Shown in pieces: positions 1 through 64,000 of a stretch of 64,000 nt of DNA (positions are counted from its first letter, which is position 1; each line of letters starts with the position of its first letter). The notes under the pieces are model-generated. The model made no database searches, had not been told where the DNA came from, and saw only the letters and a list, made by a program, of their open reading frames with translations. A program made the translations under genes and the position numbers. Source of the DNA: an uncultured bacterium (GTDB taxonomy: Bacteria; Methylomirabilota; Methylomirabilia; Methylomirabilales; 2-02-FULL-66-22). The DNA is taken from contig CAZNWB010000001.1 in the NCBI GenBank assembly GCA_964576535.1, positions 66,082 through 130,081 of the forward strand, written 5' to 3'.

Positions 1-498
1 ACCCCACCCAAGGGGTATCCGGTACCCGGGCCGGGGGCCGGGGAGCTCGAGCTGCGCCGGGTGAGTGGGGGGATGTTGGTGCAGGATCGCGATGCGGTGG
101 ACCTGGATCCAGGCGCACTGAAGGTCGTGAGCAAGCGCGCCCCCACGGAGAGTGAGATGCGGGCTCTTCGATTTGCCTGGAGGGTCGCCAAGCACGTGAA
201 ATCCAACGCCATCGTCCTCGCCACGGAGCACGCCACCGTGGGCATCGGCGCCGGCCAGATGAGCCGCGTGGATTCCGCCAAGCTGGCGAGGATGAAGGCA
301 AACTTTCCCACCCAGGGAACCGCCCTGGCCTCGGATGCCTTCTTCCCGTTCCGCGACGGGGTGGATGCGGCGGCGGAGGCCGGGGTGACGGCCGTGATTC
401 AACCCGGCGGGTCGGTCCGGGATGCGGAGGTCATCGCCGCGGCCGACGAGCACGGCATGGCCATGCTCTTCACCGGCATCCGGCATTTCCGGCACTGA
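1..498 (+). CDS. purH: Bifunctional AICAR transformylase/IMP cyclohydrolase, C-terminal part (5' end outside window)
   Basis: Frame 1 is open from nt 1. Translation has ..[15 protein letters not shown].. and ends ..[11 protein letters not shown], the typical PurH C-terminus. purD follows. Confidence 0.9.
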
Positions 499-535
499 GG
501 ATGGCGTACTTCCTGCGAGGCGAGGTGGAGCGATT

Positions 536-1813
536 ATGCGAGTCCTGGTGGTCGGGAGCGGGGGTCGAGAGCACGCCCTGATCTGGAAGCTAAAGCAGAG
601 CCCGCGCATCAAGCAGGTGTTTGGCGCGCCCGGCAATGCCGGCATCGCGGAGCTGGCCGAGTGCGTCGAAGTCGGCGCCTCCGAGGTGCGCCGGCTGGCC
701 GACTTTGCCGTAAGTCGCAGGATCGACCTCACGGTGGTCGGGCCCGAGGTGCCGCTGACCCTGGGAATCGTGGACGAGTTCGAGGTCCGCGGCCTGCGGG
801 TCTTCGGGGCCAACCAGAAGGCCGCCGAGCTTGAGGGGAGCAAGGTCTTCGCCAAGCGACTGATGAAGAAATACAAAATCCCTACCGGCTTCTTCCAAAC
901 CTTCTACCGGGCCGAGGACGCCAAGCGCTACATCCAGGACGTGGGGGCACCGATCGTGGTGAAGGCCGACGGGTTGGCCGCAGGCAAGGGCGCCATCGTG
1001 TGCCAGACGGTGAAGGAGGCCCTGGACTCCGTCCGGATGATCATGGAGGATCGCGTCTTCGGCGACGCCGGCGAGAAGGTCGTGGTCGAGGAGTTCCTGA
1101 CCGGCGAGGAGGCGTCCTTCCTGGCGTTCACGGATGGGGAGACGGTCCTCCCCATGGCCTCCTCCCAGGACCACAAGGCCGTCTTCGATGATGACAAGGG
1201 GTCCAATACCGGGGGCATGGGCGCCTACTCGCCGGCGCCCGTCGTCACCGAGGATGTCCACCACAAGATCATGAACCAGGTCATGATCCCCACCGTGAAG
1301 GCGATGGCCGCCGAGGGTCGGCCGTACCGTGGTGTCCTGTACGCGGGTCTCATGATCAAAGGCGGGGAGCCCAGGGCGCTGGAGTTCAACGCCCGATTCG
1401 GCGACCCCGAGGCCCAGCCACTGCTCATGCGGATGGACAGCGACCTCCTCCCGATCCTGGATGCCGTGATCGACCGGCGGCTGCACGAGGTGGAGATCGC
1501 ATGGCACCCCGAGCCGGCGGTCTGCGTGGTCATGGCCTCCGGCGGGTATCCGGGCGCGTACGAGAAGGGCAAGGTGATCAGCGGACTGCGCGCCGCGTCC
1601 CGCCTGAAGGACGTGGTGGTGTTTCACGCCGGGACGGCCCTGGCCGGGGGAAAGGTGGTGACCCATGGGGGCCGCGTCCTCGGCGTCACCGCCCTGGGGA
1701 AGGACATCCCTGACGCCATCGCCCGCGCCTACCGTGCCGTGGAGAAGATCCGCTGGGACGGGGCGCACTACCGCACCGACATCGGGAAGAAGGCCCTGAG
1801 CCGACCAACCTGA
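536..1813 (+). CDS. purD: Phosphoribosylamine--glycine ligase
   Basis: Internal ATG at 536 gives [15 protein letters not shown].., the ATP-grasp PurD signature, over the full length. The upstream part of the 422 ORF overlaps the purH end. Confidence 0.95.
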
Positions 1814-1895
1814 ATGCGGAATTCGGAATGCCGAATGCGGAATGGGAAAGTCGATCCGTCATTCCGCATCCCGCACTCCGCATTCCGAATTGCAT
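1813..1895. repeat. Heptamer-word hairpin: AATGCGG/AATTCGG/AATGCCG x5, loop, CATTCCG/CATCCCG/CACTCCG x5
   Basis: Read directly. The left arm 1813-1847 and right arm 1860-1895 are imperfect reverse complements, each a tandem 7-nt array. It fills the purD-purE gap. Confidence 0.8.
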
Positions 1896-1904
1896 GGGGG
1901 CGCT

Positions 1905-2438
1905 ATGGCTCGCAAACGAACCGGATCGTCCGGCGCGCGGTCGCCGGTGGTCGCTCTCCTGATGGGCAGCGACTCGGACCTGCCCACCATGCAGGAGGCG
2001 GCGAAGATCCTCGAGGAGTTCGGCGTCGCCTTCGAGATGCGCATCTGCTCCGCGCACCGGACGCCGGAGAGGCTCGTCCGCTACGCGCGCGAGGCCGAGG
2101 GGCGCGGACTGCGGGTCCTCATCGCCGGGGCCGGCGGGGCGGCCCATCTTGCGGGGGTCCTGGCCGCCCACGTGACCCTGCCGGTCATCGGCGTGCCGAT
2201 GGATTCGGGCCCGCTCAACGGACTGGACGCCCTGCTTTCCACGGTGCAGATGCCGAGTGGGGTGCCGGTCGCCACCGTGGCCATCGGGCGCGCCGGCGCC
2301 CGCAATGCCGCACTGCTCGCCGTCCAGATCCTGGCACTTTCCGATGTCCGGCTCAAGGCGAAGCTCGCCGACCACCGCGCCCGGATGGCGGCCGAGGTCG
2401 CCGCCAAGGATCGCCAGGTCCAGCCGGAGCCCGCCTGA
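1905..2438 (+). CDS. purE: N5-carboxyaminoimidazole ribonucleotide mutase
   Basis: ATG at 1905 gives [43 protein letters not shown], the PurE motifs. The earlier start at 1842 lies inside the repeat. Confidence 0.93.
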
Positions 2439-2450
2439 TGACCCGTCCTC

Positions 2451-2492
2451 AATTTCGAATTCCGAATTTCGAATTTTCAAACCCGAAATGGG
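2451..2492. repeat. Tandem heptamer array AATTTCG AATTCCG AATTTCG AATTTTC AAACCCG AAATGGG
   Basis: Six consecutive 7-nt units read directly between the purE stop and the GTG start at 2502. It is related in word to the 1813 and 31062 elements. Confidence 0.6.
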
Positions 2493-2501
2493 TTTTGTGA
2501 C

Positions 2502-4031
2502 GTGAGGTCGTATCGCCGCGCGACACTGCTCTGGTTGCTCGCCCTGACTGCCTTCCACCTCTGGTTTATCGCCAGCGGCCGCTGGCCCCTCTCCGGGGAC
2601 GAGGCCCACTACTGGGAGTGGTCCCGCCACCTGGACTGGAGCTACTACAGCAAGGGCCCCATGGTGGCCTACCTGATCGCGGCCAGCACGCGTCTCGGGG
2701 GCCACACGGAGTTCTGGGTCCGGCTGCCCGCCGTCCTGCTGGGAGTCGGCGTGGCGGTGGTCGCCTTCTTCCTGGCCCGCCGGATCTTCCAGAGCGATCG
2801 CGCCGGATTCCTCAGCGTCGTCTTCCTGAGCCTGATGCCCCTGTACCTTGCCGGCTCCTTCCTGATGACCATCGATCCGCCCTTCGTATTCTTCTGGGGG
2901 TTGGCCAGCCTCCTGCTCTGCCGCATCCCCCGCCGCCGGGGCGAGGCGGCGTGGTACGGCGCCGGCATTGTCTTTGGGCTCGGGTTGCTGAGCAAGTACA
3001 CGATGTTCATGCTCCCGGTCTGCGTGGCGATGTGGTTGCTGGTCTCTCCGAAGCTTCGCCCATGGCTCCGCCGGCGCGAGCCGTACGAGGCCGCCTTCCT
3101 CGGGCTGCTCGTCTTCAGCCCCGTCATCGTCTGGAACGTCCGGCATGGGTGGCTGTCGGGTCGCCACGTCTTGGTCCAGGCGGGCGCTGGGGGGGGCCGC
3201 TCGCTCGGGGCGTCGCTCCTCGGCGGCCCGGAGTTTCTCGCCTCGCAGCTCGGCGTGGTCTCGCCCTTCCTGTTCGTCCTGATGGGTCTGGCCGTGCTCT
3301 GGGCCTGGCGGGAGGGCATCCGTCAGGGGCGCGAGGACCTCTTGCTCCTGGCGTGCCTCTCGGCTCCCGTGTACATCTTTTTCCAGGTCTGGAGCTTCGC
3401 GACGAAGGTGCAGGCCAACTGGGCGGCTCACGCCTACTTCACCGCGGCCGTGGCGGCCGCCGGATGGAGCGAGACCTGGCCGGTGTGGGGGCCGCGCCGC
3501 CAGGGGACCAGGCGCTTGTACGGCCTGCTGCTTGCCTCTATAATCCTGCCCGTCGTGTCCCTTCCGTTGGCGTTCTTCCCGGAGGTCCTGGAGGTCTTCG
3601 GGGCCCGGGTCCCTGCGGCCGTAGACCTGGTGAGCAAGCGATTGCGCGGGTGGCCCGAGCTGGGGCGGGAAGTGGGAGAGGTGCTGCGTGGCTCGCCGAC
3701 TCCCCCGTTCCTGGTGAGCGACCGCTACCAGATCGCCAGCGAGCTTGCCTTCTACGTGGAGGGGCATCCGCGGGTGTTCAACGCCAACCTGGACCGCCGC
3801 ATGAACCAGTACGACCTGTGGGGAGGATGGGAGGCGCTGAAGGGGCGGGACGGCCTGTTCGTCACCTTCGGGGCCGGGGATCCGCCCGGGGAACTCCGGG
3901 ACGCTTTCCGCCGGGTGGAGCGGGTGAAGGTGGTGCCCATCGTGTACCGCGGCCAACGGCTCCGGGATTTCTCCATCTACTGGGGACGGGACTTCCGGGG
4001 CTTCCCCGCCCACCCCTTCACCGGATACTGA
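2502..4031 (+). CDS. Polytopic glycosyltransferase, GT39/GT83 (ArnT/PMT-like) family
   Basis: 509 aa with a GTG start. N-terminus has ..SGDEAHYWEWSRHLDWSYYSKGPMVAYL.. and many TM segments, typical of ArnT-like lipid-linked sugar transferases. Confidence 0.8.
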   Translation: MRSYRRATLLWLLALTAFHLWFIASGRWPLSGDEAHYWEWSRHLDWSYYSKGPMVAYLIAASTRLGGHTEFWVRLPAVLLGVGVAVVAFFLARRIFQSDRAGFLSVVFLSLMPLYLAGSFLMTIDPPFVFFWGLASLLLCRIPRRRGEAAWYGAGIVFGLGLLSKYTMFMLPVCVAMWLLVSPKLRPWLRRREPYEAAFLGLLVFSPVIVWNVRHGWLSGRHVLVQAGAGGGRSLGASLLGGPEFLASQLGVVSPFLFVLMGLAVLWAWREGIRQGREDLLLLACLSAPVYIFFQVWSFATKVQANWAAHAYFTAAVAAAGWSETWPVWGPRRQGTRRLYGLLLASIILPVVSLPLAFFPEVLEVFGARVPAAVDLVSKRLRGWPELGREVGEVLRGSPTPPFLVSDRYQIASELAFYVEGHPRVFNANLDRRMNQYDLWGGWEALKGRDGLFVTFGAGDPPGELRDAFRRVERVKVVPIVYRGQRLRDFSIYWGRDFRGFPAHPFTGY

Positions 4032-4117
4032 ACGCTGTTCGGTGGTTCGACCGTTCGGCGGTTCGGTTGTTCATCTGGCCTTCGGGAACTACCGAACCCC
4101 CGAACCACCGAACAGCC
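4031..4117. repeat. GTTCGG-family octamer hairpin
   Basis: GCTGTTCGGTGGTTCG at 4034 pairs with CGAACCACCGAACAGC at 4101. The arms are GTTCGNNN tandem units. It starts at the stop codon of the GT39 gene. Confidence 0.8.
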
Positions 4118-4157
4118 GGACGCCTGGGGTCGCAGCGATCCGTGTAGCATTGCTGAC

Positions 4158-5150
4158 GTGCCACAGCAGGGAGACACTGTGACCACCGACGTCCAACCGA
4201 CCGTCTCGATTATAGTCCCCGTCTTCAACGAAGAGGAGAACGTCCCGCTCCTGGCCGAGGAGATCCGCCGAGCCCTGGACCCCCAGGGGATCCCCTACGA
4301 GGTTGTGGCAGTGGACGACGGGTCCACGGACGGCACCTGGGAGCGGCTGGAAACTGTGCGCGCCCAGGATCCCCGCTGGGTCCTGGTCGGGCTGCGGCGG
4401 AATTTCGGCCAGACCGCGGCCATGTCCGCCGGCTTCGATCACGCCCGGGGCGAAGTGATCGTCACGCTGGATGGGGATCTGCAGAACGATCCGGCCGACA
4501 TCCCGCGTCTTCTGGAGGTGGCCAAGGACCACGACGTGGTTAGCGGATGGCGGAAGAACCGGCAGGACCCCTTCCTGAGCCGCCGCCTCCCCTCCATGCT
4601 GGCCAACTGGCTCATCTCCCGGGTCACCGGCATCCGCCTGCACGACTACGGCTGTACCTTGAAGGCGTACCGGCGGGAGGTCGTGGAGCATCTGCACCTC
4701 TACGGCGAGATGCACCGCTTTATTCCTGCCGTTGCCAGCTGGATGGGGATCAGCCTGGCCGAGGTGGAGACGCACCACCGGCCGCGCCGCTTCGGCCGAT
4801 CCAAGTACGGCATCATGCGGACCGTCCGGGTCGTCTTGGACCTGATCACGGTGAAGTTCCTTCTGAGCTTCGCCACCAAGCCGATCCAGGTCTTCGGTCT
4901 GCTCGGCGCCTGTATGGCCGCCGTGGGCCTGGTGATCGGTGGCTACCTCACCGTCCTCAAGCTCGGCTTCGGCGCGCAGATTGGCGGCCGGCCGCTCCTC
5001 TTCCTGGCGATCCTGCTCATCCTGGTCGGGGTGCAGCTCGTCGTGATGGGGCTCCTGGGTGAGATGCTCGTCCGGGTTTATCACGAGTCCCAGCGGAAGG
5101 CCATCTACATGGTCAGGCGCGTGCTGGGGCACCCCGGTCGGGAGGGGTGA
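4158..5150 (+). CDS. GT2 polyprenol-phosphate glycosyltransferase (ArnC/DPM1/GtrB-like)
   Basis: VSIIVPVFNEEENV..VVAVDDGSTDGT..TLDGDLQNDPADIP plus two C-terminal TM helices. Confidence 0.88.
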   Translation: MPQQGDTVTTDVQPTVSIIVPVFNEEENVPLLAEEIRRALDPQGIPYEVVAVDDGSTDGTWERLETVRAQDPRWVLVGLRRNFGQTAAMSAGFDHARGEVIVTLDGDLQNDPADIPRLLEVAKDHDVVSGWRKNRQDPFLSRRLPSMLANWLISRVTGIRLHDYGCTLKAYRREVVEHLHLYGEMHRFIPAVASWMGISLAEVETHHRPRRFGRSKYGIMRTVRVVLDLITVKFLLSFATKPIQVFGLLGACMAAVGLVIGGYLTVLKLGFGAQIGGRPLLFLAILLILVGVQLVVMGLLGEMLVRVYHESQRKAIYMVRRVLGHPGREG

Positions 5151-6130
5151 TGGGCCAGCAGGGGCTCCCCCGGCGGACGGGCCGCCTCCTGGTCCTGGGA
5201 AAGCTGCTGATCAGCAGCCTCCTCCTGGCGTTCCTGTTCCTGCGGGTGGATCGGACGGTCTTCGTCCGCACCCTCCAGGCCCTGCCCCTCAGGGTCTTCC
5301 TCGGGTGCGTGGGCCTGTACTTCCTGGGCACCGTCATCAGCACCGTCCGCTGGCAACGCCTGCTGCTAGCCGAGGGGATCCGGCTTCCCCTCTGGCGCCT
5401 GTCGCTCGTCTATTTCGAGGGGGCCTTCTTCAACCTGTTCCTGCCGACGCTGATCGGGGGGGACATCGTCCGCGGCTATTCCATCTACAAGATCACCCGA
5501 GGGCACGACGCGTCCATCGCCTCGATCCTGGTGGATCGCCTCTCCGGCTTTGCGGCCCTGATCATCATCGCACTGGTGGCGCTGGGGCTGGCCTATGGGC
5601 AGGTCCGCGACCCCCAGGTTGCCGCCATGATCCTGGGCGTGGCCGCCGCCTTCGTGGGGATGATTGCCGTCCTGCTGAACGAACGGGTGAAGGCATGGGC
5701 CTTGGGCCTCTTGCGGGGAATGGGCTTGGCGCGGTTCCAGGTCAAACTGCAGGGCATGGTGGAGGCGCTTCACCGCTACCGGGGACACCACCGGGCGCTG
5801 GGGCAGGCCCTCGTCCTCTCCGCGCTGCTGCAGGGTCTGATCATCGTGACCTACTACCTGATCGGTGCCGGACTGAATCTGGGGGTCCCGCTGGCGTACT
5901 TCTTCCTGTACGTTCCCCTGATCACGTTCGTGGCGATGCTTCCGGTCTCGGTCGCCGGCCTCGGCGTGCGTGAGGGGGGCGCGGTCTACTTCTTCGCCAA
6001 GGTGGGCGTGGACGCGGCGGCAGCCCTCGGCATGTCGCTGGCGTGGTTCTCCCTGTCGCTGATCGTGAGCAGCCTGGGTGGCCTCGCCTTTCTCGTGAAC
6101 ACCCACGCCGCCATGCGGGTTCGGGACTGA
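5147..6130 (+). CDS. Flippase-like / lysylphosphatidylglycerol-synthase-TM-region family membrane protein
   Basis: Polytopic, with ..RWQRLL..LFLPTLIGGDIVRGY.. typical of the UPF0104 family. The start overlaps the preceding stop (GTGATG). Confidence 0.75.
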   Translation: MMGQQGLPRRTGRLLVLGKLLISSLLLAFLFLRVDRTVFVRTLQALPLRVFLGCVGLYFLGTVISTVRWQRLLLAEGIRLPLWRLSLVYFEGAFFNLFLPTLIGGDIVRGYSIYKITRGHDASIASILVDRLSGFAALIIIALVALGLAYGQVRDPQVAAMILGVAAAFVGMIAVLLNERVKAWALGLLRGMGLARFQVKLQGMVEALHRYRGHHRALGQALVLSALLQGLIIVTYYLIGAGLNLGVPLAYFFLYVPLITFVAMLPVSVAGLGVREGGAVYFFAKVGVDAAAALGMSLAWFSLSLIVSSLGGLAFLVNTHAAMRVRD

Positions 6131-6137
6131 GGGGGCC

Positions 6138-6725
6138 ATGGTAGACGTGTGGTCGGGGCTCCAGGCGCTGGATAGCTGGGGGCTTCTCGTGATCAATCGC
6201 GTCCTGCAGAACCCGGTCTTCGACGTTCTGATGCCGATCCTGAGCACGAAACGCTACGCACTGCTGCCGGCGGCCGCCGCCATCCTCATGCTGGGGGTGT
6301 GGGGCGGGCGACGGATGTGGATCCTCCTGGCTGTGGGCGTCGTGGCGGTGGGCCTGAGCGACCTGGGGACCAACCTGATCAAGGCCGCCGTTCACCGAAC
6401 GCGGCCGTGCCACGTGATCCCCGACGTTCACCTGCTCACCGGCTGCACCCGGTCCTTTGCCTTCCCTTCCAATCACGCCAGCAACATGTTCGCCCTCGCG
6501 ACGGTGGCCTGGCTCGGATTCCGTCGGTGGCGATGGGGACTCGGCGTCCTGGCCGCCGCGGTGGCATATTCCCGGGTCTACGTGGGCGCCCACTATCCCG
6601 CAGACGCGGTGGGCGGGGCCATCTGGGGTGGGGCCATCGGGTGGGCCTGCACCGCCATAGCCGCACGCGCGTGGCCCGACCGGCTCGGCGGCCGTTCGAA
6701 AGAGGCGCTTGGCGGACCTGCCTGA
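6138..6725 (+). CDS. PAP2-family lipid phosphatase
   Basis: Three acid-phosphatase motifs are present: KAAVHRTRP, PSNH and SRVYVGAHYPAD. Confidence 0.85.
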   Translation: MVDVWSGLQALDSWGLLVINRVLQNPVFDVLMPILSTKRYALLPAAAAILMLGVWGGRRMWILLAVGVVAVGLSDLGTNLIKAAVHRTRPCHVIPDVHLLTGCTRSFAFPSNHASNMFALATVAWLGFRRWRWGLGVLAAAVAYSRVYVGAHYPADAVGGAIWGGAIGWACTAIAARAWPDRLGGRSKEALGGPA

Positions 6726-6750
6726 GCGCGCCCCAGGGGAGCCCCCCGCA

Positions 6751-7533
6751 GTGATCCGTCTGCAAGAGATCAACGCCCGATCCCCCTCCGAGAAAGAGCA
6801 CGTGTATGTCTCCCTGGTGCCCCCGGCCTTCTGCGAACGGTACGGCCTCGACCCGGTCACCCTCACCGATCCCCAGGGAAAATCTCTTGCCCGCCTCGAG
6901 GCGCCCCCAGGTGAGGCGTCGGTTCGCCTGACCCTGCGGCATCGCGCCGATGCCGTGGATCCGGCCCTCTTTCTGCGCCTGGATGAGAGTCGGTATGGCA
7001 ACTTGCAGGTTACCTGGATCATCCTGAGCGAACCCGAGGGCCCACGGTTTGGCGTGGACCTGGATGATGAGGGAAACGTGACAGATCTGGGCGCTCGCTT
7101 CCGGAACCTGCGTGAGGAGGAGGCCGCGATGCGGGCAGGGCTGGCGCCCGGGCAGATCCGACCCGGCCTGCGGATGCTCCGGGCCGTCCTGGATCGCATC
7201 GAAGATTTCGCATCGCGCCTGGGAAAGCCCGCACTCGTCTTGGAGGCATTCTTCTACCACAACGCCCTCACCTACGAGCGCCACGGGTTTGGCTATCTCG
7301 CAGGCCAGGAGCGGATGGAGGCGATGCATAGAGAGTTCCTGCCCGGGGCCGCGCTGGCGGCCCGTCTCGACGGGCGGACGCCCTTCCGAGCGCCCGGCGC
7401 GGGGACGACCGTTCGTGGCCGAAGCTGGGCCATCCACGATGGCATCCTCCCCCGGCGATGGTGGCCCCCCATGATGTACCGCCCCATCGGGGTCCGATTT
7501 GACGTCTGCACCGCACCTGGTCTCCCGTACTGA
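6751..7533 (+). CDS. Hypothetical protein (no family recognised)
   Basis: Long ORF with coding-like composition, co-directional with and abutting the PAP2 gene. GTG at 6751 is preceded by AGGGGAG. An alternative TTG at 6709 would overlap the PAP2 gene. Confidence 0.55.
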   Translation: MIRLQEINARSPSEKEHVYVSLVPPAFCERYGLDPVTLTDPQGKSLARLEAPPGEASVRLTLRHRADAVDPALFLRLDESRYGNLQVTWIILSEPEGPRFGVDLDDEGNVTDLGARFRNLREEEAAMRAGLAPGQIRPGLRMLRAVLDRIEDFASRLGKPALVLEAFFYHNALTYERHGFGYLAGQERMEAMHREFLPGAALAARLDGRTPFRAPGAGTTVRGRSWAIHDGILPRRWWPPMMYRPIGVRFDVCTAPGLPY

Positions 7534-7593
7534 AGCCTCCGGACTCCCCTGCCCTTGACAACCCAACCACTCCGGCACAAGTTAGGTTGCAGA

Positions 7594-7672
7594 GCGATCG
7601 GGCCTTCGGATTGAAGACGGAATCGCTCCCGAGACTTCAATCCGCGATCGGCAATCACCAATCATCAATCTC
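7594..7672. repeat. Imperfect hairpin (CGGATTGAAG/CTTCAATCCG) followed by CAATCAC CAATCAT CAATCTC heptamers
   Basis: Read directly, just upstream of the usp start. Confidence 0.5.
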
Positions 7673-7691
7673 GTTGCGAGGAGGTGGCGTC

Positions 7692-8174
7692 ATGTACAAA
7701 AAGATTCTCGTGCCCCTGGACGGATCGGAACTGGCGGAGAAGGTCCTCCCCCACGTGACAGCCCTGGCCAAGGCCAGCGGGGCCGAGGTGACCCTGGCCA
7801 CCGTGGTCCAGTTCACCGTGGGAGCCGTAGGCGCCAAACTCGAGGCCATGCCGGAGGCCGTGGCGGAGCGGAAGGCGGCCCTCAGGGTCGAGGCCCTGAT
7901 CTACCTGGAGAAGGTTCAGCGGGATCTGAAGGGCAAGGGGGTCACCGCCCACTGTGCCGCCCTAGAAGGTGATGTGGCCAGCCAGATCATCGCTTTTGCG
8001 GAGCAGAAGGGTTTTGATCTGCTCGCCATGGCAACCCACGGGCGGACCGGCATTGACCGGTTCGTCATGGGGAGCATCGCGGAAAAGGTGGTCAGGGGCA
8101 CGGTGAAACCGGTCCTGCTGGTCCGTTCCCTGGTCGCCCACCAGGTGCCGTGGGCCGAGGCGCAGATCGCCTGA
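7692..8174 (+). CDS. Universal stress protein (UspA family)
   Basis: ATG at 7692 is preceded by GAGGAGG. MYKKILVPLDGSELAE.. and the C-terminal ..ATHGRTGIDRFVMGSIAEKVV motif. Confidence 0.9.
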   Translation: MYKKILVPLDGSELAEKVLPHVTALAKASGAEVTLATVVQFTVGAVGAKLEAMPEAVAERKAALRVEALIYLEKVQRDLKGKGVTAHCAALEGDVASQIIAFAEQKGFDLLAMATHGRTGIDRFVMGSIAEKVVRGTVKPVLLVRSLVAHQVPWAEAQIA

Positions 8175-8215
8175 CCCCCGAAGCATCCCTGGGTGACACA
8201 TCCCTTCGAGGCTAA

Positions 8216-8250
8216 CCATCACGCCCGCGCGAAATGCGCGGGCGTGATGG
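8216..8250 (+). terminator. Perfect 15-bp hairpin downstream of usp
   Basis: CCATCACGCCCGCGC-GAAAT-GCGCGGGCGTGATGG. There is no clear T-tract, so its function as a terminator is inferred. Confidence 0.5.
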
Positions 8251-8400
8251 CTTGAGGGGAGAGTGCAGGAACTACCTGAGGGCTTCGCGGAAGTTCATGA
8301 GCAGGCTGATGGCTGGGGGATAACAGTGAGATTACTTATAAAGGATGTCATGTAACTGATTGATAATACAAGATCCAATTGATTCTAACTCCCTGGATCC

Positions 8401-8448
8401 GGAAACAGCAGCGCCCGGACACCCATTCTTCATGGGATGCCCGGGCGC
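8401..8448 (-). terminator. Hairpin plus T-rich tail downstream of the ferredoxin gene
   Basis: On the minus strand: GCGCCCGG..CCCAT-loop-ATGGG..CCGGGCGC followed by TGCTGTTTCC. Confidence 0.5.
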
Positions 8449-8499
8449 ACTCGAATCTCTCCGTTGCCCCTCCGCTCCTCTGCCCGCCGCCCGGGCGGC

Positions 8500-8841
8500 T
8501 CAGTGTTTCGTGGGGTACTTCTGATAGTACTTCGCTGCCTCGCTGTTCGGGTCCTTCCTCGCCTCCTCCCACTTCTCGCGGGTGGGTGCCTTGGGGAGAT
8601 TGGCGTCCCCCTTGAATATGTCAGCGTTCTTGGCGATGTAATCCTTCCACTGCTCCGGGGTGTCACTCTCCTCGAAAATGGCCGTCACCGGGCACTCCGG
8701 GACGCACGCCCCGCAGTCGATGCACTCCTCGGGATGGATGTACAGCATGTCTTCGCCCTCGTAGAAGCACTCGACCGGACACACGTCCACGCAGGCATGA
8801 TCCTTAATCCCGATACACGGCTCTGCCACAATGTATGTCAT
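8500..8841 (-). CDS. fdxA: 7Fe (3Fe-4S/4Fe-4S) ferredoxin
   Basis: [41 protein letters not shown], with GGAGGAGGG upstream. The longer 9006 start lacks support. Confidence 0.92.
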
Positions 8842-8950
8842 CCCGCCCTCCTCCTGTCTTCCGTCCGCGTGGGTGCCCTGCCCCGGCGAGCGTGTTCGGG
8901 GCTTGGTCTCCCCGAGTCCCCCTCCCGCAGGCCGCCAGCAAGCGGGGCGG

Positions 8951-8979
8951 ATTCTACGCGGCCCCGCCGGTGCCGTCAA
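8951..8979 (-). promoter_or_regulatory. Sigma70-type promoter TTGACG-N17-TAGAAT
   Basis: Minus-strand reading: CGTCAA at 8974-8979 and ATTCTA at 8951-8956, about 100 nt upstream of the ferredoxin start. Confidence 0.6.
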
Positions 8980-9033
8980 CCCCGATCCGAGATCTCGAAC
9001 CGCCAAGGCGCCAAGGGCGGCAAGGTGAACCCA

Positions 9034-9837
9034 TTAGCGAACGATCAGGCCGGCATAGGCGACCACCTCGTGTAGGTCCCGGGTGACCTCCCCCGAATCG
9101 GTGTACATCACCAGATCCGCCCGCGAAGCCCCCAGGGCCTTGGCCGCGACGAGCATGGCCGTGCTGGGGTGGAACCCGCACATGCTGATTCCCTCCCGGC
9201 GCACGACCCGGTGAAGCCCCTCTGGGTCCAGGGCAAGGATCGCGTCAATGGCCTTGCGGTCTTTCTGCGTCGCCTCGTCGCGGGAGACGTAGTGGCTCAT
9301 ATCGGTGCTGGCAACCAGAAGTACCCGCTTGTTCGTCTCCCGGACCGCCTTGGCCACGGCCTGCCCCACGTCCTGGCAGGCCCCGTATTCGTGACTGAAC
9401 AGACAGATGGGCACGAAGCTGAAGGGACGTTCGAAGTACTGCAGGAACGGGAGCTGCACCTCGATGGAGTGCTCGCGGGCGTGGCCGAGGTGGTCTTCCT
9501 CCAACACCGCCGAGTTCTCCAGGATCGCCCTTCCCAGGTCGGGGTCAATGGGCACCTTGCCCAGCGGCGTCTCCCACTGGCCATAGGTCATGACGGCGGC
9601 GCCGGCTCCCAGGCCGGTGTGGTTCGGACCCAGGATCACAACGATGTCCGGAAAGGTCACCCGCGAGTAGACCGCCCCCGCCACCTTCCCCGAGTACATG
9701 TATCCGGCATGAGGCGCGACCACCCCGATGGCGCGCTCCTGCGGGACCCCCCGAGGCAGGAGATCTTCCACCTGCAAGCGCAACCGGTCCCGCGTCCCGG
9801 CGTAAAACGAACCCGCCACCGCCGATCGCCGGATCAT
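9034..9837 (-). CDS. MEMO1-family protein (AmmeMemoRadiSam system protein B-like)
   Basis: ..VAGSFYAG.., VVAPHAGYMYSG, ..HSIEVQLPFL.. and ..STDMSHY.. are typical Memo motifs. Confidence 0.85.
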   Translation of the reverse strand: MIRRSAVAGSFYAGTRDRLRLQVEDLLPRGVPQERAIGVVAPHAGYMYSGKVAGAVYSRVTFPDIVVILGPNHTGLGAGAAVMTYGQWETPLGKVPIDPDLGRAILENSAVLEEDHLGHAREHSIEVQLPFLQYFERPFSFVPICLFSHEYGACQDVGQAVAKAVRETNKRVLLVASTDMSHYVSRDEATQKDRKAIDAILALDPEGLHRVVRREGISMCGFHPSTAMLVAAKALGASRADLVMYTDSGEVTRDLHEVVAYAGLIVR

Positions 9838-9886
9838 TTCGTGCCCTCCTCCTGCCGGCTGTTCGCTTTCACCCTCATCTATTTTC

Positions 9887-9913
9887 AGTATAGCATGCCA
9901 GGGCGGAGATCAA
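9887..9913 (-). promoter_or_regulatory. Candidate extended -10 promoter (TTGATC-N15-TGcTATACT)
   Basis: Minus strand, about 50 nt upstream of the Memo start. The short spacer lowers confidence. Confidence 0.4.
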
Positions 9914-9961
9914 GGAGGGGCAATCTGTCAGGCAGGGGCAAAGGAAGGGAGTGAGAACGTC

Positions 9962-9983
9962 AAAAGGGCCGCTCCCGGCGGCC
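9962..9983 (-). terminator. Intrinsic terminator GGCCGC-CGGGA-GCGGCC-CTTTTG
   Basis: Minus-strand hairpin plus T4, immediately after an in-frame TGA (9984-9986) of an unlisted small reading frame. Confidence 0.55.
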
Positions 9984-10137
9984 TCAGGTGATCAGGACAC
10001 TGACGCTCTCGCCGTACTTCGCCTTCAGCTCCTTCACCAGGGCGTCCGCCTGTTCTCCCTTGACCCGGATGACGAAGTCCCGGTAGCCGGGTCGCGTATG
10101 GAGAACGGTATGGAAGATGCGGAGGGTGAGGCGGGAC

Positions 10138-11106
10138 CTACTGGCTCTGTGGGGGAAGAGACAGCCGGAGCCACTCGACCTGCTGGGCTAGGCCCTCCCG
10201 GAGGGACACGCGGGGCGAGAAACCCAGGATCTCCCGGGCACGCGTAGTGTCCGCCCAGGTATGGCGGACGTCGCCGGGCTGCGGCGGGCGCTGCTCCCGG
10301 CGAACCGGGCGTCCCAGGATCTCCTCCAGCGTCGCCAGGACCTGGTTCACGCTGCTTCGCGATCCGCCCCCGATGTTAAACACCTGGCCAACCGCACTCG
10401 GCCCTAAGGCCAGCCAGTTCGCCTCCACCGCATCCGCCACGTAGGTGAAGTCCCGCGTCTGCTCCCCATCGCCATAGACGAGGATGGGGCGATCCTGAAG
10501 GGCAGCCAGGATGAACCGGTGGAAGCCCATGTCGGGCCGCTGGCGGGGTCCATAGACCGTAAAATACCGCAGCGCCACCGTCGGCACGCCGTGGTTGGCC
10601 TGATACAGGGCGCACAGGTGCTCCGCCGCCAGCTTGGTCACCCCGTAGGGGGAGAAGGGTTGGGGACGGGAGTCCTCCCGGAGGGGAAGGTCCGGTGACT
10701 GGCCGTACACCGAGGAGGACGACGCAAACACCAACCGCCGGAGCCGAGAGGAATCCTTCACCGCCTCCAGGAGGCGCTGCGTCGCCTGGACGTTGGACTC
10801 CAGGTAGATGTCGAACTCCCTGCCCCAGCTCGCCCGGACGCCGGGCTGGCCGGCCTGATGAAAGATGAAGTCCGCTTCGGCGACGAGCGCCCCCAGTTCC
10901 GCCTGGGCCACGTCGAGCTCGACGAAGCGGAATCCGGGCTCGTCCAGCAGTTGGCCCAGGTTCGCCATCTTGACGGCCCGGGGATAGTAATCGGTGAAGG
11001 CATCCACCCCGAGGATCCGGTGCCCCTCGCGGAGCAACCGCTCGGCGAGGTGCGACCCGATGAACCCGGCGACCCCCGTCACCAGCGAGACGGCCTCGCC
11101 GCTCAC
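10138..11106 (-). CDS. NAD-dependent nucleotide-sugar epimerase/dehydratase (SDR family)
   Basis: GTG at 11106 is preceded by GGGGAGGTGG and gives ..VSLVTGVAGFIGSHLAERLL.. and a YxxxK region. GTGA start/stop overlap with the upstream gene. Confidence 0.88.
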   Translation of the reverse strand: MSGEAVSLVTGVAGFIGSHLAERLLREGHRILGVDAFTDYYPRAVKMANLGQLLDEPGFRFVELDVAQAELGALVAEADFIFHQAGQPGVRASWGREFDIYLESNVQATQRLLEAVKDSSRLRRLVFASSSSVYGQSPDLPLREDSRPQPFSPYGVTKLAAEHLCALYQANHGVPTVALRYFTVYGPRQRPDMGFHRFILAALQDRPILVYGDGEQTRDFTYVADAVEANWLALGPSAVGQVFNIGGGSRSSVNQVLATLEEILGRPVRREQRPPQPGDVRHTWADTTRAREILGFSPRVSLREGLAQQVEWLRLSLPPQSQ

Positions 11107-11975
11107 CGCGCCACCTCCCCAGGAGACCCAAGGTGAGCCTGACTGGACCCCACCTCTCGCCGGGCGAGCGTCGCGAAGAAGCTGCCGATGATGATCTCGC
11201 TCTGCATCTGGACGGGAATCCGCTCCGCATCGTCCGTGATCCACACGATCATGTGTCCCTTCCGCTGGAAGATCCCTTCGAACTTGAGGAGAGGTTCCAC
11301 CACCACGGTCTCCCGCCGGCCCAGGGCCGTCTCCAGCGTCTCCCGCCGCAGCACCTTGACCTCCAGGTCCCAGTTCTTCCGGCTGGCGAACACCCGGGCG
11401 CGGACCGTATTGCCCGGCGTGAGCGTCTGGGTGCGGATATAGTACAGCACCGACAATTCGTCCAGGGCCCCGGGGTTGAGGGGGAACTCTTGCTCCACGT
11501 ACTTGCCGTACTGCTCCGCCTCCTCCAGGCGCGAAATCTCGCGGGGCACCGGACTGAAGTCCAGGTATCGGAACCTCGCGATGCCCTTGACGTGATCGAA
11601 GTCCGTCCGGCTGCTGTGCCGGTAACGCCCCTCCCGCAGGTGCTTCTCGAACCTCAGCGCCCGCGGGGAATCCTGGGCCAGGTACGATTCGCTCCGGTCG
11701 TCCACCCGGTAAATTTTGGATATCCAGGGTGTGGACGTGGCGGTCGTCACCAGATGGTACGCGGGCTGGCCGTTGAGCTGCACCACCCCCAGCGCCTCGA
11801 GGGTGGCCTGCCCCGCCTTGATCCCCAGCCAGGTGACGTCGTAGACCAGGCGCTCACCCCCGCGGTACACCCCGAGAACCTCGCCCGGTTGCCCCGCCCA
11901 GGCGTGGCCTGGCAGAACGAGGGCTCCGATGACAACAAGCATCAACCGCAGAGTGAACAACACGGCAAACTCCAT
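11103..11975 (-). CDS. DUF3108-like secreted protein
   Basis: ATG at 11975 gives the signal peptide MEFAVLFTLRLMLVVIGALVLPGHAWA, then ..LVYDVTWLGIKAGQATLE.. typical of DUF3108. Confidence 0.8.
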   Translation of the reverse strand: MEFAVLFTLRLMLVVIGALVLPGHAWAGQPGEVLGVYRGGERLVYDVTWLGIKAGQATLEALGVVQLNGQPAYHLVTTATSTPWISKIYRVDDRSESYLAQDSPRALRFEKHLREGRYRHSSRTDFDHVKGIARFRYLDFSPVPREISRLEEAEQYGKYVEQEFPLNPGALDELSVLYYIRTQTLTPGNTVRARVFASRKNWDLEVKVLRRETLETALGRRETVVVEPLLKFEGIFQRKGHMIVWITDDAERIPVQMQSEIIIGSFFATLARREVGSSQAHLGSPGEVAR

Positions 11976-12011
11976 GAAAGGCCGAACGACCAAACTACAA
12001 TGGATCGGCAG

Positions 12012-12076
12012 AGTACGCAGATTTCACAGATTTTCCAGGGAGAGTCAACTCGGAAGAATCTGCGTAATCTGCGATC
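12012..12076. repeat. Octamer-word hairpin (ACGCAGAT TTCACAGAT.. / ..GAATCTGCGT AATCTGCG)
   Basis: ACGCAGATT at 12014 pairs with AATCTGCGT at 12056. The stop codon of the GT9 gene (12045) lies in the loop, and the right arm encodes its last residues (SQITQILPS). Confidence 0.6.
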
Positions 12077-13181
12077 CCGCCCCGAGGCGGGACTGCGGAT
12101 CCTTAGAGGTTTTTCCCCGGGTTCGCAGCACATCGCGCGCGGCCCCCAGCACGTCGGCCACGCTGAGGTCGCGCATGCAGCGATAGGTATCGGCGATCTG
12201 ACACCGGCGTTGCAGGCAGGGGCTACACGGCAGGTCCCGCCGCAGGACCTTCCCCGGGCCCAGGGGTCCCGTCCGCCGCGGGTCGGTGGGGCCGAACAGC
12301 GCCACGACCGGCGTCCCCACGGCTGCGGCGATGTGCAGGGGGCCCGAGTCCACGCTGATCATGAGGTCAGCCTCCTTGAGGACGGCCACCAACTGCGTCA
12401 GCGTGAGGCGCCCGACCAGGGACACCGGCGACGGATCGAGGCCGGCGAGGATGGCAGCGGCCGCCGGTTCGTCCTCCCGGCTGCCGGTCAAGACAACGCC
12501 TGCACCCTCCGCCAGAAGAGTCCGTGCCAGTGCGCGCCAGCGGTCCGGCTCCCAGAGCTTGGTGCGCCAGCGCGCCGTCGGGTGCAGGACGATGCGCGGC
12601 CGGGGAGACCCCGACAGCACGGACTGCGCGACAACACCCTCCTGCGGTGGGACGGAGATGTGAAACTCCCGGACCGGCTCCGTGGCGTCCACGGCCGCCG
12701 CCAGTGCCAGGTACCGCTCCACGGCATGCACCGGCTGGGGCGGTGCTGTGACCCGGTGGGTAAGGACCCAAGGGGCCCCCTCCCGCCCCTCGGCAAAGCC
12801 GACCCGGGTCGGGGCTCCGGTGGCGACGACGTACAGGGCGCTCTTGAATAGCCCCTGAAGGTCCAGCACCACGTCGTAGCTCCGGCGCCGGAGGTCGGCC
12901 GCAAACTGGCGCATCTCGCCCAGGGTGCGGCCAAGGTGCCGCGGGTCCCGGAGCTGTCGCAGCCACCGTCGCCTGCCCGACACCACGACCCCGCTCAAGG
13001 CGGGATGATCCCGGACGATGTCCGCTGCCTCCTCTTCGACAAGCCAGTCCAGGCGGGCATTCGGGTACCGCCGGTGGAGCGTCGCCGCCACCGGAAGGGC
13101 GTGCACGACATCGCCCAGGGCGCTTGGCTTGACCAGCAGGATCCTGCCGGCGCCGTCAAGCCGAAGGAGAGGCGATACCAT
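12045..13181 (-). CDS. GT9 LPS heptosyltransferase
   Basis: ATG at 13181 gives ..RILLVKPSALGDVVHALPV..; the C-terminal half has ..VSVDSGPLHIAAAVGTPVVALFGPT.., the GT9 signature. Confidence 0.85.
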   Translation of the reverse strand: MVSPLLRLDGAGRILLVKPSALGDVVHALPVAATLHRRYPNARLDWLVEEEAADIVRDHPALSGVVVSGRRRWLRQLRDPRHLGRTLGEMRQFAADLRRRSYDVVLDLQGLFKSALYVVATGAPTRVGFAEGREGAPWVLTHRVTAPPQPVHAVERYLALAAAVDATEPVREFHISVPPQEGVVAQSVLSGSPRPRIVLHPTARWRTKLWEPDRWRALARTLLAEGAGVVLTGSREDEPAAAAILAGLDPSPVSLVGRLTLTQLVAVLKEADLMISVDSGPLHIAAAVGTPVVALFGPTDPRRTGPLGPGKVLRRDLPCSPCLQRRCQIADTYRCMRDLSVADVLGAARDVLRTRGKTSKDPQSRLGAGSQITQILPS

Positions 13182-14850
13182 CCCGCTGCTCCGTCCGCGC
13201 CAGGAACCACTCCACGGCCGCCCGGAGGTCGTCGGCAATATGTTCCGGGGGCGGCAGCGTTCCGGCCTGGATCTTTTCCCATTGCTCTTGCCCATGGCCG
13301 GTCCGCAGCATGATCGCCCGCATCCCCGGAAACGCCTGGGCGAGCGCGGCGTCGGTCACGTGATCGCCGATGACCACCGATCGGGCAGGGTCCAGATCGG
13401 AGTCGCGGATGGCCTGATGGATCATGCCCGGCTTGGGCTTCCGGCATTCACACTCGCGCCGGTATTCCGGCGGTCCGTGCTCGGGGTGGTGGGGGCAATA
13501 GTAGATCCCGTCGAGTCGCACGCCGGCCTCGGTCAAGAGTGCCGCCAGACGGCCGTTGACCCTGCGGACATCCGCCTCGGTGATCAGGCCCCGCGCCACT
13601 CCCGCCTGGTTCGTGACAAGGATGAGACGATACCCGGAAGCCTGGAGCCTCTGGAGGGCCTCGACGGCCCCCGGGATGATTCGGATGCCCGCTGGATCCC
13701 CCAGGTAACCCAGATCCTCGATGATCGTCCCATCCCGATCCAGGAAGGCGGCGGGAGAGCCGGGGACCGGGGACCCTGAGGGTGGGGTGGCCGAGAGACG
13801 AGAGCCGTGAGAATTCTTTAGCAGGTCGAGGGCGGCCTGGAGGACTCGGTCCTCGGTGACGCGGGTCATGCAGCGGTGGTCAATGGGGCACTCGCGCAGG
13901 AGGCACGGACTGCACGGCACTGGTTCCCGGACGATCCGGCTGTGCGGGCCGAGAGGACCAGTTGCCTGCGCGTCCGTGGGACCGAAAATCGCCAGGACCG
14001 GCGTTTCCACCGCAGCCGCCACGTGCATGGCCCCGGTGTCGTTGGTCAGGAGCAGGTGGGTTCGCGCCAGGAGCCCGACCAGAGTGCCGAGATCGGTGCG
14101 GCCGCCCAGGTTGATGGCCGGATGCCGCATCCCTGCACCCACCTCGTCCAAGATCGGGCGTTCTTGCGGAGAACCGATCAAGAGAATCCGGGCCCCACGC
14201 CGCTCCGCCAATCCGTCCGCCACCGCGGCGAACCGCTCCGGGGGCCAGCGCTTGGCGCCTCCGTACACCGAGCCTGGGTTGAGTGCCACAACCAGATCCG
14301 TGGGGCCGACGGCATGACCCTCCAGAAGTCTCCGGGCGTTCTGTCTCGCCTCGGCCGGCACACGCAGCCGCAGGGATGGGGTGCCGTCGCCGCCCAGTGC
14401 TCGGACGATCTCGAGATACCGCTCGACCTGGTGGTGCCCCGGTGCCGCCGTCGGGCGCCGGGCCGGATGGGTAAGCAGCCAGCGCCGGCCATCGGTCGGA
14501 GAGCCGACCCGCCGCGGAATGCCTGCCAGCCAGGGAACCACGGCCGCGTCCAGCGAGTTCGGGAACAGGACCGCAAGGTCAAAGCCCTCGTCCCGCAGCC
14601 TTTTCGCCAGGCGCCAACGCCCCATCACTCCCCGGTGGACATCCCCCGCCCGATACTCGAGGACCCGATCCACGGCCGGGTGTCCTGCGAACAGGCCGCT
14701 CACCCAGGGCTTCGCCAGCACCGAAATCTCGGCCTGGGGAAACCGGCGATCGAGGGCCTCCAGTGCCGGCAGCGTCAGAACGGCATCCCCGAGCCAGTTG
14801 ACCTGCCGCACGAGGATGCGTGTGATCTGTTGAGGATCGATGTCGATCAT
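13156..14850 (-). CDS. Fusion protein: GT9 heptosyltransferase (WaaF-like) + D,D-heptose 1,7-bisphosphate phosphatase (GmhB-like)
   Basis: N-terminal half has ..ILVRQVNWLGDAVLTLPAL.. and TNDTGAMHVAAAVETPVLAIFGPT. C-terminal part has AAFLDRDGTII..LVTNQAGVARG..CECRKPKPGM..GDHVTD, the HAD GmhB motifs. Confidence 0.85.
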   Translation of the reverse strand: MIDIDPQQITRILVRQVNWLGDAVLTLPALEALDRRFPQAEISVLAKPWVSGLFAGHPAVDRVLEYRAGDVHRGVMGRWRLAKRLRDEGFDLAVLFPNSLDAAVVPWLAGIPRRVGSPTDGRRWLLTHPARRPTAAPGHHQVERYLEIVRALGGDGTPSLRLRVPAEARQNARRLLEGHAVGPTDLVVALNPGSVYGGAKRWPPERFAAVADGLAERRGARILLIGSPQERPILDEVGAGMRHPAINLGGRTDLGTLVGLLARTHLLLTNDTGAMHVAAAVETPVLAIFGPTDAQATGPLGPHSRIVREPVPCSPCLLRECPIDHRCMTRVTEDRVLQAALDLLKNSHGSRLSATPPSGSPVPGSPAAFLDRDGTIIEDLGYLGDPAGIRIIPGAVEALQRLQASGYRLILVTNQAGVARGLITEADVRRVNGRLAALLTEAGVRLDGIYYCPHHPEHGPPEYRRECECRKPKPGMIHQAIRDSDLDPARSVVIGDHVTDAALAQAFPGMRAIMLRTGHGQEQWEKIQAGTLPPPEHIADDLRAAVEWFLARTEQRDGIASPSA

Positions 14851-14860
14851 TCGGGCTCTC

Positions 14861-14996
14861 AAAGGCGTTCGAGTGTTCGGTCGTTCGGGCGTTCGGCTGT
14901 TCCTGGAACCACCGAACTACCGGGACCCACGGCACCGCGGTCCAGCGCCTCGCGGACCGCGACGGCGTGGGTGCCCCGAACCACCGAACGCTTTTC
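14861..14996. repeat. GTTCGG-family element with nested GC-rich core hairpin (variant apex)
   Basis: Termini are AAAGGCGTTCG.. and ..CGAACGCTTTTC, with GTTCGNNN units and a core at 14920-14981. It fills the lpxL-like/waaF gap. Confidence 0.85.
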
Positions 14997-15023
14997 ATAC
15001 TGCGGTCCGCCGCTCCGACGATC

Positions 15024-16001
15024 CTAGCGGGGGCCGAAGGGTGCCTCCACGTCCTGCGACGTTGGCGCCTCCTGCTCCGTCTCGAGTCTCGGATCCAGCG
15101 GCAGGTGCGTCTTCCACCGCCGGTGGACCCAGAACCACTGGTCCGGCCGCTCCCGGATGAACGCCTCGATCGCCGCGGTGAACCGAGCCGTGTTCACCAC
15201 CAGGTCCGCCCGGAGGTCCCCGCTCCGGTGGATGGGCACCTCTGGGGCGATCTGGACCCGGTACTGGCCGCGGGCTTCTCGCATGATGGCGATGGGCACC
15301 ACGGCGGCGCCGGACCGGATGGCGATGAGGGCCGGCCCGGAGGCGGTCGAGGCGGGCCGGCCGAAAAAGGGAACCACCACGCCTTCCTTTTCGCTGATGT
15401 GCTGGTCGATCAGGATGCCGACGGTTTCCCCGCGCCTGAGCACCTGGAGGATCGCCTGGATTGCGTCCCGCTTCCGGATCACCCGGTTCCCGCCACGCTC
15501 CCGAAGGGCCGTGAGCAGATCGTCGAGTCGAGGATTGTCCAGGGGTCGGGCCACCATGTGGGTCGGTCCCAAGTACAGGGAGGCGAACAGCGGCAGGAGT
15601 TCCCAGGGGCCGAAGTGCGCCATGATCACGAGCACGCCCTTGCCCCGTTGCCGTGCCGAGAGCAGCCGTTCGAAACCGTCCAGCTGGATGGCGCCCGCCT
15701 CTCGCCCGCTGAGGAGTCTGTCCGAACGGGCCACGTCCACGACCGTCCGCCCCAGGTTCTCGAACACACGGCGCGCCAGCGTCTCAACCTCCGAGGGCGA
15801 GAAACGGTCCGGGAACGCTCGCGAGAGATTCTCGACGGCGACGGTCCGGTGCCGTCGGTCCAGCCCGAAGGCCAAACGCCCGGCCCCCTCCCCCAGGGCG
15901 TAGACGACCGACTCGGGAAGCCAGGCCAAGACCCGCGCAAGACCCGCGACCAGCGCCCATTCGGCCAGGGCCACCGGGCTCCATCGGGATCGCTTAGCCA
16001 C
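15024..16001 (-). CDS. Lipid A biosynthesis late acyltransferase (LpxL/HtrB family)
   Basis: GTG at 16001 overlaps the lpxK stop. ..IMAHFGPWELLP.. (HX4E-type), ..DQHISEKEGVVVPFFGRPA.. and ..WFWVHRRWK. Confidence 0.85.
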   Translation of the reverse strand: MAKRSRWSPVALAEWALVAGLARVLAWLPESVVYALGEGAGRLAFGLDRRHRTVAVENLSRAFPDRFSPSEVETLARRVFENLGRTVVDVARSDRLLSGREAGAIQLDGFERLLSARQRGKGVLVIMAHFGPWELLPLFASLYLGPTHMVARPLDNPRLDDLLTALRERGGNRVIRKRDAIQAILQVLRRGETVGILIDQHISEKEGVVVPFFGRPASTASGPALIAIRSGAAVVPIAIMREARGQYRVQIAPEVPIHRSGDLRADLVVNTARFTAAIEAFIRERPDQWFWVHRRWKTHLPLDPRLETEQEAPTSQDVEAPFGPR

Positions 16002-17121
16002 GCGCCCCCCCAACGGACCGGGTGAGAAGCGCGTCGAGAGCTTCCGCACCCTCGATGATCTCCAGGTCCACGCAGAGCACCCGGAGCGGTCGGTCAGGCC
16101 GTCCACCCCCGTCCCAGGCGGGCATGCGAAGCGCGTCCTTCTCCGTCGTGATGACCAGGTCGGCCCGGGCCTCGTCCGCACCCCGCCCCACCCGCGCGAG
16201 GTCGGCCGGGCCGTACGGATGGTGGTCCGGGAATGTCAGCGTCCCGGCCACGACCGCCCCGAGGTCCGTGAGGGTACGGTGGAAGGCCTCGGGGTTGGCG
16301 ATACCGCTCACCGCCAGGACCCGCCGACCCCCCAGTGAGGCGAGTGGGTATTCCTCACCCTCAGGGAAGCGCATCAGACGCGCCGGCCGATGCCGCGCGA
16401 GAACCTGGAGCGCGCCCGGGACGATCTGCTCCAGGCAGCGCCGCAGACCGGGAAGATCCGACGCCTGGTCCGACCGGGTCAAAATAATCGCCTGGGCGCG
16501 ACAAAGCGCAGCCACGGGTTCCCGCAGGCGCCCCCGCGGCAAGAGCCGGCCCCCCCCGAAGGCATCGCTCGCGTCCACCATGACAAGATCCAGATCCCGA
16601 TGGAGTTGCCGGTGCTGAAAGCCATCGTCGAGCAGCAGGACGTCCAGCCGGAAGCGGCGCAGGACCTCCTGCCCCGCCTGGAACCGGCTTGCCCCCACCA
16701 CCACCGGAACGCCGGGGAGGCGCCGGGCGAGGAGCATCGCTTCGTCGCCCACGGCTTCCCAGCGGGAACGAACCTCCCGGTCATCGGCCGCCAGCGTCAC
16801 CCCCGACACGTGGCGTCCGTACCCACGGAGGAGGATCCCCGCGGCGTGCCCCCACCCGCGGAGCCGCTGGGCCAGGGCGATGGTGCAGGGCGTCTTGCCC
16901 GTTCCCCCCACCGTCAGGTTGCCGATGGAGACCACCGGGCACGGCAGGCGGCGGATTCGCCGCAGCCCCGAGGCAAAGGTCCAGTCTCGGACCTCCACCC
17001 CGACTCGGTATCCGGCCGTTGCCGCCGCCAGCACCGCCAGCCAGAGCCGCTGCGCCAGCGTCGGTGCCGGCGACCGCATCGAGCCCAGGGAGTAGGCCTT
17101 GACCGCGGTCCCCAGACTCAC
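15994..17121 (-). CDS. lpxK: Tetraacyldisaccharide 4'-kinase
   Basis: ..VVSIGNLTVGGTGKTP.. P-loop and the expected length. GTGA overlap with the waaA stop. Confidence 0.92.
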   Translation of the reverse strand: MSLGTAVKAYSLGSMRSPAPTLAQRLWLAVLAAATAGYRVGVEVRDWTFASGLRRIRRLPCPVVSIGNLTVGGTGKTPCTIALAQRLRGWGHAAGILLRGYGRHVSGVTLAADDREVRSRWEAVGDEAMLLARRLPGVPVVVGASRFQAGQEVLRRFRLDVLLLDDGFQHRQLHRDLDLVMVDASDAFGGGRLLPRGRLREPVAALCRAQAIILTRSDQASDLPGLRRCLEQIVPGALQVLARHRPARLMRFPEGEEYPLASLGGRRVLAVSGIANPEAFHRTLTDLGAVVAGTLTFPDHHPYGPADLARVGRGADEARADLVITTEKDALRMPAWDGGGRPDRPLRVLCVDLEIIEGAEALDALLTRSVGGARG

Positions 17122-18386
17122 AGCACCGCCTCCAGCAGGTCCACCGTCCGCCGACCGGCGCCCCGGTGGGTCCCCACGATGGCCCGGCCACTCTCCCCCA
17201 TCCGTTCTGCGACATTGGGCTCCCGCAAGAGGCGCAGGGTCTCCTCTGCCAAGGCCCCGGCCTCCCGCACCTGGACGCCCGCCTGGTGCTCCAGGAAGAG
17301 GCGGGCCATCTCCGCAAAGTTTCCCATGTGCGGCCCGAACAGAACGGGCCTCGCATGGCTTGCGGGCTCGAGGATGTTGTGTCCGCCGATGGGAACCAGG
17401 CTGCCGCCCACGAACACCACCGTTCCGGCCGCGTACAGCCGGGCCAGCTCGCCCATCGTGTCCACCAGGATAACCGCGGCCCCGCCCTGCGTGGGCAGCC
17501 GGCTCCGATGGATCCAGGGAAGCCCCTCGCGGTCCAGAAGCGCCTCCACCTCCCCGAGCCGCTCCGGATGCCGCGGGGCCAGGAGCAGCGTGAGGTCGGG
17601 CACGGATCGGCGGACCGCCTTGAAGGCCTCCAGGACCGGCCCCTCCTCTCCCCGGTGCGTGCTGCCCGCCACGAGGACCGGCCGCGAGAGCGGGAGGCCC
17701 AGCATCTGTCGGACCGCCGGTCCGTCAGCCCCGCGTTCCGCGGGTCCCGCCCCGGCCAGGTCGAACTTGAGATTGCCGACCACGTGCACCCGCTCGGGCG
17801 GCGCGCCGAGGTCCAGGATGCGCCGCGCGTCTTCGGGCGTCTGCATGCAGAACAGGCGAATCCCCTGGAGGACCCGCCCAAAGAATCTCCGCACTCGCCG
17901 ATAGCGGGGGAAGGAGCGCTGGGAGATCCGCCCATTCACCAGGACCACGGGGATATCACGGGCCGAGCAGGCGCGCAGGAAGTTCGGCCAGATCTCCGTC
18001 TCGGTGAGCAGGACGGCCCGGGGCCGAAGCCGATCCAGCGCCTGGCGGACGGCCCAACCGAAATCCAGGGGGAAGAAGACGAACTGCCTCGCCGGGAGCC
18101 GCCCCTCGGCGACGCCGCGGCCTGTGTCCGTGACCGTCGAGACCAGCAGCGGCAGGTCCGGCCGGCGCGCGGCCAACTCTCGCGCCAGCGGGGTCGCCGC
18201 CATCACCTCGCCGACCGACACCGCGTGCAGCCAGACGGGTGGCACGGTTCCGGTCCAGGCCGGAACGCGCCCCAGCCGCTCGCCAAGTCCCCGGCGGTAC
18301 TTTCCCCGCAGGATCGCCTGGGTGGCAAAGGTCGGGAGCCCCGCCACGAAGAAGGCCCCGAGTCCGAGACTGTAGAGCCAGTACAC
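17118..18386 (-). CDS. waaA: 3-deoxy-D-manno-octulosonic acid (Kdo) transferase
   Basis: ..WLHAVSVGEVMAATPLAREL.. and full-length GT30 similarity. Confidence 0.93.
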   Translation of the reverse strand: MYWLYSLGLGAFFVAGLPTFATQAILRGKYRRGLGERLGRVPAWTGTVPPVWLHAVSVGEVMAATPLARELAARRPDLPLLVSTVTDTGRGVAEGRLPARQFVFFPLDFGWAVRQALDRLRPRAVLLTETEIWPNFLRACSARDIPVVLVNGRISQRSFPRYRRVRRFFGRVLQGIRLFCMQTPEDARRILDLGAPPERVHVVGNLKFDLAGAGPAERGADGPAVRQMLGLPLSRPVLVAGSTHRGEEGPVLEAFKAVRRSVPDLTLLLAPRHPERLGEVEALLDREGLPWIHRSRLPTQGGAAVILVDTMGELARLYAAGTVVFVGGSLVPIGGHNILEPASHARPVLFGPHMGNFAEMARLFLEHQAGVQVREAGALAEETLRLLREPNVAERMGESGRAIVGTHRGAGRRTVDLLEAVL

Positions 18387-18395
18387 GGGTCACTC

Positions 18396-18506
18396 AAAAG
18401 CGTTCGGTAGTTCGGTGGTTCGGTTGTTCCACGGTTCCGCGGCTCGCCAGTTCGACCGTTTCGGTACAACCGAACTACCGAACGCTCGAACTCCCAAACG
18501 TTTTTC
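18396..18506. repeat. GTTCGG-family octamer hairpin
   Basis: AGCGTTCGGTAGTTCGG at 18399 pairs perfectly with CCGAACTACCGAACGCT at 18470. The right end overlaps the last codons of the DUF374 gene. Confidence 0.8.
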
Positions 18507-19185
18507 GCCGCCTAGTGGCGGCGACCGTGTCCGCCTCCGCCACCAGGGCATCCAGCCGGTCGGCCAGCAAGGTCTGGAACTTCTCCATGGCGACCTTGTC
18601 GGCATCCGCCGGCACGTAGAGGGGTTCGCCCCAGACGTACACCCCCCGCGCAAACGGATGGGGGATCAGGAACTGGTCCCAGCTCCTCATGAGTGTCCGC
18701 GGCCAGGCCCCGAACGCCACCGGCAGGATCGGCATCCCCGTCAAACGCGCCAGATCGATGACGCCCGACTTGACCCGGTGCCGCGGCCCCTTCGGCCCAT
18801 CCGGAGTGATCGCCACGTGGCGGCCATCCCGAAGCGCCTGGATGAGCTGCTTGAAGGCGAGGACCCCGCCCCGGGTGGCGGAGCCGCGCACCACGCTGAA
18901 CCCCAGCCACTGAGCCGCGCGTGTGAGGTACTCCCCGTCCCGGTGCTGGCTGATGAGGAGGGTGGCCGACCGGCCGGGATACACGAATGGCATCATCAGG
19001 AGCCGCCCATGCCAGACGGCCACGATGGCGCGTTCCCCCTTGGCGAGGCACGCGTCCACGTGCTCGCGCCCGATGTCAGCCCGGCGCAGCGTGGCGGCGA
19101 CCGCCCGCAACAGCCGGCTGGCCATCCACGGCACCGCGATCAGGGTGAGGTTCCAATCGCGGGGAGAGAACCTGCGCTCGCCCAT
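18475..19185 (-). CDS. DUF374 (lysophospholipid-acyltransferase-like) protein
   Basis: ..IVAVWHGRLLMMP..LISQHRDGEYL..VVRGSATRGG..ITPDGPKGP.., the characteristic DUF374 pattern. Confidence 0.85.
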   Translation of the reverse strand: MGERRFSPRDWNLTLIAVPWMASRLLRAVAATLRRADIGREHVDACLAKGERAIVAVWHGRLLMMPFVYPGRSATLLISQHRDGEYLTRAAQWLGFSVVRGSATRGGVLAFKQLIQALRDGRHVAITPDGPKGPRHRVKSGVIDLARLTGMPILPVAFGAWPRTLMRSWDQFLIPHPFARGVYVWGEPLYVPADADKVAMEKFQTLLADRLDALVAEADTVAATRRRKTFGSSSVR

Positions 19186-19200
19186 GTGACCATCAACGCA

Positions 19201-20346
19201 TCAGGCCGCCGGAATCAGCGCCAAGACCTCACGGGCCGCCCGTTCCGCCGCTCCAGGGGTTCCCAGACGGCTGCCAACCTCGACCAGCTTGGCGCGCATC
19301 CACGCCTGGCGCTCGGGCGATCCCAGGATCTCCGAGGCCGTCGCCGCCAGATGCTCGGGGGTCGCCTGGAACTGGATCAGTTCCGGGACGATTTCCTCAC
19401 CCGCCACCAAATTGGGCAGGCCGATGAACCGGACCCGGACCAGGCAGCGCGCCAGCAGCCACGACAGCCAGCCCAGACGATATGTGATAATCATGGGAGT
19501 TCCCAGGATGGCCGCCTCCAGGGTCACCGTCCCCGAGACCGCCAGGAGGAGATCCGCCGCCCGCATCACCTCGGAAGTCCGTCCCTGCACCACCGTGACC
19601 GGCACGGGCGAGGACCGCACTGCCTCCCTCACCGATCCGTCATCCAGCGTCGGCGCGAGAGCCAGAACTCCCCGAAGGTCCGGCCGTCTGGCCGTGAGGC
19701 GCGCGGCCGTCTCCAACAGGAGAGGCAGGTGCCGCCGGATCTCCGCCTGCCGGCTCCCCGGGAGCAGGCCCAAGACCAGCGAGGCATCCGGCAGGCCCAG
19801 GGAGGCGCGGCACGCCTCGCGCGATGGCACCGCCGCGAGCACATCCAGAAGAGGATGGCCGACAAACGTCACGTCAACTCCCGCCTGCCGGTACAGGGGC
19901 TCCTCGAACGGGAACAGGACGAGCATCTTCCGCACCAGGCGCCGGATCGTGCGGATCCGCCCGCGCCGCCAGGCCCAGATCTGGGGGCTGATGAAGTAGC
20001 AGACCGGGATGCGCAGGTGATGGGCCGTGCGCGCCAGGAGGAGGTTGAAATCCGGAAAGTCAATGCAGATCAGCAGGGCTGGCCGGACAGCCCGGAGGCG
20101 CTTCCGCAAGAGGTGCAGGGCGGTCGAGAGCACCCGTCGCTTCTCCCACACCTCCGTGAGGCCCACGACGGCGGCCTGCCCCGCATCGGCGAGGAGGTGC
20201 ACCCCGGCCTCTCGCATGCGCGGGCCGCCCATGCCCTCCACAATCACGTGTGGCGCCAGTCGCCGGAGCGCCTCGACCAGCCGTCCCCCATGCAGATCCC
20301 CCGAGGCCTCGCCCGCCACGATCATGATCCGGGTCGCCGCGGGCAC
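19201..20346 (-). CDS. lpxB: Lipid-A-disaccharide synthase
   Basis: ..IMIVAGEASGDLHGGRLVEAL.. The start is uncertain (GTG 20346 or ATG 20325). The track start at 20412 lies inside a repeat. Confidence 0.88.
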   Translation of the reverse strand: MPAATRIMIVAGEASGDLHGGRLVEALRRLAPHVIVEGMGGPRMREAGVHLLADAGQAAVVGLTEVWEKRRVLSTALHLLRKRLRAVRPALLICIDFPDFNLLLARTAHHLRIPVCYFISPQIWAWRRGRIRTIRRLVRKMLVLFPFEEPLYRQAGVDVTFVGHPLLDVLAAVPSREACRASLGLPDASLVLGLLPGSRQAEIRRHLPLLLETAARLTARRPDLRGVLALAPTLDDGSVREAVRSSPVPVTVVQGRTSEVMRAADLLLAVSGTVTLEAAILGTPMIITYRLGWLSWLLARCLVRVRFIGLPNLVAGEEIVPELIQFQATPEHLAATASEILGSPERQAWMRAKLVEVGSRLGTPGAAERAAREVLALIPAA

Positions 20347-20355
20347 ACCGTGACC

Positions 20356-20469
20356 GGGTGGATTAGTGGACTGGTGAATCAGTGGATCCGTGTTCTGGCC
20401 CACCGTCCTCACGTCCCCCTACTCCACCAATTCACCGATCCACCCATGCACAAGCCCACCGATCCACTC
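20356..20469. repeat. Octamer-word inverted arrays (GGTGGATT AGTGGACT GGTGAATC AGTGGATC // ..ATTCACCG ATCCACCC .. ATCCACTC)
   Basis: Period-8 arrays of RGTGRAYY and their complement read directly. It lies between the oxidoreductase stop and the lpxB start. Confidence 0.7.
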
Positions 20470-20475
20470 TGCTGT

Positions 20476-21414
20476 TCAGAGGCGCTCAATGATCCGCGTG
20501 GCAACGGCGACGGCCTCGCGTCCCGCCTCTCCCGCGACCATGGGTGGACGGCGAGTCCGCACGCTGTCCACGAAATCGATGAGCTCCTGCCGCAGCGGCT
20601 CGACCCGCGCCACCGGGATATCCACCCGGGCCAAGCGCGACCTCCCCGGGCCATCGCCGGGCGTCTGCCGGTATAGGTGCAGCTCCTGGGCGGCATAGTC
20701 CAGGACGAAGGAGGTGTCCCGCTGGAAGACGCGGATTTTCCGCAAGCGCTCGCCGCTGACCCGGCTCGCGGTCAGGTTCGCCACGCAGCCCGAGGCGAAT
20801 TCGATCCGGGCGTTGGCGATATCCACCTGATCGGAGACCACCGGAACACCCACGGCACTGACCGCCGTGACCGGTGACTTGACCAGGGTCAGGACGATGT
20901 CAATGTCATGGATCATGAGGTCCAGAACCACATCCACATCGGTGCCCCGCCCCGGGAACGGGCCCATCCGATGGACCTCGATAAAGCCGGGATCCTGAAC
21001 CTCCCTCTCCAGGGCTTGCACGGCGCCGTTGTACCGCTCGCTGTGACCCACCTGGAGAATGCGGCCATTCGTCGCGGCGGTGGCGACCAGATCGTCCGCC
21101 TCGGCCAGCGTCCGGGTCATGGGCTTCTCCACCAGGACGTCGCACCCCGCTCGGAGGAAGTCCCGAGCGATCCCGTGGTGGTCCACCGTGGGCACGGCTA
21201 CGCTGACGGCATCGACCTTGCCCAGCAGGTCGCGATAGTCCGCCAGCGCCCGGACCCGGAGCGTGCCGCCGACCTGGCGCCGAGGCCCCTCCGCGATGTC
21301 CACCACCGCGACGAGTTCGACCCCCGGCAGCTCCGTGTAGATCCGCGCGTGATGCTGCCCGAGGTGACCCACCCCGACTACCGCTACCTTGACCTTTTGC
21401 TCACCCGCGTCCAT
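20476..21414 (-). CDS. Gfo/Idh/MocA-family NAD-dependent oxidoreductase (GnnA-like candidate)
   Basis: ..VKVAVVGVGHLGQHHARIY.. Rossmann N-terminus and ..VLVEKPM.. motif. It is embedded between lpxI and lpxB. Confidence 0.85.
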   Translation of the reverse strand: MDAGEQKVKVAVVGVGHLGQHHARIYTELPGVELVAVVDIAEGPRRQVGGTLRVRALADYRDLLGKVDAVSVAVPTVDHHGIARDFLRAGCDVLVEKPMTRTLAEADDLVATAATNGRILQVGHSERYNGAVQALEREVQDPGFIEVHRMGPFPGRGTDVDVVLDLMIHDIDIVLTLVKSPVTAVSAVGVPVVSDQVDIANARIEFASGCVANLTASRVSGERLRKIRVFQRDTSFVLDYAAQELHLYRQTPGDGPGRSRLARVDIPVARVEPLRQELIDFVDSVRTRRPPMVAGEAGREAVAVATRIIERL

Positions 21415-21425
21415 GGCGTCTCATA

Positions 21426-21520
21426 AGAGCGTTCGACGGTTCGGTCGTTCGGTGGTTCGGTTGTACCGCAGCACTCAGGGAACCACCGAACTGCCGACCC
21501 ACCGAACAGCCGAACGCTCT
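21426..21520. repeat. GTTCGG-family octamer hairpin
   Basis: Perfect 10-nt termini AGAGCGTTCG / CGAACGCTCT. Units are CGGTTCGG TCGTTCGG TGGTTCGG. Confidence 0.85.
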
Positions 21521-21526
21521 TGGCGT

Positions 21527-22327
21527 TTAGCCGGCCACCACTGCCAGATCCAGTTCGTCCGCACCGGCTACGAACCGATCCCGATCCAGGAGCAGGGTGC
21601 GGCCCGCATCCAGCGCCAGGGCCGTGGCACTGGCATCCCGCAGGGCGGAGAGCGTCTCCGGTCCAACGGTGGGAAGGTCAAAGCGAAGGTCCTGATCGGG
21701 CCGGCTCACCTTGACGATGACCACCCCGCCGCGGCCCAGCTCCCCACCCCGCCGGATGGCGGCGTCCGTTCCCTCGACTGATTCCACGGCCAAGACGGTT
21801 CCGTGCTTCAGCACCACGGTCTGCCCGATTCGGAGCGCCGCAATCTGTCGCGCGATCTCCCGGCCGAGCACGATGTCCTGCTGCTCCCGGGCCGTCGGGC
21901 CCCGCCGGGTGAGCTGTCCGGCCGGGACCAGGAGCGGGCCCAGGAACCGGGGAGTCTCCAGGACCCGGATCCCCTCGGCGGCCAGGGCCTCCACGAGGGC
22001 CTCCAGCAGGCTGTCCCCGCGCAGGTCCCGGGCTCGGAGCAGGACCTTGGCCCCCAGCAGGTCCGGACGCGCCCGGGAAAAGAGGCGGGTAATCTCCACC
22101 TTCCCCAGCAGGACGACCTCGGTCACCCGCTCGTCGCGAAGGTGACGGATCACAGCCCCGAGTTGGGCGACGCGGACCCAGTGGATGGCGTCCACCTGCT
22201 CGGCCAGCCGGGGATCGGTCTCCTCTCGGACGGCCACCGCCACCACACGCAGACCCTGGGCGCGCGCTTCGGCCGCCGCGACGAAGGGCAGCCGCCCGCT
22301 CCCCGCGATGATCCCCAGCGTCTCCAT
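21527..22327 (-). CDS. lpxI: UDP-2,3-diacylglucosamine pyrophosphatase LpxI (DUF1009)
   Basis: METLGIIAGSGRLP.., ..GQTVVLKHGTVLAVESVEGTDAAIRRGG.. and ..DLRFDLPTVGPETL. Confidence 0.88.
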   Translation of the reverse strand: METLGIIAGSGRLPFVAAAEARAQGLRVVAVAVREETDPRLAEQVDAIHWVRVAQLGAVIRHLRDERVTEVVLLGKVEITRLFSRARPDLLGAKVLLRARDLRGDSLLEALVEALAAEGIRVLETPRFLGPLLVPAGQLTRRGPTAREQQDIVLGREIARQIAALRIGQTVVLKHGTVLAVESVEGTDAAIRRGGELGRGGVVIVKVSRPDQDLRFDLPTVGPETLSALRDASATALALDAGRTLLLDRDRFVAGADELDLAVVAG

Positions 22328-22333
22328 CCGTGA

Positions 22334-23110
22334 CTACTTGCTGATCCCGCGCTGGGACCGCTTGATGAAGTCGATGAAGTGCTGCACGGCGGGGGATCCG
22401 CTGATCTCCTGCTCCAGCTTTTCCAGCGCCTGGGAGGTGTTGAGGCCGGAGGCGTAGACGATCCGGTAGGCCTGCTTCAGGGCACGGATCTCCTCGGTCG
22501 AGAAGCCGTCACGCCGCAGCCCCACCACGTTGAGGCCAAAGGGCTTGGCCCGGTTTCCCTGGGCCTTGAGGTAGGGCGGGATGTCCTGCCCCACGCCGGA
22601 GCACGCGCCCAGGAAGGCGTACTCGCCGATCCGCACGAACTGGTGGATGCCGGTCATGCCCCCGATCACGGCGCAGCGCCCGATCTCGATATGGCCGGAC
22701 AAGGCAGCCTGGTTGGCAATGATGACGCGTTCCCCCAACTGACAGTCGTGGGCCACGTGGACGTACGCCATGATGAAGCAGTCCGGACCGACGGTCGTCA
22801 CCCCCGAGCCCCCCGTGCTGGCGCGGTGGATCGAGGCGAACTCCCGCACGAGGGTCCGGTCCCCGATAACGACCCGGGTGGGTTCCCCGCGGTATTTCAC
22901 GTCCTGGGGCGGCGACCCGATGATGGCGTGGGGGCCGATGCGGCACTCGGCCCCGATCTCTGTCCAGCCCTCCAGGACCGTGTGGCTGGCGATGATGGAC
23001 CGGGGTCCCACTCGAACATGGGGGCCGATCACGACATATGGGCCGATCTGGACGCCCTCCTGCAGTTCTGCACCCGGATCGACGACCGCGGTGGGGTGGA
23101 CGGTAACCAT
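22334..23110 (-). CDS. lpxA: Acyl-ACP--UDP-GlcNAc O-acyltransferase
   Basis: Left-handed beta-helix hexapeptide repeats and ..IHPTAVVDPGAEL.. Position fabZ-lpxA. Confidence 0.95.
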   Translation of the reverse strand: MVTVHPTAVVDPGAELQEGVQIGPYVVIGPHVRVGPRSIIASHTVLEGWTEIGAECRIGPHAIIGSPPQDVKYRGEPTRVVIGDRTLVREFASIHRASTGGSGVTTVGPDCFIMAYVHVAHDCQLGERVIIANQAALSGHIEIGRCAVIGGMTGIHQFVRIGEYAFLGACSGVGQDIPPYLKAQGNRAKPFGLNVVGLRRDGFSTEEIRALKQAYRIVYASGLNTSQALEKLEQEISGSPAVQHFIDFIKRSQRGISK

Positions 23111-23119
23111 GCGACCCTC

Positions 23120-23590
23120 CTACACGGTGAGGGGCATGTCGACCGGCTGGGAGGGATCGCGATCGACCACGATGGAACTCATCTCCGCCTCTGCCACGAG
23201 CTTGCCTTCCACGTAGGCGGCGCCCTTAAACCGGCACATCTGGCGGCGGAGCTGGAGGATCTTCACCTCAAATCGGATCTGATCCCCGGGGACCACGGGG
23301 CGCCGGAACCGGGCCCAGTCAATCCCGGTGAAGTAAATGACTTTCTTCTCGGCCCGCGCGTCCAGGCTGCGCATCAAGAGCACTCCGCCGACCTGGGCCA
23401 TACCCTCGAGGATGAGGACGCCCGGCATGATGGGGTGGCCGGGGAAGTGGCCGGGGAGGAATGGCTCATTTATGGTGACATTCTTGATCCCGACCACCCG
23501 CTTGCCCAACTCCAGCTCCAGGATGCGGTCCACCAGGAGGAAGGGATAGCGATGCGGCAGGATCTCTTCGATCTCCTTGGGTCCGAACAT
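23120..23590 (-). CDS. fabZ: 3-hydroxyacyl-ACP dehydratase
   Basis: ATG at 23590 gives [39 protein letters not shown]. Confidence 0.95.
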
Positions 23591-23609
23591 TGCCAATCCT
23601 CCCCTCCCC

Positions 23610-24635
23610 CTACTTGCCCAGGCGGGCTTCCAGGCCCGCCAGCCGTTCCTCCAGGGCACGCAGGGCCTTGCGCAACTCCGGCAGCCGGGCCACGGCCGCC
23701 AGTTGCCGCTTGAACTCGGTATGCGGCACGGCCGGCGCGCCGAGGACAGCGGACCGGGGCGGGACGTCCTTTGTCACCCCCGCCTGGGCCCCCACGATGA
23801 CGTCATCGCCGATCTCCACGTGGTCCACGACGCCGGCCTGTCCCGCCAGCGTGACGCGGGATCCGATGCGCACACTCCCCGAGATGCCCACCTGGGCGAC
23901 GATCACGGTATCCGACCCGATGCGGACGTTGTGCCCGATCTGCACCAGATTGTCAATCTTTGAGCCCTGGCCGATGCGTGTCTCGTCCAAGGTCGCCCGG
24001 TCAATACACACGTTCGCCCCGATCTCCACATCGTCCTCGATCACCACCCGCCCCACCTGGGGGATCTTCACGTAGCGATGACCATCCCGGCCATACCCGA
24101 AGCCGTCGGCCCCGATGACCGTCCCACTGTGAACGATGACCCGGTCCCCCAGGACAACGTCATCCCGCAGGGTGACGTTGGGGAAAATCCGACACCCCTG
24201 GCCGATGTGCACCCGAGCACCGACGGCCACCTGGGCCTCCAGGATCGTGCCCGCCCCGACCTTTGCGCCCGGACCCAGGACGCACAGCGGTCCCACGCAG
24301 GCGTCGGGGGCAACCCGCACATCGGGTGCCACCACCGCGGTGGGATGGATGCCAGGAGCCGGAGGGGCTGCGGGATGAAAGAGGGTCAGGGCACGGGCCA
24401 GGGCAAGATACAGGTTGCGGGTCCGGAGGGAGGGACGATCCACCGGCGGCCATCCCTCGTCCAGGATCACGGCGCCCACCGCCGATTCCCGCAGGCGGGA
24501 GATATGCGCCTTTCGGGCGATGAAGCTCAGGTGGTGCGGGCCGGCCTCCTCGAGGCTGCGCACGGCCACGACCTCGAGCCCGCCGTCGCCTTCCAGCCGG
24601 CACCCCAACCGCTCCGCCACCTCTCCCAGTCGCAC
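23610..24635 (-). CDS. lpxD: UDP-3-O-acylglucosamine N-acyltransferase
   Basis: [11 protein letters not shown].. N-terminal domain plus hexapeptide repeats and a C-terminal helical tail. Confidence 0.93.
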
Positions 24636-24670
24636 TCCACCTCCGCGTCAGCGCTCGGCCATCCGTGGCC

Positions 24671-24710
24671 AGCCTTCAGCTTGCGGCTGAAAGCTGATGA
24701 CTGACAGCTT
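24671..24710. repeat. Short GCTGA-family element
   Basis: CCTTCAGC-TTGCG-GCTGAAAG, then GCTGATG ACTGACA GCT, between the skp stop and the lpxD start. Confidence 0.45.
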
Positions 24711-24713
24711 CCG

Positions 24714-25250
24714 TTACTTCTGCTTCGCGTCGTACCGCTTGATGACCTCGGGCGTGATGTCCACGGCCGGGGCGGTGTAGACCAGGGTGCTGCGCTCCAG
24801 AATGAGGGTGAACCCCTGGTCCTTGCCGTACTCCTGGATCACGCCGAAGATCTCTCGCGTGATCTCCACTTCCGCCTCGCGGACCCGTTTGTCGAAATCG
24901 CGGTTGGCATCCTCGGCCAGGCGGCGGACGTCCCGCACCCCTCGCTGGAGCCCTTCGGACCGTTCTCGCTTGGCCTGTTCGCTGAGGAGCGGGGCCTGCT
25001 TGTCCAGCTCCGCCTGGAGCTTCATCACCTCTTGCTGCCGGGCATCCAGCTCGCGCTGCCGGGCCGCCCGTTCCTGGTCCAGCTTCTGCTTCATGGCGCT
25101 GCCCTTCTGGGACTGGTTCAGCACCTGCTGGACGTCCACGACGCCGATTCGCATCCCCGCCTGCGCCGCCCAGACCGGCCCCGCCAGTCCCAGCACGAGA
25201 CACCCGGCCACCACCATCGGTATCCACCGAGATTGCTGCACGCCACCCAT
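24714..25250 (-). CDS. skp: Periplasmic chaperone Skp/OmpH
   Basis: ATG at 25250 gives a signal peptide ..GCLVLGLAGPVWA, then a Q/K/E-rich coiled-coil. Located bamA-skp-lpxD. Confidence 0.85.
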   Translation of the reverse strand: MGGVQQSRWIPMVVAGCLVLGLAGPVWAAQAGMRIGVVDVQQVLNQSQKGSAMKQKLDQERAARQRELDARQQEVMKLQAELDKQAPLLSEQAKRERSEGLQRGVRDVRRLAEDANRDFDKRVREAEVEITREIFGVIQEYGKDQGFTLILERSTLVYTAPAVDITPEVIKRYDAKQK

Positions 25251-25359
25251 CACCCCACTCACCTCCACTGTCCTGTCCGGGGTATCCTGCCCGGAAGGAC
25301 CTCTCGCCTTGTGAATGTCGCCCACCGAAAGCCAGCCCCGGCCGCGGGCCGGATCGCCG

Positions 25360-27639
25360 CTAGAACGTCGTTCCGGTACTGAAGTAGAGCACCTGCCGCT
25401 TCTCGCCCGGCTGGGGATCCAGGGGGAATCCCCAGTCTAACCGGATCGCCCCGAGAGGAGAGGTGAACCGCAGGCCGACTCCCGCCCCGTACCTGACGTC
25501 CCACGTGAAGTTGCTGGGTTCAGCGAAGGCGTTGCCCATATCCAAGAAGACCGCCCCCCGCATCTTCAGGGGCTCGTAGAGCGGGAACAGGATCTCGCTG
25601 TTGATCCAGAAGGCCTTGTTGCCACCGACCTCACCCCCGGTAACCGGGCTCTTGGGGCTGATGGTGAAGTTCTTGAATCCCCGGATGGTATTCGCCCCGC
25701 CCAGAAAGTACCGCTTCTGCGTGGGCAAGGCGATAGTATCACCGAACGCCTCGCCATACGCGATATTCCCCCGGAGGTGTCCCACGAGTTTCCACCAGAG
25801 CGGCCAGTACTGGCCGAGCTCCAGGGTGGTGACGGTGTAGTTGCTGTCCGCGTCGAGGACGCCACCGGCGTACTGGAAGGAAGCCCGGGCGTGCAGGCCC
25901 CGGGTGGGTTCCGTGAGGGAGTCCCGCGTATCCCGCGCGAGGACGAATATCAGAGCACTCGTGTAGGTGACCCCCAACGCCGCCTGCAGTTGGATCAAGA
26001 GGGGCGCATTGGGCGCCAGATCGCTGATCTGGACCCGTTCGTACAGGTAGCTCGCCGTCCCGTACACCCTCTCGAAGAGATGGTGCCCGACCGTCAGGCC
26101 CACCCCCTGGCTCCCCTGGTTGAAGCCCTGATTCTGGTACTGCGTCTGCAGGCTGAAGAGGCGGGGCTCCACGAGGAAGTCCGTGTCCAGGAAATGGGGA
26201 TCGGTGTACACGCCGTTGAAACGACTGGCGTTCTGGCCGTACTGGCCGGCGATGATGAGTCGCTTCCCCAGGCCGAAGAGGTTGCCCTGGGAGATACTGG
26301 CGGCCGCGAGGAGGCCGTCCGCCGAGCTGTACCCCCCACCGATGGTGAACGCCCCGGTGGGCTTCTCCTTCACGTCCACCGTCAGGTCCACCTTCTCCTC
26401 GGCCGCAGCCCGCTTCGTGTCCAGCTTTACGTCCTCGAAGTAACCCAAATTCTGCAAATTGCGGCGGCTCTCCTGTAACAAGCGGCTGTTGAAGACATCG
26501 CCTTCGACCAGCAGGATCTCTCGCCGGAGCACCTTGTCCCGGGTCCGAACGTTCCCCGTGATCTCGATCCGGTGGATGAAGGCCTGCCGGCCTTCCGTGA
26601 TCTCCAGGGCCACGGTCACCGTGCTGTCGGCGCGCTGGATGTCGGTGACGGGGGCCACATCGGCGAAGAGGTAGCCCCGCTCGGCGTAGCGGTCGGTGAT
26701 GGCCACGACGTCGCCCTGCAGCGCTTCGCGACTGAAGATCCCGCCCGCACGGGTCCGGATCAGGCCCCGGATCTCCGGCTCCGAGAACAGGCTGTTCCCC
26801 TTGATAGTCAGGTCGCGGATCCGGTACTGGGGGCCCTCCTCTACCCGGATCAGGATCCGCAGCTTCTTCCGTTCGGTGTCGAGCTGGATCTCCGGCTCTT
26901 CCACCGCGATGTCCAGGAACCCGTTGTCCAGGTAGTAGGCCCGGATGCGATCCAGGTCGCGGGAGAGCTCCTCCCGCTTCAGGGTGCCGCCGAAGAAGAA
27001 CAGGTACAGCTCCGACGTCTGGAGCTTGCTCTTGATGTCCTTCTCCTTCAGCGCCCGGTTGCCGATGATCCGGATCTCGCTGACGTCAAACTTGTCCCCC
27101 TCCACGATGGTTAAGGTGACCCCCACTTCTTGCGGCGAGACCCGGTCCTCGCGCCCTTCCACCTGGACCTGGTAATAGCCCTCCTCCTCGTAAAACAGTC
27201 GGATCTTCTCGGCATTCTTGGCCAAGCCCCCGGGTGGGATGATCGCCCCCTCCGCCAGGTCGATCTTGCCCTTGATCTTATCCGTGGCCAGCTTCCGGTT
27301 CCCCTCAATCCGGATGCTCTGGATGCTGGGTTTCTCGTACAGGATGAAGGTGAGCTTCAGACCTCCCTCGAAGATGTCGGCCCGGATTTCGATGTCCTCG
27401 AAGTATCCGAGGCTGTAGAGCGCCTTGATGTCCTCGCGCACCACCTCCGGGAAGTACGGGTCCCCCACCCGGCTCTTCAGCTTGAAGCGGACAGTGGCCT
27501 CTTCGACTTTGCGGGCCCCGACGACGTCGATCTGGGTGACGAAGGGCTGGTCCTGCGCCCCGGCCCCCCTGGGTGGAGCGAGGATGAGGAGACAGGCGCA
27601 CACGAGGACGGGCAGCCGCACGCGGAGCAGCGACGTCAC
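25360..27639 (-). CDS. bamA: Outer membrane protein assembly factor BamA
   Basis: Signal peptide, five POTRA-like repeats (..IEGN..), a C-terminal beta-barrel and a terminal F. Confidence 0.93.
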   Translation of the reverse strand: MTSLLRVRLPVLVCACLLILAPPRGAGAQDQPFVTQIDVVGARKVEEATVRFKLKSRVGDPYFPEVVREDIKALYSLGYFEDIEIRADIFEGGLKLTFILYEKPSIQSIRIEGNRKLATDKIKGKIDLAEGAIIPPGGLAKNAEKIRLFYEEEGYYQVQVEGREDRVSPQEVGVTLTIVEGDKFDVSEIRIIGNRALKEKDIKSKLQTSELYLFFFGGTLKREELSRDLDRIRAYYLDNGFLDIAVEEPEIQLDTERKKLRILIRVEEGPQYRIRDLTIKGNSLFSEPEIRGLIRTRAGGIFSREALQGDVVAITDRYAERGYLFADVAPVTDIQRADSTVTVALEITEGRQAFIHRIEITGNVRTRDKVLRREILLVEGDVFNSRLLQESRRNLQNLGYFEDVKLDTKRAAAEEKVDLTVDVKEKPTGAFTIGGGYSSADGLLAAASISQGNLFGLGKRLIIAGQYGQNASRFNGVYTDPHFLDTDFLVEPRLFSLQTQYQNQGFNQGSQGVGLTVGHHLFERVYGTASYLYERVQISDLAPNAPLLIQLQAALGVTYTSALIFVLARDTRDSLTEPTRGLHARASFQYAGGVLDADSNYTVTTLELGQYWPLWWKLVGHLRGNIAYGEAFGDTIALPTQKRYFLGGANTIRGFKNFTISPKSPVTGGEVGGNKAFWINSEILFPLYEPLKMRGAVFLDMGNAFAEPSNFTWDVRYGAGVGLRFTSPLGAIRLDWGFPLDPQPGEKRQVLYFSTGTTF

Positions 27640-27801
27640 AGGCTCTCGCCGAAGGGAACGACGGTCCTAGGCCGGAATCAGCCACCCGGCCCTGCGCTGA
27701 ACAACGCCGGCGGACCCTATCACCATCCCCCATCAATGCCAAGCACAAACTGTCCCGGCCGGACAATGCCTGGGTACGGCGCAGATGTCGGGAGAATGAG
27801 G

Positions 27802-30234
27802 TTATGAGGGCGCTTCGACCGGCTCGGCCGCCTCGAATTCCAGGACCGTGCCCTCGCCCTTGCGGATCCGGATGGTCCCGCCTTCGCCGAAGCGGCCCTT
27901 GAGGACCTCCTCGGCCAGTCCGTCCTCCACGTAGCGCTGGATGGCCCGGCGGAGGGGGCGGGCACCATAGTTGGGGTCGAAGCCCTGCTCGATGAGGAAC
28001 TCCTTCGCGGCCCCCTCGATCTGGAGGCTCATGTGCTTTTCCTTGAGCTGGAGCTCCAGGCGCTGCAGCATCAAGTCCACGATCTGCCGCATGTGCTCCT
28101 TGGTCAGGGGGTGAAACACGATCACCTCGTCGATGCGGTTCAGCATCTCCGGGTTGAAGGTCCGCCGCAACTCGTTGTTGACCGTCTCCTTCATCTTCTC
28201 GTAGCCCTGCTCCTCCCCACCCTTGCCGAACCCCATGTGGGTGTGCAGAGTGAACTGGCGGGTCCCGATGTTGGAGGTCATGATGACGATGGTGTTCCGG
28301 AAGTCCACCACCCGCCCGTAGCTGTCGGTCAGACGCCCGTCCTCCAGGATCTGGAGCAGGAGGTTGAGCACCTCCGGGTGGGCTTTCTCGATCTCATCCA
28401 GCAGCACGAGGGAGAAGGGACGCCGGCGCACCTTCTCCGTGAGCTGGCCGGAGTCGTCGTAGCCGATGTACCCGGGAGGCGCCCCGATCAGCCGGGAGGT
28501 GGAGAAGCGCTCCATGTACTCCGACATGTCCACCCGCACCAGGGCGTCGTCGGTCCCGAAGAGGAACTCGGCCAACGCCTTGGCCAGCTCCGTCTTTCCG
28601 ACACCCGTCGGACCCAGGAATATGAAGGAGCCCACCGGGCGGTTGGGATTCTTCACCCCGGCCCGCGACCGCCGGATGGCCCGGGCCACGGCCTTGATGG
28701 CCTCGTCCTGGCCGACAACGCGCTTGGCCAACTCCGTCTCGACGCGGAGCAGCTTCGCCGACTCCGCCTCCTCGAGTTGCTGCAGCGGGATGCCGGTCCA
28801 CCTGGCCACCACGTAGGCGATGTCCTCGACGTTGACGACTGTCTTGGTCTTGGCCCGCTGGTCCTTCCAGCCGGTCTTCCGCTCTTCCAGCTCCGCCCGG
28901 AGCTTCCGCTCCGTGTCGCGGAGGCGAGCCGCCACCTCGAAGGCCTGGGTGCGGATGGCGTCCTCCTTCTGGGTGCGGAGCCGTTCGACCTCGTTCTCCA
29001 TCTCCCGGAGTTCGGACGGCAGGACCATGCCCTTCAGCCGGGCCCGGGCCCCAGCCTCGTCGATCACGTCGATGGCCTTGTCGGGCAGGAACCGATCGGC
29101 GATGTAGCGCTGGGACAATCGCGCCGCCGCCACCACCGCCTCATCGGTGATGAGGGCCTGGTGGTGCGTCTCGTACCGGTCCTTGATCTCCCGCAGGATC
29201 CGGATCGTCTCGTCCACGCTGGGCGGCCCGACGTGAATGGCCTGGAACCGCCGCTCCAGGGCACGGTCCTTCTCGATGTACTTCCGGTACTCGTCCATGG
29301 TGGTGGCGCCGATGCACTGCAGCTCCCCGCGGGCCAGGGCCGGTTTCAGCATGTTGCTGGCATCGATGGCCCCCTCCGCCGCCCCCGCTCCCACCAGGGT
29401 GTGCAGCTCGTCAATGAACATGATCACGTTGTTGGACTGCTGCATCTCCTTCACCACAGCCTTGAGCCGCTCCTCGAACTGCCCGCGGTACTTGGTCCCG
29501 GCCACCATGCCGGCCAAATCGAGCTGGACCACCCGCTTGCGCAGCAGGATCTCGGGCACGGTGCTGGACACGATCTGGAGGGCCAGCCCCTCGACGATGG
29601 CGGTCTTGCCCACGCCGGCCTCGCCGATGAGCACCGGGTTGTTCTTCTTCCGGCGGCTGAGGACCTGGATGACCCGCTCGATCTCCGCCTCGCGGCCGAT
29701 GACCGGGTCCAGCTTATCCTGCCTGGCGAGGGCCGTCAGATCCACGCCGAACTCGTCCAGGGCCGGCGTCCGCGTCGTGGAGGTCTGCTTGGAGGCCTGC
29801 TCCCCCAGGAGCTCCTGGGCCTGGGCCTTGGCGGCCGCCACGCTCACCCCGAAGTCCCGGAGAACCAGCGAGGCGATGCCCTCGCCCTCGCGGATCAGGC
29901 CGAGGAGCAAGTGCTCCGTCCCGATATAATTGTGGCCCAGCGAGCGGGCTTCCGAGATGGCGTACTCCAGCACCTTCTTGGCCTGGGGAGTGAAGGGGAT
30001 TTCCCCGGCCGGCGAGAATTCCGTGCCGACGGCGACGATCTTCTCGATTTCGGCCTTGACGGCCGAGACGTTTACGTTGAGCTTCTTGAGGATGGCGACG
30101 GCCAGGCCGTCCCCCTCGCGGATCAAGCCGAGGAGCAGGTGCTCTGTGCCAACAAAATTATGACCGAGTCGGATGGCCTCTTCCCGGGCCAGAATGATGA
30201 CCTTGCGGGCGCGTTCGGTGAATCGTTCGAACAT
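27802..30234 (-). CDS. clpC: ATP-dependent Clp protease ATP-binding subunit ClpC (class III AAA+)
   Basis: ATG at 30234 gives [22 protein letters not shown].. (double Clp_N), two Walker A sites ([16 protein letters not shown]) and a UVR-like linker. Confidence 0.93.
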
Positions 30235-30298
30235 ACGCAGCTCCTCGTAACCCCCTGACAATCCGCCCCGTGGCCGGCGCGACCCTCGAAACGACGTG

Positions 30299-30327
30299 AT
30301 TATAGCCGATGAGTTGGGCCACGGGAA
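30299..30327 (-). promoter_or_regulatory. Candidate promoter TTCCCG-N17-TATAAT upstream of clpC
   Basis: Perfect -10 (ATTATA on plus, 30299-30304) with a weak -35, about 60 nt upstream of the clpC ATG. Confidence 0.35.
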
Positions 30328-30370
30328 GGGCCAAAATTGGTTTTCCCGCCCCCCCCTCCTCGCGCCCCGT

Positions 30371-31054
30371 CTATCCCACCATCCGGCCGTCCAGCATCCG
30401 CAGGATGCGGTCCGTACGCCCCGCCAGCACCTCGTTGTGGGTGACGAGCAGGCTGGTGAGGCGGCGCTCGCGGTTGATCTGCCGGAGGAGCTCGAAGACC
30501 TCCTCCCCGGTCTTGCTGTCCAGGTTCCCCGTCGGTTCGTCCGCCAGGAGCACGGCCGGCTCACCCACCAGCGCTCGCGCCAGGGCCACCCGTTGCTGTT
30601 CCCCGCCTGATAGCTCCCCGGGCCGGTGGCGCACCCGCTCCCCCAGGCCCACCTGGGCCAGGAGGCTCTGCGCCCGCGCCTTGGCCTCACCCATCGCCGC
30701 CCGCCGGATGAGGAGGGGCAGCATCACGTTCTCCAGCGCCGTGAACTCCGGCAGCAGGTGGTGGAACTGAAAGACGAACCCCACCTGGCGGTTCCGGAAC
30801 TCTGCCAGGGTCGCATCGCTGAGCGTCGAGAGCGCGGTCTCGCCGTAGACGATATCGCCGGATGTGGGGTGCTCCAGCGCCCCCAGGAGATGCAGCAGGG
30901 TGCTCTTCCCGACCCCCGAGGGGCCCACCACCGCCACCAGCTCTCCCGGCGCGATGGTGAGCGAGACCCCCTTCAGCACCTCCACCCGCTCGCCGTCCCT
31001 GGGGAAGCTCTTCCAGACGTCCCGGACCCGGATCTCTTGGCTCACACCACCCAC
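30371..31054 (-). CDS. lolD: Lipoprotein-releasing system ATP-binding protein
   Basis: ABC ATPase motifs GPSGVGKST, LSGGEQQRVALARAL and LLADEPTGNLD. Adjacent to a LolC/E-type permease. Confidence 0.88.
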   Translation of the reverse strand: MGGVSQEIRVRDVWKSFPRDGERVEVLKGVSLTIAPGELVAVVGPSGVGKSTLLHLLGALEHPTSGDIVYGETALSTLSDATLAEFRNRQVGFVFQFHHLLPEFTALENVMLPLLIRRAAMGEAKARAQSLLAQVGLGERVRHRPGELSGGEQQRVALARALVGEPAVLLADEPTGNLDSKTGEEVFELLRQINRERRLTSLLVTHNEVLAGRTDRILRMLDGRMVG

Positions 31055-31061
31055 TCCAAGC

Positions 31062-31146
31062 CAATTTCGAATATCGAATGTCGAATGTCGAATGTCGAAC
31101 CGCCCATTCGATATTCATGATTCGACATTCGTCTGTTCATCATTCG
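31062..31146. repeat. Heptamer-word hairpin (AATTTCG AATATCG AATGTCG x3 // ATTCGAT ATTCATG ATTCGAC ATTCGTC)
   Basis: Read directly. The right arm reaches the lolC stop codon at 31140. Confidence 0.8.
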
Positions 31147-32420
31147 TACCGTATGGCCACCACCGGATCCACCCCGGCCGCCTGGCGCGACGGGATGATG
31201 GTCGCCAGGAAGCTGATCACGAAGGCGGTGATCGTGATGGCCAGCACGTCCGGCCACAGGACGCGGGACGGCAGCTTGTCCAGCAGATAGACGTCTTGGG
31301 GGAAGGCCTTGAAGCCGAAGAGCCACTCCACCGCCGCCACGATGGGATCCAGGTTGTGGGCGATCGTGAGACCGGCCACGAGGCCCAGGACCGTCCCCGC
31401 CGCCCCGATGATCATCCCCTGCACGATGAAGACGGTCATGAGGCTTTTCCCGGTGGCCCCCATGGACTTCAGGACGGCGATCTCCTTTCGCTTCTGCATG
31501 ACCAGCATGATCAGCGTGCTGATGATTCCGAAGGCCGCCACCAGGACGATCATGGTCAGGATGACGAACATCACGGTCCGCTCCACGCGGAGTGCCGAGA
31601 AGAAGTTGCGGTTCATCTCCATCCACGTCCGGGTGAAGTACGGGAACTTGAGGGCGGCGCGAATGGCCTCGGCCACGGGCTGCGCGTGGTAGATCTCCCG
31701 CACCCGCACCTCGATCCCCGAGACGGCCGACCCCATCCGGAAGAGTTGCTGGGCCGTCGGGATGGCGATCATGGCCAGCTTGGAATCGAATTCCGCGAAC
31801 CCCACCTGGAAGATCCCGACCACGGTGAACCGGCGCGTCCGGGGCATCATGCCCAGAGGGGAGAGGTCTCCGCCCAGGGGCAGGAGCACGTCCACGGCGC
31901 TCCCGACGCTGACTCCCAGGGTGCTGGCCAGGTATGAGCCGAGGACGATCCCGTCCGGAGGAAAGACGGGGCGCGGGTTGGCGATGGCGGCGGTAAGGTC
32001 GGGGCTGGCGCTTTTCAGCGTCCTCTTGAAATCGGTCGTTTCCACGGCCGAGGCCAGGTCGATGCCACGGAGCACGGTGCCTGCGGTCCGACCCACGGCC
32101 GTGAGCAGCACCTCGCTGTAGGTGAAGGGGGAGGCAGCCGTCACACCCGGAACCTGGCGGACGGCCGCCAGGGTGGCGGCCGGCTCCTCGATCCCCCGCT
32201 CGCCGTAGCGCAGGACCCAGATGTGGGCGTTGGTGCCGAGGATCTTGTTGCGGAGGTCGAATTCGAACCCGCTCATCACCGCCATCACTACGATCAGGGC
32301 CATGACCCCGACAGCCACCCCGGCCGTGGAGATGAAGGTGATGACGGAGATGGATCGCCGCCGCCTGGCCTTGAGGTAGCGGAGGGCGATGAAGATCTCG
32401 TAGGGTGTGGACCCGGCCAT
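31140..32420 (-). CDS. lolC: Lipoprotein-releasing system permease (LolC/LolE family, FtsX-like)
   Basis: ..YEIFIALRYLKARRR.., a large periplasmic domain, and the C-terminal FtsX TM bundle ..VLKSMGAT. Confidence 0.88.
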   Translation of the reverse strand: MAGSTPYEIFIALRYLKARRRRSISVITFISTAGVAVGVMALIVVMAVMSGFEFDLRNKILGTNAHIWVLRYGERGIEEPAATLAAVRQVPGVTAASPFTYSEVLLTAVGRTAGTVLRGIDLASAVETTDFKRTLKSASPDLTAAIANPRPVFPPDGIVLGSYLASTLGVSVGSAVDVLLPLGGDLSPLGMMPRTRRFTVVGIFQVGFAEFDSKLAMIAIPTAQQLFRMGSAVSGIEVRVREIYHAQPVAEAIRAALKFPYFTRTWMEMNRNFFSALRVERTVMFVILTMIVLVAAFGIISTLIMLVMQKRKEIAVLKSMGATGKSLMTVFIVQGMIIGAAGTVLGLVAGLTIAHNLDPIVAAVEWLFGFKAFPQDVYLLDKLPSRVLWPDVLAITITAFVISFLATIIPSRQAAGVDPVVAIRYE

Positions 32421-32473
32421 GTGATCGCTACTCCTCAGGTATCCCCGCGTCCAATTCGTCTTTCACGAACAAA

Positions 32474-32597
32474 GCCAATGCAAAACGGACAACGGACAAC
32501 TGACAACCGGCCATCTGCCGAACTTGACCGGTTGTCGGTTGTCAGTTTGACACTTGAAATTACCCCCGCAAGGGACCGGTTGTCGGTTGTCAGTTCG
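32474..32597. repeat. GTTGTC-family element (one left arm, two right-arm copies)
   Basis: GCCAATGCAAAACGGACAACGGACAACTGACAACCGG, then CCGGTTGTCGGTTGTCAGTT at 32529 and again at 32576. Confidence 0.8.
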
Positions 32598-32601
32598 TCA
32601 T

Positions 32602-32630
32602 GTGAAAATGCGAGGGCTAGACGCCCTCGC
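32602..32630 (-). terminator. Intrinsic terminator of lysS with the stop codon in the loop
   Basis: Minus strand: GCGAGGGC-GTCTA-GCCCTCGC followed by ATTTTCAC. Confidence 0.6.
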
Positions 32631-34107
32631 GGGCCTCGGGCCGGAGCAATGGGAACAGGATGACGTCCCGGATGGAGGGGGCGTCGGTGAGGAGCATGAC
32701 CAGGCGATCAATCCCGATCCCCTCGCCGGCCGTGGGCGGCAGCCCGTACTCCAACGCCCGCAGGTAGTCCTCGTCCATGGAGTGGGCCTCCTCGTCCCCG
32801 GCGGCCCGCGCCTTGGCCTGGGCCTCCAGCCGAACCCGCTGCTCCCGCGGATCGTTGAGCTCGGTGTAGGCGTTGGCCACCTCCAGCCCACCGGCATACA
32901 GCTCGAAGCGCTGGGCAAAGCGGGGATCGTCCGGCCTGGCCTTGGCGAGGGGGCTGAGCTCTACGGGGAAGTCGGTCACGAAGGTCGGCTGGATGAGTTG
33001 CGCTTCCACCCGGGCCTCGAAAAGCTCCACCAGAAGCTTGGCCCATCCCCAGGCCGGTTTCACCGCGATGCCGCTGGCCTCCGCGGCCGCGCGCAGGCGG
33101 TCCCCGTCCCCAGCCTCCTGGGGGCTCAACCCTCCCAACTTGACTAGCGCCTCTTCAACACTGAGCCGCGGCCAGGGCGGGGCAAAGGAAATCGGCTTCC
33201 CCTGGTACGTGATGGTCTCCCCGCCGCAGACGGCGCGCACCACCTGGGGCAGGAGCTGCTCCGTCAAGGCCATGAGATCCCGGTAGTCGGCGTAGGCCTG
33301 GTAGAACTCCAGCATGGTGAACTCGGGATTGTGCTGGGTGGACACCCCTTCGTTCCGGAAGTTCCGGTTGATCTCGTACACGCGCTCCAGTCCCCCGACC
33401 ACGCACCGCTTGAGGTGGAGTTCCGGCGCGACCCGCAGGTAGAGATCGAGGCCCAGGGCGTTGTGATGCGTCACGAAAGGTCGGGCGGCGGCGCCACCCG
33501 GGATCGGCTGCATCATGGGCGTCTCGACCTCGAGAAAGCCCCGGGCGTCGAAGAAGCGGCGGATCTCGGCGATGATCCGCGCCCGCCGCTGGAAGAGCTC
33601 CACCACGGGCGGATTGGCGATCAGGTCCACGTAGCGCTGGCGGTAGCGGACCTCCACGTCGGAGAGGCCGTGCCATTTGTCGGGGAGCGGGCGTAACGCC
33701 TTGGCCAGCAGCTCAAGCCGCTCGACATGCACCGTCAGCTCACCCGTCTTGGTCCGGAAGACACGCCCGCAGATGCCCAAGAAGTCACCGATGTCGATCC
33801 GGCGGAACAGGTGATATGCCGTCTCGCCCACGCTGTCCTGCCGGACGTAGATCTGAATCCTCCCTGTCCGGTCCTTGATGTGGGCGAAGGAGGCCTTGCC
33901 GTGGGTGCGCAGGGACAGGACCCGCCCGGCTACCGTGACGGGCTCGGCCCCCGCCAGGGCGGCGTCATCGGCGGCGGCGTAGCGGGTGAGGAGCTCGCCA
34001 CCCTGATGGGTGACGGGGAAGGTGCTGGGGTAGGGGTCGATGCCGTCGCGACTGAGGTCCTCCAGCTTTTTCAGGCGCTCCCGGATGAACGCACTCGGCT
34101 CTTCCAC
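32617..34107 (-). CDS. lysS: Lysine--tRNA ligase (class II)
   Basis: OB-fold N-terminal domain and class II motifs (..[10 protein letters not shown].., ..[17 protein letters not shown].., ..[11 protein letters not shown]..). GTG start after GGAGGA. Confidence 0.95.
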
Positions 34108-34134
34108 TCGTCCTCCGGATGATCGGGAGGCCAG

Positions 34135-34253
34135 CTCTCAGCCATCAGCCACGGAAAAGGCGAGAGCGGGAAATTCGGAAGCTGAAACCGATTGCCCTCG
34201 TTGCCCGCCTGCAAGCTGAAAGCTGAAAGCTGACCGCTGATCGCTGAACGCTG
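34135..34253. repeat. GCTGA-family element in the lysS 5' leader
   Basis: CTCTCAGCCATCAGCC at 34135 and six tandem NNGCTGA heptamers at 34212-34253 are inverse-oriented partners. Confidence 0.75.
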
Positions 34254-34273
34254 AGATTGCGTAACGTGCCGCG

Positions 34274-34302
34274 ATTATAGGGAGGGGTGGGAGGAGTGTC
34301 AA
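34274..34302 (-). promoter_or_regulatory. Perfect consensus sigma70 promoter TTGACA-N17-TATAAT
   Basis: Minus strand: TGTCAA at 34297-34302 and ATTATA at 34274-34279, with a spacer counted as 17 nt. About 165 nt upstream of the lysS start. Confidence 0.75.
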
Positions 34303-34320
34303 GCCAACGCCCCAACCCAA

Positions 34321-34452
34321 CGTGTTCGGTGGTTCGAGAGTTCGGTGGGTGGGTCGTTCGGCGCATCCCGATGAACCACCGGGACCCACGGCACCGCGGT
34401 GGATTCCCACCGCCGTGGCGTGGGTGCCCCGAACACTCGAACGATCGAACGC
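34321..34452. repeat. GTTCGG-family element with nested 56-nt core hairpin
   Basis: GTTCGGTGGTTCGAGAGTTCGG.. left, ..CGAACACTCGAACGATCGAACG right, core at 34379-34434. Confidence 0.85.
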
Positions 34453-34473
34453 CTCTGGCTGGCATTGGCCAGG

Positions 34474-34716
34474 TCAACCCTTGACCCTGAGCTGGGACTC
34501 GTTCTGGGCGATAAATTTCCTGATGTCGTCCGCCATGCCGAGGAGCTTCAGCCACTGCTCCTTGTAGAGGGTGACGGGAAACCGCCCCAGACCATAGACC
34601 GATACCGCGCCTTTCTCGCTCACCTTGATGCTCGTTGCCCGGGTCACCTTGGCCTTGAGCGCCTGGTTCTCGGCCCGCAGCCGCTCCAGCTCCGCCCGAA
34701 GATCGTCGTCCCCCAT
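34474..34716 (-). CDS. Small hypothetical protein (80 aa; N-terminal coiled-coil)
   Basis: ATG at 34716 is preceded by GGGGGGAGGTG. The composition is coding-like (..VSEKGAVSVYGLGRFPVTLYKEQWLKLL..). No family recognised. Confidence 0.6.
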   Translation of the reverse strand: MGDDDLRAELERLRAENQALKAKVTRATSIKVSEKGAVSVYGLGRFPVTLYKEQWLKLLGMADDIRKFIAQNESQLRVKG

Positions 34717-34780
34717 GGCTCACCTCCCCCCATGCTAACCCGATTCCGAGAATATTAGCCGCCAAGGCGCCAACCTCTGA

Positions 34781-34891
34781 ACTGGCAATCAGGCAATCCG
34801 GCAACCTGGCAATCGGGAGTTCCCAGTTGCCGGGTACCCTCCGAGTGCGCCTGGTTGCCAGATTGCCCAGTTGCCTGGTTGCCCCTGATTC
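34781..34891. repeat. Octamer-word inverted arrays (ACTGGCAA TCAGGCAA TCCGGCAA CCTGGCAA // ..GGTTGCC AGATTGCC CAGTTGCC TGGTTGCC)
   Basis: Read directly between the prfB stop and the small gene. Confidence 0.75.
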
Positions 34892-34942
34892 GTGGCGACC
34901 TTGGCGCACCAACGGCGTTGCCGTTGGTACCGGCGGTTTGCG

Positions 34943-36050
34943 CTAGCTTGCCTTCTCGGGCGGCTTGAAGAGAACCGCCTCGATGAAACGGTCCAGGTCC
35001 CCGCCCAGGACCGCGGTGACGTTCCCCGTCTCCTCGCCCGTCCGATGATCTTTGACCAACTGGTACGGGGCCAGGACGTAGGACCGAATCTGGCTGCCCC
35101 AGGCGATGGGCGCCTTTACCCCCTGGAGCTTGGCCATCTCCTCGTCCTGCTGCCGCTTGTAGTGGTCGTAGAGCCGGGCCCGCAGGACCTTCATGGCCAT
35201 GGCCTTATTCTTGTGCTGCGAGCGCTCGTTCTGGCAGGTGGCCACGATCCCGGTGGGCAGGTGGGTGATGCGGACGGCGGAGTCGGTCACGTTGATGTGC
35301 TGCCCGCCGTGCCCCCCGGCCCGGAACGTATCGATCCTGAGGTCTTTGTCCTCGATCTTGATCTCGATGTCGTCGGAGATCTCGGGATACACGAAGACCG
35401 ACGCGAAGGAGGTATGCCGCCGCTTGCTGGCGTCGAAGGGGGAGATGCGCACCAGTCGGTGCACCCCGATCTCGGCGTGCAGGTGCCCGTAGGCATAGGG
35501 GCCTGTTACAGTCACGGTGGCATTCTTGATCCCCGCTTCTTCGCCCTCCAACAGGTCGATGACCTCGGTCGTGAACCCTTTCGACTCGACCCAGCGAAGG
35601 TACATTCGCAGGAGCATCTGCGCCCAGTCCTGGGACTCGGTCCCGCCGGCGCCGGGGTTGATGCTCAGGATGGCGTTCCCCTTGTCATATTCGCCCGAGA
35701 GGACCGTCTGCAACTCCAGGGCCCGGACCTGTCGCGTGAGCTCCTTGAGTCCATTGGAGACCTCTTGGAGCGTTTCGACGTCCTCCTGGTCCGCGGCCAG
35801 ATCCAGGAGCTCCCGGTGATCTCCCAGGTCTTTGACCAGGCCGGCATGCTGGTCCAGGGTCTGGCGAAGGTTCCTCGTCTCTTTCAGGACCTTCTGGGCT
35901 CTGTCCGGATCACTCCAGAACTCCGGTGCCCCCGTGGCCGCCTCGAGACTTGCCAGCCGAGCGGCCTTGCCGGGCAAGTCAAAGATACACCCGGAGCTGT
36001 TCGACCTTTCGCTGGAGCTCGTCAATCGTGCGTTGCAGATCAGGAATCAT
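34943..36050 (-). CDS. prfB: Peptide chain release factor 2, programmed +1 frameshift (36050..35982 joined to 35980..34943)
   Basis: ATG at 36050 gives MIPDLQRTIDELQRKVEQLRVYL, then the in-frame TGA in TAT CTT TGA C. The +1 frame continues DLPGKAARLASLE.. through SPF and GGQ (..AGGHGGQHINV..). Confidence 0.93.
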
Positions 36051-36099
36051 CGCTCCCTCCTCACGTTAGGGACAAAGTGACATAGCCTAAAGGCACGCT

Positions 36100-36180
36100 C
36101 CCGTCCCCGGCTCCTCCGCTCCTCGGCTCCTTGTCTCGGTCTTCCTCTGCCCCTCTGCCCCTTGTCTCTGTGTCCCTTCT
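36100..36180. repeat. Period-8 pyrimidine (plus) / purine (minus) tract
   Basis: Minus-strand reading: AGAAGGGA CACAGAGA CAAGGGGC AGAGGGGC AGAGGAAG ACCGAGAC AAGGAGCC GAGGAGCG GAGGAGCC. No inverted partner is seen. Confidence 0.55.
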
Positions 36181-37760
36181 CACTGGGCACGAGCCCGCCA
36201 GAGGGCGAGTCCGTATGCAGCCAGGAACGCCAGGCAGGCCCACGCCAGGATGTCCCCGTATCGCGTGTACAGGGTTTGACGCTGTCGTAACCGGATCGTT
36301 CCCAAGAGGCTCGCCTCGGTGAAGATCCCGGTGTGAGCCAGGATTTCCCCGGTGGGGGCAATCACGGCCGTGACACCGGTGTTGGCTGCCCGCACGAGGT
36401 ACGTCCCATTCTCCACGGCCCGCATGGCGGCCATGGCCAGGTGCTGGTAGGGCGCGCCGCTTCGGCCGAACCAGGCATCGTTGGTGATGTTGACCAGGAA
36501 GGCCGCCCCGCGGTCCACGAACTCCCGCACCTCACCCGGGAAGATGACCTCGTAACAGATCATCACGCTGAATTGCACCCCGTCCAGGGAAAAGACGGTG
36601 GCGGCCCGTCCCCGACCGAAGTCCCCGATCCCCACCACGAGCTTATCCAGGAAAAAGAAGATCGTCCGGAGCGGCACGTACTCGCCGAAGGGAACCAGGT
36701 GGCGCTTGTCGTAGCGGCCGCCGATCTCCCCGTCAGGGCGCAGGAGGAAGGCCGTATTGTACAGCAAGGCATCCTCCCCCAGGTCGGGGCTGCCGGTGAG
36801 CGTCGGGATGCCGACCTCTGCGATGAAGCGCCGCACGCGTGCGCCAAGCTCGGGCTCGCGTCGCAACAAGAACGGCAGGGCCGTCTCTGGCCAGACGATC
36901 AGCGCCGGCTTCTCCTCCGCCACCCGGCGGGCCAGCCGCTCGTAGATGTCCAGGGTAGCTGCCTGGTAGCTCCGGTCCCACTTCAGCGACTGGTCAATAT
37001 TCCCCTGGAGGAGCCCCACGCGAACGGTGGGACCGCCTGTGGGATCCCGCCAGATGGCCCGGGCATAGGCCAGCGTGCTCCCCAGGGCGAGAATCGTCAG
37101 CCCCACCGGAAGGAGCGCACCCCGCCGCCGGCTCCCCCCCACCCGCCCGCGCCAGGTTCGGGCCAGAAGGTCTGCGATCGTCCCATTCACCAGGACCACG
37201 AGAGCGGAGATCCCGTACACCCCGACCGCCGATGCCAGCAGGCGGATCGTGGGCTGCCGGTACTGGCTGTACCCGAGGAGCGCCCACGGGAATCCCGAGA
37301 ACAGATGGCTCCGCAGGAACTCCAGGGCTGTCCACAGCCCCGCAGCCACCAACGGGACACTCCCGCCTGGCAGCCGCAATCGGTGCTGCCCGGCCGACAG
37401 GAGCCAGGTGAAGGCCGCCGTATAGGCCCCCAGGACCGCGCAAAGGAGCAGCAGCGCCACCAGGCTCAGCCCAAGCGGCATCCGGCCATAGGTGGTCATC
37501 GTATTGACGACCCACCAGATGGTCCCCAGGAAGAAGCACAGGCCGGACGTGTATCCCAGCCATGCCGCCTGGCGCGGCACGACCCCCTCGAGCGCGAGGA
37601 ACAGGGGCACCAGGGCGACGAAGCTGACCAGGCCAATGTCCCAGGGTGGAAAGGCCGCCGTGCAGAGGACACCGCTCCCGGCCGCGAGACCGAAGCGCAC
37701 CGCTCGCGATATCTGCGGCGCACCCGCCCACGGTCTCGCGATCACACCCACCCGAGCCAT
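36180..37760 (-). CDS. lnt: Apolipoprotein N-acyltransferase
   Basis: N-terminal polytopic domain plus a C-terminal CN-hydrolase domain (..LIVWPETALP.., ..ICYEVIFP..). Confidence 0.9.
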   Translation of the reverse strand: MARVGVIARPWAGAPQISRAVRFGLAAGSGVLCTAAFPPWDIGLVSFVALVPLFLALEGVVPRQAAWLGYTSGLCFFLGTIWWVVNTMTTYGRMPLGLSLVALLLLCAVLGAYTAAFTWLLSAGQHRLRLPGGSVPLVAAGLWTALEFLRSHLFSGFPWALLGYSQYRQPTIRLLASAVGVYGISALVVLVNGTIADLLARTWRGRVGGSRRRGALLPVGLTILALGSTLAYARAIWRDPTGGPTVRVGLLQGNIDQSLKWDRSYQAATLDIYERLARRVAEEKPALIVWPETALPFLLRREPELGARVRRFIAEVGIPTLTGSPDLGEDALLYNTAFLLRPDGEIGGRYDKRHLVPFGEYVPLRTIFFFLDKLVVGIGDFGRGRAATVFSLDGVQFSVMICYEVIFPGEVREFVDRGAAFLVNITNDAWFGRSGAPYQHLAMAAMRAVENGTYLVRAANTGVTAVIAPTGEILAHTGIFTEASLLGTIRLRQRQTLYTRYGDILAWACLAFLAAYGLALWRARAQ

Positions 37761-38536
37761 ACCAGGACGTACAGGACCGGACCCGCAAACATCAGGCTGT
37801 CCAGGCGATCCAGCACCCCACCATGCCCGGGGATGAGGCTCCCGCTATCCTTGGCAGCGGCACCGCGCTTCACCACCGACTCGCAGAGATCCCCGATGAT
37901 CCCTGCGGCTCCAAGCATGAGTCCGACCCATGCCGCCTTGTCCCAGGAAAGCCTCGGCCAGACCTGGCTGCTGCCCGCCAGCGCCACCACGACGGTGGCC
38001 GCCAGGCCGCCCAGCGCGCCCTCGACCGTCTTCTTGGGGCTGATGCGGGGCGCGAGCGGCCGACGCCCGAACCGGCTCCCGAGATAGAACGCCCCGGTAT
38101 CTCCCGCCCATATCGCGAAGGCCAGGTAGTAAATGAACTGCCTCCCTTCGGGGAGTGCTCGCAAGAGGCTGGCGTAGCTCAGTAACCCCCCCACATAGGT
38201 CACGCCCAGGACAATCCACGCCCCCTGCAGCAGGCCGACCCGGAACCCCGCCGGAACCAGCGTGGCGCGGACCAAGGCCACGCCCCCCACCGCTGCCCCC
38301 ACCCCTGCCAGCCCACCTCCCCAGGTGACCGCCGTGTGCCACGCCAATGCGCCCAGGATCGTCACGAGGGAGAGCCCGGGATCGGTCCCCTCCGGACACA
38401 GCCGGGAAAATTCCCAGGCCGCCAGGGCAATGACCAGGCCCACCAGCAGGGTGAAGTGTAAGGCGGAGCCGAAGTGGACCAGGAGGAGAAACGGGGGGAT
38501 GAGCAACAGGGAGCTGAGGATCCGTTGACGATGCAT
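37742..38536 (-). CDS. cdsA: Phosphatidate cytidylyltransferase
   Basis: Polytopic, with the C-terminal signature ..SVVKRGAAAKDSGSLIPGHGGVLDRLDSL. Confidence 0.9.
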   Translation of the reverse strand: MHRQRILSSLLLIPPFLLLVHFGSALHFTLLVGLVIALAAWEFSRLCPEGTDPGLSLVTILGALAWHTAVTWGGGLAGVGAAVGGVALVRATLVPAGFRVGLLQGAWIVLGVTYVGGLLSYASLLRALPEGRQFIYYLAFAIWAGDTGAFYLGSRFGRRPLAPRISPKKTVEGALGGLAATVVVALAGSSQVWPRLSWDKAAWVGLMLGAAGIIGDLCESVVKRGAAAKDSGSLIPGHGGVLDRLDSLMFAGPVLYVLVWLGWV

Positions 38537-38579
38537 GACCTGGCCGTCCGCTGTCCCACACCGGGCGCGCAGAGCGGAC

Positions 38580-39134
38580 TCAGAACTCCATGATCTCTTT
38601 TTCCTTCTTCTCCACGAGCTCGTCCAGCCCCTTGATCATGCGGTTGGTCAACTCCTGGGTCTGGTCCATGCCCTTGCGCACGCCGTCCTCGGAGAGCTGC
38701 TTGGTCTTCTCCAGCTTCTTGAGCGCCTCGTTGGCGTCGCGGCGAATGTTGCGGATGACCACCCGCCCCTCCTCCGCCATCTTGCGCACGACCTTCACCA
38801 GCTCCTTCCTGCGCTCTTCGGTCAGGGAAGGGACCGCCAGCCGGATGACCTTGCCGTCGCTGGTCGGGGTGATCCCCAGGTCGGATTTCAGGATCGCCTT
38901 CTCGATGACCGGAATCAGCGAGGCATCCCAGGGCTGGATGGTGATCAGGCGCCGCTCCGGCGTCGCCAGGTTGGCCACCGCCTTCAGGGGAGTGGGCGTG
39001 CCGTGGTAGTCCACGACGATGCCATCCAATAACGCCACCGAGGCCCGGCCCGTCCGGACGCTGTTGAAGTCCTTCAGGGTCGCCTCTGTGGCCCGCTTCA
39101 TGTCCTGCTCGGCCTTCCGGAGGACGTCCTGCAT
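38580..39134 (-). CDS. frr: Ribosome recycling factor
   Basis: Full-length RRF similarity (..LDGIVVDYHGTPTPL.., ..IRNIRRDANE..). Confidence 0.96.
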   Translation of the reverse strand: MQDVLRKAEQDMKRATEATLKDFNSVRTGRASVALLDGIVVDYHGTPTPLKAVANLATPERRLITIQPWDASLIPVIEKAILKSDLGITPTSDGKVIRLAVPSLTEERRKELVKVVRKMAEEGRVVIRNIRRDANEALKKLEKTKQLSEDGVRKGMDQTQELTNRMIKGLDELVEKKEKEIMEF

Positions 39135-39152
39135 GGGTGCTCTCCCCCCTCC

Positions 39153-40795
<1,643 letters not shown>

Positions 40796-40804
40796 GAGCG
40801 TTCC

Positions 40805-41689
40805 TCACTGAACACCGGCCGGGGTCGACTGTGCGGATGGGGGTTCCGGCCGCGGGGCTTCAGTCCCCGGGGACCCCGCCTCGCGGGGGGACCCACTTGT
40901 GGGTGCCCCCGCGGCTGCCGCTGCCCCTGGGGTCCCCTCCGCGCCTGATTTGGCGGCGGTACCGGCGGTCATCGCCTCCTCAAGTCCGGCCACGCCAGCC
41001 TTGGCGGCCTCCCCGCGCCCCTCGATGATGGTATCCGCCAGCCGGGACGTGAGCAGCCGGACGGCCCGGATGGCGTCGTCGTTGCCTGGGATGGGAAAAT
41101 CGATCTCGTCGGGATCGCAGTTGGTATCCACCACCGCCACCACCGGGATGCCCAGGCGGCGCGCCTCAGCCACCGCGATGCGCTCCTTACTCGGGTCGAT
41201 GACGAACACCGCTCCCGGGAGGTTCTCCATGGCCTTGATCCCCATGAGCGCGTTGTTCAGTTTCTCCATCTCCCGCTCGAGCCGCAGGATTTCCTTCTTG
41301 GAGAAGGCCTCGAACTTTCCGGTGGCCTGCATGTCCTCGAGTTGTTTGAGACGCGAGATGCTCTTGGTGATCGTCTGGAAGTTCGTCAGGGTCCCGCCCA
41401 GCCACCGCCGGTTGACGAAGAACATGCCGGCCCGCGCGGCCTCATCCTGGATCGTATCCACCGCCTGCTTCTTGGTGCCCACAAACAGCACCTTTCCGCC
41501 CCGCGCCGCCATGGCGCGCAGGAAGGCCTCCGCCTCCTGAAACTTCTTCAGGGTCTTTTGCAGGTCAATGATGTAGATCCCGTTTCGCTCCCCAAACAGA
41601 TACTTCTTCATCTTCGGGTTCCACCGCTTTGTCTGGTGCCCGAAGTGAACGCCGGCTTCCAAGAGTTCTTTGATCGTCACCGTGGCCAT
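40805..41689 (-). CDS. rpsB: 30S ribosomal protein S2 (with about 60-aa Ala/Gly/Pro-rich C-terminal tail)
   Basis: [27 protein letters not shown].., conserved throughout the core. Confidence 0.96.
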
Positions 41690-41824
41690 CGCATCCCTCC
41701 CAGTCCGGTTGATCCGCCGCGCGCCTCCCCTCCCACCGGATCACCCCGCCAAAGGCGGGGCGACACCCCCGATGGAATCCGCGCGCGTGTGAATTTGGCC
41801 CGCGATCGCCGCGGACCGATTCGT

Positions 41825-41853
41825 CTTATATCACACAGCTGCAGGGGCAGCAA
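41825..41853 (-). promoter_or_regulatory. Candidate promoter TTGCTG-N17-TATAAG for rpsB
   Basis: Minus strand: CAGCAA at 41848-41853 and CTTATA at 41825-41830. A structured leader of about 130 nt follows (CCCCGCC-TTTG-GCGGGG). Confidence 0.55.
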
Positions 41854-41861
41854 GTGTCGTC

Positions 41862-42000
41862 GAAAAGCGTTCGACTGTTCGGCAGTTCGGGGCACCCACG
41901 CCACAGCGGTGGGTATCCACCGCGGTGCCGTGGGTCCCGGTTGTTCCCCCGAACCCAAAACGACCGAACCACCGAACGGTCGAACCACCGAACGCTTTTC
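41862..42000. repeat. GTTCGG-family element with nested 56-nt core hairpin (inverted orientation)
   Basis: Perfect 12-nt termini GAAAAGCGTTCG / CGAACGCTTTTC. The core at 41885-41940 is the reverse complement of 34379-34434, with 2 differences. Confidence 0.85.
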
Positions 42001-42004
42001 TCCG

Positions 42005-43231
42005 CTAGGTCCGGTATCCGGCGTTGATCCGGACATAGGCCTCGCTCAGATCGGTGGTCCAGACCCGCGCCGCCGCGGGGCCCGCGTGCAGGTGAACCAC
42101 CAGCGCGAACTCCCGCTGGCGGAGCCGGTGATTCACCGCGGCCTCTGCGCTTCCCCCCAGGCCAACGCCGCCTCTCACGACCGGCAATTCATCCACCAAC
42201 AGGTCCACGGATCCGGCGTCGAACCGCGCGCCCGATCGGCCCAGGGCGGCCATGATCCGCCCCCAGTTGATGTCCTCGCCGAAGAGCGTCGTCTTGACCA
42301 GGGGGGAGTTGGCCACCGCCTCGGCCGCCAGGCGCGCCTCTCTGGGGGTGCGCCCGCCGAAGATCCGGACCTCGACCAGCTTGGTCGCCCCCTCGCCGTC
42401 GCGGGCGATCATCTTGGCGAGACTCAGGCAGATCATCTCCAACCCGACGCGGAATGTTCGGAAGCCGGCCGTCCCCGCGCGCAGCGGGGGCCCTCCCACG
42501 GCCCCGTTGGCGAAACATAACACCATGTCGTTGGTGCTGGTGTCCCCATCCACGGTGATGCAGTTGAAGCTTCCGTCCACGGCGAGTCGGAGTGCCCGCT
42601 GCAGCGGTCCGGCCGCCACCGCCGCGTCCGTGGCCAGGACCGCCAGCATCGTCGCCATTCGCGGGGCGATCATACCCGAACCCTTGGCCATGCCTCCGAT
42701 GGTCACCCGCCGCTCCCCCACCGGGAAGGTGATGGCCGCCTCCTTGGGCGTGGTGTCCGTGGTGAGGATGGCCTGTGCCGCCTCGCTTCCCCCGCTGACA
42801 TCCAATCGGTCCACGGCTCGGGCGATCCCCTTCCGGACGGCCTCCATGTCCAGCGGCCTCCCGATGACACCGGTGGAGGCGACGAACACCTGGCCGGTCG
42901 GTCGCTGGATGGCCCGGGCCACTTCCCGAACCATCTCTTCGGCATCCCGGAGCCCCTGGCGGCCCGAGCAGGCGTTGGCATTCCCGCTGTTGAGGACGAT
43001 GGCCGCGAACCTCCCGCCTCGAAGCTGCCGGCGCGAGACCTGGACCGGCGCCGCCTGCACCCGGTTCGTCGTGAAGGTCGCCGCCACCGTTGCCGGTCTC
43101 TCCGACACGACCAGCGCCAGGTCCGGCGCACCTCCCCGCTTCAACCCACAGGCCACACCCGCCGACCGGACACCCTTGACCGCGGAGAGTCCCCCGGGGA
43201 TGCCGAACAGGTATGCGTCCTCCGCTGACAC
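42005..43231 (-). CDS. argJ: Bifunctional glutamate N-acetyltransferase/amino-acid acetyltransferase
   Basis: ..GGMAKGSGMIAPRMATMLAVLATDA.. autoprocessing-site region. Full-length ArgJ similarity. Confidence 0.94.
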   Translation of the reverse strand: MSAEDAYLFGIPGGLSAVKGVRSAGVACGLKRGGAPDLALVVSERPATVAATFTTNRVQAAPVQVSRRQLRGGRFAAIVLNSGNANACSGRQGLRDAEEMVREVARAIQRPTGQVFVASTGVIGRPLDMEAVRKGIARAVDRLDVSGGSEAAQAILTTDTTPKEAAITFPVGERRVTIGGMAKGSGMIAPRMATMLAVLATDAAVAAGPLQRALRLAVDGSFNCITVDGDTSTNDMVLCFANGAVGGPPLRAGTAGFRTFRVGLEMICLSLAKMIARDGEGATKLVEVRIFGGRTPREARLAAEAVANSPLVKTTLFGEDINWGRIMAALGRSGARFDAGSVDLLVDELPVVRGGVGLGGSAEAAVNHRLRQREFALVVHLHAGPAAARVWTTDLSEAYVRINAGYRT

Positions 43232-43248
43232 GGCACCTCTCCTCAGGC

Positions 43249-43342
43249 GGCAATGAAAAATTGCAAACTGACAACTGGCAATGCAAAACCGATGATCCCG
43301 CTTGACCGGTTGTCAGTTGTCGGTTGTCAGTTTTGCATTGGC
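43249..43342. repeat. GTTGTC-family element
   Basis: CCGGTTGTCAGTTGTCGGTTGTCAGTTTTGCATTGGC (43306-43342) is nearly the reverse complement of 32474-32510. The left arm is degenerate. Confidence 0.8.
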
Positions 43343-43359
43343 ACTGGGCCCAAAGGGCT

Positions 43360-44427
43360 TTACGGAAAGAGCCCCGGGATCCACAGGCTGGTCCGCTCGT
43401 CCAGGCCGGCCATCAAGTTGAAGCACTGCACGGCCTGACCGGAGGCCCCCTTCACCAGATTGTCTATGGCCGTCACCACGATGACCCGCCCCGTCCGGGA
43501 GTCAGAGACCACGCCGATATCGCAGAAATTCGAGTGCAGGACCGGCTTCGTCTCGGGGAGCTGCCCCTCCCCCAGGACGCGGACAAAGGGGGCGTCCCGG
43601 TAGAAGGTCCGGAAGAGGGAAAGAAGGTCGGCGGCGGACCGGCGGGTCTGGAGGGACGCCGTGATGGTTGTCAGGATCCCACGGGTGAGCGGCGCCAGGT
43701 GCGGCGTGAATGAGACGATGACCTCACGACCGGCCAGCCGGGAGAGCTCCTGCTCGATCTCTGGGGTGTGGCGATGGGTGGCGACTCCATATGCCTTGAG
43801 GTTCTCGTTCATCTCCGAGAAGTGATACGGCAACTCCGTCTTGCGGCCCGCCCCCGACACCCCCGAGATGGCATCGATCAATATCGAGTCCGGATCCACG
43901 AGCCCCTCGACGACCAGGGGAGCCAGCCCCAGCACCGCGCCGGTGGGATAGCAGCCGGGAACGGCCACCAGCCGCGCGTCAGCAATTGCCGCGCGATGGA
44001 GCTCGGGCAGGCCGTATGCGGCCTCCTTCAGCAGGTGGGGGGCCACGTGCTGCACCCCATACCACCGCGGGTAGGCGGCGGGGTCCTTGAGGCGGTAGTC
44101 GGCGGAGAGGTCCAGGACGCGCGCTCCGCGCTGGATCAGATCCGCGCCCGCCGCCATGGACGTCTTGTGGGGCAGCGCCAGGAAGACAAACTCCGCCTCC
44201 GCCGCCAGCTTCGCCGTATCCAGGGGGAGGCAGGTCAGATCCACCAGGCCCGTCAGGCTGGGGAAGACGTTCCCGATCGGCTGGTTCGCATAGGTGTCGG
44301 CGGTGAGGGCCACGACCTTCGCCAAGGGGTGCTGAAGCAGGAGGCGGAGAAGCTCCACTCCTGTGTACCCGCTGGCCCCGGCAATGGCCACGTGGCGGAT
44401 TCTTTCGTGCCCCTGTCTTTCCGTCAC
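43360..44427 (-). CDS. argC: N-acetyl-gamma-glutamyl-phosphate reductase
   Basis: GTG at 44427 follows GGGGGAG. ..VAIAGASGYTGVELLRLL.., ..VAVPGCYPT.. (active-site Cys). Confidence 0.92.
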   Translation of the reverse strand: MTERQGHERIRHVAIAGASGYTGVELLRLLLQHPLAKVVALTADTYANQPIGNVFPSLTGLVDLTCLPLDTAKLAAEAEFVFLALPHKTSMAAGADLIQRGARVLDLSADYRLKDPAAYPRWYGVQHVAPHLLKEAAYGLPELHRAAIADARLVAVPGCYPTGAVLGLAPLVVEGLVDPDSILIDAISGVSGAGRKTELPYHFSEMNENLKAYGVATHRHTPEIEQELSRLAGREVIVSFTPHLAPLTRGILTTITASLQTRRSAADLLSLFRTFYRDAPFVRVLGEGQLPETKPVLHSNFCDIGVVSDSRTGRVIVVTAIDNLVKGASGQAVQCFNLMAGLDERTSLWIPGLFP

Positions 44428-44520
44428 GCTGTCCGCTCCCCCGCTGTCCCCAGAACTGGCGCCCTCGACCGACCGCCCACGGTTGCAGGAATGCGTTTCT
44501 TCCTGCTGGCCCGCAGGCAT

Positions 44521-44551
44521 AAAAAAAGGGAAGAACCCGAAGGCCCTTCCC
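44521..44551 (-). terminator. Intrinsic terminator of rplM-rpsI
   Basis: Minus strand: GGGAAGGGCC-TTCG-GGTTCTTCCC followed by T7. Confidence 0.8.
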
Positions 44552-44572
44552 CGTCCTTCCCCGGCGAAACGG

Positions 44573-44968
44573 TTACCGCTTGGAGAACTGGAATCGGGCC
44601 CGCGCGCCCTTTTGGCCGTATTTCTTTCGCTCCTTCACACGGGGATCTCGCGTGAGCAATCCCGCCTTCTTCAGTGGGGTCCGCAGGGCCCCGTCCGCCT
44701 GCACCAAGGCCCGCGCGATCCCCAGGCGAATCGCCCCGGCCTGGCCGCTCGCGCCGCCCCCGCTGACGGTGGCCATGACGTCGAACTTCCCCTCCATCCC
44801 GACCACCTTGAGTGGTTGGGCCAGGACCATCTTGAGCGTCGGTCGAGGGAAGAAATCGTCCACCGGGCGGCTATTCACCTCGATCTTCCCCTCGCCCGGT
44901 TGCAACCAGACCCGCGCCACGGAACACTTGCGGCGTCCGGTTGCGTAAGTGCGCGATGTGAGCTCCAT
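44573..44968 (-). CDS. rpsI: 30S ribosomal protein S9
   Basis: ..[12 protein letters not shown].. and the C-terminal ..[17 protein letters not shown]. Confidence 0.96.
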
Positions 44969-44988
44969 CCCTGCGTACTCTCCTTGAT

Positions 44989-45423
44989 TCAGTTCGAGGC
45001 GGGCAGCGGGGTTGGCCGCTGGGCCACGTGGGGGTGGCTCGGGCCGGCGTACACCTTCAGCTTCCCGAATAGCGCATCGCCCAGCTTATTCTTGGGCAGC
45101 ATCCCTCGCACCGCTTTTTCGAGGACGCGCTCCGGCTTTTCCCGCAGCAGCTTGCCCAGCCGGATCGTTTTCAGCCCCCCAGGATGCTGGGAGTGGTGAT
45201 GGTATTCTTTCTGGTGAAGCTTCCGGCCGGTCACCGCCACCTTCTCCGCGTTGATGATGACCACGAAGTCCCCCACGTCCATGTGGGGCGCGAAGACCGG
45301 CTTGTCTTTTCCACGCAGGATCACGGCCACACGGCTGGCCAGGCGACCCAGCGTCTGCCCCTGGGCATCCACCAGCACCCAGCGCCGGTTGATCTCTCCC
45401 GCTTTCGGCTGATACGTCTTCAT
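44989..45423 (-). CDS. rplM: 50S ribosomal protein L13
   Basis: ATG at 45423 gives [30 protein letters not shown]. Confidence 0.96.
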
Positions 45424-45480
45424 GAACCTCGCACACTCCCGGTGGGAGCAACCATCGCGCGTGTCGCCCCAAACCGCGTA

Positions 45481-45509
45481 AAAATACGCAGGGAACGCCA
45501 CTTTGTCAA
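45481..45509 (-). promoter_or_regulatory. Promoter TTGACA-N17-TATTTT for rplM-rpsI
   Basis: Minus strand: TGTCAA at 45504-45509 and AAAATA at 45481-45486, about 55 nt upstream of the rplM ATG. Confidence 0.6.
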
Positions 45510-45584
45510 GCCAAATGTCCCCATTGTCTCAGGGCCTACGCTAGATGGCGGCATGGCGGATAGCTGACGACTGTGGGCTGACCG

Positions 45585-45790
45585 CCGATCTTAGCCCGTA
45601 TTATTCGCGAAGACTGTATCTTCGCTCATAACCGCCCCGCGTTTCGCGGGGTTTCGACGCGGTGCTCACGCACCTTGCTCAAGACTAACCCGGGCTAACC
45701 CTGAGCGAAGGCCCACAGGGCCGTAGTCGAAGCCCGGAGGGCGGATTATTCACCTTTTCGTGAATAATTCGGGTTAGGCTTTGCAGATCC
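45585..45790. other. Lower-GC structured intergenic element with nested inverted repeats (unknown nature)
   Basis: TTAGCCCG/CGGGCTAA, GCGAAG-ACTGTAT-CTTCGC, CCCCGCG-TTT-CGCGGGG, GGCCC-ACA-GGGCC and ATTATTCAC-CTTTTC-GTGAATAAT. The ends share the motif CCCG(T/A)ATTATTC(G/A)CGAA in inverted orientation. Confidence 0.4.
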
Positions 45791-45894
45791 GAACGTGGTG
45801 CCGTAGACTCTCGCCGCTCTCATGGCTCGTTGCTCCTGGATTATGGCTGATCGCTGATGGTCAATCATCAAGCATGAAGGGAGGAAAGACGGGA

Positions 45895-46665
45895 ATGGCC
45901 AGGGAAAGGACGGTCCTGTACCGCCGGGATGGCCGCATCGCCCGTATCACCCTGAATCGGCCCGAGGTCCTCAACGCCGAGAACATGCCCTTCTTGAACG
46001 ACCTGACCGAGGCGGTCCACGCCCTGCGAGATGATCGCGAGGCTCGGGTGGCCATCGTGACCGGCGCCGGGCGGGCCTTCTGCGCGGGGGTGGACCTCAA
46101 GGCCCTCTCGACCGGGATCCTGGATCGCGCCTTCTTCACGGACATCGAGTACCTGTGGGAGATCCTGGAGAACTGCGACAAGGCCGTGATCTGCGGTATT
46201 CACGGCTACTGTCTGGGTGGGGGGCTCCAGATTGCGCTGGCCTGCGACCTGCGGGTCGCGGCGGAAGACGCTGTCCTGGGGCTGCCCGCTGTCAAGGAAT
46301 GCCTGATCCCTGGCCTCGGGACCTACCGCCTGCCCCGGTTGATCGGGATGGGCCGTGCCCGGGAATTGCTCCTGCTCGGCGATACGATTGACGCCGGCCG
46401 CGCCCTGGAGATCGGGCTGGTCAACAGCGTGGTCCCGCGTGACCAGCTTGAGGGGGCCTGCCTTGCCCTGGCGGACCGCCTCCTGGCGGTGCCCCACACC
46501 AGCCTGAGTCATATCAAGCGCCTGTCCAACCTCGCCTTCCAGACCGACTTCACCCGGTTCATGCAGGCCTTCGTCCCGGCCATGCAGGCCTGCCTGGCCT
46601 CGCCGGAGCACCAGGCCGCCATGGCCGCTCTCCGCGCCGAACAGGCAGCCAAGCCCAACTCATGA
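45895..46665 (+). CDS. Enoyl-CoA hydratase/isomerase (crotonase) family protein
   Basis: ATG at 45895 follows GGGAGGAAAG. ..IARITLNRPEVLNA.., ..VTGAGRAFCAGVDL.. and ..GYCLGGGLQIALACD. Confidence 0.88.
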   Translation: MARERTVLYRRDGRIARITLNRPEVLNAENMPFLNDLTEAVHALRDDREARVAIVTGAGRAFCAGVDLKALSTGILDRAFFTDIEYLWEILENCDKAVICGIHGYCLGGGLQIALACDLRVAAEDAVLGLPAVKECLIPGLGTYRLPRLIGMGRARELLLLGDTIDAGRALEIGLVNSVVPRDQLEGACLALADRLLAVPHTSLSHIKRLSNLAFQTDFTRFMQAFVPAMQACLASPEHQAAMAALRAEQAAKPNS

Positions 46666-46676
46666 TCGGCAGAGAC

Positions 46677-46702
46677 CCTGATTGCCGGGTTGCCTGATTG
46701 CC
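46677..46702. repeat. Short ATTGCC-word array (CCTGATTG CCGGGTTG CCTGATTG CC)
   Basis: Uses the same word as the 34781-34891 element. No partner arm is seen nearby. Confidence 0.4.
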
Positions 46703-46705
46703 TTC

Positions 46706-47470
46706 CTACTGGTTCCGCTCGAAGAGGATGCGGAGGCCGGTGAGGGTGAGAAGGGGATCCACGTGGTCGATGGCCGTGGATTCGGCCAGGACGAGTTGCG
46801 CGAGACCGCCGGTGGCCACCGTCACCGCCCGGCCGCCCAGTTCCACCCGCATGCGGGCCACCACGCCCTCCACCAGGCCCAGGTACCCGTAGAAGAGTCC
46901 CGCCTGCATGCTGCCCACGGTATTCCTGCCGATGACGGCTTTGGGCCGGGTGATGTCCACGCGGGGGAGCTTGGCCGCGTGCTGGAAGAGGGCCTCCGAC
47001 GATATCCCGATCCCCGGGCAGATCACGCCGCCGATGTACTCCCCCCGGGGCGAAACGGCGTCGAAGGTCGTGGCTGTGCCGAAGTCCACGACGATGCAGG
47101 GGCCGCCGTACGCCTCGAAGGCAGCCACGGCGTTCACGATCCGGTCAGCCCCGACCTCCCGCGGTGATTCGTACAGGATCGGCATCCCGGTCTTGATCCC
47201 CGGGCCCACGACCAGCGGCTCGACCCCGAAATACTGGCGGGCCATCTCCTCCAGGGGGCCCTGGAGCGGGGGGACCACCGAGGAGAGGATCACGGCCGAG
47301 ACGCGTTCGAATGCCAGCCCGGCAAAATCGAAGAGGCCTTTGATGAGCATGGCGTACTCGTCGCAGGTTCCCTCGCGGCGCGTGGACAGGCGCCAGTGCA
47401 CCTTCAGGGCCTTCCCGTCGAACACCCCGAGGACGGTGTTGGTGTTCCCCACATCCAGCGCCAGTAACAT
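46706..47470 (-). CDS. coaX: Type III pantothenate kinase
   Basis: [17 protein letters not shown].. and ..[11 protein letters not shown]. Confidence 0.92.
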
Positions 47471-47503
47471 CAGGACCCCACTACCTAGCCATTCTCGGGA
47501 GAA

Positions 47504-47647
47504 CTGTAGCTGTCAGCCGTCAGTTGTCAGCCCTAGCGTCCCACATGAATTCTGCGTTCGTCACTCCTTGGGGAATGAACCTAGCTGGCGGTTCCTGTGT
47601 CTCGGACCCACAAGCTGACGGCTGACCGCTGATGGCTGAGCGCTCAG
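47504..47647. repeat. GCTGA-family inverted heptamer arrays with a 75-nt spacer
   Basis: GTAGCTG TCAGCCG TCAGTTG TCAGCCC at 47506 versus AAGCTGA CGGCTGA CCGCTGA TGGCTGA GCGCTCA at 47611. The right end overlaps the birA stop. Confidence 0.75.
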
Positions 47648-48453
47648 TGACGCATCCGGATCGAGACGTCGCCCGCAACCACGCGCCGAACGGTCCCGTT
47701 TTCCTTCCGCACCAGCAGGGCCCCGTCGGCGTCCAGGTCAACCGCCAGCCCGCTCCACCGCTCGTCCCCCGCCAGAACGTCCACCGGGGATCCCAGGATT
47801 GCGCTTCGTTCGCGTCCGCGCGCCAGGATGGTCTCAAGATGTCCCGTGGAAAACTCCCGGTACCACCCGTCGAGTCCATTGTAGATCTCAGCCGCGAGGT
47901 TGCCACGCGGGACCTCCCGACCGCTTGCCAGGCGGAGGGACGTGGCGGTCGCACGGAGCTCCTCAGGCAGATCCTGCGCCTCCTGCCCCACGTTGATGCC
48001 GATGCCCACGGCGACGTAGTTCACTCGGCTCTCCACGCTCGCTGTCTCTGTGAGGATCCCCACTACCTTCTTTCCGTTCACCAGAAGGTCGTTCGGCCAT
48101 TTCAGGCGCGGCGCGAGCCCGGTGACGCTCTCGATCGCCTCCGCCACGGCCAGGCCGGCAACCAGGGTGAGGAGCGGCGCCTGGCCCGCAGGCAGCCTCG
48201 GCCGCAAGAGGATCGAGGTGTACAACCCCACGCCAGGAGGCGAGGCCCACGGGCGGCCGAGCCGTCCCCGCCCCGCGGTCTGGCGATCCGCAATGACGGC
48301 CAGACCCTCGGGGGCCCCGTCACGGCCCGCGGCCATTACGCGATCGTTCGTGGAGCCGATCTCCCCCAGCACCTCCAGGGGGCGACCGATCACGCGGGAC
48401 CGGAGCCGGGCCTGGATTTGCTCCGGAGCCAAGTCGGATGGAATCACCACCAT
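47644..48453 (-). CDS. birA: Biotin--[acetyl-CoA-carboxylase] ligase (no N-terminal HTH domain)
   Basis: ..STNDRVM.., ..QTAGRGRLGRPWASPPG.. and ..KWPNDLLVNGKKVVGIL. Confidence 0.9.
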   Translation of the reverse strand: MVVIPSDLAPEQIQARLRSRVIGRPLEVLGEIGSTNDRVMAAGRDGAPEGLAVIADRQTAGRGRLGRPWASPPGVGLYTSILLRPRLPAGQAPLLTLVAGLAVAEAIESVTGLAPRLKWPNDLLVNGKKVVGILTETASVESRVNYVAVGIGINVGQEAQDLPEELRATATSLRLASGREVPRGNLAAEIYNGLDGWYREFSTGHLETILARGRERSAILGSPVDVLAGDERWSGLAVDLDADGALLVRKENGTVRRVVAGDVSIRMRH

Positions 48454-48455
48454 TT

Positions 48456-48531
48456 GTAGCGCTCAGCCATCAGCATTCAGCCATCAGCGCCGATCAGCGA
48501 GCTGACCGCTGATTGCTGATCGCTGCCCCTC

Positions 48532-48538
<7 letters not shown>
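48456..48538. repeat. GCTGA-family hairpin filling the birA-valS gap
   Basis: GCGCTCA GCCATCA GCATTCA GCCATCA GCGCCGA TCAGCGA / GCTGACC GCTGATT GCTGATC GCTG. Confidence 0.75.
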
Positions 48539-51333
<2,795 letters not shown>

Positions 51334-51343
51334 TCCAAGCCCC

Positions 51344-51388
51344 GAAGTGAAACGGGGACGCCGTCCCCCCCGCGGGGGCGGCGTCCCC
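51344..51388 (-). terminator. GC-rich hairpin between the response-regulator gene and valS
   Basis: GGGGACGCCG..CGGCGTCCCC with an inner C5/G5 stem. On the minus strand it is followed by GTTTCACTTC, a weak T-tract. Confidence 0.45.
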
Positions 51389-51409
51389 GTCAAGTGCTGG
51401 ATGGCAGCC

Positions 51410-53074
51410 TCAGGAGGGCTGCTTGCCTTCCGCCATGGTCCGGATCCGCTCGATCTCCCGGTTGATCAAGATCTCGGCGAGGTCCGGAACCACCTCCCAG
51501 ACGATACGCTCGATGCGTTCGATCAACTGGTTGCTGAGCTCTTTGGCCAGTTCGTGCGCGACCCGCTCCGTGACGGCCTGGCGCAGCGTTCCCATCTCCG
51601 GCCCCAGCGCCGCGGCCGGAGGAGCCGGGGGGGTCTCCGCCCCCTCGGATGGCGCCGGGGTCGCAAGAATTTCTGCCATGAGCGCAGCCGGGGGAGCGGC
51701 GGCGGCGGCCCTCACCAGGTCGCCGATCTCCACGGGGCCAGCGGAAGGCGTGGCCGTCCTGGGTGGCTCGGGAGGGATCTCGATCGCGGGCTCGAACGCC
51801 GGCGGGACCTCGGGGGAAGGCACAGCCGCTTCTGGCTTGCTGTCCACGAGGGGCTCAAGCTGTAGCTCGAGCACTTCCCCGATTCCGGATTCGAGTGGCG
51901 CCGCGCCTGGCGGGCGCAGGAGGTCCTCGATCGCCAGCTCCGGCGGCTCCCCGGTCCCCACCTCGACCAAGGGCAGCGATGGTCCCTGCATGTCGGCCGT
52001 CAGGTCGAAGACCGGCTCGTTCGCGGCAACCAGCCCTTCGAGGAGGCCGACCTCGGGCGCCGGCTCGGGAGGAGCTGCGGCCGACGCCTGGCCAGGAGTC
52101 ACCGTCGCGTGGCCCCGGACATCCTCCACGGATAGCGCCGGCGGTTCCCCGGTCCCCACCTCGACCAGGGGCAACGATGGTCCCTGCATGTCGGCCGTCA
52201 GGTCGAAGACCGGCTCGTCCGCGGGACGCGGCCCTTCGAGCGATCCGGGCTCGGGCGCCGGCTCCGGCGCGGATTCGGCCGTGACGCCGGAAGGCGGCTC
52301 GGGCGGCGTGGCGTGCTGCGGAGGAACGGGTCCCGGCGCCAGCAGCTCTTCCAGGGAAAGGCTCTGGGGAAAGGGCGAGGCGTCCGCCCCGGCGGTTTTT
52401 GGTACGGCTGGAATCGGCTCGAGCTCGAGACCCGGCAACTCCAATGCCGGCGGTTCGCCAGCCCTGGCCGGGGCGGTGGGCGCGGGCGGAGGAGGCGGCG
52501 CCGGGGCCGCAACCGGCGGCGGGATCGGCCGGGCCGGACGCGGGGTCGGGGGGACCCCGGGGATCGCGCGTGCGGCGACCGCTTTCGGGGGAGCGGGCGG
52601 CGCTACCGTGGGGGCGGGGCGCGGGGCTGCTGTTGGCGGCGGTGGTGCTGGTGGCGCCACCGTGGCGGCGGGGGCGGGAGCCGCCGGGCCCCCCAGGTCC
52701 ACCGTCCTGGCGAAGAGCAATTGCTTCACCCTGCTGATCAGGGCCTGGGACTCGAAGGGCTTGGTCAGGAAGTCGTTGGCCCCCGCACGCAGTCCCTGCT
52801 CCTTATCGAAGGCCTCGAACGTCCCAACGAGCATGATGATGGGGACCGCGCGAAGCATCGGCTCCGCCCGGAGGGCAGTGCAGACCTCGTACCCGTTCTT
52901 GTCCGGCATCACCAGATCCAAAAGGATCAGGTCGGGCTGGACTTCCTTGGCCTTGCGGATGGCCTCCTCGCCGCTCCGCACCGGGATGAGGACAAAGTCC
53001 TCTTTGCTGAAGGTCAGCTCCACGACCTTCTGGATCGTCACGCTGTCATCTGCGACCAGGATGCGAGCGCCCAT
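51410..53074 (-). CDS. Response regulator: REC domain + long Pro/Ala-rich repeat region + short helical C-terminal domain
   Basis: MGARILVADDS..LILLDLVMPDKNG..LTKPF (REC). About 330 aa of P/A-rich sequence with a duplicated EPVFDLTADMQGPSLPLVEVGTGEPP block. C-terminus ..IERIERIVWEVVPDLAEILINREIERIR. Confidence 0.85.
   Translation of the reverse strand: MGARILVADDSVTIQKVVELTFSKEDFVLIPVRSGEEAIRKAKEVQPDLILLDLVMPDKNGYEVCTALRAEPMLRAVPIIMLVGTFEAFDKEQGLRAGANDFLTKPFESQALISRVKQLLFARTVDLGGPAAPAPAATVAPPAPPPPTAAPRPAPTVAPPAPPKAVAARAIPGVPPTPRPARPIPPPVAAPAPPPPPAPTAPARAGEPPALELPGLELEPIPAVPKTAGADASPFPQSLSLEELLAPGPVPPQHATPPEPPSGVTAESAPEPAPEPGSLEGPRPADEPVFDLTADMQGPSLPLVEVGTGEPPALSVEDVRGHATVTPGQASAAAPPEPAPEVGLLEGLVAANEPVFDLTADMQGPSLPLVEVGTGEPPELAIEDLLRPPGAAPLESGIGEVLELQLEPLVDSKPEAAVPSPEVPPAFEPAIEIPPEPPRTATPSAGPVEIGDLVRAAAAAPPAALMAEILATPAPSEGAETPPAPPAAALGPEMGTLRQAVTERVAHELAKELSNQLIERIERIVWEVVPDLAEILINREIERIRTMAEGKQPS
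51940..52268. repeat. Intragenic direct duplication (about 130 nt conserved, 198-nt period)
   Basis: 51940-52070 and 52138-52268 align almost base for base by eye, encoding the duplicated 66-aa unit of the response regulator. Confidence 0.8.
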
Positions 53075-53127
53075 GCGATCCTCCCCACCCAGCCCCTGCC
53101 GGCCGTCCCGCCCCGCCGAAGGCGGGG

Positions 53128-53613
53128 CTAGGCAAGCAGCGTAATCGGCTCCTCCGACGTGAAGAGTTTCGCCTCATCCAGCCACACGACGGGTCGTCCG
53201 CCGGCGTTGGCTACCCCCCGGATGAATTCCGCCCGGATGCCCAGCATCCGGGGTGGAGGGGTCAGCACCTTCTCCACCGGCAGGGACAACACGCGCAGGA
53301 CCTGATCCACCATCAACCCCACCACGGAATCCTGCGCGATGCCCCTGAGGAGCAGGATCGCGGGATGCACGGGCGCCGGCCCGTCCACCCCCAGCCGCTT
53401 GCGCAGGCTCACGACGGGGAGGAAGCGCCCCTTGTGCAGCATGATTCCCTCGACGAAGGGGGGGCACCTCGGTGTCTTGGTTGGGACCTGGTAGTCCAGG
53501 ATGTGTTGCACCCAGTTGAGGTCCACGGCGAACTGCCTGCCCGCCAGGAGGAACATCAGGACCGACACCTCGTCCTGCGCCACGCTGGAGGGCATCGTAT
53601 CCGTCTGTGCCAT
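53128..53613 (-). CDS. cheW: CheW-like coupling protein
   Basis: ..LMFLLAGRQFAVDLNWVQHI..PFVEGIMLHKGRFLPVVSLRKRLG..GLMVDQVLRVLSL, the CheW domain pattern. Confidence 0.85.
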   Translation of the reverse strand: MAQTDTMPSSVAQDEVSVLMFLLAGRQFAVDLNWVQHILDYQVPTKTPRCPPFVEGIMLHKGRFLPVVSLRKRLGVDGPAPVHPAILLLRGIAQDSVVGLMVDQVLRVLSLPVEKVLTPPPRMLGIRAEFIRGVANAGGRPVVWLDEAKLFTSEEPITLLA

Positions 53614-53762
53614 GCGACCTCTCCGGATCCGCCGAACCGCACTCAGTGCTTGATTTCATAATTTCGTGCAGGGTTGGCCGGAACCAACCCCGTACGAAAC
53701 CCCCTTGGCAAAGGGCGATCCGTATCGGGGGAACCCTGATACGGATCTATGAAGTCAAGGAC

Positions 53763-54272
53763 TCAGGAGCCGCCCGCATAGAACTGGACGACCTCGTCGA
53801 GTCCCGTCAACCCCTCCTCGTTGACCAGCAGGATGATCCGGTCCTGGCGGCTGTAGAGCCCGCGGAAACACGCGGGGTCCAGGAGCGTGGCCAGCGCCGG
53901 CATCGGCGCGATCCGGGCCGGATCCACCTCGACCATCTCCAGGACCTCATCCACCAAAAGCCCGAGCGCTCGTCCCTGCGCCTGCGTCAACAGGACGCGT
54001 GCCGTCGCCGGAATTTCAGCCGGGGAACCCTCGAACAGCGCTCGCATGCGGATGACAGGAAGCCTGCGCCCCCGATACGTGAGCGCGACGCAGGCCTGGT
54101 AGGCAGGGGCTGGCAAGGCCGTGAGCCCGTCGGGCAGCAGAACCTGTCGCAGCCCTCGGAGCCCCACTCCGTAGGTTTCGTCGCCGACGCGAAACAGCAG
54201 AAACTTCTCCCGGGCCGCGGGGCCCTCCGCTTTGCCACGGGTCCGTTGCTTCGTCGTCGTGAGGGGTCCCAA
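53763..54272 (-). CDS. CheW-like coupling protein (second copy)
   Basis: ..FLLFRVGDETYGV..ALTYRGRRLPVIRMRALF..GLLVDEVLEMVEV. TTG start after AGGGGAG. Confidence 0.8.
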   Translation of the reverse strand: MGPLTTTKQRTRGKAEGPAAREKFLLFRVGDETYGVGLRGLRQVLLPDGLTALPAPAYQACVALTYRGRRLPVIRMRALFEGSPAEIPATARVLLTQAQGRALGLLVDEVLEMVEVDPARIAPMPALATLLDPACFRGLYSRQDRIILLVNEEGLTGLDEVVQFYAGGS

Positions 54273-54283
54273 TCACTCCCCTT

Positions 54284-54321
54284 TCGGCCCGCGAGTCTCC
54301 TCTCGGCCTGCGAGTCTCCTC
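54284..54321. repeat. Two tandem 19-nt units TCGGCCYGCGAGTCTCCTC
   Basis: 54284-54302 and 54303-54321 differ at one position. They lie in the predicted 5' leader of the cheW operon. Confidence 0.7.
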
Positions 54322-54338
54322 CACGCAGGAGTGCGGTC

Positions 54339-54367
54339 ACAATACTCACCACCCCCAGGATTGTCAA
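54339..54367 (-). promoter_or_regulatory. Promoter TTGACA-N17-TATTGT for the cheW-cheW-RR operon
   Basis: Minus strand: TGTCAA at 54362-54367 and ACAATA at 54339-54344. Confidence 0.55.
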
Positions 54368-54629
54368 GCCCTTTCCCCCTCGCCTGGCAGCCATCGAGTT
54401 CCCTAACCCCGCGCCACAAATGGCGGGATAGATACGCCCCTCCCCTGGCGTTCTCCCTTGACCCATTCCCCATGCCGGTTGTATACATGGTCGCCGTCCT
54501 CGAATCGAGTTTGCTTCTGGTGCGAAGGGATCGCATCGGAGACGATTCTTGTCCGATCCGTTCGGCGCGGGGGCGGCACGTGGAACGCCCTCATTCTACC
54601 GCCGGCCAGCCTTACGAGGAGCCCTTCGA

Positions 54630-55796
54630 ATGAACAAGATCGGCATCGGCATCATCGGATCGCGGTTTGCCGCCGATCTTCACGCCCACGCCCTGAGCAA
54701 GGTCCGGGGGAGCAAGTGCGAGATCGTCGCGGTCTGTTCCCGGACGAAGGAGAGCGCAGAGGCCTTCGCCCGGAAATTCAACGTCCCCCACGTGTACGCC
54801 GACCACCGGGCGGTGCTGGACCGCAAGGACATCCACCTGGTGGACCTGGTGCTGACGACCAACCTGCACCACAGCATGGCCATTGATGCGGCCAATGCGG
54901 GGAAGCACATCATCTGCGAGAAGCCGCTCACCGGCTGCTTCGTCGAGGCCAGCGCCATGACCCGGCAGGCCATGTTCGACGCCGCCATGAAGAATGCCGA
55001 CGCCGTCCTGGAGGCCTGCCGGCAGAACCGGGTGACCCTCGGGTACGCCGAGAACTTCGTGTATGCGCCCCCGGTGGCGAAGCTGCGCCGCCTCATGGAT
55101 GCCAGCGGGGGAAGCCTTCTCGATCTCCGGGCCGAGGAGAGTCACTCCGGCTCCCACGCGGCCTACTCGCGGCGGTGGGTGACCTCGGGCGGGGGGTCCA
55201 TGCTTCGGATGGGGTCCCACCCCATAGGCGCGGTGATCCACCTGAAGCACTACGAGGGACAGCGGAAGTTCGGGAAGCCGATCCGGGTCAAGTCGGTCCT
55301 GGCCGACGTCGCCCAGTTGACCAAGACCGAGGCCTTCCGCAAGGAACCCCGGAAATGGCTGGTCAGCGAATGGGACGATGTGGAGGACTGGTCGGCCGCC
55401 ATCTTGACGTTCGAGGACGGGACCAAGGCCACCGTCCTGTCCACCGACGTCAGTCTGGGGGGCGTGAAGAACCTGGTGACCGCCTATCTCTCCAACAGCG
55501 TGGTCCAGGTCAATATCAATCCCAACACCAGCCTGGTGGTCTACGCCCCGGACGGGAAGATCTGGGGGGACGAGTACATCACGGAGAAGGTGGAGACCAA
55601 GGGCGGGTGGCAGTTCCCCAGCCCCGACGAGGACTGGATGCGGGGTTACCCGCAGGAAATGGAGGACTTCGTGGACGCCGTCCGGGAGGGCCGCGAGCCC
55701 CTCTCGGGCGCCCTGCTCGCCCACGAGACTGTCGAGGTCATCTACGCCGCCTACGTCTCGGCGCAGGAAGGCCGGCGGGTAGACCTCAAACGCTAG
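54630..55796 (+). CDS. Gfo/Idh/MocA-family oxidoreductase
   Basis: ATG at 54630 follows GAGGAG. MNKIGIGIIGSRFAADLHAHAL.. and ..IICEKPL. Confidence 0.88.
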   Translation: MNKIGIGIIGSRFAADLHAHALSKVRGSKCEIVAVCSRTKESAEAFARKFNVPHVYADHRAVLDRKDIHLVDLVLTTNLHHSMAIDAANAGKHIICEKPLTGCFVEASAMTRQAMFDAAMKNADAVLEACRQNRVTLGYAENFVYAPPVAKLRRLMDASGGSLLDLRAEESHSGSHAAYSRRWVTSGGGSMLRMGSHPIGAVIHLKHYEGQRKFGKPIRVKSVLADVAQLTKTEAFRKEPRKWLVSEWDDVEDWSAAILTFEDGTKATVLSTDVSLGGVKNLVTAYLSNSVVQVNINPNTSLVVYAPDGKIWGDEYITEKVETKGGWQFPSPDEDWMRGYPQEMEDFVDAVREGREPLSGALLAHETVEVIYAAYVSAQEGRRVDLKR

Positions 55797-55838
55797 CGGA
55801 CCAGAAGTCCCGGAGAGCGTGCCTCTACGACTTTGCCG

Positions 55839-55868
55839 TTGACAGATCAAGAGCTCCCCAGGTATCTA
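55839..55868 (+). promoter_or_regulatory. Candidate promoter TTGACA-N18-TATCTA upstream of dctP
   Basis: Perfect -35 and a weak -10, about 75 nt upstream of the ATG at 55943. Confidence 0.35.
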
Positions 55869-55942
55869 GGCGTACAAGGAGTCACTGGCTTTCAGAGCAT
55901 CCGCTGCCACCGAATCCTACGCAGACCCAAGGAGGCTTCGTC

Positions 55943-56944
55943 ATGAACAGGAAGAAGGGGCTCTGGCTCTTGGCGCTTATCGCCGTGTGCGTCCTGGCGA
56001 TCGTTCCCGGAAGGGGTGAGGCCCAGGACAAGAAAATCGTGGCCAAGGTGGCGGACATCCTCTCCCCGGACCACCCCCACTCCCGGACGTGGCAGTATTT
56101 CGCCGACAAGGTGAAGGAGCGGACCAAGGACCGGATGGAGGTCCAGGTCTTCCACAGCGCCCAACTCGGTCAAACGAAGGATCTGTACCTGGGGGTGCAA
56201 GCCGGCAGCATCGAAATGGCCAAGATGCCTGCCTCCTTCGCCGGCGAGTGGATCCAGGAGGTGAAGGTCTTCGACCTCCCCTACCTCTTCAACAACCGGG
56301 AGGAGCTGTGGCGGGTCCTGCGAGGCCCCGTGGGCAAGAAGTTCATCAACGAGGTCTACCCGAAGTACAACGTCGTCGGGATCATGTGGGTGGATGACGG
56401 CGGGCGCAGCGTCTATGCCAACAAGCCGGTGCGGAAACCCGAGGACCTGAAGGGGATGAAGATCCGCGTCCAGCCCAGCGACATCCAGATCCAGGCCATG
56501 AATGAGATGGGTGGGATTGGCACGCCCCTGGCCTTTGGCGAGGTCTACCTGGCTCTCCAGCAGAAAGTCCTGGATGGGGCGGAGAACTCCCCTGTCCTCT
56601 TCTTCACCTCCAAGCATTGGGAGGTCTCCAAGGTCTACTCACTAACGGAGCAGTTCTGGTCGGTCAGCACGCTGCTGGCCAACAAGAAGTGGTGGGAGGG
56701 CCTGCCGAAGGACATCCAGGCCGCGGTGCTGGCGGCCGGTCAGGATGCGGAGAAGTACTTCCTCGACATCTATGTCGCAGACGAGAACAAGGCCATCGGC
56801 TGGCTGAAGGAAAGGGGCGTCCAGGTGGTGACCGATGTGGACAAGGCCGCCTTCGAGAAGCGGATCCAGCCCGTCTATGACGCCTTCACCAAGAAGTACG
56901 GGAAAGACTTCCTGGACCAGGTTCAGGCCGCGAAGAAGAAGTAA
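55943..56944 (+). CDS. dctP: TRAP transporter substrate-binding protein (DctP family)
   Basis: ATG at 55943 follows GGAGG. Signal peptide, then ..HPHSRTWQYFADKVKERT.. and ..MKIRVQPS.. typical of DctP. Confidence 0.9.
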   Translation: MNRKKGLWLLALIAVCVLAIVPGRGEAQDKKIVAKVADILSPDHPHSRTWQYFADKVKERTKDRMEVQVFHSAQLGQTKDLYLGVQAGSIEMAKMPASFAGEWIQEVKVFDLPYLFNNREELWRVLRGPVGKKFINEVYPKYNVVGIMWVDDGGRSVYANKPVRKPEDLKGMKIRVQPSDIQIQAMNEMGGIGTPLAFGEVYLALQQKVLDGAENSPVLFFTSKHWEVSKVYSLTEQFWSVSTLLANKKWWEGLPKDIQAAVLAAGQDAEKYFLDIYVADENKAIGWLKERGVQVVTDVDKAAFEKRIQPVYDAFTKKYGKDFLDQVQAAKKK

Positions 56945-56969
56945 GGGAAACGCGGGAACGATCAGGCAC

Positions 56970-57012
56970 GGGGGGCGATGCCGCACGTTGCACATCGCTC
57001 CCCAATTTTTTT
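56970..57012 (+). terminator. Intrinsic terminator/attenuator between dctP and dctQ
   Basis: GGGGGGCGATG-12 nt loop-CATCGCTCCCC (one G-U pair) followed by AATTTTTTT. Confidence 0.65.
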
Positions 57013-57033
57013 CCGGGGCGTGGAGAGGAACCC

Positions 57034-57510
57034 GTGAAGAGACTGCTCGGGGAGAGCATCGAGTGGGTGAGCGCGGGCTTGGTTGTCGCCCTGACCGTGG
57101 TGGTGTTCATTCAGGTCTTCAACCGCTTCGTCCTCAAGACGCCCCTGGCCTGGTCGGAAGATTTGGCCATGCTCCTGTTCCAGTGGGTGGCCTTCCTGGG
57201 CGCGGCCCTCGGCGTCAAGCGCATGCGCCATTTCGGCATTGAGATGGTCGTGAAGGCACTGCCCGAAAAGGTTCGCCACGGCGTTGAGCTGCTCGTGCCA
57301 CTCATTATGGCCATCGTCGGCCTGACGATGCTCATCCAGGGCTGGACCCTCCTCACCCTGAACTGGAATAGGATCTATTCCACCATGAACCTTTCCTATA
57401 CCTGGGCCTTCCTGCCCATCCCGCTGAGTGGTGCCCTGATCCTCCTGTACCTTCTCCAGCACGAGGTCCGGCGCTGGGGGGGCAAGGGAGGAGCTCTGCC
57501 TCGGCCATGA
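57034..57510 (+). CDS. dctQ: TRAP transporter small permease (DctQ family)
   Basis: Four TM segments and ..FNRFVLKTPLAWSEDLAMLLFQW.. The stop overlaps the dctM start. Confidence 0.85.
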   Translation: MKRLLGESIEWVSAGLVVALTVVVFIQVFNRFVLKTPLAWSEDLAMLLFQWVAFLGAALGVKRMRHFGIEMVVKALPEKVRHGVELLVPLIMAIVGLTMLIQGWTLLTLNWNRIYSTMNLSYTWAFLPIPLSGALILLYLLQHEVRRWGGKGGALPRP

Positions 57511-58796
57511 CGGCGATCGCGATCCTCCTCGGAGGGTTCGCCCTCTTGCTCGCGATGAACGTGCCGGTGGCCTTTGCCATGGCACTTGCCTGCATCGCCA
57601 CCCTCCTCTGGCAGGGAACGATCCCGGTCTTGACCGTCACGCTGAAGCTCTACTCGGGGATCGACACGTTCCCCTTCCTGGCCATCCCCCTCTTCATCCT
57701 GGCCGGGGGCCTGATGGAGCACGGGGGGATTTCCCAGCGGCTGGTGCGGTTGGCCAGGAATCTCGTGGGGCACATCAAGGGGGGACTGGGCTTTGTGGTG
57801 GTGGTGTCCGAGATCTTTTTCTCTGGGATCTCCGGGTCCTCGATCGCCGATGCGTCCGCCATCGGGTCGCTTTTGCTGCCCTCCATGATCCGGGCGGGCT
57901 ACGCTGCCAACCGGGCCGCCGCCATCGTCGCCGCGGCCACCGGGATGGGGATGATGATCCCGCCCTGCCTGAACATGGTGGTCCTGGGGGCGGTGTCCAA
58001 TATCTCCATCGCCGGGCTGTTCATGGGCGGATTCCTCCCCGGATTTCTCATGGCCCTCACCCTGATGGTCATCATCTACATTCAGTCGTCCAGGGGGACC
58101 TTACCCGGCGCGGAAGGAAGCAGACCAGCCTTCCGGGAAGTCCTCATCTCGCTCTGGGACAGCGTCATTCCGCTCATGATGCCGGTGATCATCTTCGGCG
58201 GCATCTTCGCGGGAATCTTCACTGCGACCGAGGCCGCCGCGGTGGCCACCGTGTACGCGTTCATCGTGTCGGTCTTTTTCTACAAGGAGATCCAAGGGAA
58301 GGAGTTGGTGAAAATCTTCGTGGATACCGCGGTCATGACGGGGGTCGTATGCTTGCTGGTCGGAGCGGCGACGAGCTTCTCCTGGATCCTGGCCACCTAT
58401 CAGGTGCCGCGGATGATCGGGGACTTCATCGGATCGCTGGAGGGAGGACGAGCCGTCTTCTTGCTCATGACGATTGCGGTCTTCCTGGTATTCGGAATGA
58501 TCTTGGATGGCCTGCCTGCCATTCTCATCTTCTTTCCCATCCTGTATCCGATCGCCCTCTCCGTCGGGCTCCACCCACTGCACTTCGGGGTCTTGGTGAT
58601 CGCGGTCGTTGGCATCTCGATCGTGGCTCCGCCCATCGGTCTGTGTCTCGTAATCATCTGCAGCCTGGCCAAGATCAAGCTGACGGACACCATTCGGCCA
58701 CTCATTCCATACACCCTCATCCTGATTGTAGATCTGATCGTCATCGCCTTCTGGCCGTGGCTAGTGCTGATTCTTCCCACCGTGTTCAAGCTGTAA
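57507..58796 (+). CDS. dctM: TRAP transporter large permease (DctM family)
   Basis: 429-aa polytopic protein with ..FPFLAIPLFILAG.. and ..GISGSSIADASAIGS. Confidence 0.93.
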   Translation: MTAIAILLGGFALLLAMNVPVAFAMALACIATLLWQGTIPVLTVTLKLYSGIDTFPFLAIPLFILAGGLMEHGGISQRLVRLARNLVGHIKGGLGFVVVVSEIFFSGISGSSIADASAIGSLLLPSMIRAGYAANRAAAIVAAATGMGMMIPPCLNMVVLGAVSNISIAGLFMGGFLPGFLMALTLMVIIYIQSSRGTLPGAEGSRPAFREVLISLWDSVIPLMMPVIIFGGIFAGIFTATEAAAVATVYAFIVSVFFYKEIQGKELVKIFVDTAVMTGVVCLLVGAATSFSWILATYQVPRMIGDFIGSLEGGRAVFLLMTIAVFLVFGMILDGLPAILIFFPILYPIALSVGLHPLHFGVLVIAVVGISIVAPPIGLCLVIICSLAKIKLTDTIRPLIPYTLILIVDLIVIAFWPWLVLILPTVFKL

Positions 58797-58882
58797 GCCA
58801 TGCTGTCTCATTCGCAGGCATCCGGCGCGAGTGCAACAGAGTCGCCAGGCCGGCCGATTGACCTCAACGGAAAGGACCGGGT

Positions 58883-59872
58883 ATGCCCAAGCTGAAGATC
58901 GGCTTCATCCCTATTGAAGGCGGGCACTACTACAAGGAGGCCCTGGAGGAGGTGATCCGGGGGGAGGAGCTGGGCTTCGACTCCATCTGGATGGAGGAGC
59001 ACCATTCTGTCGTGAACCACTACTGGCCCTCCCCCCTCACGGTGCTCGCCGGGTTCGCCACGCGTACCTCGAAGGTGATCCTGGGGACCGACATCCTGGT
59101 CGCGCCCTTTTACCATCCCGTGCGACTAGCGGAGGACGCGGCGCTTCTGGACATCATGTCGGGGGGGCGCTTCGTCCTGGGGGTCGCCATCGGCTACAAG
59201 CCGGACGAGTTCGCCCTCTACGGCGCCGAGCTGGAGAGGCGCGGCGCGCGCTTCGAGGAGCAACTGGCCGTCGTCAAGGGCCTCTGGACCCAGGAGGCGT
59301 TCTCATTCCAGGGGAAGTACTACAAGGTGGAGGGCCGGCTGGAGCCCAAGCCCATCACGAGACCCCACCCGCCCGTGTGGGTCGGGGGGTGGGGCGATCT
59401 CACCCTCAAACGCGCCGCGACGCTGGCCGACAACTGGATCCCCGGGCCCACGGCGGATCTCGCGCGCCTGCTGGCGGGCAAGCAGCAGTTCCTGAAGAAC
59501 CGCGCCGCTGCGGGCCGCACCGCGCCCGTCGCCGAGTGGCCCGTTACCCGCGACGTCATCATTGCGGACACCGACAAAGAGGCCCGGGACCTGGCGGAGC
59601 GGCACATCATGCTCGCCTACCGGAAGGAGTACGCTGGAGGCTGGAAGCACCCCTTCATCGACGCCTCCATCGCCACGGACCTCGATGCCCTGAAGAAGGA
59701 CCGCTTCCTGATCGGGGGGCCCGACGAGGTCATCCGGGCCCTCAGACCGGTGGTGGAGCAGTACGGCATGACCCACCTGATCTGCCGGCTGTTCTTCCCG
59801 GGCATGCCCCACCGGCATATCCTGCGGGAGCTGGAGCTTCTGGCCAAGGAGATCATGCCGGCGTTCCGCTGA
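58883..59872 (+). CDS. LLM-class (luciferase-like) flavin/F420-dependent oxidoreductase
   Basis: ..LGFDSIWMEEHH.., ..FVLGVAIGYKPDEF.. and ..PPVWVGGWG. Confidence 0.88.
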   Translation: MPKLKIGFIPIEGGHYYKEALEEVIRGEELGFDSIWMEEHHSVVNHYWPSPLTVLAGFATRTSKVILGTDILVAPFYHPVRLAEDAALLDIMSGGRFVLGVAIGYKPDEFALYGAELERRGARFEEQLAVVKGLWTQEAFSFQGKYYKVEGRLEPKPITRPHPPVWVGGWGDLTLKRAATLADNWIPGPTADLARLLAGKQQFLKNRAAAGRTAPVAEWPVTRDVIIADTDKEARDLAERHIMLAYRKEYAGGWKHPFIDASIATDLDALKKDRFLIGGPDEVIRALRPVVEQYGMTHLICRLFFPGMPHRHILRELELLAKEIMPAFR

Positions 59873-59914
59873 GACATCCGCTTCCCGGGCGCGTCCTGAC
59901 ACCCGGGATAGTCG

Positions 59915-59943
59915 TTGACATTTCCCGTCGCCCCCGGTAGGGT
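59915..59943 (+). promoter_or_regulatory. Candidate promoter TTGACA-N17-TAGGGT upstream of ilvE
   Basis: Perfect -35 with a 3/6 -10, about 45 nt upstream of the ATG at 59986. Confidence 0.4.
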
Positions 59944-59985
59944 GCTGCCGAACGCACGTTCGGGAGGCCACCAAAGGGGGAGGTC

Positions 59986-60897
59986 ATGAATCTCGCCTAC
60001 TTCAACAAACAGTTCGTGCCGCTCTCGGAGGCCAAGATCAGCATCCGGACGAATGCCCTGCACTATGGAAGCGGGGTATTCGAGGGGATCCGGGCCTACT
60101 GGAATCCGAAGGAGCAGCAACTGTACGTCTTCAAGCTCCCGGAACACTACGAGCGCATGGTGAACAACTGCAAGGTGATGAAGCTCAAGCTGGATCACGA
60201 CATGAAAGAGCTGTGCGCCCTCACTGTGGATCTCCTCCGTCGGAACCAGCCGCGGGAGGATACCTACATCCGCCCCATCGCCTACATCAGCTCCGAGGGG
60301 CTGGGTCCAAAGCTCATCGGCTACGAGACCGGGTTCGCCGTCTATACCATCCCGCTCGGGGATTACATCGACACCTCGGTCGGGATCAAGGTAGGATTCT
60401 CCTCGTGGCGCCGGATCAGCGACAACAGCATCCCGGCCCGCTGTAAGGTGACCGGGGGATACGTGAACTCGGCGCTGGCCCGGACCGAGGCCATAGAGCA
60501 GGGCTACGACGAGGCCATCTTCCTCACCCAAGACGGCTTCATCTCCGAGGGATCGGCCGAGAACATCTTCCTTGCCCGCAACGGCAGCCTCATCACGCCT
60601 GACCTGTCCCAGGACATCCTGGAGGGGATCACCCGCGACGTGCTCCTCACGCTGTGCCGGGAGGAGCTGGGCTTGACGGTGGTCGAGCGTCAGGTGGGCC
60701 GCACGGAGCTGTACGTGGCGGACGAGGTCTTCCTCTGCGGGACCGGGGCCCAGGTCTCCCCGGTGATCGAGGTGGATCGCCGCCCCGTGGGCAGCGGGAA
60801 GATCGGCCCCATCACGGCCCGCATCCAGCAGCTCTACTTCCAGGTCGTCAAGGGCGACCATCCCAAGTACCGCCACTGGTGCACGCCGGTGTATTGA
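59986..60897 (+). CDS. ilvE: Branched-chain amino acid aminotransferase (fold type IV)
   Basis: ..LHYGSGVFEGIRAY.., ..CKVTGGYVNS.. and ..EGSAENIFL..GITRD. Confidence 0.93.
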   Translation: MNLAYFNKQFVPLSEAKISIRTNALHYGSGVFEGIRAYWNPKEQQLYVFKLPEHYERMVNNCKVMKLKLDHDMKELCALTVDLLRRNQPREDTYIRPIAYISSEGLGPKLIGYETGFAVYTIPLGDYIDTSVGIKVGFSSWRRISDNSIPARCKVTGGYVNSALARTEAIEQGYDEAIFLTQDGFISEGSAENIFLARNGSLITPDLSQDILEGITRDVLLTLCREELGLTVVERQVGRTELYVADEVFLCGTGAQVSPVIEVDRRPVGSGKIGPITARIQQLYFQVVKGDHPKYRHWCTPVY

Positions 60898-60983
60898 CCT
60901 CCCCTCATTTCCGCCTCTCCCCGGGTACCCCGCCTGCGGCGGGGTGCGGGAAAGGAAATAGGTGAGGGGGCTCTGGAAACCAT

Positions 60984-61020
60984 GCGGCCCGGAGGATGTC
61001 TCCGGGCCGCGTTCTTGTTT
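60984..61020 (+). terminator. Intrinsic terminator of ilvE
   Basis: GCGGCCCGGAG-GATGT-CTCCGGGCCGC followed by GTTCTTGTTT. Confidence 0.75.
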
Positions 61021-61053
61021 GGCAGCTCTCGCTGGGAAATTCCGGCGCGGACC

Positions 61054-61326
61054 TTACCAAATCTCGGACTGCACGTCCCCCCGGCCCTTCACCAGGATGT
61101 CCACGACCGCCAGGTTGAAATAGTCCGTCTGGAGCGTCACCGCCGGATCCACGTTCTTCTCGTAGTACCTCCGCCCCTCCTCAAGCTCCCGCTCCATCAC
61201 TTGGAACAGATTGTCGTGCTTGATGCCCTCGGTGATCTTTTCTTGGTTGTACAGGACGATGTCCCCCACGATCAGCCGCGCCAGCCGCCTGGCGCGCTCG
61301 TGCGGGTCCTTGCGTTCGACGGCCAT
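61054..61326 (-). CDS. Small hypothetical protein (90 aa)
   Basis: Coding-like (..ARRLARLIVGDIVLYNQEKI..), 24 nt downstream of purF on the same strand. No family recognised. Confidence 0.6.
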   Translation of the reverse strand: MAVERKDPHERARRLARLIVGDIVLYNQEKITEGIKHDNLFQVMERELEEGRRYYEKNVDPAVTLQTDYFNLAVVDILVKGRGDVQSEIW

Positions 61327-61350
61327 AGGTGAGCGCCCACCCTCCGTGAT

Positions 61351-62745
61351 TCAGGCTCCGAAGAGGCGCAACTGGCTCACATCCTCCACCGGGAACGCCA
61401 CCGGGTACTGCAGGCTGAAGCAGGCATGGCAGAACCCGTCATCCTTTCCGACGGCTTTGAGCAGCCCCTGCATGCTCAGATATCCCAGACTGTCGGCCCG
61501 GATGTACCGGCGGATCTCCTCCACCGAGTGGCTGGAGGCGATGAGTTCCTTCCGGGTCGGCGTGTCGATCCCGTAGAAGCAGGGGGAGACGGTGGGCGGC
61601 GCACTGATGCGCATGTGGACCTCGCGGGCGCCGGCCGAGCGGATCATGGTCACGATCTTCCGGCTGGTGGTCCCGCGGATGATGGAGTCGTCCACCACCA
61701 CGACCCGCTTCCCTTCCAGGATTTCCCGCACCGGGTTCAGCTTGATCTTCACCCCGAAGTGGCGGATAGTCTGCTTGGGTTCGATGAAGGTCCGACCCAC
61801 GTAGTGGTTGCGGATCAGGCCGTGGTCGAAGGACAGGCCCGACTCCTGCGCGTAGCCGAGGGCCGCCGGCAGCCCGGAGTCCGGCACCGGGATCACCAAG
61901 TCCGCGTCGGCCGGCGCCTCCCGGGCGAGTTGCCGGCCCAGCGCCTTGCGCGCCACGGCGACGTTCTGCCCGTACAGCAGGCTGTCGGGGCGGGAGAAGT
62001 AGACGTACTCGAAGATGCACTGGGCCGGACGCGCTGGCGGCAACGGCCGGTAGGATTTCATCCCCTGGGGGGTGATGTGGACGAACTCGCCCGGCTCCAC
62101 GTCCCGCACGAACGTCGCATCGATCAGGTCGAAGGCGCAGGTCTCGGATGCCAGGACCCAGGCATCCCCCAGCCGCCCTAGGGACAGGGGCCGGAACCCG
62201 TGCGGGTCCCGGATCCCCAGGAGCTCCGTCTCATTCATGATCACCAGGGAATAGGCCCCCGAAACCCGGCCCAGCGCCTCGGCCGTCGCCTCCACGAGGT
62301 TATCGCTCGCGGAGCGGGCGATCAGGTGGACGATGACCTCGGTGTCGGTGGTGGAACTGAAGATCGAGCCCTCTCGCTCCAGCTCGGCCTTCAACAGGTG
62401 GGCGTTGACGAGGTTGCCGTTGTGGGCCAGGGCCACGCTGCCGCGGCGGTAGTTGGCCAGGATCGGCTGGGCGTTCTTGAGCTGGGAGCTGCCGGTCGTC
62501 GAATAGCGCACGTGGCCAATGGCCAGAGAGCCCTTGAGGCGGCGGAGGCGGATCTCGCCGAAGACATCCGCCACGAGGCCCATCCCCCGCTCGAGGTGCA
62601 GCGTGTGGCCGTCCGAGGCGACGATCCCGGCGCTCTCCTGTCCCCGGTGCTGGAGGGCGTACAGCCCCAGGTAGGTCAGATTGCCCGCTTCGGGACGGCC
62701 CAGGATTCCGAAGATACCGCAGGCCTCGCGGAATTTATCCAACAT
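61351..62745 (-). CDS. purF: Amidophosphoribosyltransferase
   Basis: ATG at 62745 follows [22 protein letters not shown] (propeptide + catalytic Cys), a PRTase motif ..[13 protein letters not shown].. and C-terminal Cys ligands. Confidence 0.94.
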
Positions 62746-62763
62746 CGCATTTCCCCTCGCGCT

Positions 62764-62849
62764 CAACGCAAAACTGACAACCGACAACTGAACACCGGCC
62801 AGTTGCCCGGTTGTCGGTTGTCAGTTGTCGGTTTTCAATTGTCATTGGC
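62764..62849. repeat. GTTGTC-family hairpin
   Basis: CGCAAAACTGACAACCGACAACTGAACACCGG-loop-CCGGTTGTCGGTTGTCAGTTGTCGGTTTTC..CATTGGC, between the aminotransferase stop and the purF start. Confidence 0.8.
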
Positions 62850-62854
62850 GGGTC

Positions 62855-64000
62855 TCACAAGACCCGCTTGATCCCTTGGATGGCCTGGCGGGTCCGGTGC
62901 TCGTTTTCCACGAGCGCGAAGCGCACGTACCCGTCCCCGGACTGCCCGAACCCGATGCCAGGGGACACCGCTACCTTGGCTTTGTCCAGCAGGAACTTGG
63001 AGAACTCCAGCGAGCCCACCATCCGGAACTGGTCCGGAATCCGCGCCCAGACGAACATGGTCCCTTGGGGCTTGTCCACCTTCCACCCGATGCGGGTCAA
63101 CCCCTCGCACAGGACGTCGCGGCGCGCGGCGTAAGTCCGCACGATCTCCCCCACGCAGTCCTGTGGCCCGTTGAGGGCGATGATGGACGCGATCTGGATC
63201 GGCTGGAACATCCCGTAGTCGAGGTAGCTCTTGATCCGCGTGAGGGCGGCGATGATCCGCGGATTGCCCACCGCGAAGCCGACCCGCCAGCCGGGCATGT
63301 TATAGCTCTTGGAAAGCGTGAAGAACTCCACCCCCACGTCCTTGGCCCCGGGGGCCTGCAGGAAGCTGGGCGCCTGGTACCCGTCGAAGGTGAGATCGGC
63401 ATAGGCGAAATCGTGGATCACGATCAGGTCATTCTCCTGGGCAAAGGCGACGATCTTGGCGAAGAACTCGGCGTCCACCACGGCCGTCGTGGGGTTGTGG
63501 GGAAAGCTCAGGATGAGCAGCTTGGGCTGCGGCCACGATTCCCGGAAGGCCGCCATGAGGTTGGCGAAGAAATCCTCGCCCGGGGCCAGGCGGACGTGGC
63601 GCACGTCCCCGCCGGCGATCACCACGGAATAGGCGTGGATCGGGTACGTCGGATTGGGGACCAGGGCCACGTCCCCGGGCTCCACGATGGCCAGGGCCAG
63701 GTGGGACAGCCCCTCCTTCGCCCCGATGGTGGCGATGGCCTCTGTCTCGGGGTCCAGCTCCACCCCGTAGCGCCGGCGGTACCAGTCGCAGATGGCGTGG
63801 CGAAGCTTGGTGATCCCCCGCGAGGCGGAATACCGGTGATTCCGCGCGTTGCGAACTGCCTCGCACAGCTTCTCCACGATATGGGGGGGCGTGGGCAAGT
63901 CGGGGTTGCCCATGCCGAAGTCAATGATGTCCTCGCCCCGTGCCCGCGCCTTGACCTTCAGGTCTGTTACGATGGCGAAGACGTAGGGCGGGAGCCGTTT
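62855..64000 (-). CDS. Class I/II pyridoxal-phosphate aminotransferase (alanine/aspartate transaminase-like), N-terminus outside window
   Basis: The frame stays open to nt 64000 (..[38 protein letters not shown]..). ..[13 protein letters not shown].. holds the PLP lysine. Confidence 0.88.

Follow-up and report, generated by a model that had tools for sequence, protein, structure and literature searches.

A genus-restricted family of intercistronic GACAAC hairpins in Methylomirabilota and its likely relation to IVS-like elements

Three spacers in the window, i.e., the whole 64,000-nucleotide stretch of DNA analyzed here, hold tandem GACAAC words together with their complement GTTGTC, beside lysS, argJ/argC, and purF. 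Are these copies of a single element and, if so, of what kind? The reading we favor, at a probability of about 0.55, is that the sites are copies of a genus-restricted, multicopy intercistronic hairpin which represents the gene-less form of an IVS-like element and acts post-transcriptionally.

Three window elements and the family they belong to

Element 1 (positions 32474 to 32610) comprises a GACAAC arm at 32474 to 32515 (GCCAATGCAAAAC, three words, and CGGCCATC; arm HMM match 32473 to 32515, E = 3.4e-12) and, as the sequence-only reading had noted, two GTTGTC arms (32527 and 32575) that are identical to each other at 30/36 positions. The proximal one (32525 to 32560) has two words and the outer end GTTTGACACTTGAAATT (HMM match 32525 to 32547); the distal one (32574 to 32610), kept in the closest species, has two words and the outer end GTTCGTCATGTGAAAATG. 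A small G+C hairpin (ACCCCCGCAAGGG, 32561 to 32573) lies between them. Upstream is lysS (lysine--tRNA ligase; 32617 to 34107, minus strand; NCBIfam TIGR00499, 643 bits), its stop codon only a few bases ahead of the element, and downstream is a lolC/E permease gene (31140 to 32420, minus strand; NCBIfam TIGR02212, 382 bits). Element 2 (43251 to 43345) has a GTTGTC arm at 43303 to 43345 (three words plus GTTTTGCATTGGC; HMM E = 1.7e-12) and folds at −44 to −49 kcal/mol; it lies between argC upstream (43360 to 44520, minus strand; TIGR01850, 441 bits; the listed ORF is probably 5′-extended, the family match beginning at residue 43) and argJ downstream (42005 to 43231, minus strand; NF003802, 486 bits), whose ribosome-binding site, GAGGAG, is about 5 nt past the element. 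Its left arm does exist but is degenerate (43251 to 43290, CAATGAAAAATTGCAAACTGACAACTGGCAATGCAAAACCG; weak HMM match 43251 to 43277), with the 7-nt register kept as CAATGAA, AAATTGC, AAACTGA, CAACTGG, CAATGCA, and AAACCGA. Element 3 (62762 to 62849), between a PLP-dependent aminotransferase gene upstream (62855 to 63913, minus strand) and purF downstream (61351 to 62745, minus strand; TIGR01134, 558 bits), pairs a GACAAC arm at 62762 to 62798 (two perfect words plus GAACAC; HMM match 62762 to 62791) with a GTTGTC arm at 62803 to 62849 (three words plus GGTTTTCAATTGTCATTGGC; HMM E = 1.8e-10).

The positions and sequences given in the sequence-only reading were confirmed. Its proposal of three homologous copies of one family holds; the family has its own GACAAC/GTTGTC word with a period of 7 and CAATG-type termini of its own. 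Segment 32474-32510 matches the reverse complement of 43306-43342 at 35/37 positions, both differences being at the heptamer's free seventh base, and 62764-62798 at 30/35. With ≤1 mismatch allowed, the window contains 8 copies of the motif GGTTGTCRGTTGTC, where shuffled sequence would give 0.03. Further copies abound in the genome carrying the window (G000; other G numbers denote relatives): a regular-expression census (at least two perfect tandem words) returned 139 arms in 91 loci and an arm HMM census (E ≤ 0.01) 172 arms in 97 loci. The arm consensus is [C/A]AAT[G/T]NAAAACN(GACAACN)2-4CGGYCA, laid out in a single 7-nt register of outer CAATGNA/AAATGNA words, AAAACN, two to four GACAACN words, and CGGYCA. 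The CAATG/CATTG-type termini seen in the window are thus general, positions −12 to −8 of the arm profile reading [C/A]AAT[G/T]. Neighboring arms are oriented LR in 68 cases, LL in 9, RR in 8, and RL in 1, and single-arm copies are also present. The central loop (10 to 94 nt) differs from locus to locus, hairpins of ~96 nt fold at about −39 kcal/mol, and U-tracts reach 4 consecutive U at most.

GACAAC is the commonest heptamer word genome-wide, with 194 tandem pairs, and CCGAAC the commonest octamer word, with 262. The suggestion of a second, independent family is correct in that the elements are distinct from the GTTCGG/CCGAAC family (period 8), but "independent" is too strong since at least 10 word families in G000 have one common architecture.

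Nearly all loci lie between co-directional genes (83/92, ~90%); seven of the 92 are in convergent pairs and only two in divergent ones, versus 9% expected (p = 0.017). From the upstream stop codon to the outer end of the element the median distance is 15 nt. Adjacency to lysS, argJ/argC, and purF, although correctly noted, carries no special meaning because the family occupies about 100 spacers of all kinds. No strand-specific RNA folding signal was found (sense and antisense energies equal, 21 versus 19 elements; p = 0.85), nor a sense bias of G·U-compatible mismatches (48 versus 57), and the two arms lack complementarity at the free seventh base (30% identical versus 35% expected, both data sets pooled).

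Distribution and evolution within the genus

The family was present in 17/20 sampled species of one NC10/Methylomirabilota genus, with 0 to 105 arm matches per genome (92 in G000, 36 in G016, and 25 in G019), and was not found in 20 genomes of six other genera of the same order. Both G000 and G001 hold it in 24 of 27 orthologous spacers, where the arms are 75% and the loops 47% identical, compared with 83% for the flanking genes (~70% when only their least-conserved codon phase, assumed to be the third position, is counted). Most copies are older than the G000-G001 split, their perfect words notwithstanding. In more than half of the orthologous pairs the arm/word architecture is unlike, with words intact and loops randomized; the layouts LLR, LRR, and LLRRR interchange between species, and G001 has identical tandem arm units of 42 nt. 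Selection for a hairpin alone would not require one identical word in ~100 loci and 17 species. One stem pair reads A-U, G·U, and G-C on the sense strand across G000, G001, and G019.

Such turnover bears on the two right arms of element 1, for which alternative, mutually exclusive hairpins had been envisaged. These are thermodynamically possible: with the distal arm blocked, pairing of the GACAAC arm to the proximal one gives −45.5 kcal/mol, and with the proximal arm blocked the alternative pairing gives −40.4. The extra arm is, however, not conserved, the ortholog in the closest species having one right arm only; together with layouts that vary freely between species, this favors arm duplication or loss over a designed switch. 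Non-word loop and spacer sequence of window 32474-32610 is common to two other G000 loci, C11:31401-31509 (90% identity over 109 nt) and C50:23653-23791 (83% over 139 nt), and the small G+C hairpin belongs to a module also found at C11:31401 and C50:23657. A spacer that has the family in one species may, in sister species, contain a different word family or none at all. The lysS-lolC filler itself varies by species, and in four species of the genus there is a TTGGTCA-word hairpin; Mazel et al. in 1990 reportedly gave TTGGTCA as one word of the cyanobacterial STRR repeats.

We found no target-site duplication of 2 to 8 nt at the elements, no clean empty site, and no catalytic enzyme linked to them, so the case for mobility comes down to the shared modules and the differences in copy number. 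G000 encodes no reverse transcriptase gene and has no L...R arm pair spaced 150 to 8000 nt apart.

Gene-bearing and gene-less states occupy the same spacer in different species

In four relatives, G001, G004, G013, and G011, the loop of a GACAAC hairpin contains a PF05635 (23S-rRNA IVS/Avd-like four-helix-bundle) gene. The two states occur in the very same place: the spacer ahead of lepA (C132:2696-2799 in G000) has a gene-less GACAAC hairpin in G000, G001, and G019, and GACAAC arms around a 357- to 360-nt PF05635 ORF in G004 and G013. The element at G001:C514 is arranged LL-[PF05635]-RR. This 118-amino-acid four-helix bundle is the sole cargo seen between GACAAC arms.

The association extends to other words. 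Complementary word arrays flanked both sides of 25 of the 53 PF05635 genes sampled within the genus at E ≤ 1.2e-4, versus 2 of 228 control genes, and 36/53 versus 10/228 at E < 0.01. When word labels are placed on the PF05635 protein tree they require 24 changes, the minimum possible (shuffled mean 34.8; 0/200 shuffles as low), and the GACAAC-armed proteins group together in a single clade (support 100/97); among kin, co-inheritance alone may produce this covariation of clade and word. The abundant words of G000 recur, the same or very similar, beside PF05635 genes somewhere in the genus. Given the common architecture and the similar words around PF05635-bearing loops, the word families resemble sister lineages within a single class of element. 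A GACAAC-armed PF05635 gene is missing from G000 itself; proteins of the GACAAC clade are found in only 4/21 genomes, and arm copy number does not track them, G000, G016, and G019 having 92, 36, and 25 arm matches without the gene.

The GACAAC hairpins are most likely gene-less (miniature) versions of an IVS-like hairpin whose full form has a PF05635 (S23p/Avd-like) gene in the loop. As for function, we infer RNase III-type processing or stabilization of operon mRNA. The element would be transcribed within the operon mRNA and, about 15 nt past the upstream stop codon, would form a stem of ~30 bp with 6-bp blocks split by single mismatches. Such a stem could serve as a double-strand-specific (RNase III-type) cleavage site or as a barrier to 3′-exonucleases, and would uncouple the fates of adjacent cistrons; in the full form, it would free the cargo mRNA. 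G000 has an RNase III homologue (C36:13557-14198) that scores 143 bits, under the curated cutoff of 166 bits.

Alternative readings and the closest known systems

The arms could instead be DNA sites, each with two to four direct heptamers arranged as an inverted pair and bound by a sequence-specific host protein, the hairpin being incidental. Candidate binders would be a global regulator, a nucleoid-associated protein, or, as with BIMEs, a partner of the gyrase or IHF type. A word constant over ~100 loci and 17 species amid randomized loops does call for sequence-specific reading, all features are strand-symmetric, the spacer bases of the arms are noncomplementary, and inverted tandem-octamer (GTTGCTYN) pairs of Geobacter metallireducens are read in this way in print (PMC2700814). 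We nevertheless consider it unlikely: avoiding divergent, promoter-bearing spacers and lying right after stop codons is not typical of regulator sites, inter-arm spacing ranges from 10 to 94 nt, sister species fill the spacer with other word families or nothing, facing arms are near-obligatory (LR 68, RL 1), and the published gene-bearing relative works as an RNA stem. Still less probable is a role as partial intrinsic terminators or attenuators that work in both directions within operons. Their symmetric CAATGNAAAAC-stem-GTTTTNCATTG layout resembles that of bidirectional terminators, and they follow stop codons, also in convergent gene pairs; the G+C-richer stem would lie between A-rich words on its outer 5′ side and GTTTTNCATT words on its outer 3′ side. 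Yet there are a mere 4 consecutive U, which the minimum-energy fold pairs with the A-tract, whereas canonical terminators with long U-tracts exist in the organism (e.g., window 44552-44527), and a simple terminator scan caught one fragment of one element only. With 90% of loci between closely spaced co-directional genes, termination would also silence the downstream housekeeping gene (lolC, argJ, or purF).

Three further readings concern how the copies arose. That they are REPINs, i.e., REP doublets mobilized in trans by a RAYT (REP-associated tyrosine transposase), is suggested by the high-copy extragenic palindromic doublets and singlets, by long vertical inheritance like that of REPINs (bioRxiv 10.1101/2021.07.10.451892), and by 13 Y1-transposase-like genes in G000, one of which, when tested, matched NCBIfam "REP-associated tyrosine transposase" at 69.6 bits, under the cutoff of 80. 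But GACAAC arms are at the ends of 0/47 Y1 loci examined (13 in G000, 16 IS200-type in relatives, and 18 RAYT-like in G001, G016, and G019), the RAYT-like genes are flanked by another repeat, based on GGGACGTTG / CAACGTCCC, and the arms are without the GTAG or CGTC tag that is the hallmark of tagged REPs (PMC3733652). This very improbable reading is largely refuted. We give slightly less credence to ordinary MITEs, deletion derivatives of a DDE-type IS with the arms as terminal inverted repeats: the arms are inverted with outward-facing termini, copies number 0 to 105 depending on species, and a few copies have internal sequence in common, but 2- to 8-nt target-site duplications are missing, the termini have no sharp edge, outer words varying in number, G000 is without L...R pairs at 150 to 8000 nt, the sole cargo between arms is a 118-amino-acid four-helix-bundle protein and not a transposase, and most copies precede the G000-G001 split while their words are perfect. 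To neutral growth in place, by replication slippage and quasi-palindrome correction in dispensable spacers with neither function nor mobility, we likewise assign a very small chance. Word and arm numbers do change freely among species, the tandem 42-nt arm units of G001 are identical, and spacer fillers vary by species. Growth in place is nonetheless disfavored, as it cannot yield the same word and CAATG termini in ~100 unrelated spacers of 17 species or the shared non-word modules; templating of one arm by the other, moreover, should leave the spacer bases complementary, and they are not.

For the gene-less IVS-like reading the nearest published counterpart is the 23S rRNA IVS (Coxiella burnetii helix 45, Leptospira; PMC4990558). 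Like the GACAAC element, it has a long stem built from inverted ends with tandem heptamers and, like that element in G001, G004, G013, and G011, a PF05635 four-helix-bundle ORF in the loop. In Coxiella the ORF (PF05635/S23p) is in the loop, the stem is excised by RNase III, and there are 2 to 3 tandem GACAGAT heptamers, the number being strain-dependent; the published IVS is characterized as a selfish element, gained by horizontal transfer and passed on vertically thereafter (PMC4990558). The GACAAC elements differ in lying between protein-coding genes instead of in rRNA, in their ~100 gene-less copies per genome against 0 to 1 gene-bearing, and in their word; RNase III cleavage, shown for Coxiella, would be expected of them by analogy. 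REP/BIME and REPIN-RAYT systems (PMC3733652; PMC3116915; bioRxiv 10.1101/2021.07.10.451892) are also abundant extragenic palindromes in doublets and clusters, occur downstream of genes where the neighboring ORFs are unidirectional or convergent, persist vertically for long, and include a gene-bearing "parent" with flanks matching the dispersed repeats. The GACAAC arms, in contrast, are tandem-word arrays with neither GTAG/CGTC tag nor RAYT carrier (47 loci), and their associated gene encodes a four-helix-bundle protein without known catalytic activity.

Other short tandem words offer partial parallels. The STRR hairpins of heterocystous cyanobacteria (e.g., hupS-hupL; PMC2670836) share 7-bp tandem words and intergenic hairpins within operons, and transcript stability or translational coupling has been proposed as their function (PMC2670836). 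The GACAAC family is in a different phylum, GACAACN is outside the three classical words (the nearest, CAACAGT, differs), its outer words are of a defined CAATG type, and a form that bears a gene has been demonstrated. The GGGNATC heptamer repeats of Xanthomonas and Nostoc (Rehm et al. 2015, PMC4692102) are similarly enriched between aligned ORFs, scarce between divergent ones, close to the stop codon (within 50 bp), and variable in unit number, and they are transcribed. They are G-rich and explained by a G-quadruplex from four units (PMC4692102), an explanation that cannot apply to GACAAC/GTTGTC, which has no G-tracts; the GACAAC arms are, in addition, paired and inverted. In G. metallireducens (PMC2700814), pairs of opposite-strand arrays of ~4 tandem 7- to 8-nt words (GTTGCTYN, MTYCTGA), with variable array spacing and tens of intergenic copies, come close to the GACAAC layout. 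Words and phylum differ, IS elements lie at a fixed distance there, which is not seen for GACAAC, and the octamer/heptamer pairs were read as DNA-binding sites and published as "predicted global regulator binding sites" (PMC2700814).

A genome-wide family of tandem-heptamer hairpins

The sequence-only reading had grouped three sites of the window, at 32474-32610 (element 1), 43251-43345 (element 2) and 62762-62849 (element 3), as homologous copies in both orientations, and coordinates and sequences alike agreed with that description. The family they belong to is built from facing arms of tandem 7-nt GACAACN words, the GACAAC arm being designated L and the GTTGTC arm R. Aligned with 43306-43342 in reverse complement, the segment 32474-32510 shows 35/37 identities, and its only two mismatches fall on the free seventh base of a heptamer; with 62764-62798 it shows 30/35, and between the two right arms of element 1 the figure is 30/36. 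The double word GGTTGTCRGTTGTC occurs eight times in the window with at most one mismatch, against 0.03 occurrences expected, and Rfam returned zero matches at gathering score over the window's whole length. All three copies are placed in minus-strand spacers, from lysS to lolC/E (element 1), from argC to argJ (element 2) and from an aminotransferase gene to purF (element 3), with the downstream ribosome-binding site 5 to 40 nt beyond the element.

The grouping had been made to depend on further copies elsewhere in the genome, and on this point the outcome was decisively in its favor. In the whole assembly of the source genome (G000; 3.72 Mb in 204 contigs, 65% G+C), two or more perfect GACAACN words stand in tandem in 139 arms, distributed over 91 loci, and an arm HMM detected 172 arms at 97 loci (E ≤ 0.01). 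The arm consensus, from a profile anchored on the words, is [C/A]AAT[G/T]NAAAACN(GACAACN)2-4CGGYCA, with C, T or G, and only seldom A, as the seventh base of the word. About half of the arms have an extra outer CAATNNA word, and since these outer words also fit the heptamer, a single 7-nt register is kept over the whole arm. Neighboring arms are oriented LR in 68 cases, LL in 9, RR in 8 and RL in 1, indicating that the unit is a facing pair with the CAATG-type ends outward and CGGYCA inward; 34 loci are singlets, and multi-arm layouts (LLR, LRR, LLRR and LRLR) are also present. The loop between the innermost words spans 10 to 94 nt (median, 24) and is locus specific except for its edges, CGGYCA(TCT)...TGRCCG. 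Element 1 nevertheless has a module in common with contig positions C50:23657 (83% identity over 139 nt) and C11:31401 (90% over 109 nt), comprising the loop (CATCTGCCGAACTTGACCGG), the right arm and a small G+C hairpin, and whole modules have been copied between loci.

Placement followed a clear pattern when assessed against 3,092 genes (79% of the genome) called with a home-made caller based on codon log-odds, which leaves some genes uncalled and places some starts too far upstream. By these calls, 83 of 92 loci lie between codirectional genes and 7 between convergent genes; divergent pairs, which make up 9% of all gene pairs, hold only 2 (P = 0.017). The outer CAATG end is found a median of 15 nt (interquartile range, 6 to 26) past the upstream stop codon.

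Among the other species of the genus, represented by metagenome-assembled genomes (MAGs) of uneven completeness, the string AAAACNGACAACNGACAAC was detected in 17 of 20, at 0 to 105 matches per genome. It was absent from all 20 genomes examined from six other genera of the order, and the reversed pattern, used as a control, gave zero matches everywhere. In a scan of all species-representative genomes, the hosts were Methylomirabilota/NC10 MAGs from groundwater, lake and soil. Outside the phylum, the exact string CAATGNAAAACNGACAACNGACAAC (CAATGNAAAACNGACAAC), for which we estimate by our own reckoning about 0.3 matches by chance, was found in two Acidobacteriota MAGs (one of them Pyrinomonadales) and one Sumerlaeota MAG. 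These are single arrays (loci L037:1659-1682, L042:5440-5463 and L043:1442-1465) in MAGs of 41 to 47% G+C, with neither a partner arm nor a PF05635 gene nearby.

The hairpins fold at about −39 kcal/mol per ~96 nt on either strand. The seventh bases of facing arms are independent, agreeing in 28 of 108 comparisons in the source genome (36% expected) and in 44 of 134 in the relatives (34% expected), so the stem is a string of 6-bp blocks split by single mismatches; this same independence led us to reject arm-to-arm templating. In 12 of the 13 elements that could be scored on both arms, the Y of CGGYCA is non-complementary, with C opposite A or T opposite G, a family-wide feature exemplified by window positions 32509-32514 against 32524-32529. 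It resembles an invariant mismatch lying three pairs away from the loop and recalls the extrahelical bases that serve as markers for strand selection in attC sites and in IS608 hairpins. One pair of the hairpin on contig C132, read on the sense strand, goes from A-U in the source genome to G·U in its closest relative (G001) and G-C in a third species (G019), a single compensatory example.

Sense and antisense folding energies and counts of G·U-compatible mismatches showed no bias, a comparison that neither supports nor excludes a role in RNA. The features of the family are completely strand symmetric, which argues against a reading in terms of RNA only. Given this symmetry, a role at the DNA level, with the arms serving as an array of binding sites, has to be weighed as well; we consider it rather unlikely. 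As for the mutually exclusive hairpins that had been predicted at 32474-32610, both pairings are feasible (−45.5 versus −40.4 kcal/mol), with a nested minimum-energy fold at −50.5 kcal/mol, but a conserved switch was not seen: the ortholog in the closest relative lacks the second right arm, and arm numbers vary everywhere.

Retention and turnover across the genus

The junction between lysS and lolC (window 32421-32616; orthologous loci L010 to L028) is syntenic in all 20 relatives, and its spacer content differs. A GACAAC hairpin is present in the source genome, G001 and G019, and decayed versions of it are present in G017 and G015. In four species the spacer contains instead a hairpin of CAATGAC/GGTCATT words, which we take to be the cyanobacterial STRR2 word TTGGTCA, and in one species a hairpin of GTTCG-type words. 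Nine species have a spacer of only 22 to 47 nt, and G006 has one of 86 nt, none with such a repeat. The filling of the spacer before lepA (C132:2696-2799 in the source genome) varies among species in just the same way. Clean pairs of filled and empty sites were not found, "empty" orthologous spacers being either short and unalignable or occupied by another hairpin.

Identity between the source genome and G001 is ~83% in the flanking genes and ~70% at what we took to be third codon positions, the codon phase with the lowest conservation. The family is nonetheless present in both at 24 of 27 resolvable orthologous spacers, indicating that most copies predate the split between the two species. 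More than half of the shared spacers differ in arm or word number. In the seven pairs with the same layout, identity is 75% in the arms but only 47%, an essentially random level, in the loops. Thus, the loops have drifted to saturation and yet perfect GACAAC words are found in both genomes, suggesting either that the word itself is read or that the copies keep being replaced from one shared source. Neither selection for pairing alone nor slippage alone would suffice, because in the first case the words would covary away and in the second each array would drift to a word of its own. Word decay is seen in G017, a genome poor in copies: many of its words now read GACGAC, GACCAC or GACACC, in some cases facing a matching GTCGTC.

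Whole arms are also gained. The G001 ortholog (L139) of C50:23640-23808 has three tandem right-arm units of ~42 nt, two of them identical (GACCGGTTGTCGGTTGTCGGTTTTCCATTTGAAATTCCAGCT), showing that whole arms were recently duplicated in tandem. At the G001 orthologs of C10:52061 and C7:22228 (within the locus set L156 to L182), the spacer is enlarged by an insertion beside or inside the hairpin, of ~930 nt after the left arm in one case and ~340 nt after the element in the other; the latter encodes a small GIY-YIG-like protein (MACTIYILRNRSGKHYVGMSE...), recognized by eye only.

Association of word families with PF05635 genes

All copies in the source genome, including the three in the window, are gene-less. 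In G004, the spacer orthologous to C132:2696-2799 has GACAAC arms around a 357-nt open reading frame (ORF) of the PF05635 family, and G013 has GACAAC arms and a PF05635 ORF in the same spacer, so that the gene-bearing and gene-less states are found at one orthologous site. G001 has an LL-[PF05635 ORF]-RR element on its contig C514, and G011 provides a weaker case. PF05635 is the four-helix-bundle family of 23S rRNA intervening sequences (IVS), and the Avd protein found in diversity-generating retroelements is a homolog (PMC10053308).

The association extends beyond the GACAAC word. Four of the six PF05635 genes of the source genome have inverted arrays on their two sides, made of other words (GGGTCGMA, CGTGTAMC, GGCAAYTN/ATTGCC and GCGGAAT). 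Complementarity between the upstream and downstream flanks was scored for a sample of 53 distinct PF05635 genes from the genus and for 228 random small genes; it reached E ≤ 1.2e-4 for 25 of the former and 2 of the latter, and E < 0.01 for 36 and 10, respectively. The flanking word differs between genes but tracks the protein tree, on which the word labels require 24 changes, the minimum possible (mean of shuffled labels, 34.8; 0 of 200 shuffles as low), and the four proteins with GACAAC arms form one clade (support, 100/97). Since related genes share labels by descent and some similar words were merged into classes, the tree shows gene and arms traveling together rather than a protein reading its word.

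At least 10 PF05635 protein clades in the genus each have their own word, and at least 10 other tandem-word families are present in the source genome. The latter include the period-7 words GCGGAAT (~97 tandem pairs), ATTCGA (68), TCAGCC/GCTGAC (40) and CGGCTC (39) and the period-8 words CCGAAC (262), ATTGCC (135), CGCCAAG (67), GTACGA (61) and GGCAAC (49); for the abundant families, the same or very similar words flank PF05635 genes somewhere in the genus. Of 21 genomes, 4 have the PF05635 gene of the GACAAC clade; the source genome, G016 and G019 lack it. A dependence of copy number on the cognate gene is therefore not supported, and present-day maintenance does not obviously need it.

Identity of the element

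As abundant extragenic palindromes downstream of genes, the elements resemble those of REPIN/RAYT systems. Nevertheless, GACAAC arms were found at the ends of none of 47 Y1-transposase loci (13 in the source genome, 16 of IS200 type in relatives and 18 RAYT-like in G001, G016 and G019), and neither GTAG nor CGTC occurs in the arm consensus, an unpaired tag of this kind on one side of the palindrome being the hallmark of tagged REPs (PMC3733652). The 16 canonical IS200-type genes have subterminal hairpins of their own. A miniature transposable element (MITE) is disfavored as well: direct repeats of 2 to 8 nt outside the termini are no commoner than in shuffled pairs, arguing against a target-site duplication, the ends are not fixed, and no autonomous parent was detected as an L...R arm pair 150 to 8,000 nt apart in the source genome. 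The sole cargo seen between GACAAC arms is the PF05635 gene, with no transposase. Spread through a reverse transcriptase, by analogy with the Avd protein, was considered too, and no PF00078 match was obtained in the source genome; a catalytic enzyme for the spread of the copies was not found.

An intrinsic terminator would have a G+C-rich stem followed by a U-tract of ~7 to 8 nt, whereas the arm has only four U residues, paired with a 5′ A-tract; a simple terminator scan was uninformative for these elements. A canonical terminator is present on the minus strand of the window at 44527-44552, with an 11-bp stem followed by TTTTTTT, near the start of the ORF listed for argC (43360-44520), which shows that ordinary terminators are in use in this organism as well as the word hairpins. 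Repeats of the GGGNATC G-quadruplex type, defined by at least four G-tracts in tandem units, do not apply either, GACAAC/GTTGTC having no GGG tract. In architecture and placement the elements are like the cyanobacterial STRRs, whose words, reportedly listed by Mazel et al. in 1990, are CCCCAGT, TTGGTCA and CAACAGT; the word GACAACN and the Methylomirabilota host set the family apart from that class, which belongs to heterocystous cyanobacteria.

The long stem formed by inverted ends with tandem heptamers is that of an IVS-like PF05635 element. In Coxiella burnetii, the 23S rRNA carries a 428-nt IVS, described as "selfish," whose loop contains an S23p (PF05635) ORF and which has two or three tandem heptamers (GACAGAT), the number varying between strains; its stem is excised by RNase III, the cleavage site being at the first repeat (PMC4990558). 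The Coxiella element resides in rRNA, whereas the GACAAC family occupies operon spacers, and the window copies all lie between protein-coding genes rather than in 23S rRNA helix 25 or 45. Our best reading is that the GACAAC family is the gene-less form of an IVS-like hairpin element living in operon spacers, on the grounds of its architecture and placement, its conserved words with free loops, the two states of one spacer, the PF05635 association and the Coxiella precedent. Such an element would be transcribed with its operon, and its mismatch-punctuated stem of ~30 bp would form either a substrate for RNase III or a block to 3′ exonucleases; cutting or blocking would then uncouple the neighboring cistrons. 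The source genome has an RNase III homolog at C36:13557-14198 (143 bits, below the curated cutoff).

A further proposal, which we regard as doubtful, is that each word family, GACAAC included, consists of dispersed gene-less descendants of a hairpin element, and that the PF05635 protein of this element recognizes its own word and promotes the copying, maintenance or processing of that word's hairpins. If true, the arrangement would parallel REPIN/RAYT systems, with an Avd-like nucleic-acid-binding protein instead of a transposase as the partner; it would provide a first function for the large PF05635 family and would explain STRR-type repeats across phyla. To our knowledge, tandem-heptamer hairpins (STRRs and the repeats of Xanthomonas, Nostoc and Geobacter) have been on record since 1990 with no accepted origin or function, and the very large PF05635 family is known under two names only, "IVS protein" and Avd, the accessory protein in diversity-generating retroelements. 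Our analysis adds the full description of one gene-less family with its retention and turnover over a genus, the gene-bearing and gene-less states of one word family at one spacer, and the covariation of clade and word within one genus. The genus offers a compact natural experiment, with one word family at ~100 gene-less copies per genome and the same spacer gene-bearing, gene-less, filled with another word or short across sister species, making testable both the effect of the hairpin on operon mRNA and the reading by a four-helix-bundle protein of its own repeats.

The RAYT-like genes present a separate system. The source genome encodes 13 Y1-transposase-like proteins of ~330 amino acids with a C-terminal extension, all outside the window (C122:4941-6023, C53:1600-2692, C79:2066-3562, C40:5127-6183 and others; L001 to L008). 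One tested gene scored 69.6 bits against the NCBIfam model "REP-associated tyrosine transposase," below its cutoff of 80. RAYT-like genes, here and in the 18 cases from G001, G016 and G019, are bracketed by different inverted repeats, namely, tandem 11- to 12-nt words ending in GGGACGTTG, for example two copies of TAGGGGACGTT or two to three of GTAATGCGGGAC. This word end is of the CGTC type, and CGTC REPs have been described as having no dedicated transposase (Di Nocera et al.); the RAYT-like gene of the source genome may be such a transposase for CGTC-type ends. Gene-less mini-elements, REPIN-like, with two GGGGACGTTGCATTATAAGT-type ends facing each other ~80 to 100 nt apart, were observed at C43:2304-2382 and C51:9321-9421.

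For annotation, tandem-word elements occupy a noticeable share of Methylomirabilota intergenic spacers and break assemblies. In the source genome, GACAAC arms abut runs of N at C14:25586 and at C34:8636 and 31500 and are found at contig ends at C82:6, C124:101 and C179:258, so that these repeats add to the fragmentation of the assembly.

Follow-up and report, generated by a model that had tools for sequence, protein, structure and literature searches.

Introduction

In the 5′ UTR of hmw1A of Haemophilus influenzae, RNase III processes a long hairpin whose left arm is a heptamer array, (ATCTTTC)n (PMC12721329). The same enzyme binds or cuts the Correia elements of Neisseria, dispersed hairpin repeats that affect expression of the adjacent gene (PMC2649163), and excises the intervening sequences (IVSs) of 23S rRNA, e.g. 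that of Coxiella burnetii (PMC4990558). Tandem arrays of short words have further been described in Geobacter metallireducens, where paired hepta- and octanucleotide repeats—MTYCTGA among them—often lie on opposite strands (PMC2700814), and in Beggiatoaceae, where direct repeats of TAACTGA are located just upstream of start codons (PMC4679880).

Here, we analysed a tandem heptamer array upstream of lysS in a genome of an uncultured lineage (G000; 3.72 Mb, 204 contigs, 65.3% GC). Positions refer to the window, i.e. the whole stretch of 64,000 nt that was analysed. An earlier note on this DNA had read the array, a downstream segment able to pair with it and an anti-Shine-Dalgarno (anti-SD) hairpin as a device that controls the expression of lysyl-tRNA synthetase (LysRS). 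Comparison with the rest of the genome and with related genomes led us to a different reading: the leader hairpin is probably a co-transcribed passenger copy of the lineage's tandem-word repeats, lying behind an old and conserved promoter, and not a dedicated regulator.

Results

The lysS locus and its promoter

The product of lysS combines a tRNA-synt_2 domain (2e-91) with an OB anticodon-binding domain, as assigned with Pfam. The RF2 gene (prfB) is located upstream and a gene for a LolC/E-like permease downstream; the RF2/lysS neighbourhood resembles the prfB–lysS gene order of E. coli. An 80-aa ORF lies 5′ of the lysS promoter, its stop codon at 34474 (−), and is followed by a separate octamer hairpin (Table 1), at the equivalent position of which G003 and G012 carry arrays of the GTTCGG type. 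The SD itself is kept in 18 of 19 relatives, the remaining one (G009) having GGAGA.

A promoter scan of positions 32000–37000 returned a single promoter-like site, namely a 12/12 match to TTGACA-17-TATAAT at 34302..34274 (−), which bears out the exact consensus reported in the earlier note. Perfect sites of this kind (TTGACA-N16-18-TATAAT) number only 4 in the entire genome, compared with ~0.06 expected from base composition by our own arithmetic, and CCTCCCTATAAT is single-copy, occurring at lysS only. For comparison, lysS upstream regions were taken from 21 genomes of the genus and from 11 genomes of other families in the order. The best promoter match upstream of lysS scored 11–12 out of 12 in each of the 19 congeners with usable sequence and was perfect in 14 of them, with TATAAT and TTGAC being invariant in all 19. 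Conservation among congeners extends to the part of the spacer that adjoins the −10 box (CCCTCCC) and, likewise, to the GC-rich discriminator CGCCGCAC. Among the 11 genomes outside the genus, 8 showed a match of at least 10/12. In G016, the contig breaks off 203 nt upstream of the lysS start codon, a stretch that contains no visible promoter.

As both its sequence and its position are kept throughout the genus and in most of the order, we regard the lysS promoter as genuine and as an anciently conserved, near-perfect promoter of the σ70 type. In E. coli, a GC-rich discriminator typically marks promoters under stringent control. For an uncultured lineage, the promoter of lysS provides a usable promoter model.

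The end of the −10 box is separated from the lysS start codon by 21–50 nt in genomes with a match, and by exactly 44 nt in six close relatives despite their differing leader sequences; the ancestral lysS leader, as reconstructed from these distances, was short (~37 nt). If transcription in G000 starts at the conserved A to which we assign the predicted start (Table 1), its leader would instead measure ~160 nt.

Table 1. Positions of promoter, leader and coding features at the lysS locus, numbered along the window.
Feature	Position	Strand	Basis or remark
lysS, class II lysyl-tRNA synthetase; GTG start codon at 34107	32617..34107	−	Translation, Pfam domains
Shine-Dalgarno sequence, GGAGG	34116–34112	−	Read from sequence
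CCTCC, possible anti-SD	34126..34130	−	Overlaps base of large stem and end of 3′ arm
3′ arm, GGCTGATGGCTGAGAGCTGGCC, about 2.5–3 GCTGA units	34129..34150	−	Sequence, folding
Interior, ~63 nt, genome-unique	34151..34213	−	BLAST against the genome matches itself only
5′ arm, six tandem NNTCAGC heptamers	34214..34255	−	Sequence, TRF, folding
Predicted transcription start, conserved A, 7 nt past −10 box	34267	−	Spacing and conserved CGCCGCAC motif
GC-rich discriminator, CGCGGCAC	Directly after −10 box	−	Sequence
−10 hexamer TATAAT, after 17-bp C-rich spacer	34274..34279	−	Promoter scan
−35 hexamer TTGACA	34297..34302	−	Promoter scan and sequence reading
Separate GTTCG/CGAAC octamer hairpin, between stop codon of 80-aa ORF and promoter	About 34465–34324	−	Sequence, TRF

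A heptamer hairpin in the predicted leader

The six heptamers that the earlier note had placed at the beginning of the leader could be read directly at 34255–34214 (−). In order, and all in phase, the units are CTCAGCG, TTCAGCG, ATCAGCG, GTCAGCT, TTCAGCT and TTCAGCT, in agreement with TRF, which resolves 34209–34254 into 6.6 copies of a 7-nt unit. Six in-phase TCAGC cores are beyond chance. Further downstream, the arm GGCUGAUGGCUGAGAGCUGGCC (34150–34129) is predicted to form a 21-bp stem with a single mismatch, whose 5′ side consists of the last three heptamers and the preceding G (34235–34214). The proposed pairing of the array with a downstream segment was thus recovered for the last three units, whereas heptamers 1–3 have no partner in the predicted fold. 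In its entirety, the element spans about +13 to +139 of the predicted leader, ends 12 nt before the SD and folds with −56.3 kcal/mol (z = −3.0).

Because the array lies 3′ of the promoter, between this conserved site and the SD, and no second promoter-like site was found in 32000–37000, a transcript that reaches lysS almost certainly contains it. Transcription of the array, asserted in the earlier note, is therefore very probable on positional grounds.

The hairpin was also inspected for known types of leader element. An intrinsic terminator or attenuator was ruled out, a U-tract being absent 3′ of the stem, and a leader uORF (an ATG in the 3′ arm opening a 24-codon frame) was judged spurious because it lacks an SD and is buried in the stem. 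Rfam, searched with the full window at gathering thresholds, returned no matches, and thus no riboswitch, T-box or L-box; with the region 34000–34520 and E-values up to 5, it returned chance-level matches only (E of 0.5 or more).

Predicted pairing of the Shine-Dalgarno sequence

An anti-SD hairpin just upstream of the start codon had been proposed to sequester the SD. Locally, CCUCC (34130–34126) can indeed pair with GGAGG (34116–34112), with a ΔG of −8.4 kcal/mol, but this is not the dominant fold: when at least 30 nt of coding sequence are folded in, the SD pairs with codons 6–9 (UUCAUCCGG; P about 1), and only with the coding sequence left out does CCUCC–SD pairing attain a probability of 0.2–0.7. 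Moreover, the T of CCUCC is unique to G000, for G012 and G001 have CCGCC at this place and G031 has TCGCC. In the predicted fold, hardly any of the G000 SD is left unpaired (P unpaired 0.01), and no other value among the 18 relatives tested is as low; among relatives, predicted accessibility ranges from 0.04 to 0.76 and is patternless. SD sequestration in G000 is, then, a single-genome prediction from modelled folds, unconserved and independent of the heptamer array.

A genome-wide class of tandem-word repeats

Genome-wide, TRF detected 1168 non-redundant arrays of period 7–9. When placed relative to our own, crude gene calls, 841 of these fall outside genes, including 731 in spacers between two called genes, and spacers contain 1.4–1.55 arrays per kb if same-strand or convergent, but 0.77 if divergent. 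The GCTGA family contributes 79 arrays, which give rise to 46 TCAGC/GCTGA hairpins with a median interior of 37 nt (50 nt or more in 19 of the 46). Their arms most frequently comprise 4 units, and the six-unit arm at lysS is the longest of all 46 hairpins. Arm polarity is uniform or nearly so, as TCAGC precedes GCTGA in every one of 24 pairs, and GTTCG comes before CGAAC in 46 of 48. Within the order, a TCAGC ×3 pattern was present in 58 of 66 genomes, the reversed control pattern being almost absent; one family of the order is entirely without the TCAGC ×3 pattern. Having inverted arms of 7-nt words with the TCAGC arm first, the lysS element is a member of this tandem-word hairpin family. Arms of this design also flank genes of PF05635, the 23S rRNA intervening-sequence protein (S23p-type), a four-helix bundle. 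G000 has six PF05635 genes, 4 of them bracketed by inverted tandem-word arrays, and with 29 loci from congeners added to these 6, such arrays bracket 26 of 35 loci on both sides. Three loci, L125 (G010), L130 (G006) and L128 (G016), have TCAGC...GCTGA arms, the right array of each encoding the C-terminus of the protein (KLKADR-stop).

Most TCAGC/GCTGA copies extend from a few nt after a stop codon to a few nt before the next start codon. The lysS element departs from this usual same-strand stop-to-start spacer position in that a promoter separates it from the upstream stop, and the 30 nt between it and the downstream start are close to the most that is usual for these hairpins. Only 4 of the 87 genes with a promoter match of at least 10/12 have an array between −10 box and start codon, which makes the placement at lysS unusual for the repeat class; among the 21 genes that score 11/12 or better, lysS is the sole one with a leader array. 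Of the further GCTGA copies that the earlier note proposed to check for a leader position, those at 47504 and 48456 both lie in operon spacers right after stop codons, with no promoter.

Comparison of sense and antisense RNA stability over 122 same-strand hairpins gave 57 versus 65 (p = 0.55), so that the repeat class as a whole shows no sign of selection at the RNA level. The lysS element is an exception, with a sense RNA that is favoured over the antisense RNA by 10.9 kcal/mol (about the 2nd percentile of the 122 hairpins). Its arms alone yield −36.4 (sense) against −23.3 kcal/mol, a strand difference that is due to G–U pairs. The corresponding lean towards the sense strand was −6.8 for the leader copy of G016 and −16.5 for that of G011, and was absent from G012 (−0.3). 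These modelled energies provide a weak hint that leader copies may have been shaped or tuned by their RNA fold.

Filled and empty alleles among congeners

The TCAGC/GCTGA leader hairpin is present at lysS in 3 of 19 congeners (G000, G012 and G016) and missing from the other 16. Alignment of G000 and G012 with G001, G003, G031 and G017 revealed a clean indel of ~122–125 nt. A LysRS tree places the three carriers in a well-supported clade of nine genomes, each in a subclade of its own, and there is no carrier clade. G012, which is filled, and G001 and G003, which have one empty allele in common, are 92–93% identical at 4-fold sites in lysS. Filled and empty sites therefore coexist in close relatives, the pattern displayed by mobile, MITE-like hairpins.

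A search for the interior of the G000 element in 66 genomes of the order found a match, at 85%, in G012 only. Interior identity amounts to 84% between G000 and G012, and to about 55% with G016; at 4-fold sites in lysS, G000 and G012 are 65% identical. That the interior is more alike than neutral sites fits recent exchange or a retained polymorphism better than it fits uniform constraint, though selection acting on the element, and not recent exchange, could also explain it. The element of G012 has GTAATC...GCAATC on its two sides, where the empty site has GCAGAT; this 6-bp flanking repeat is only suggestive of a target duplication or of a substrate for precise deletion. At the equivalent leader position, G011 has an unrelated hairpin (z = −4.7), and the short lysS leader has thus been hit at least twice.

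Unit counts of the left and right arms are 6/about 2.5 in G000, 4/3 in G012 and at least 3/4 in G016. Copy-number variation was also sought in three metagenome contigs from G012-like strains and none was found, all three being 4/3 like G012.

Discussion

The course of events that we favour starts from an ancestral state in which lysS was presumably transcribed from the conserved σ70-type promoter with a leader of ~37 nt. Into this leader, a ~122-nt copy of the TCAGC/GCTGA heptamer family, whose arm design recurs around PF05635 genes of the genus, would have been inserted in G000 and two congeners, and, being inside the leader, the hairpin would be co-transcribed with lysS. The element would be a dispensable passenger, gained, lost or exchanged between close species. 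The most plausible effect on the gene would be constitutive, with the double-stranded stem in the 5′ UTR being cut by RNase III or altering mRNA stability and the level of lysS mRNA changing as a result. An RNase III gene (rnc) is present in the genome, and 21 bp is about the minimum size of an RNase III substrate; by analogy with processed hairpins elsewhere, cleavage of the lysS stem and an effect on expression are plausible. Nothing suggests that the element acts as a lysine- or tRNA-responsive sensor.

A more specific origin is conceivable, although we think it rather unlikely, namely that the hairpin is a gene-less mobile cassette of the S23p/IVS type which resides outside rRNA, is trimmed by RNase III and can be exchanged between species. 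Trimming from the transcript by RNase III, as with 23S IVSs, would account for the tolerance of the element in the leader of an essential, strongly transcribed gene, and exchange between species for an interior that is 84% identical between G000 and G012 where neutral sites are 65% identical. Derivation of the lysS interior from an S23p cassette was rejected, as its best match to the cassettes, a 12-nt word with E = 0.08, is not significant. An array-armed insertion was sought in the 23S rRNA gene of G015 and was not found; the G000 assembly has no 23S gene assembled. With no cassette similarity in the interior and no array-armed 23S insertion in G015, the family relationship rests on architecture, and the lysS element is not an IVS in the strict sense, as it is located in an mRNA leader and not in 23S rRNA. 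If this origin were correct, the element would represent a natural, easily assayed insertion that removes itself from an mRNA at the RNA level.

Less probable still is the proposal of the earlier note, according to which the heptamers, the arm that pairs with them and the CCUCC anti-SD make up a dedicated cis-regulator of the translation or stability of LysRS mRNA. It draws on the leader position of the element, 12 nt 5′ of the SD; on the pairing of the SD in G000 (P unpaired 0.01), unmatched by the 18 relatives tested; on the 10.9 kcal/mol by which the lysS sense RNA exceeds its antisense in stability; and on the interior, in which G000 and G012 differ less than they do at neutral sites. Against it, 16 of 19 congeners do without the hairpin, including G001 and G003 with their 92–93% identity to G012, and the ancestral leader appears to have been short. 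The T that completes CCUCC occurs in G000 only, the predicted partner of the SD is codons 6–9 and neither CCUCC nor the array, and the accessibility of the SD varies among relatives (0.04–0.76) without pattern. Nor does Rfam contribute a matching family, be it a riboswitch, T-box or L-box, and the TCAGC/GCTGA family, like the copies at 47504 and 48456, is found mostly in operon spacers. Taken as a control device for LysRS, the array and anti-SD of the earlier note are hence not upheld.

Slippage of the heptamers might, alternatively, alter the hairpin and so set the expression of lysS, as in the phase-variable 5′ UTR of hmw1A. There is a precedent for such copy-number tuning (PMC12721329), unit counts vary between species (G000, G012 and G016), and the arm in G000 is the longest of the family. 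Still, the three G012-like metagenome contigs all have the 4/3 arrangement of G012, six units are short for efficient slippage, and an essential housekeeping gene such as lysS would not obviously gain from switching, which leaves this explanation very improbable. Least likely of all is a function at the DNA level, whereby a repressor or a nucleoid protein would bind the heptamers past the promoter and make them an operator or a roadblock: the lack of a genome-wide preference for sense-RNA stability (57 versus 65 of 122, p = 0.55) and the retention of the word family by most families of the order, perhaps on account of a conserved binding protein, are compatible with it, but an array lies downstream of only 4 of 87 strong promoter-like sites, most copies are found inside operons after stop codons, and close relatives manage without the element at lysS.

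Under the passenger interpretation that we prefer, the abundant tandem-word hairpins of the lineage can settle, and be tolerated, within the 5′ UTR of an essential gene. New from this locus are two natural alleles of such a leader, one filled and one empty, and a consensus promoter that is deeply conserved. Since the two alleles occur in near-identical backgrounds, nature has supplied a ready-made experiment on the effect of these repeats on an mRNA and on their handling by RNase III.

How does the lysS element relate to described systems? With the repeats of Geobacter and Beggiatoaceae, it shares membership in an abundant set of intergenic tandem 7–8-nt words, some of which end in CTGA. The words and the lineages are different, however, the Beggiatoaceae arrays are direct and without an inverted partner, and functions are putative throughout. 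Similar in layout is hmw1A, as both are tandem heptamer arrays in a 5′ UTR that serve as the left arm of a hairpin. Yet, hmw1A has a long, phase-variable array of 11 or more units with a G-rich partner arm, whereas the lysS array has six units, is partnered by a reverse-complement array and belongs to a genome-wide family; its unit counts differ only between species, and not among close strains as represented by the three G012-like contigs.

S23p-type IVSs resemble the lysS element in being hairpin-shaped insertions in a highly transcribed RNA. PF05635 genes of the genus have inverted tandem-word arms as found at lysS, of the TCAGC/GCTGA type in three cases, and IVS stems are substrates of RNase III, an enzyme whose gene G000 possesses and by which the lysS stem might be cleaved. 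The lysS element differs from them by its location in an mRNA leader, its lack of an ORF and an interior unlike those of the cassettes. Correia elements, finally, are conserved over their full length and have defined target duplications, whereas members of the lysS family have only the arm word in common, each with a unique interior. What links the lysS element to Correia elements, and to hairpin MITEs and REPs, is its nature as one of many dispersed intergenic hairpins that are co-transcribed with their neighbours and leave filled and empty sites in close strains.

Arm polarity of the repeat hairpins

Throughout the whole genome G000, TCAGC arrays preceded GCTGA arrays in all pairs (24:0), and GTTCG arrays preceded CGAAC arrays 46:1, with one additional same-sense pair. 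The opposite arm order is essentially absent from this genome, although its stem would be equally good; the polarity is fixed. The TCAGC x3 pattern was found in all sampled families of the order but one (0/6 genomes there). The lysS promoter regions of that family are also AT-rich.

Repeat hairpins around lysS

Besides the leader hairpin of lysS, the 196-nt spacer 3′ of its stop codon contains more heptamer arrays (window 32484-32595), CAACCGA-type first and GGTTGTC/CGTTGTC-type second, which form another hairpin, and repeat hairpins therefore flank lysS on both sides. The downstream hairpin precedes a gene for a LolC/E-like permease. In the congener G011 (locus L096), a hairpin of about 150 nt (z = -4.7) lies between the TATAAT and the lysS start and is built from another word family, namely CAATGCAAAA/AACCGAC-type units within a GC-rich outer stem. 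This hairpin is an independent insertion, at the same lysS leader position as the G000 element.

The leaders behind all three further perfect promoter sites of G000 appear short. At two of these sites, an SD-like sequence and a start codon come within about 10-35 nt; the third has no obvious SD downstream.

Upstream of lysS, prfB (encoding RF2) possesses the classical programmed +1 frameshift. Between the two genes lies an 80-aa ORF whose C-terminal half (...VYGLGRFPVTLYKEQWLKLL...) is shared with several congeners, where it occupies the equivalent position; against Pfam, no family scored above cut-off, the sole match, Herpes_BLRF2, being sub-threshold.

Positions of the features discussed (window coordinates unless a locus or contig is named)
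Feature	Position	Strand	Detail
prfB ORF0	35978-36050	-	23 codons; ATG at 36050, CTT TGA C at 35984-35978
prfB main PCRF/RF-1 frame	34943-36025	-	continues after CTT TGA C
80-aa ORF	34474-34716	-	prfB-lysS interval
Example hairpins, arm polarity	48463-48525, 47504-47644, 34324-34465
Perfect TTGACA-N16-17-TATAAT	C8:59914	+	G000
Perfect TTGACA-N16-17-TATAAT	C39:26059	-	G000
Perfect TTGACA-N16-17-TATAAT	C176:1201	+	G000
PF05635 gene	L125 1431-1852		G010
PF05635 gene	L130 1421-1861		G006
PF05635 gene	L128 about 1390-1860		G016

Genes between the arms

At three congener loci, a gene of the S23p-type family PF05635, known from 23S rRNA intervening sequences, sits between TCAGC...GCTGA arrays. In all three, the end of the ORF runs into the right array, so that AAGCTGAAAGCTGAYCGCTGA encodes the C-terminus KLKADR-stop of this four-helix-bundle protein.
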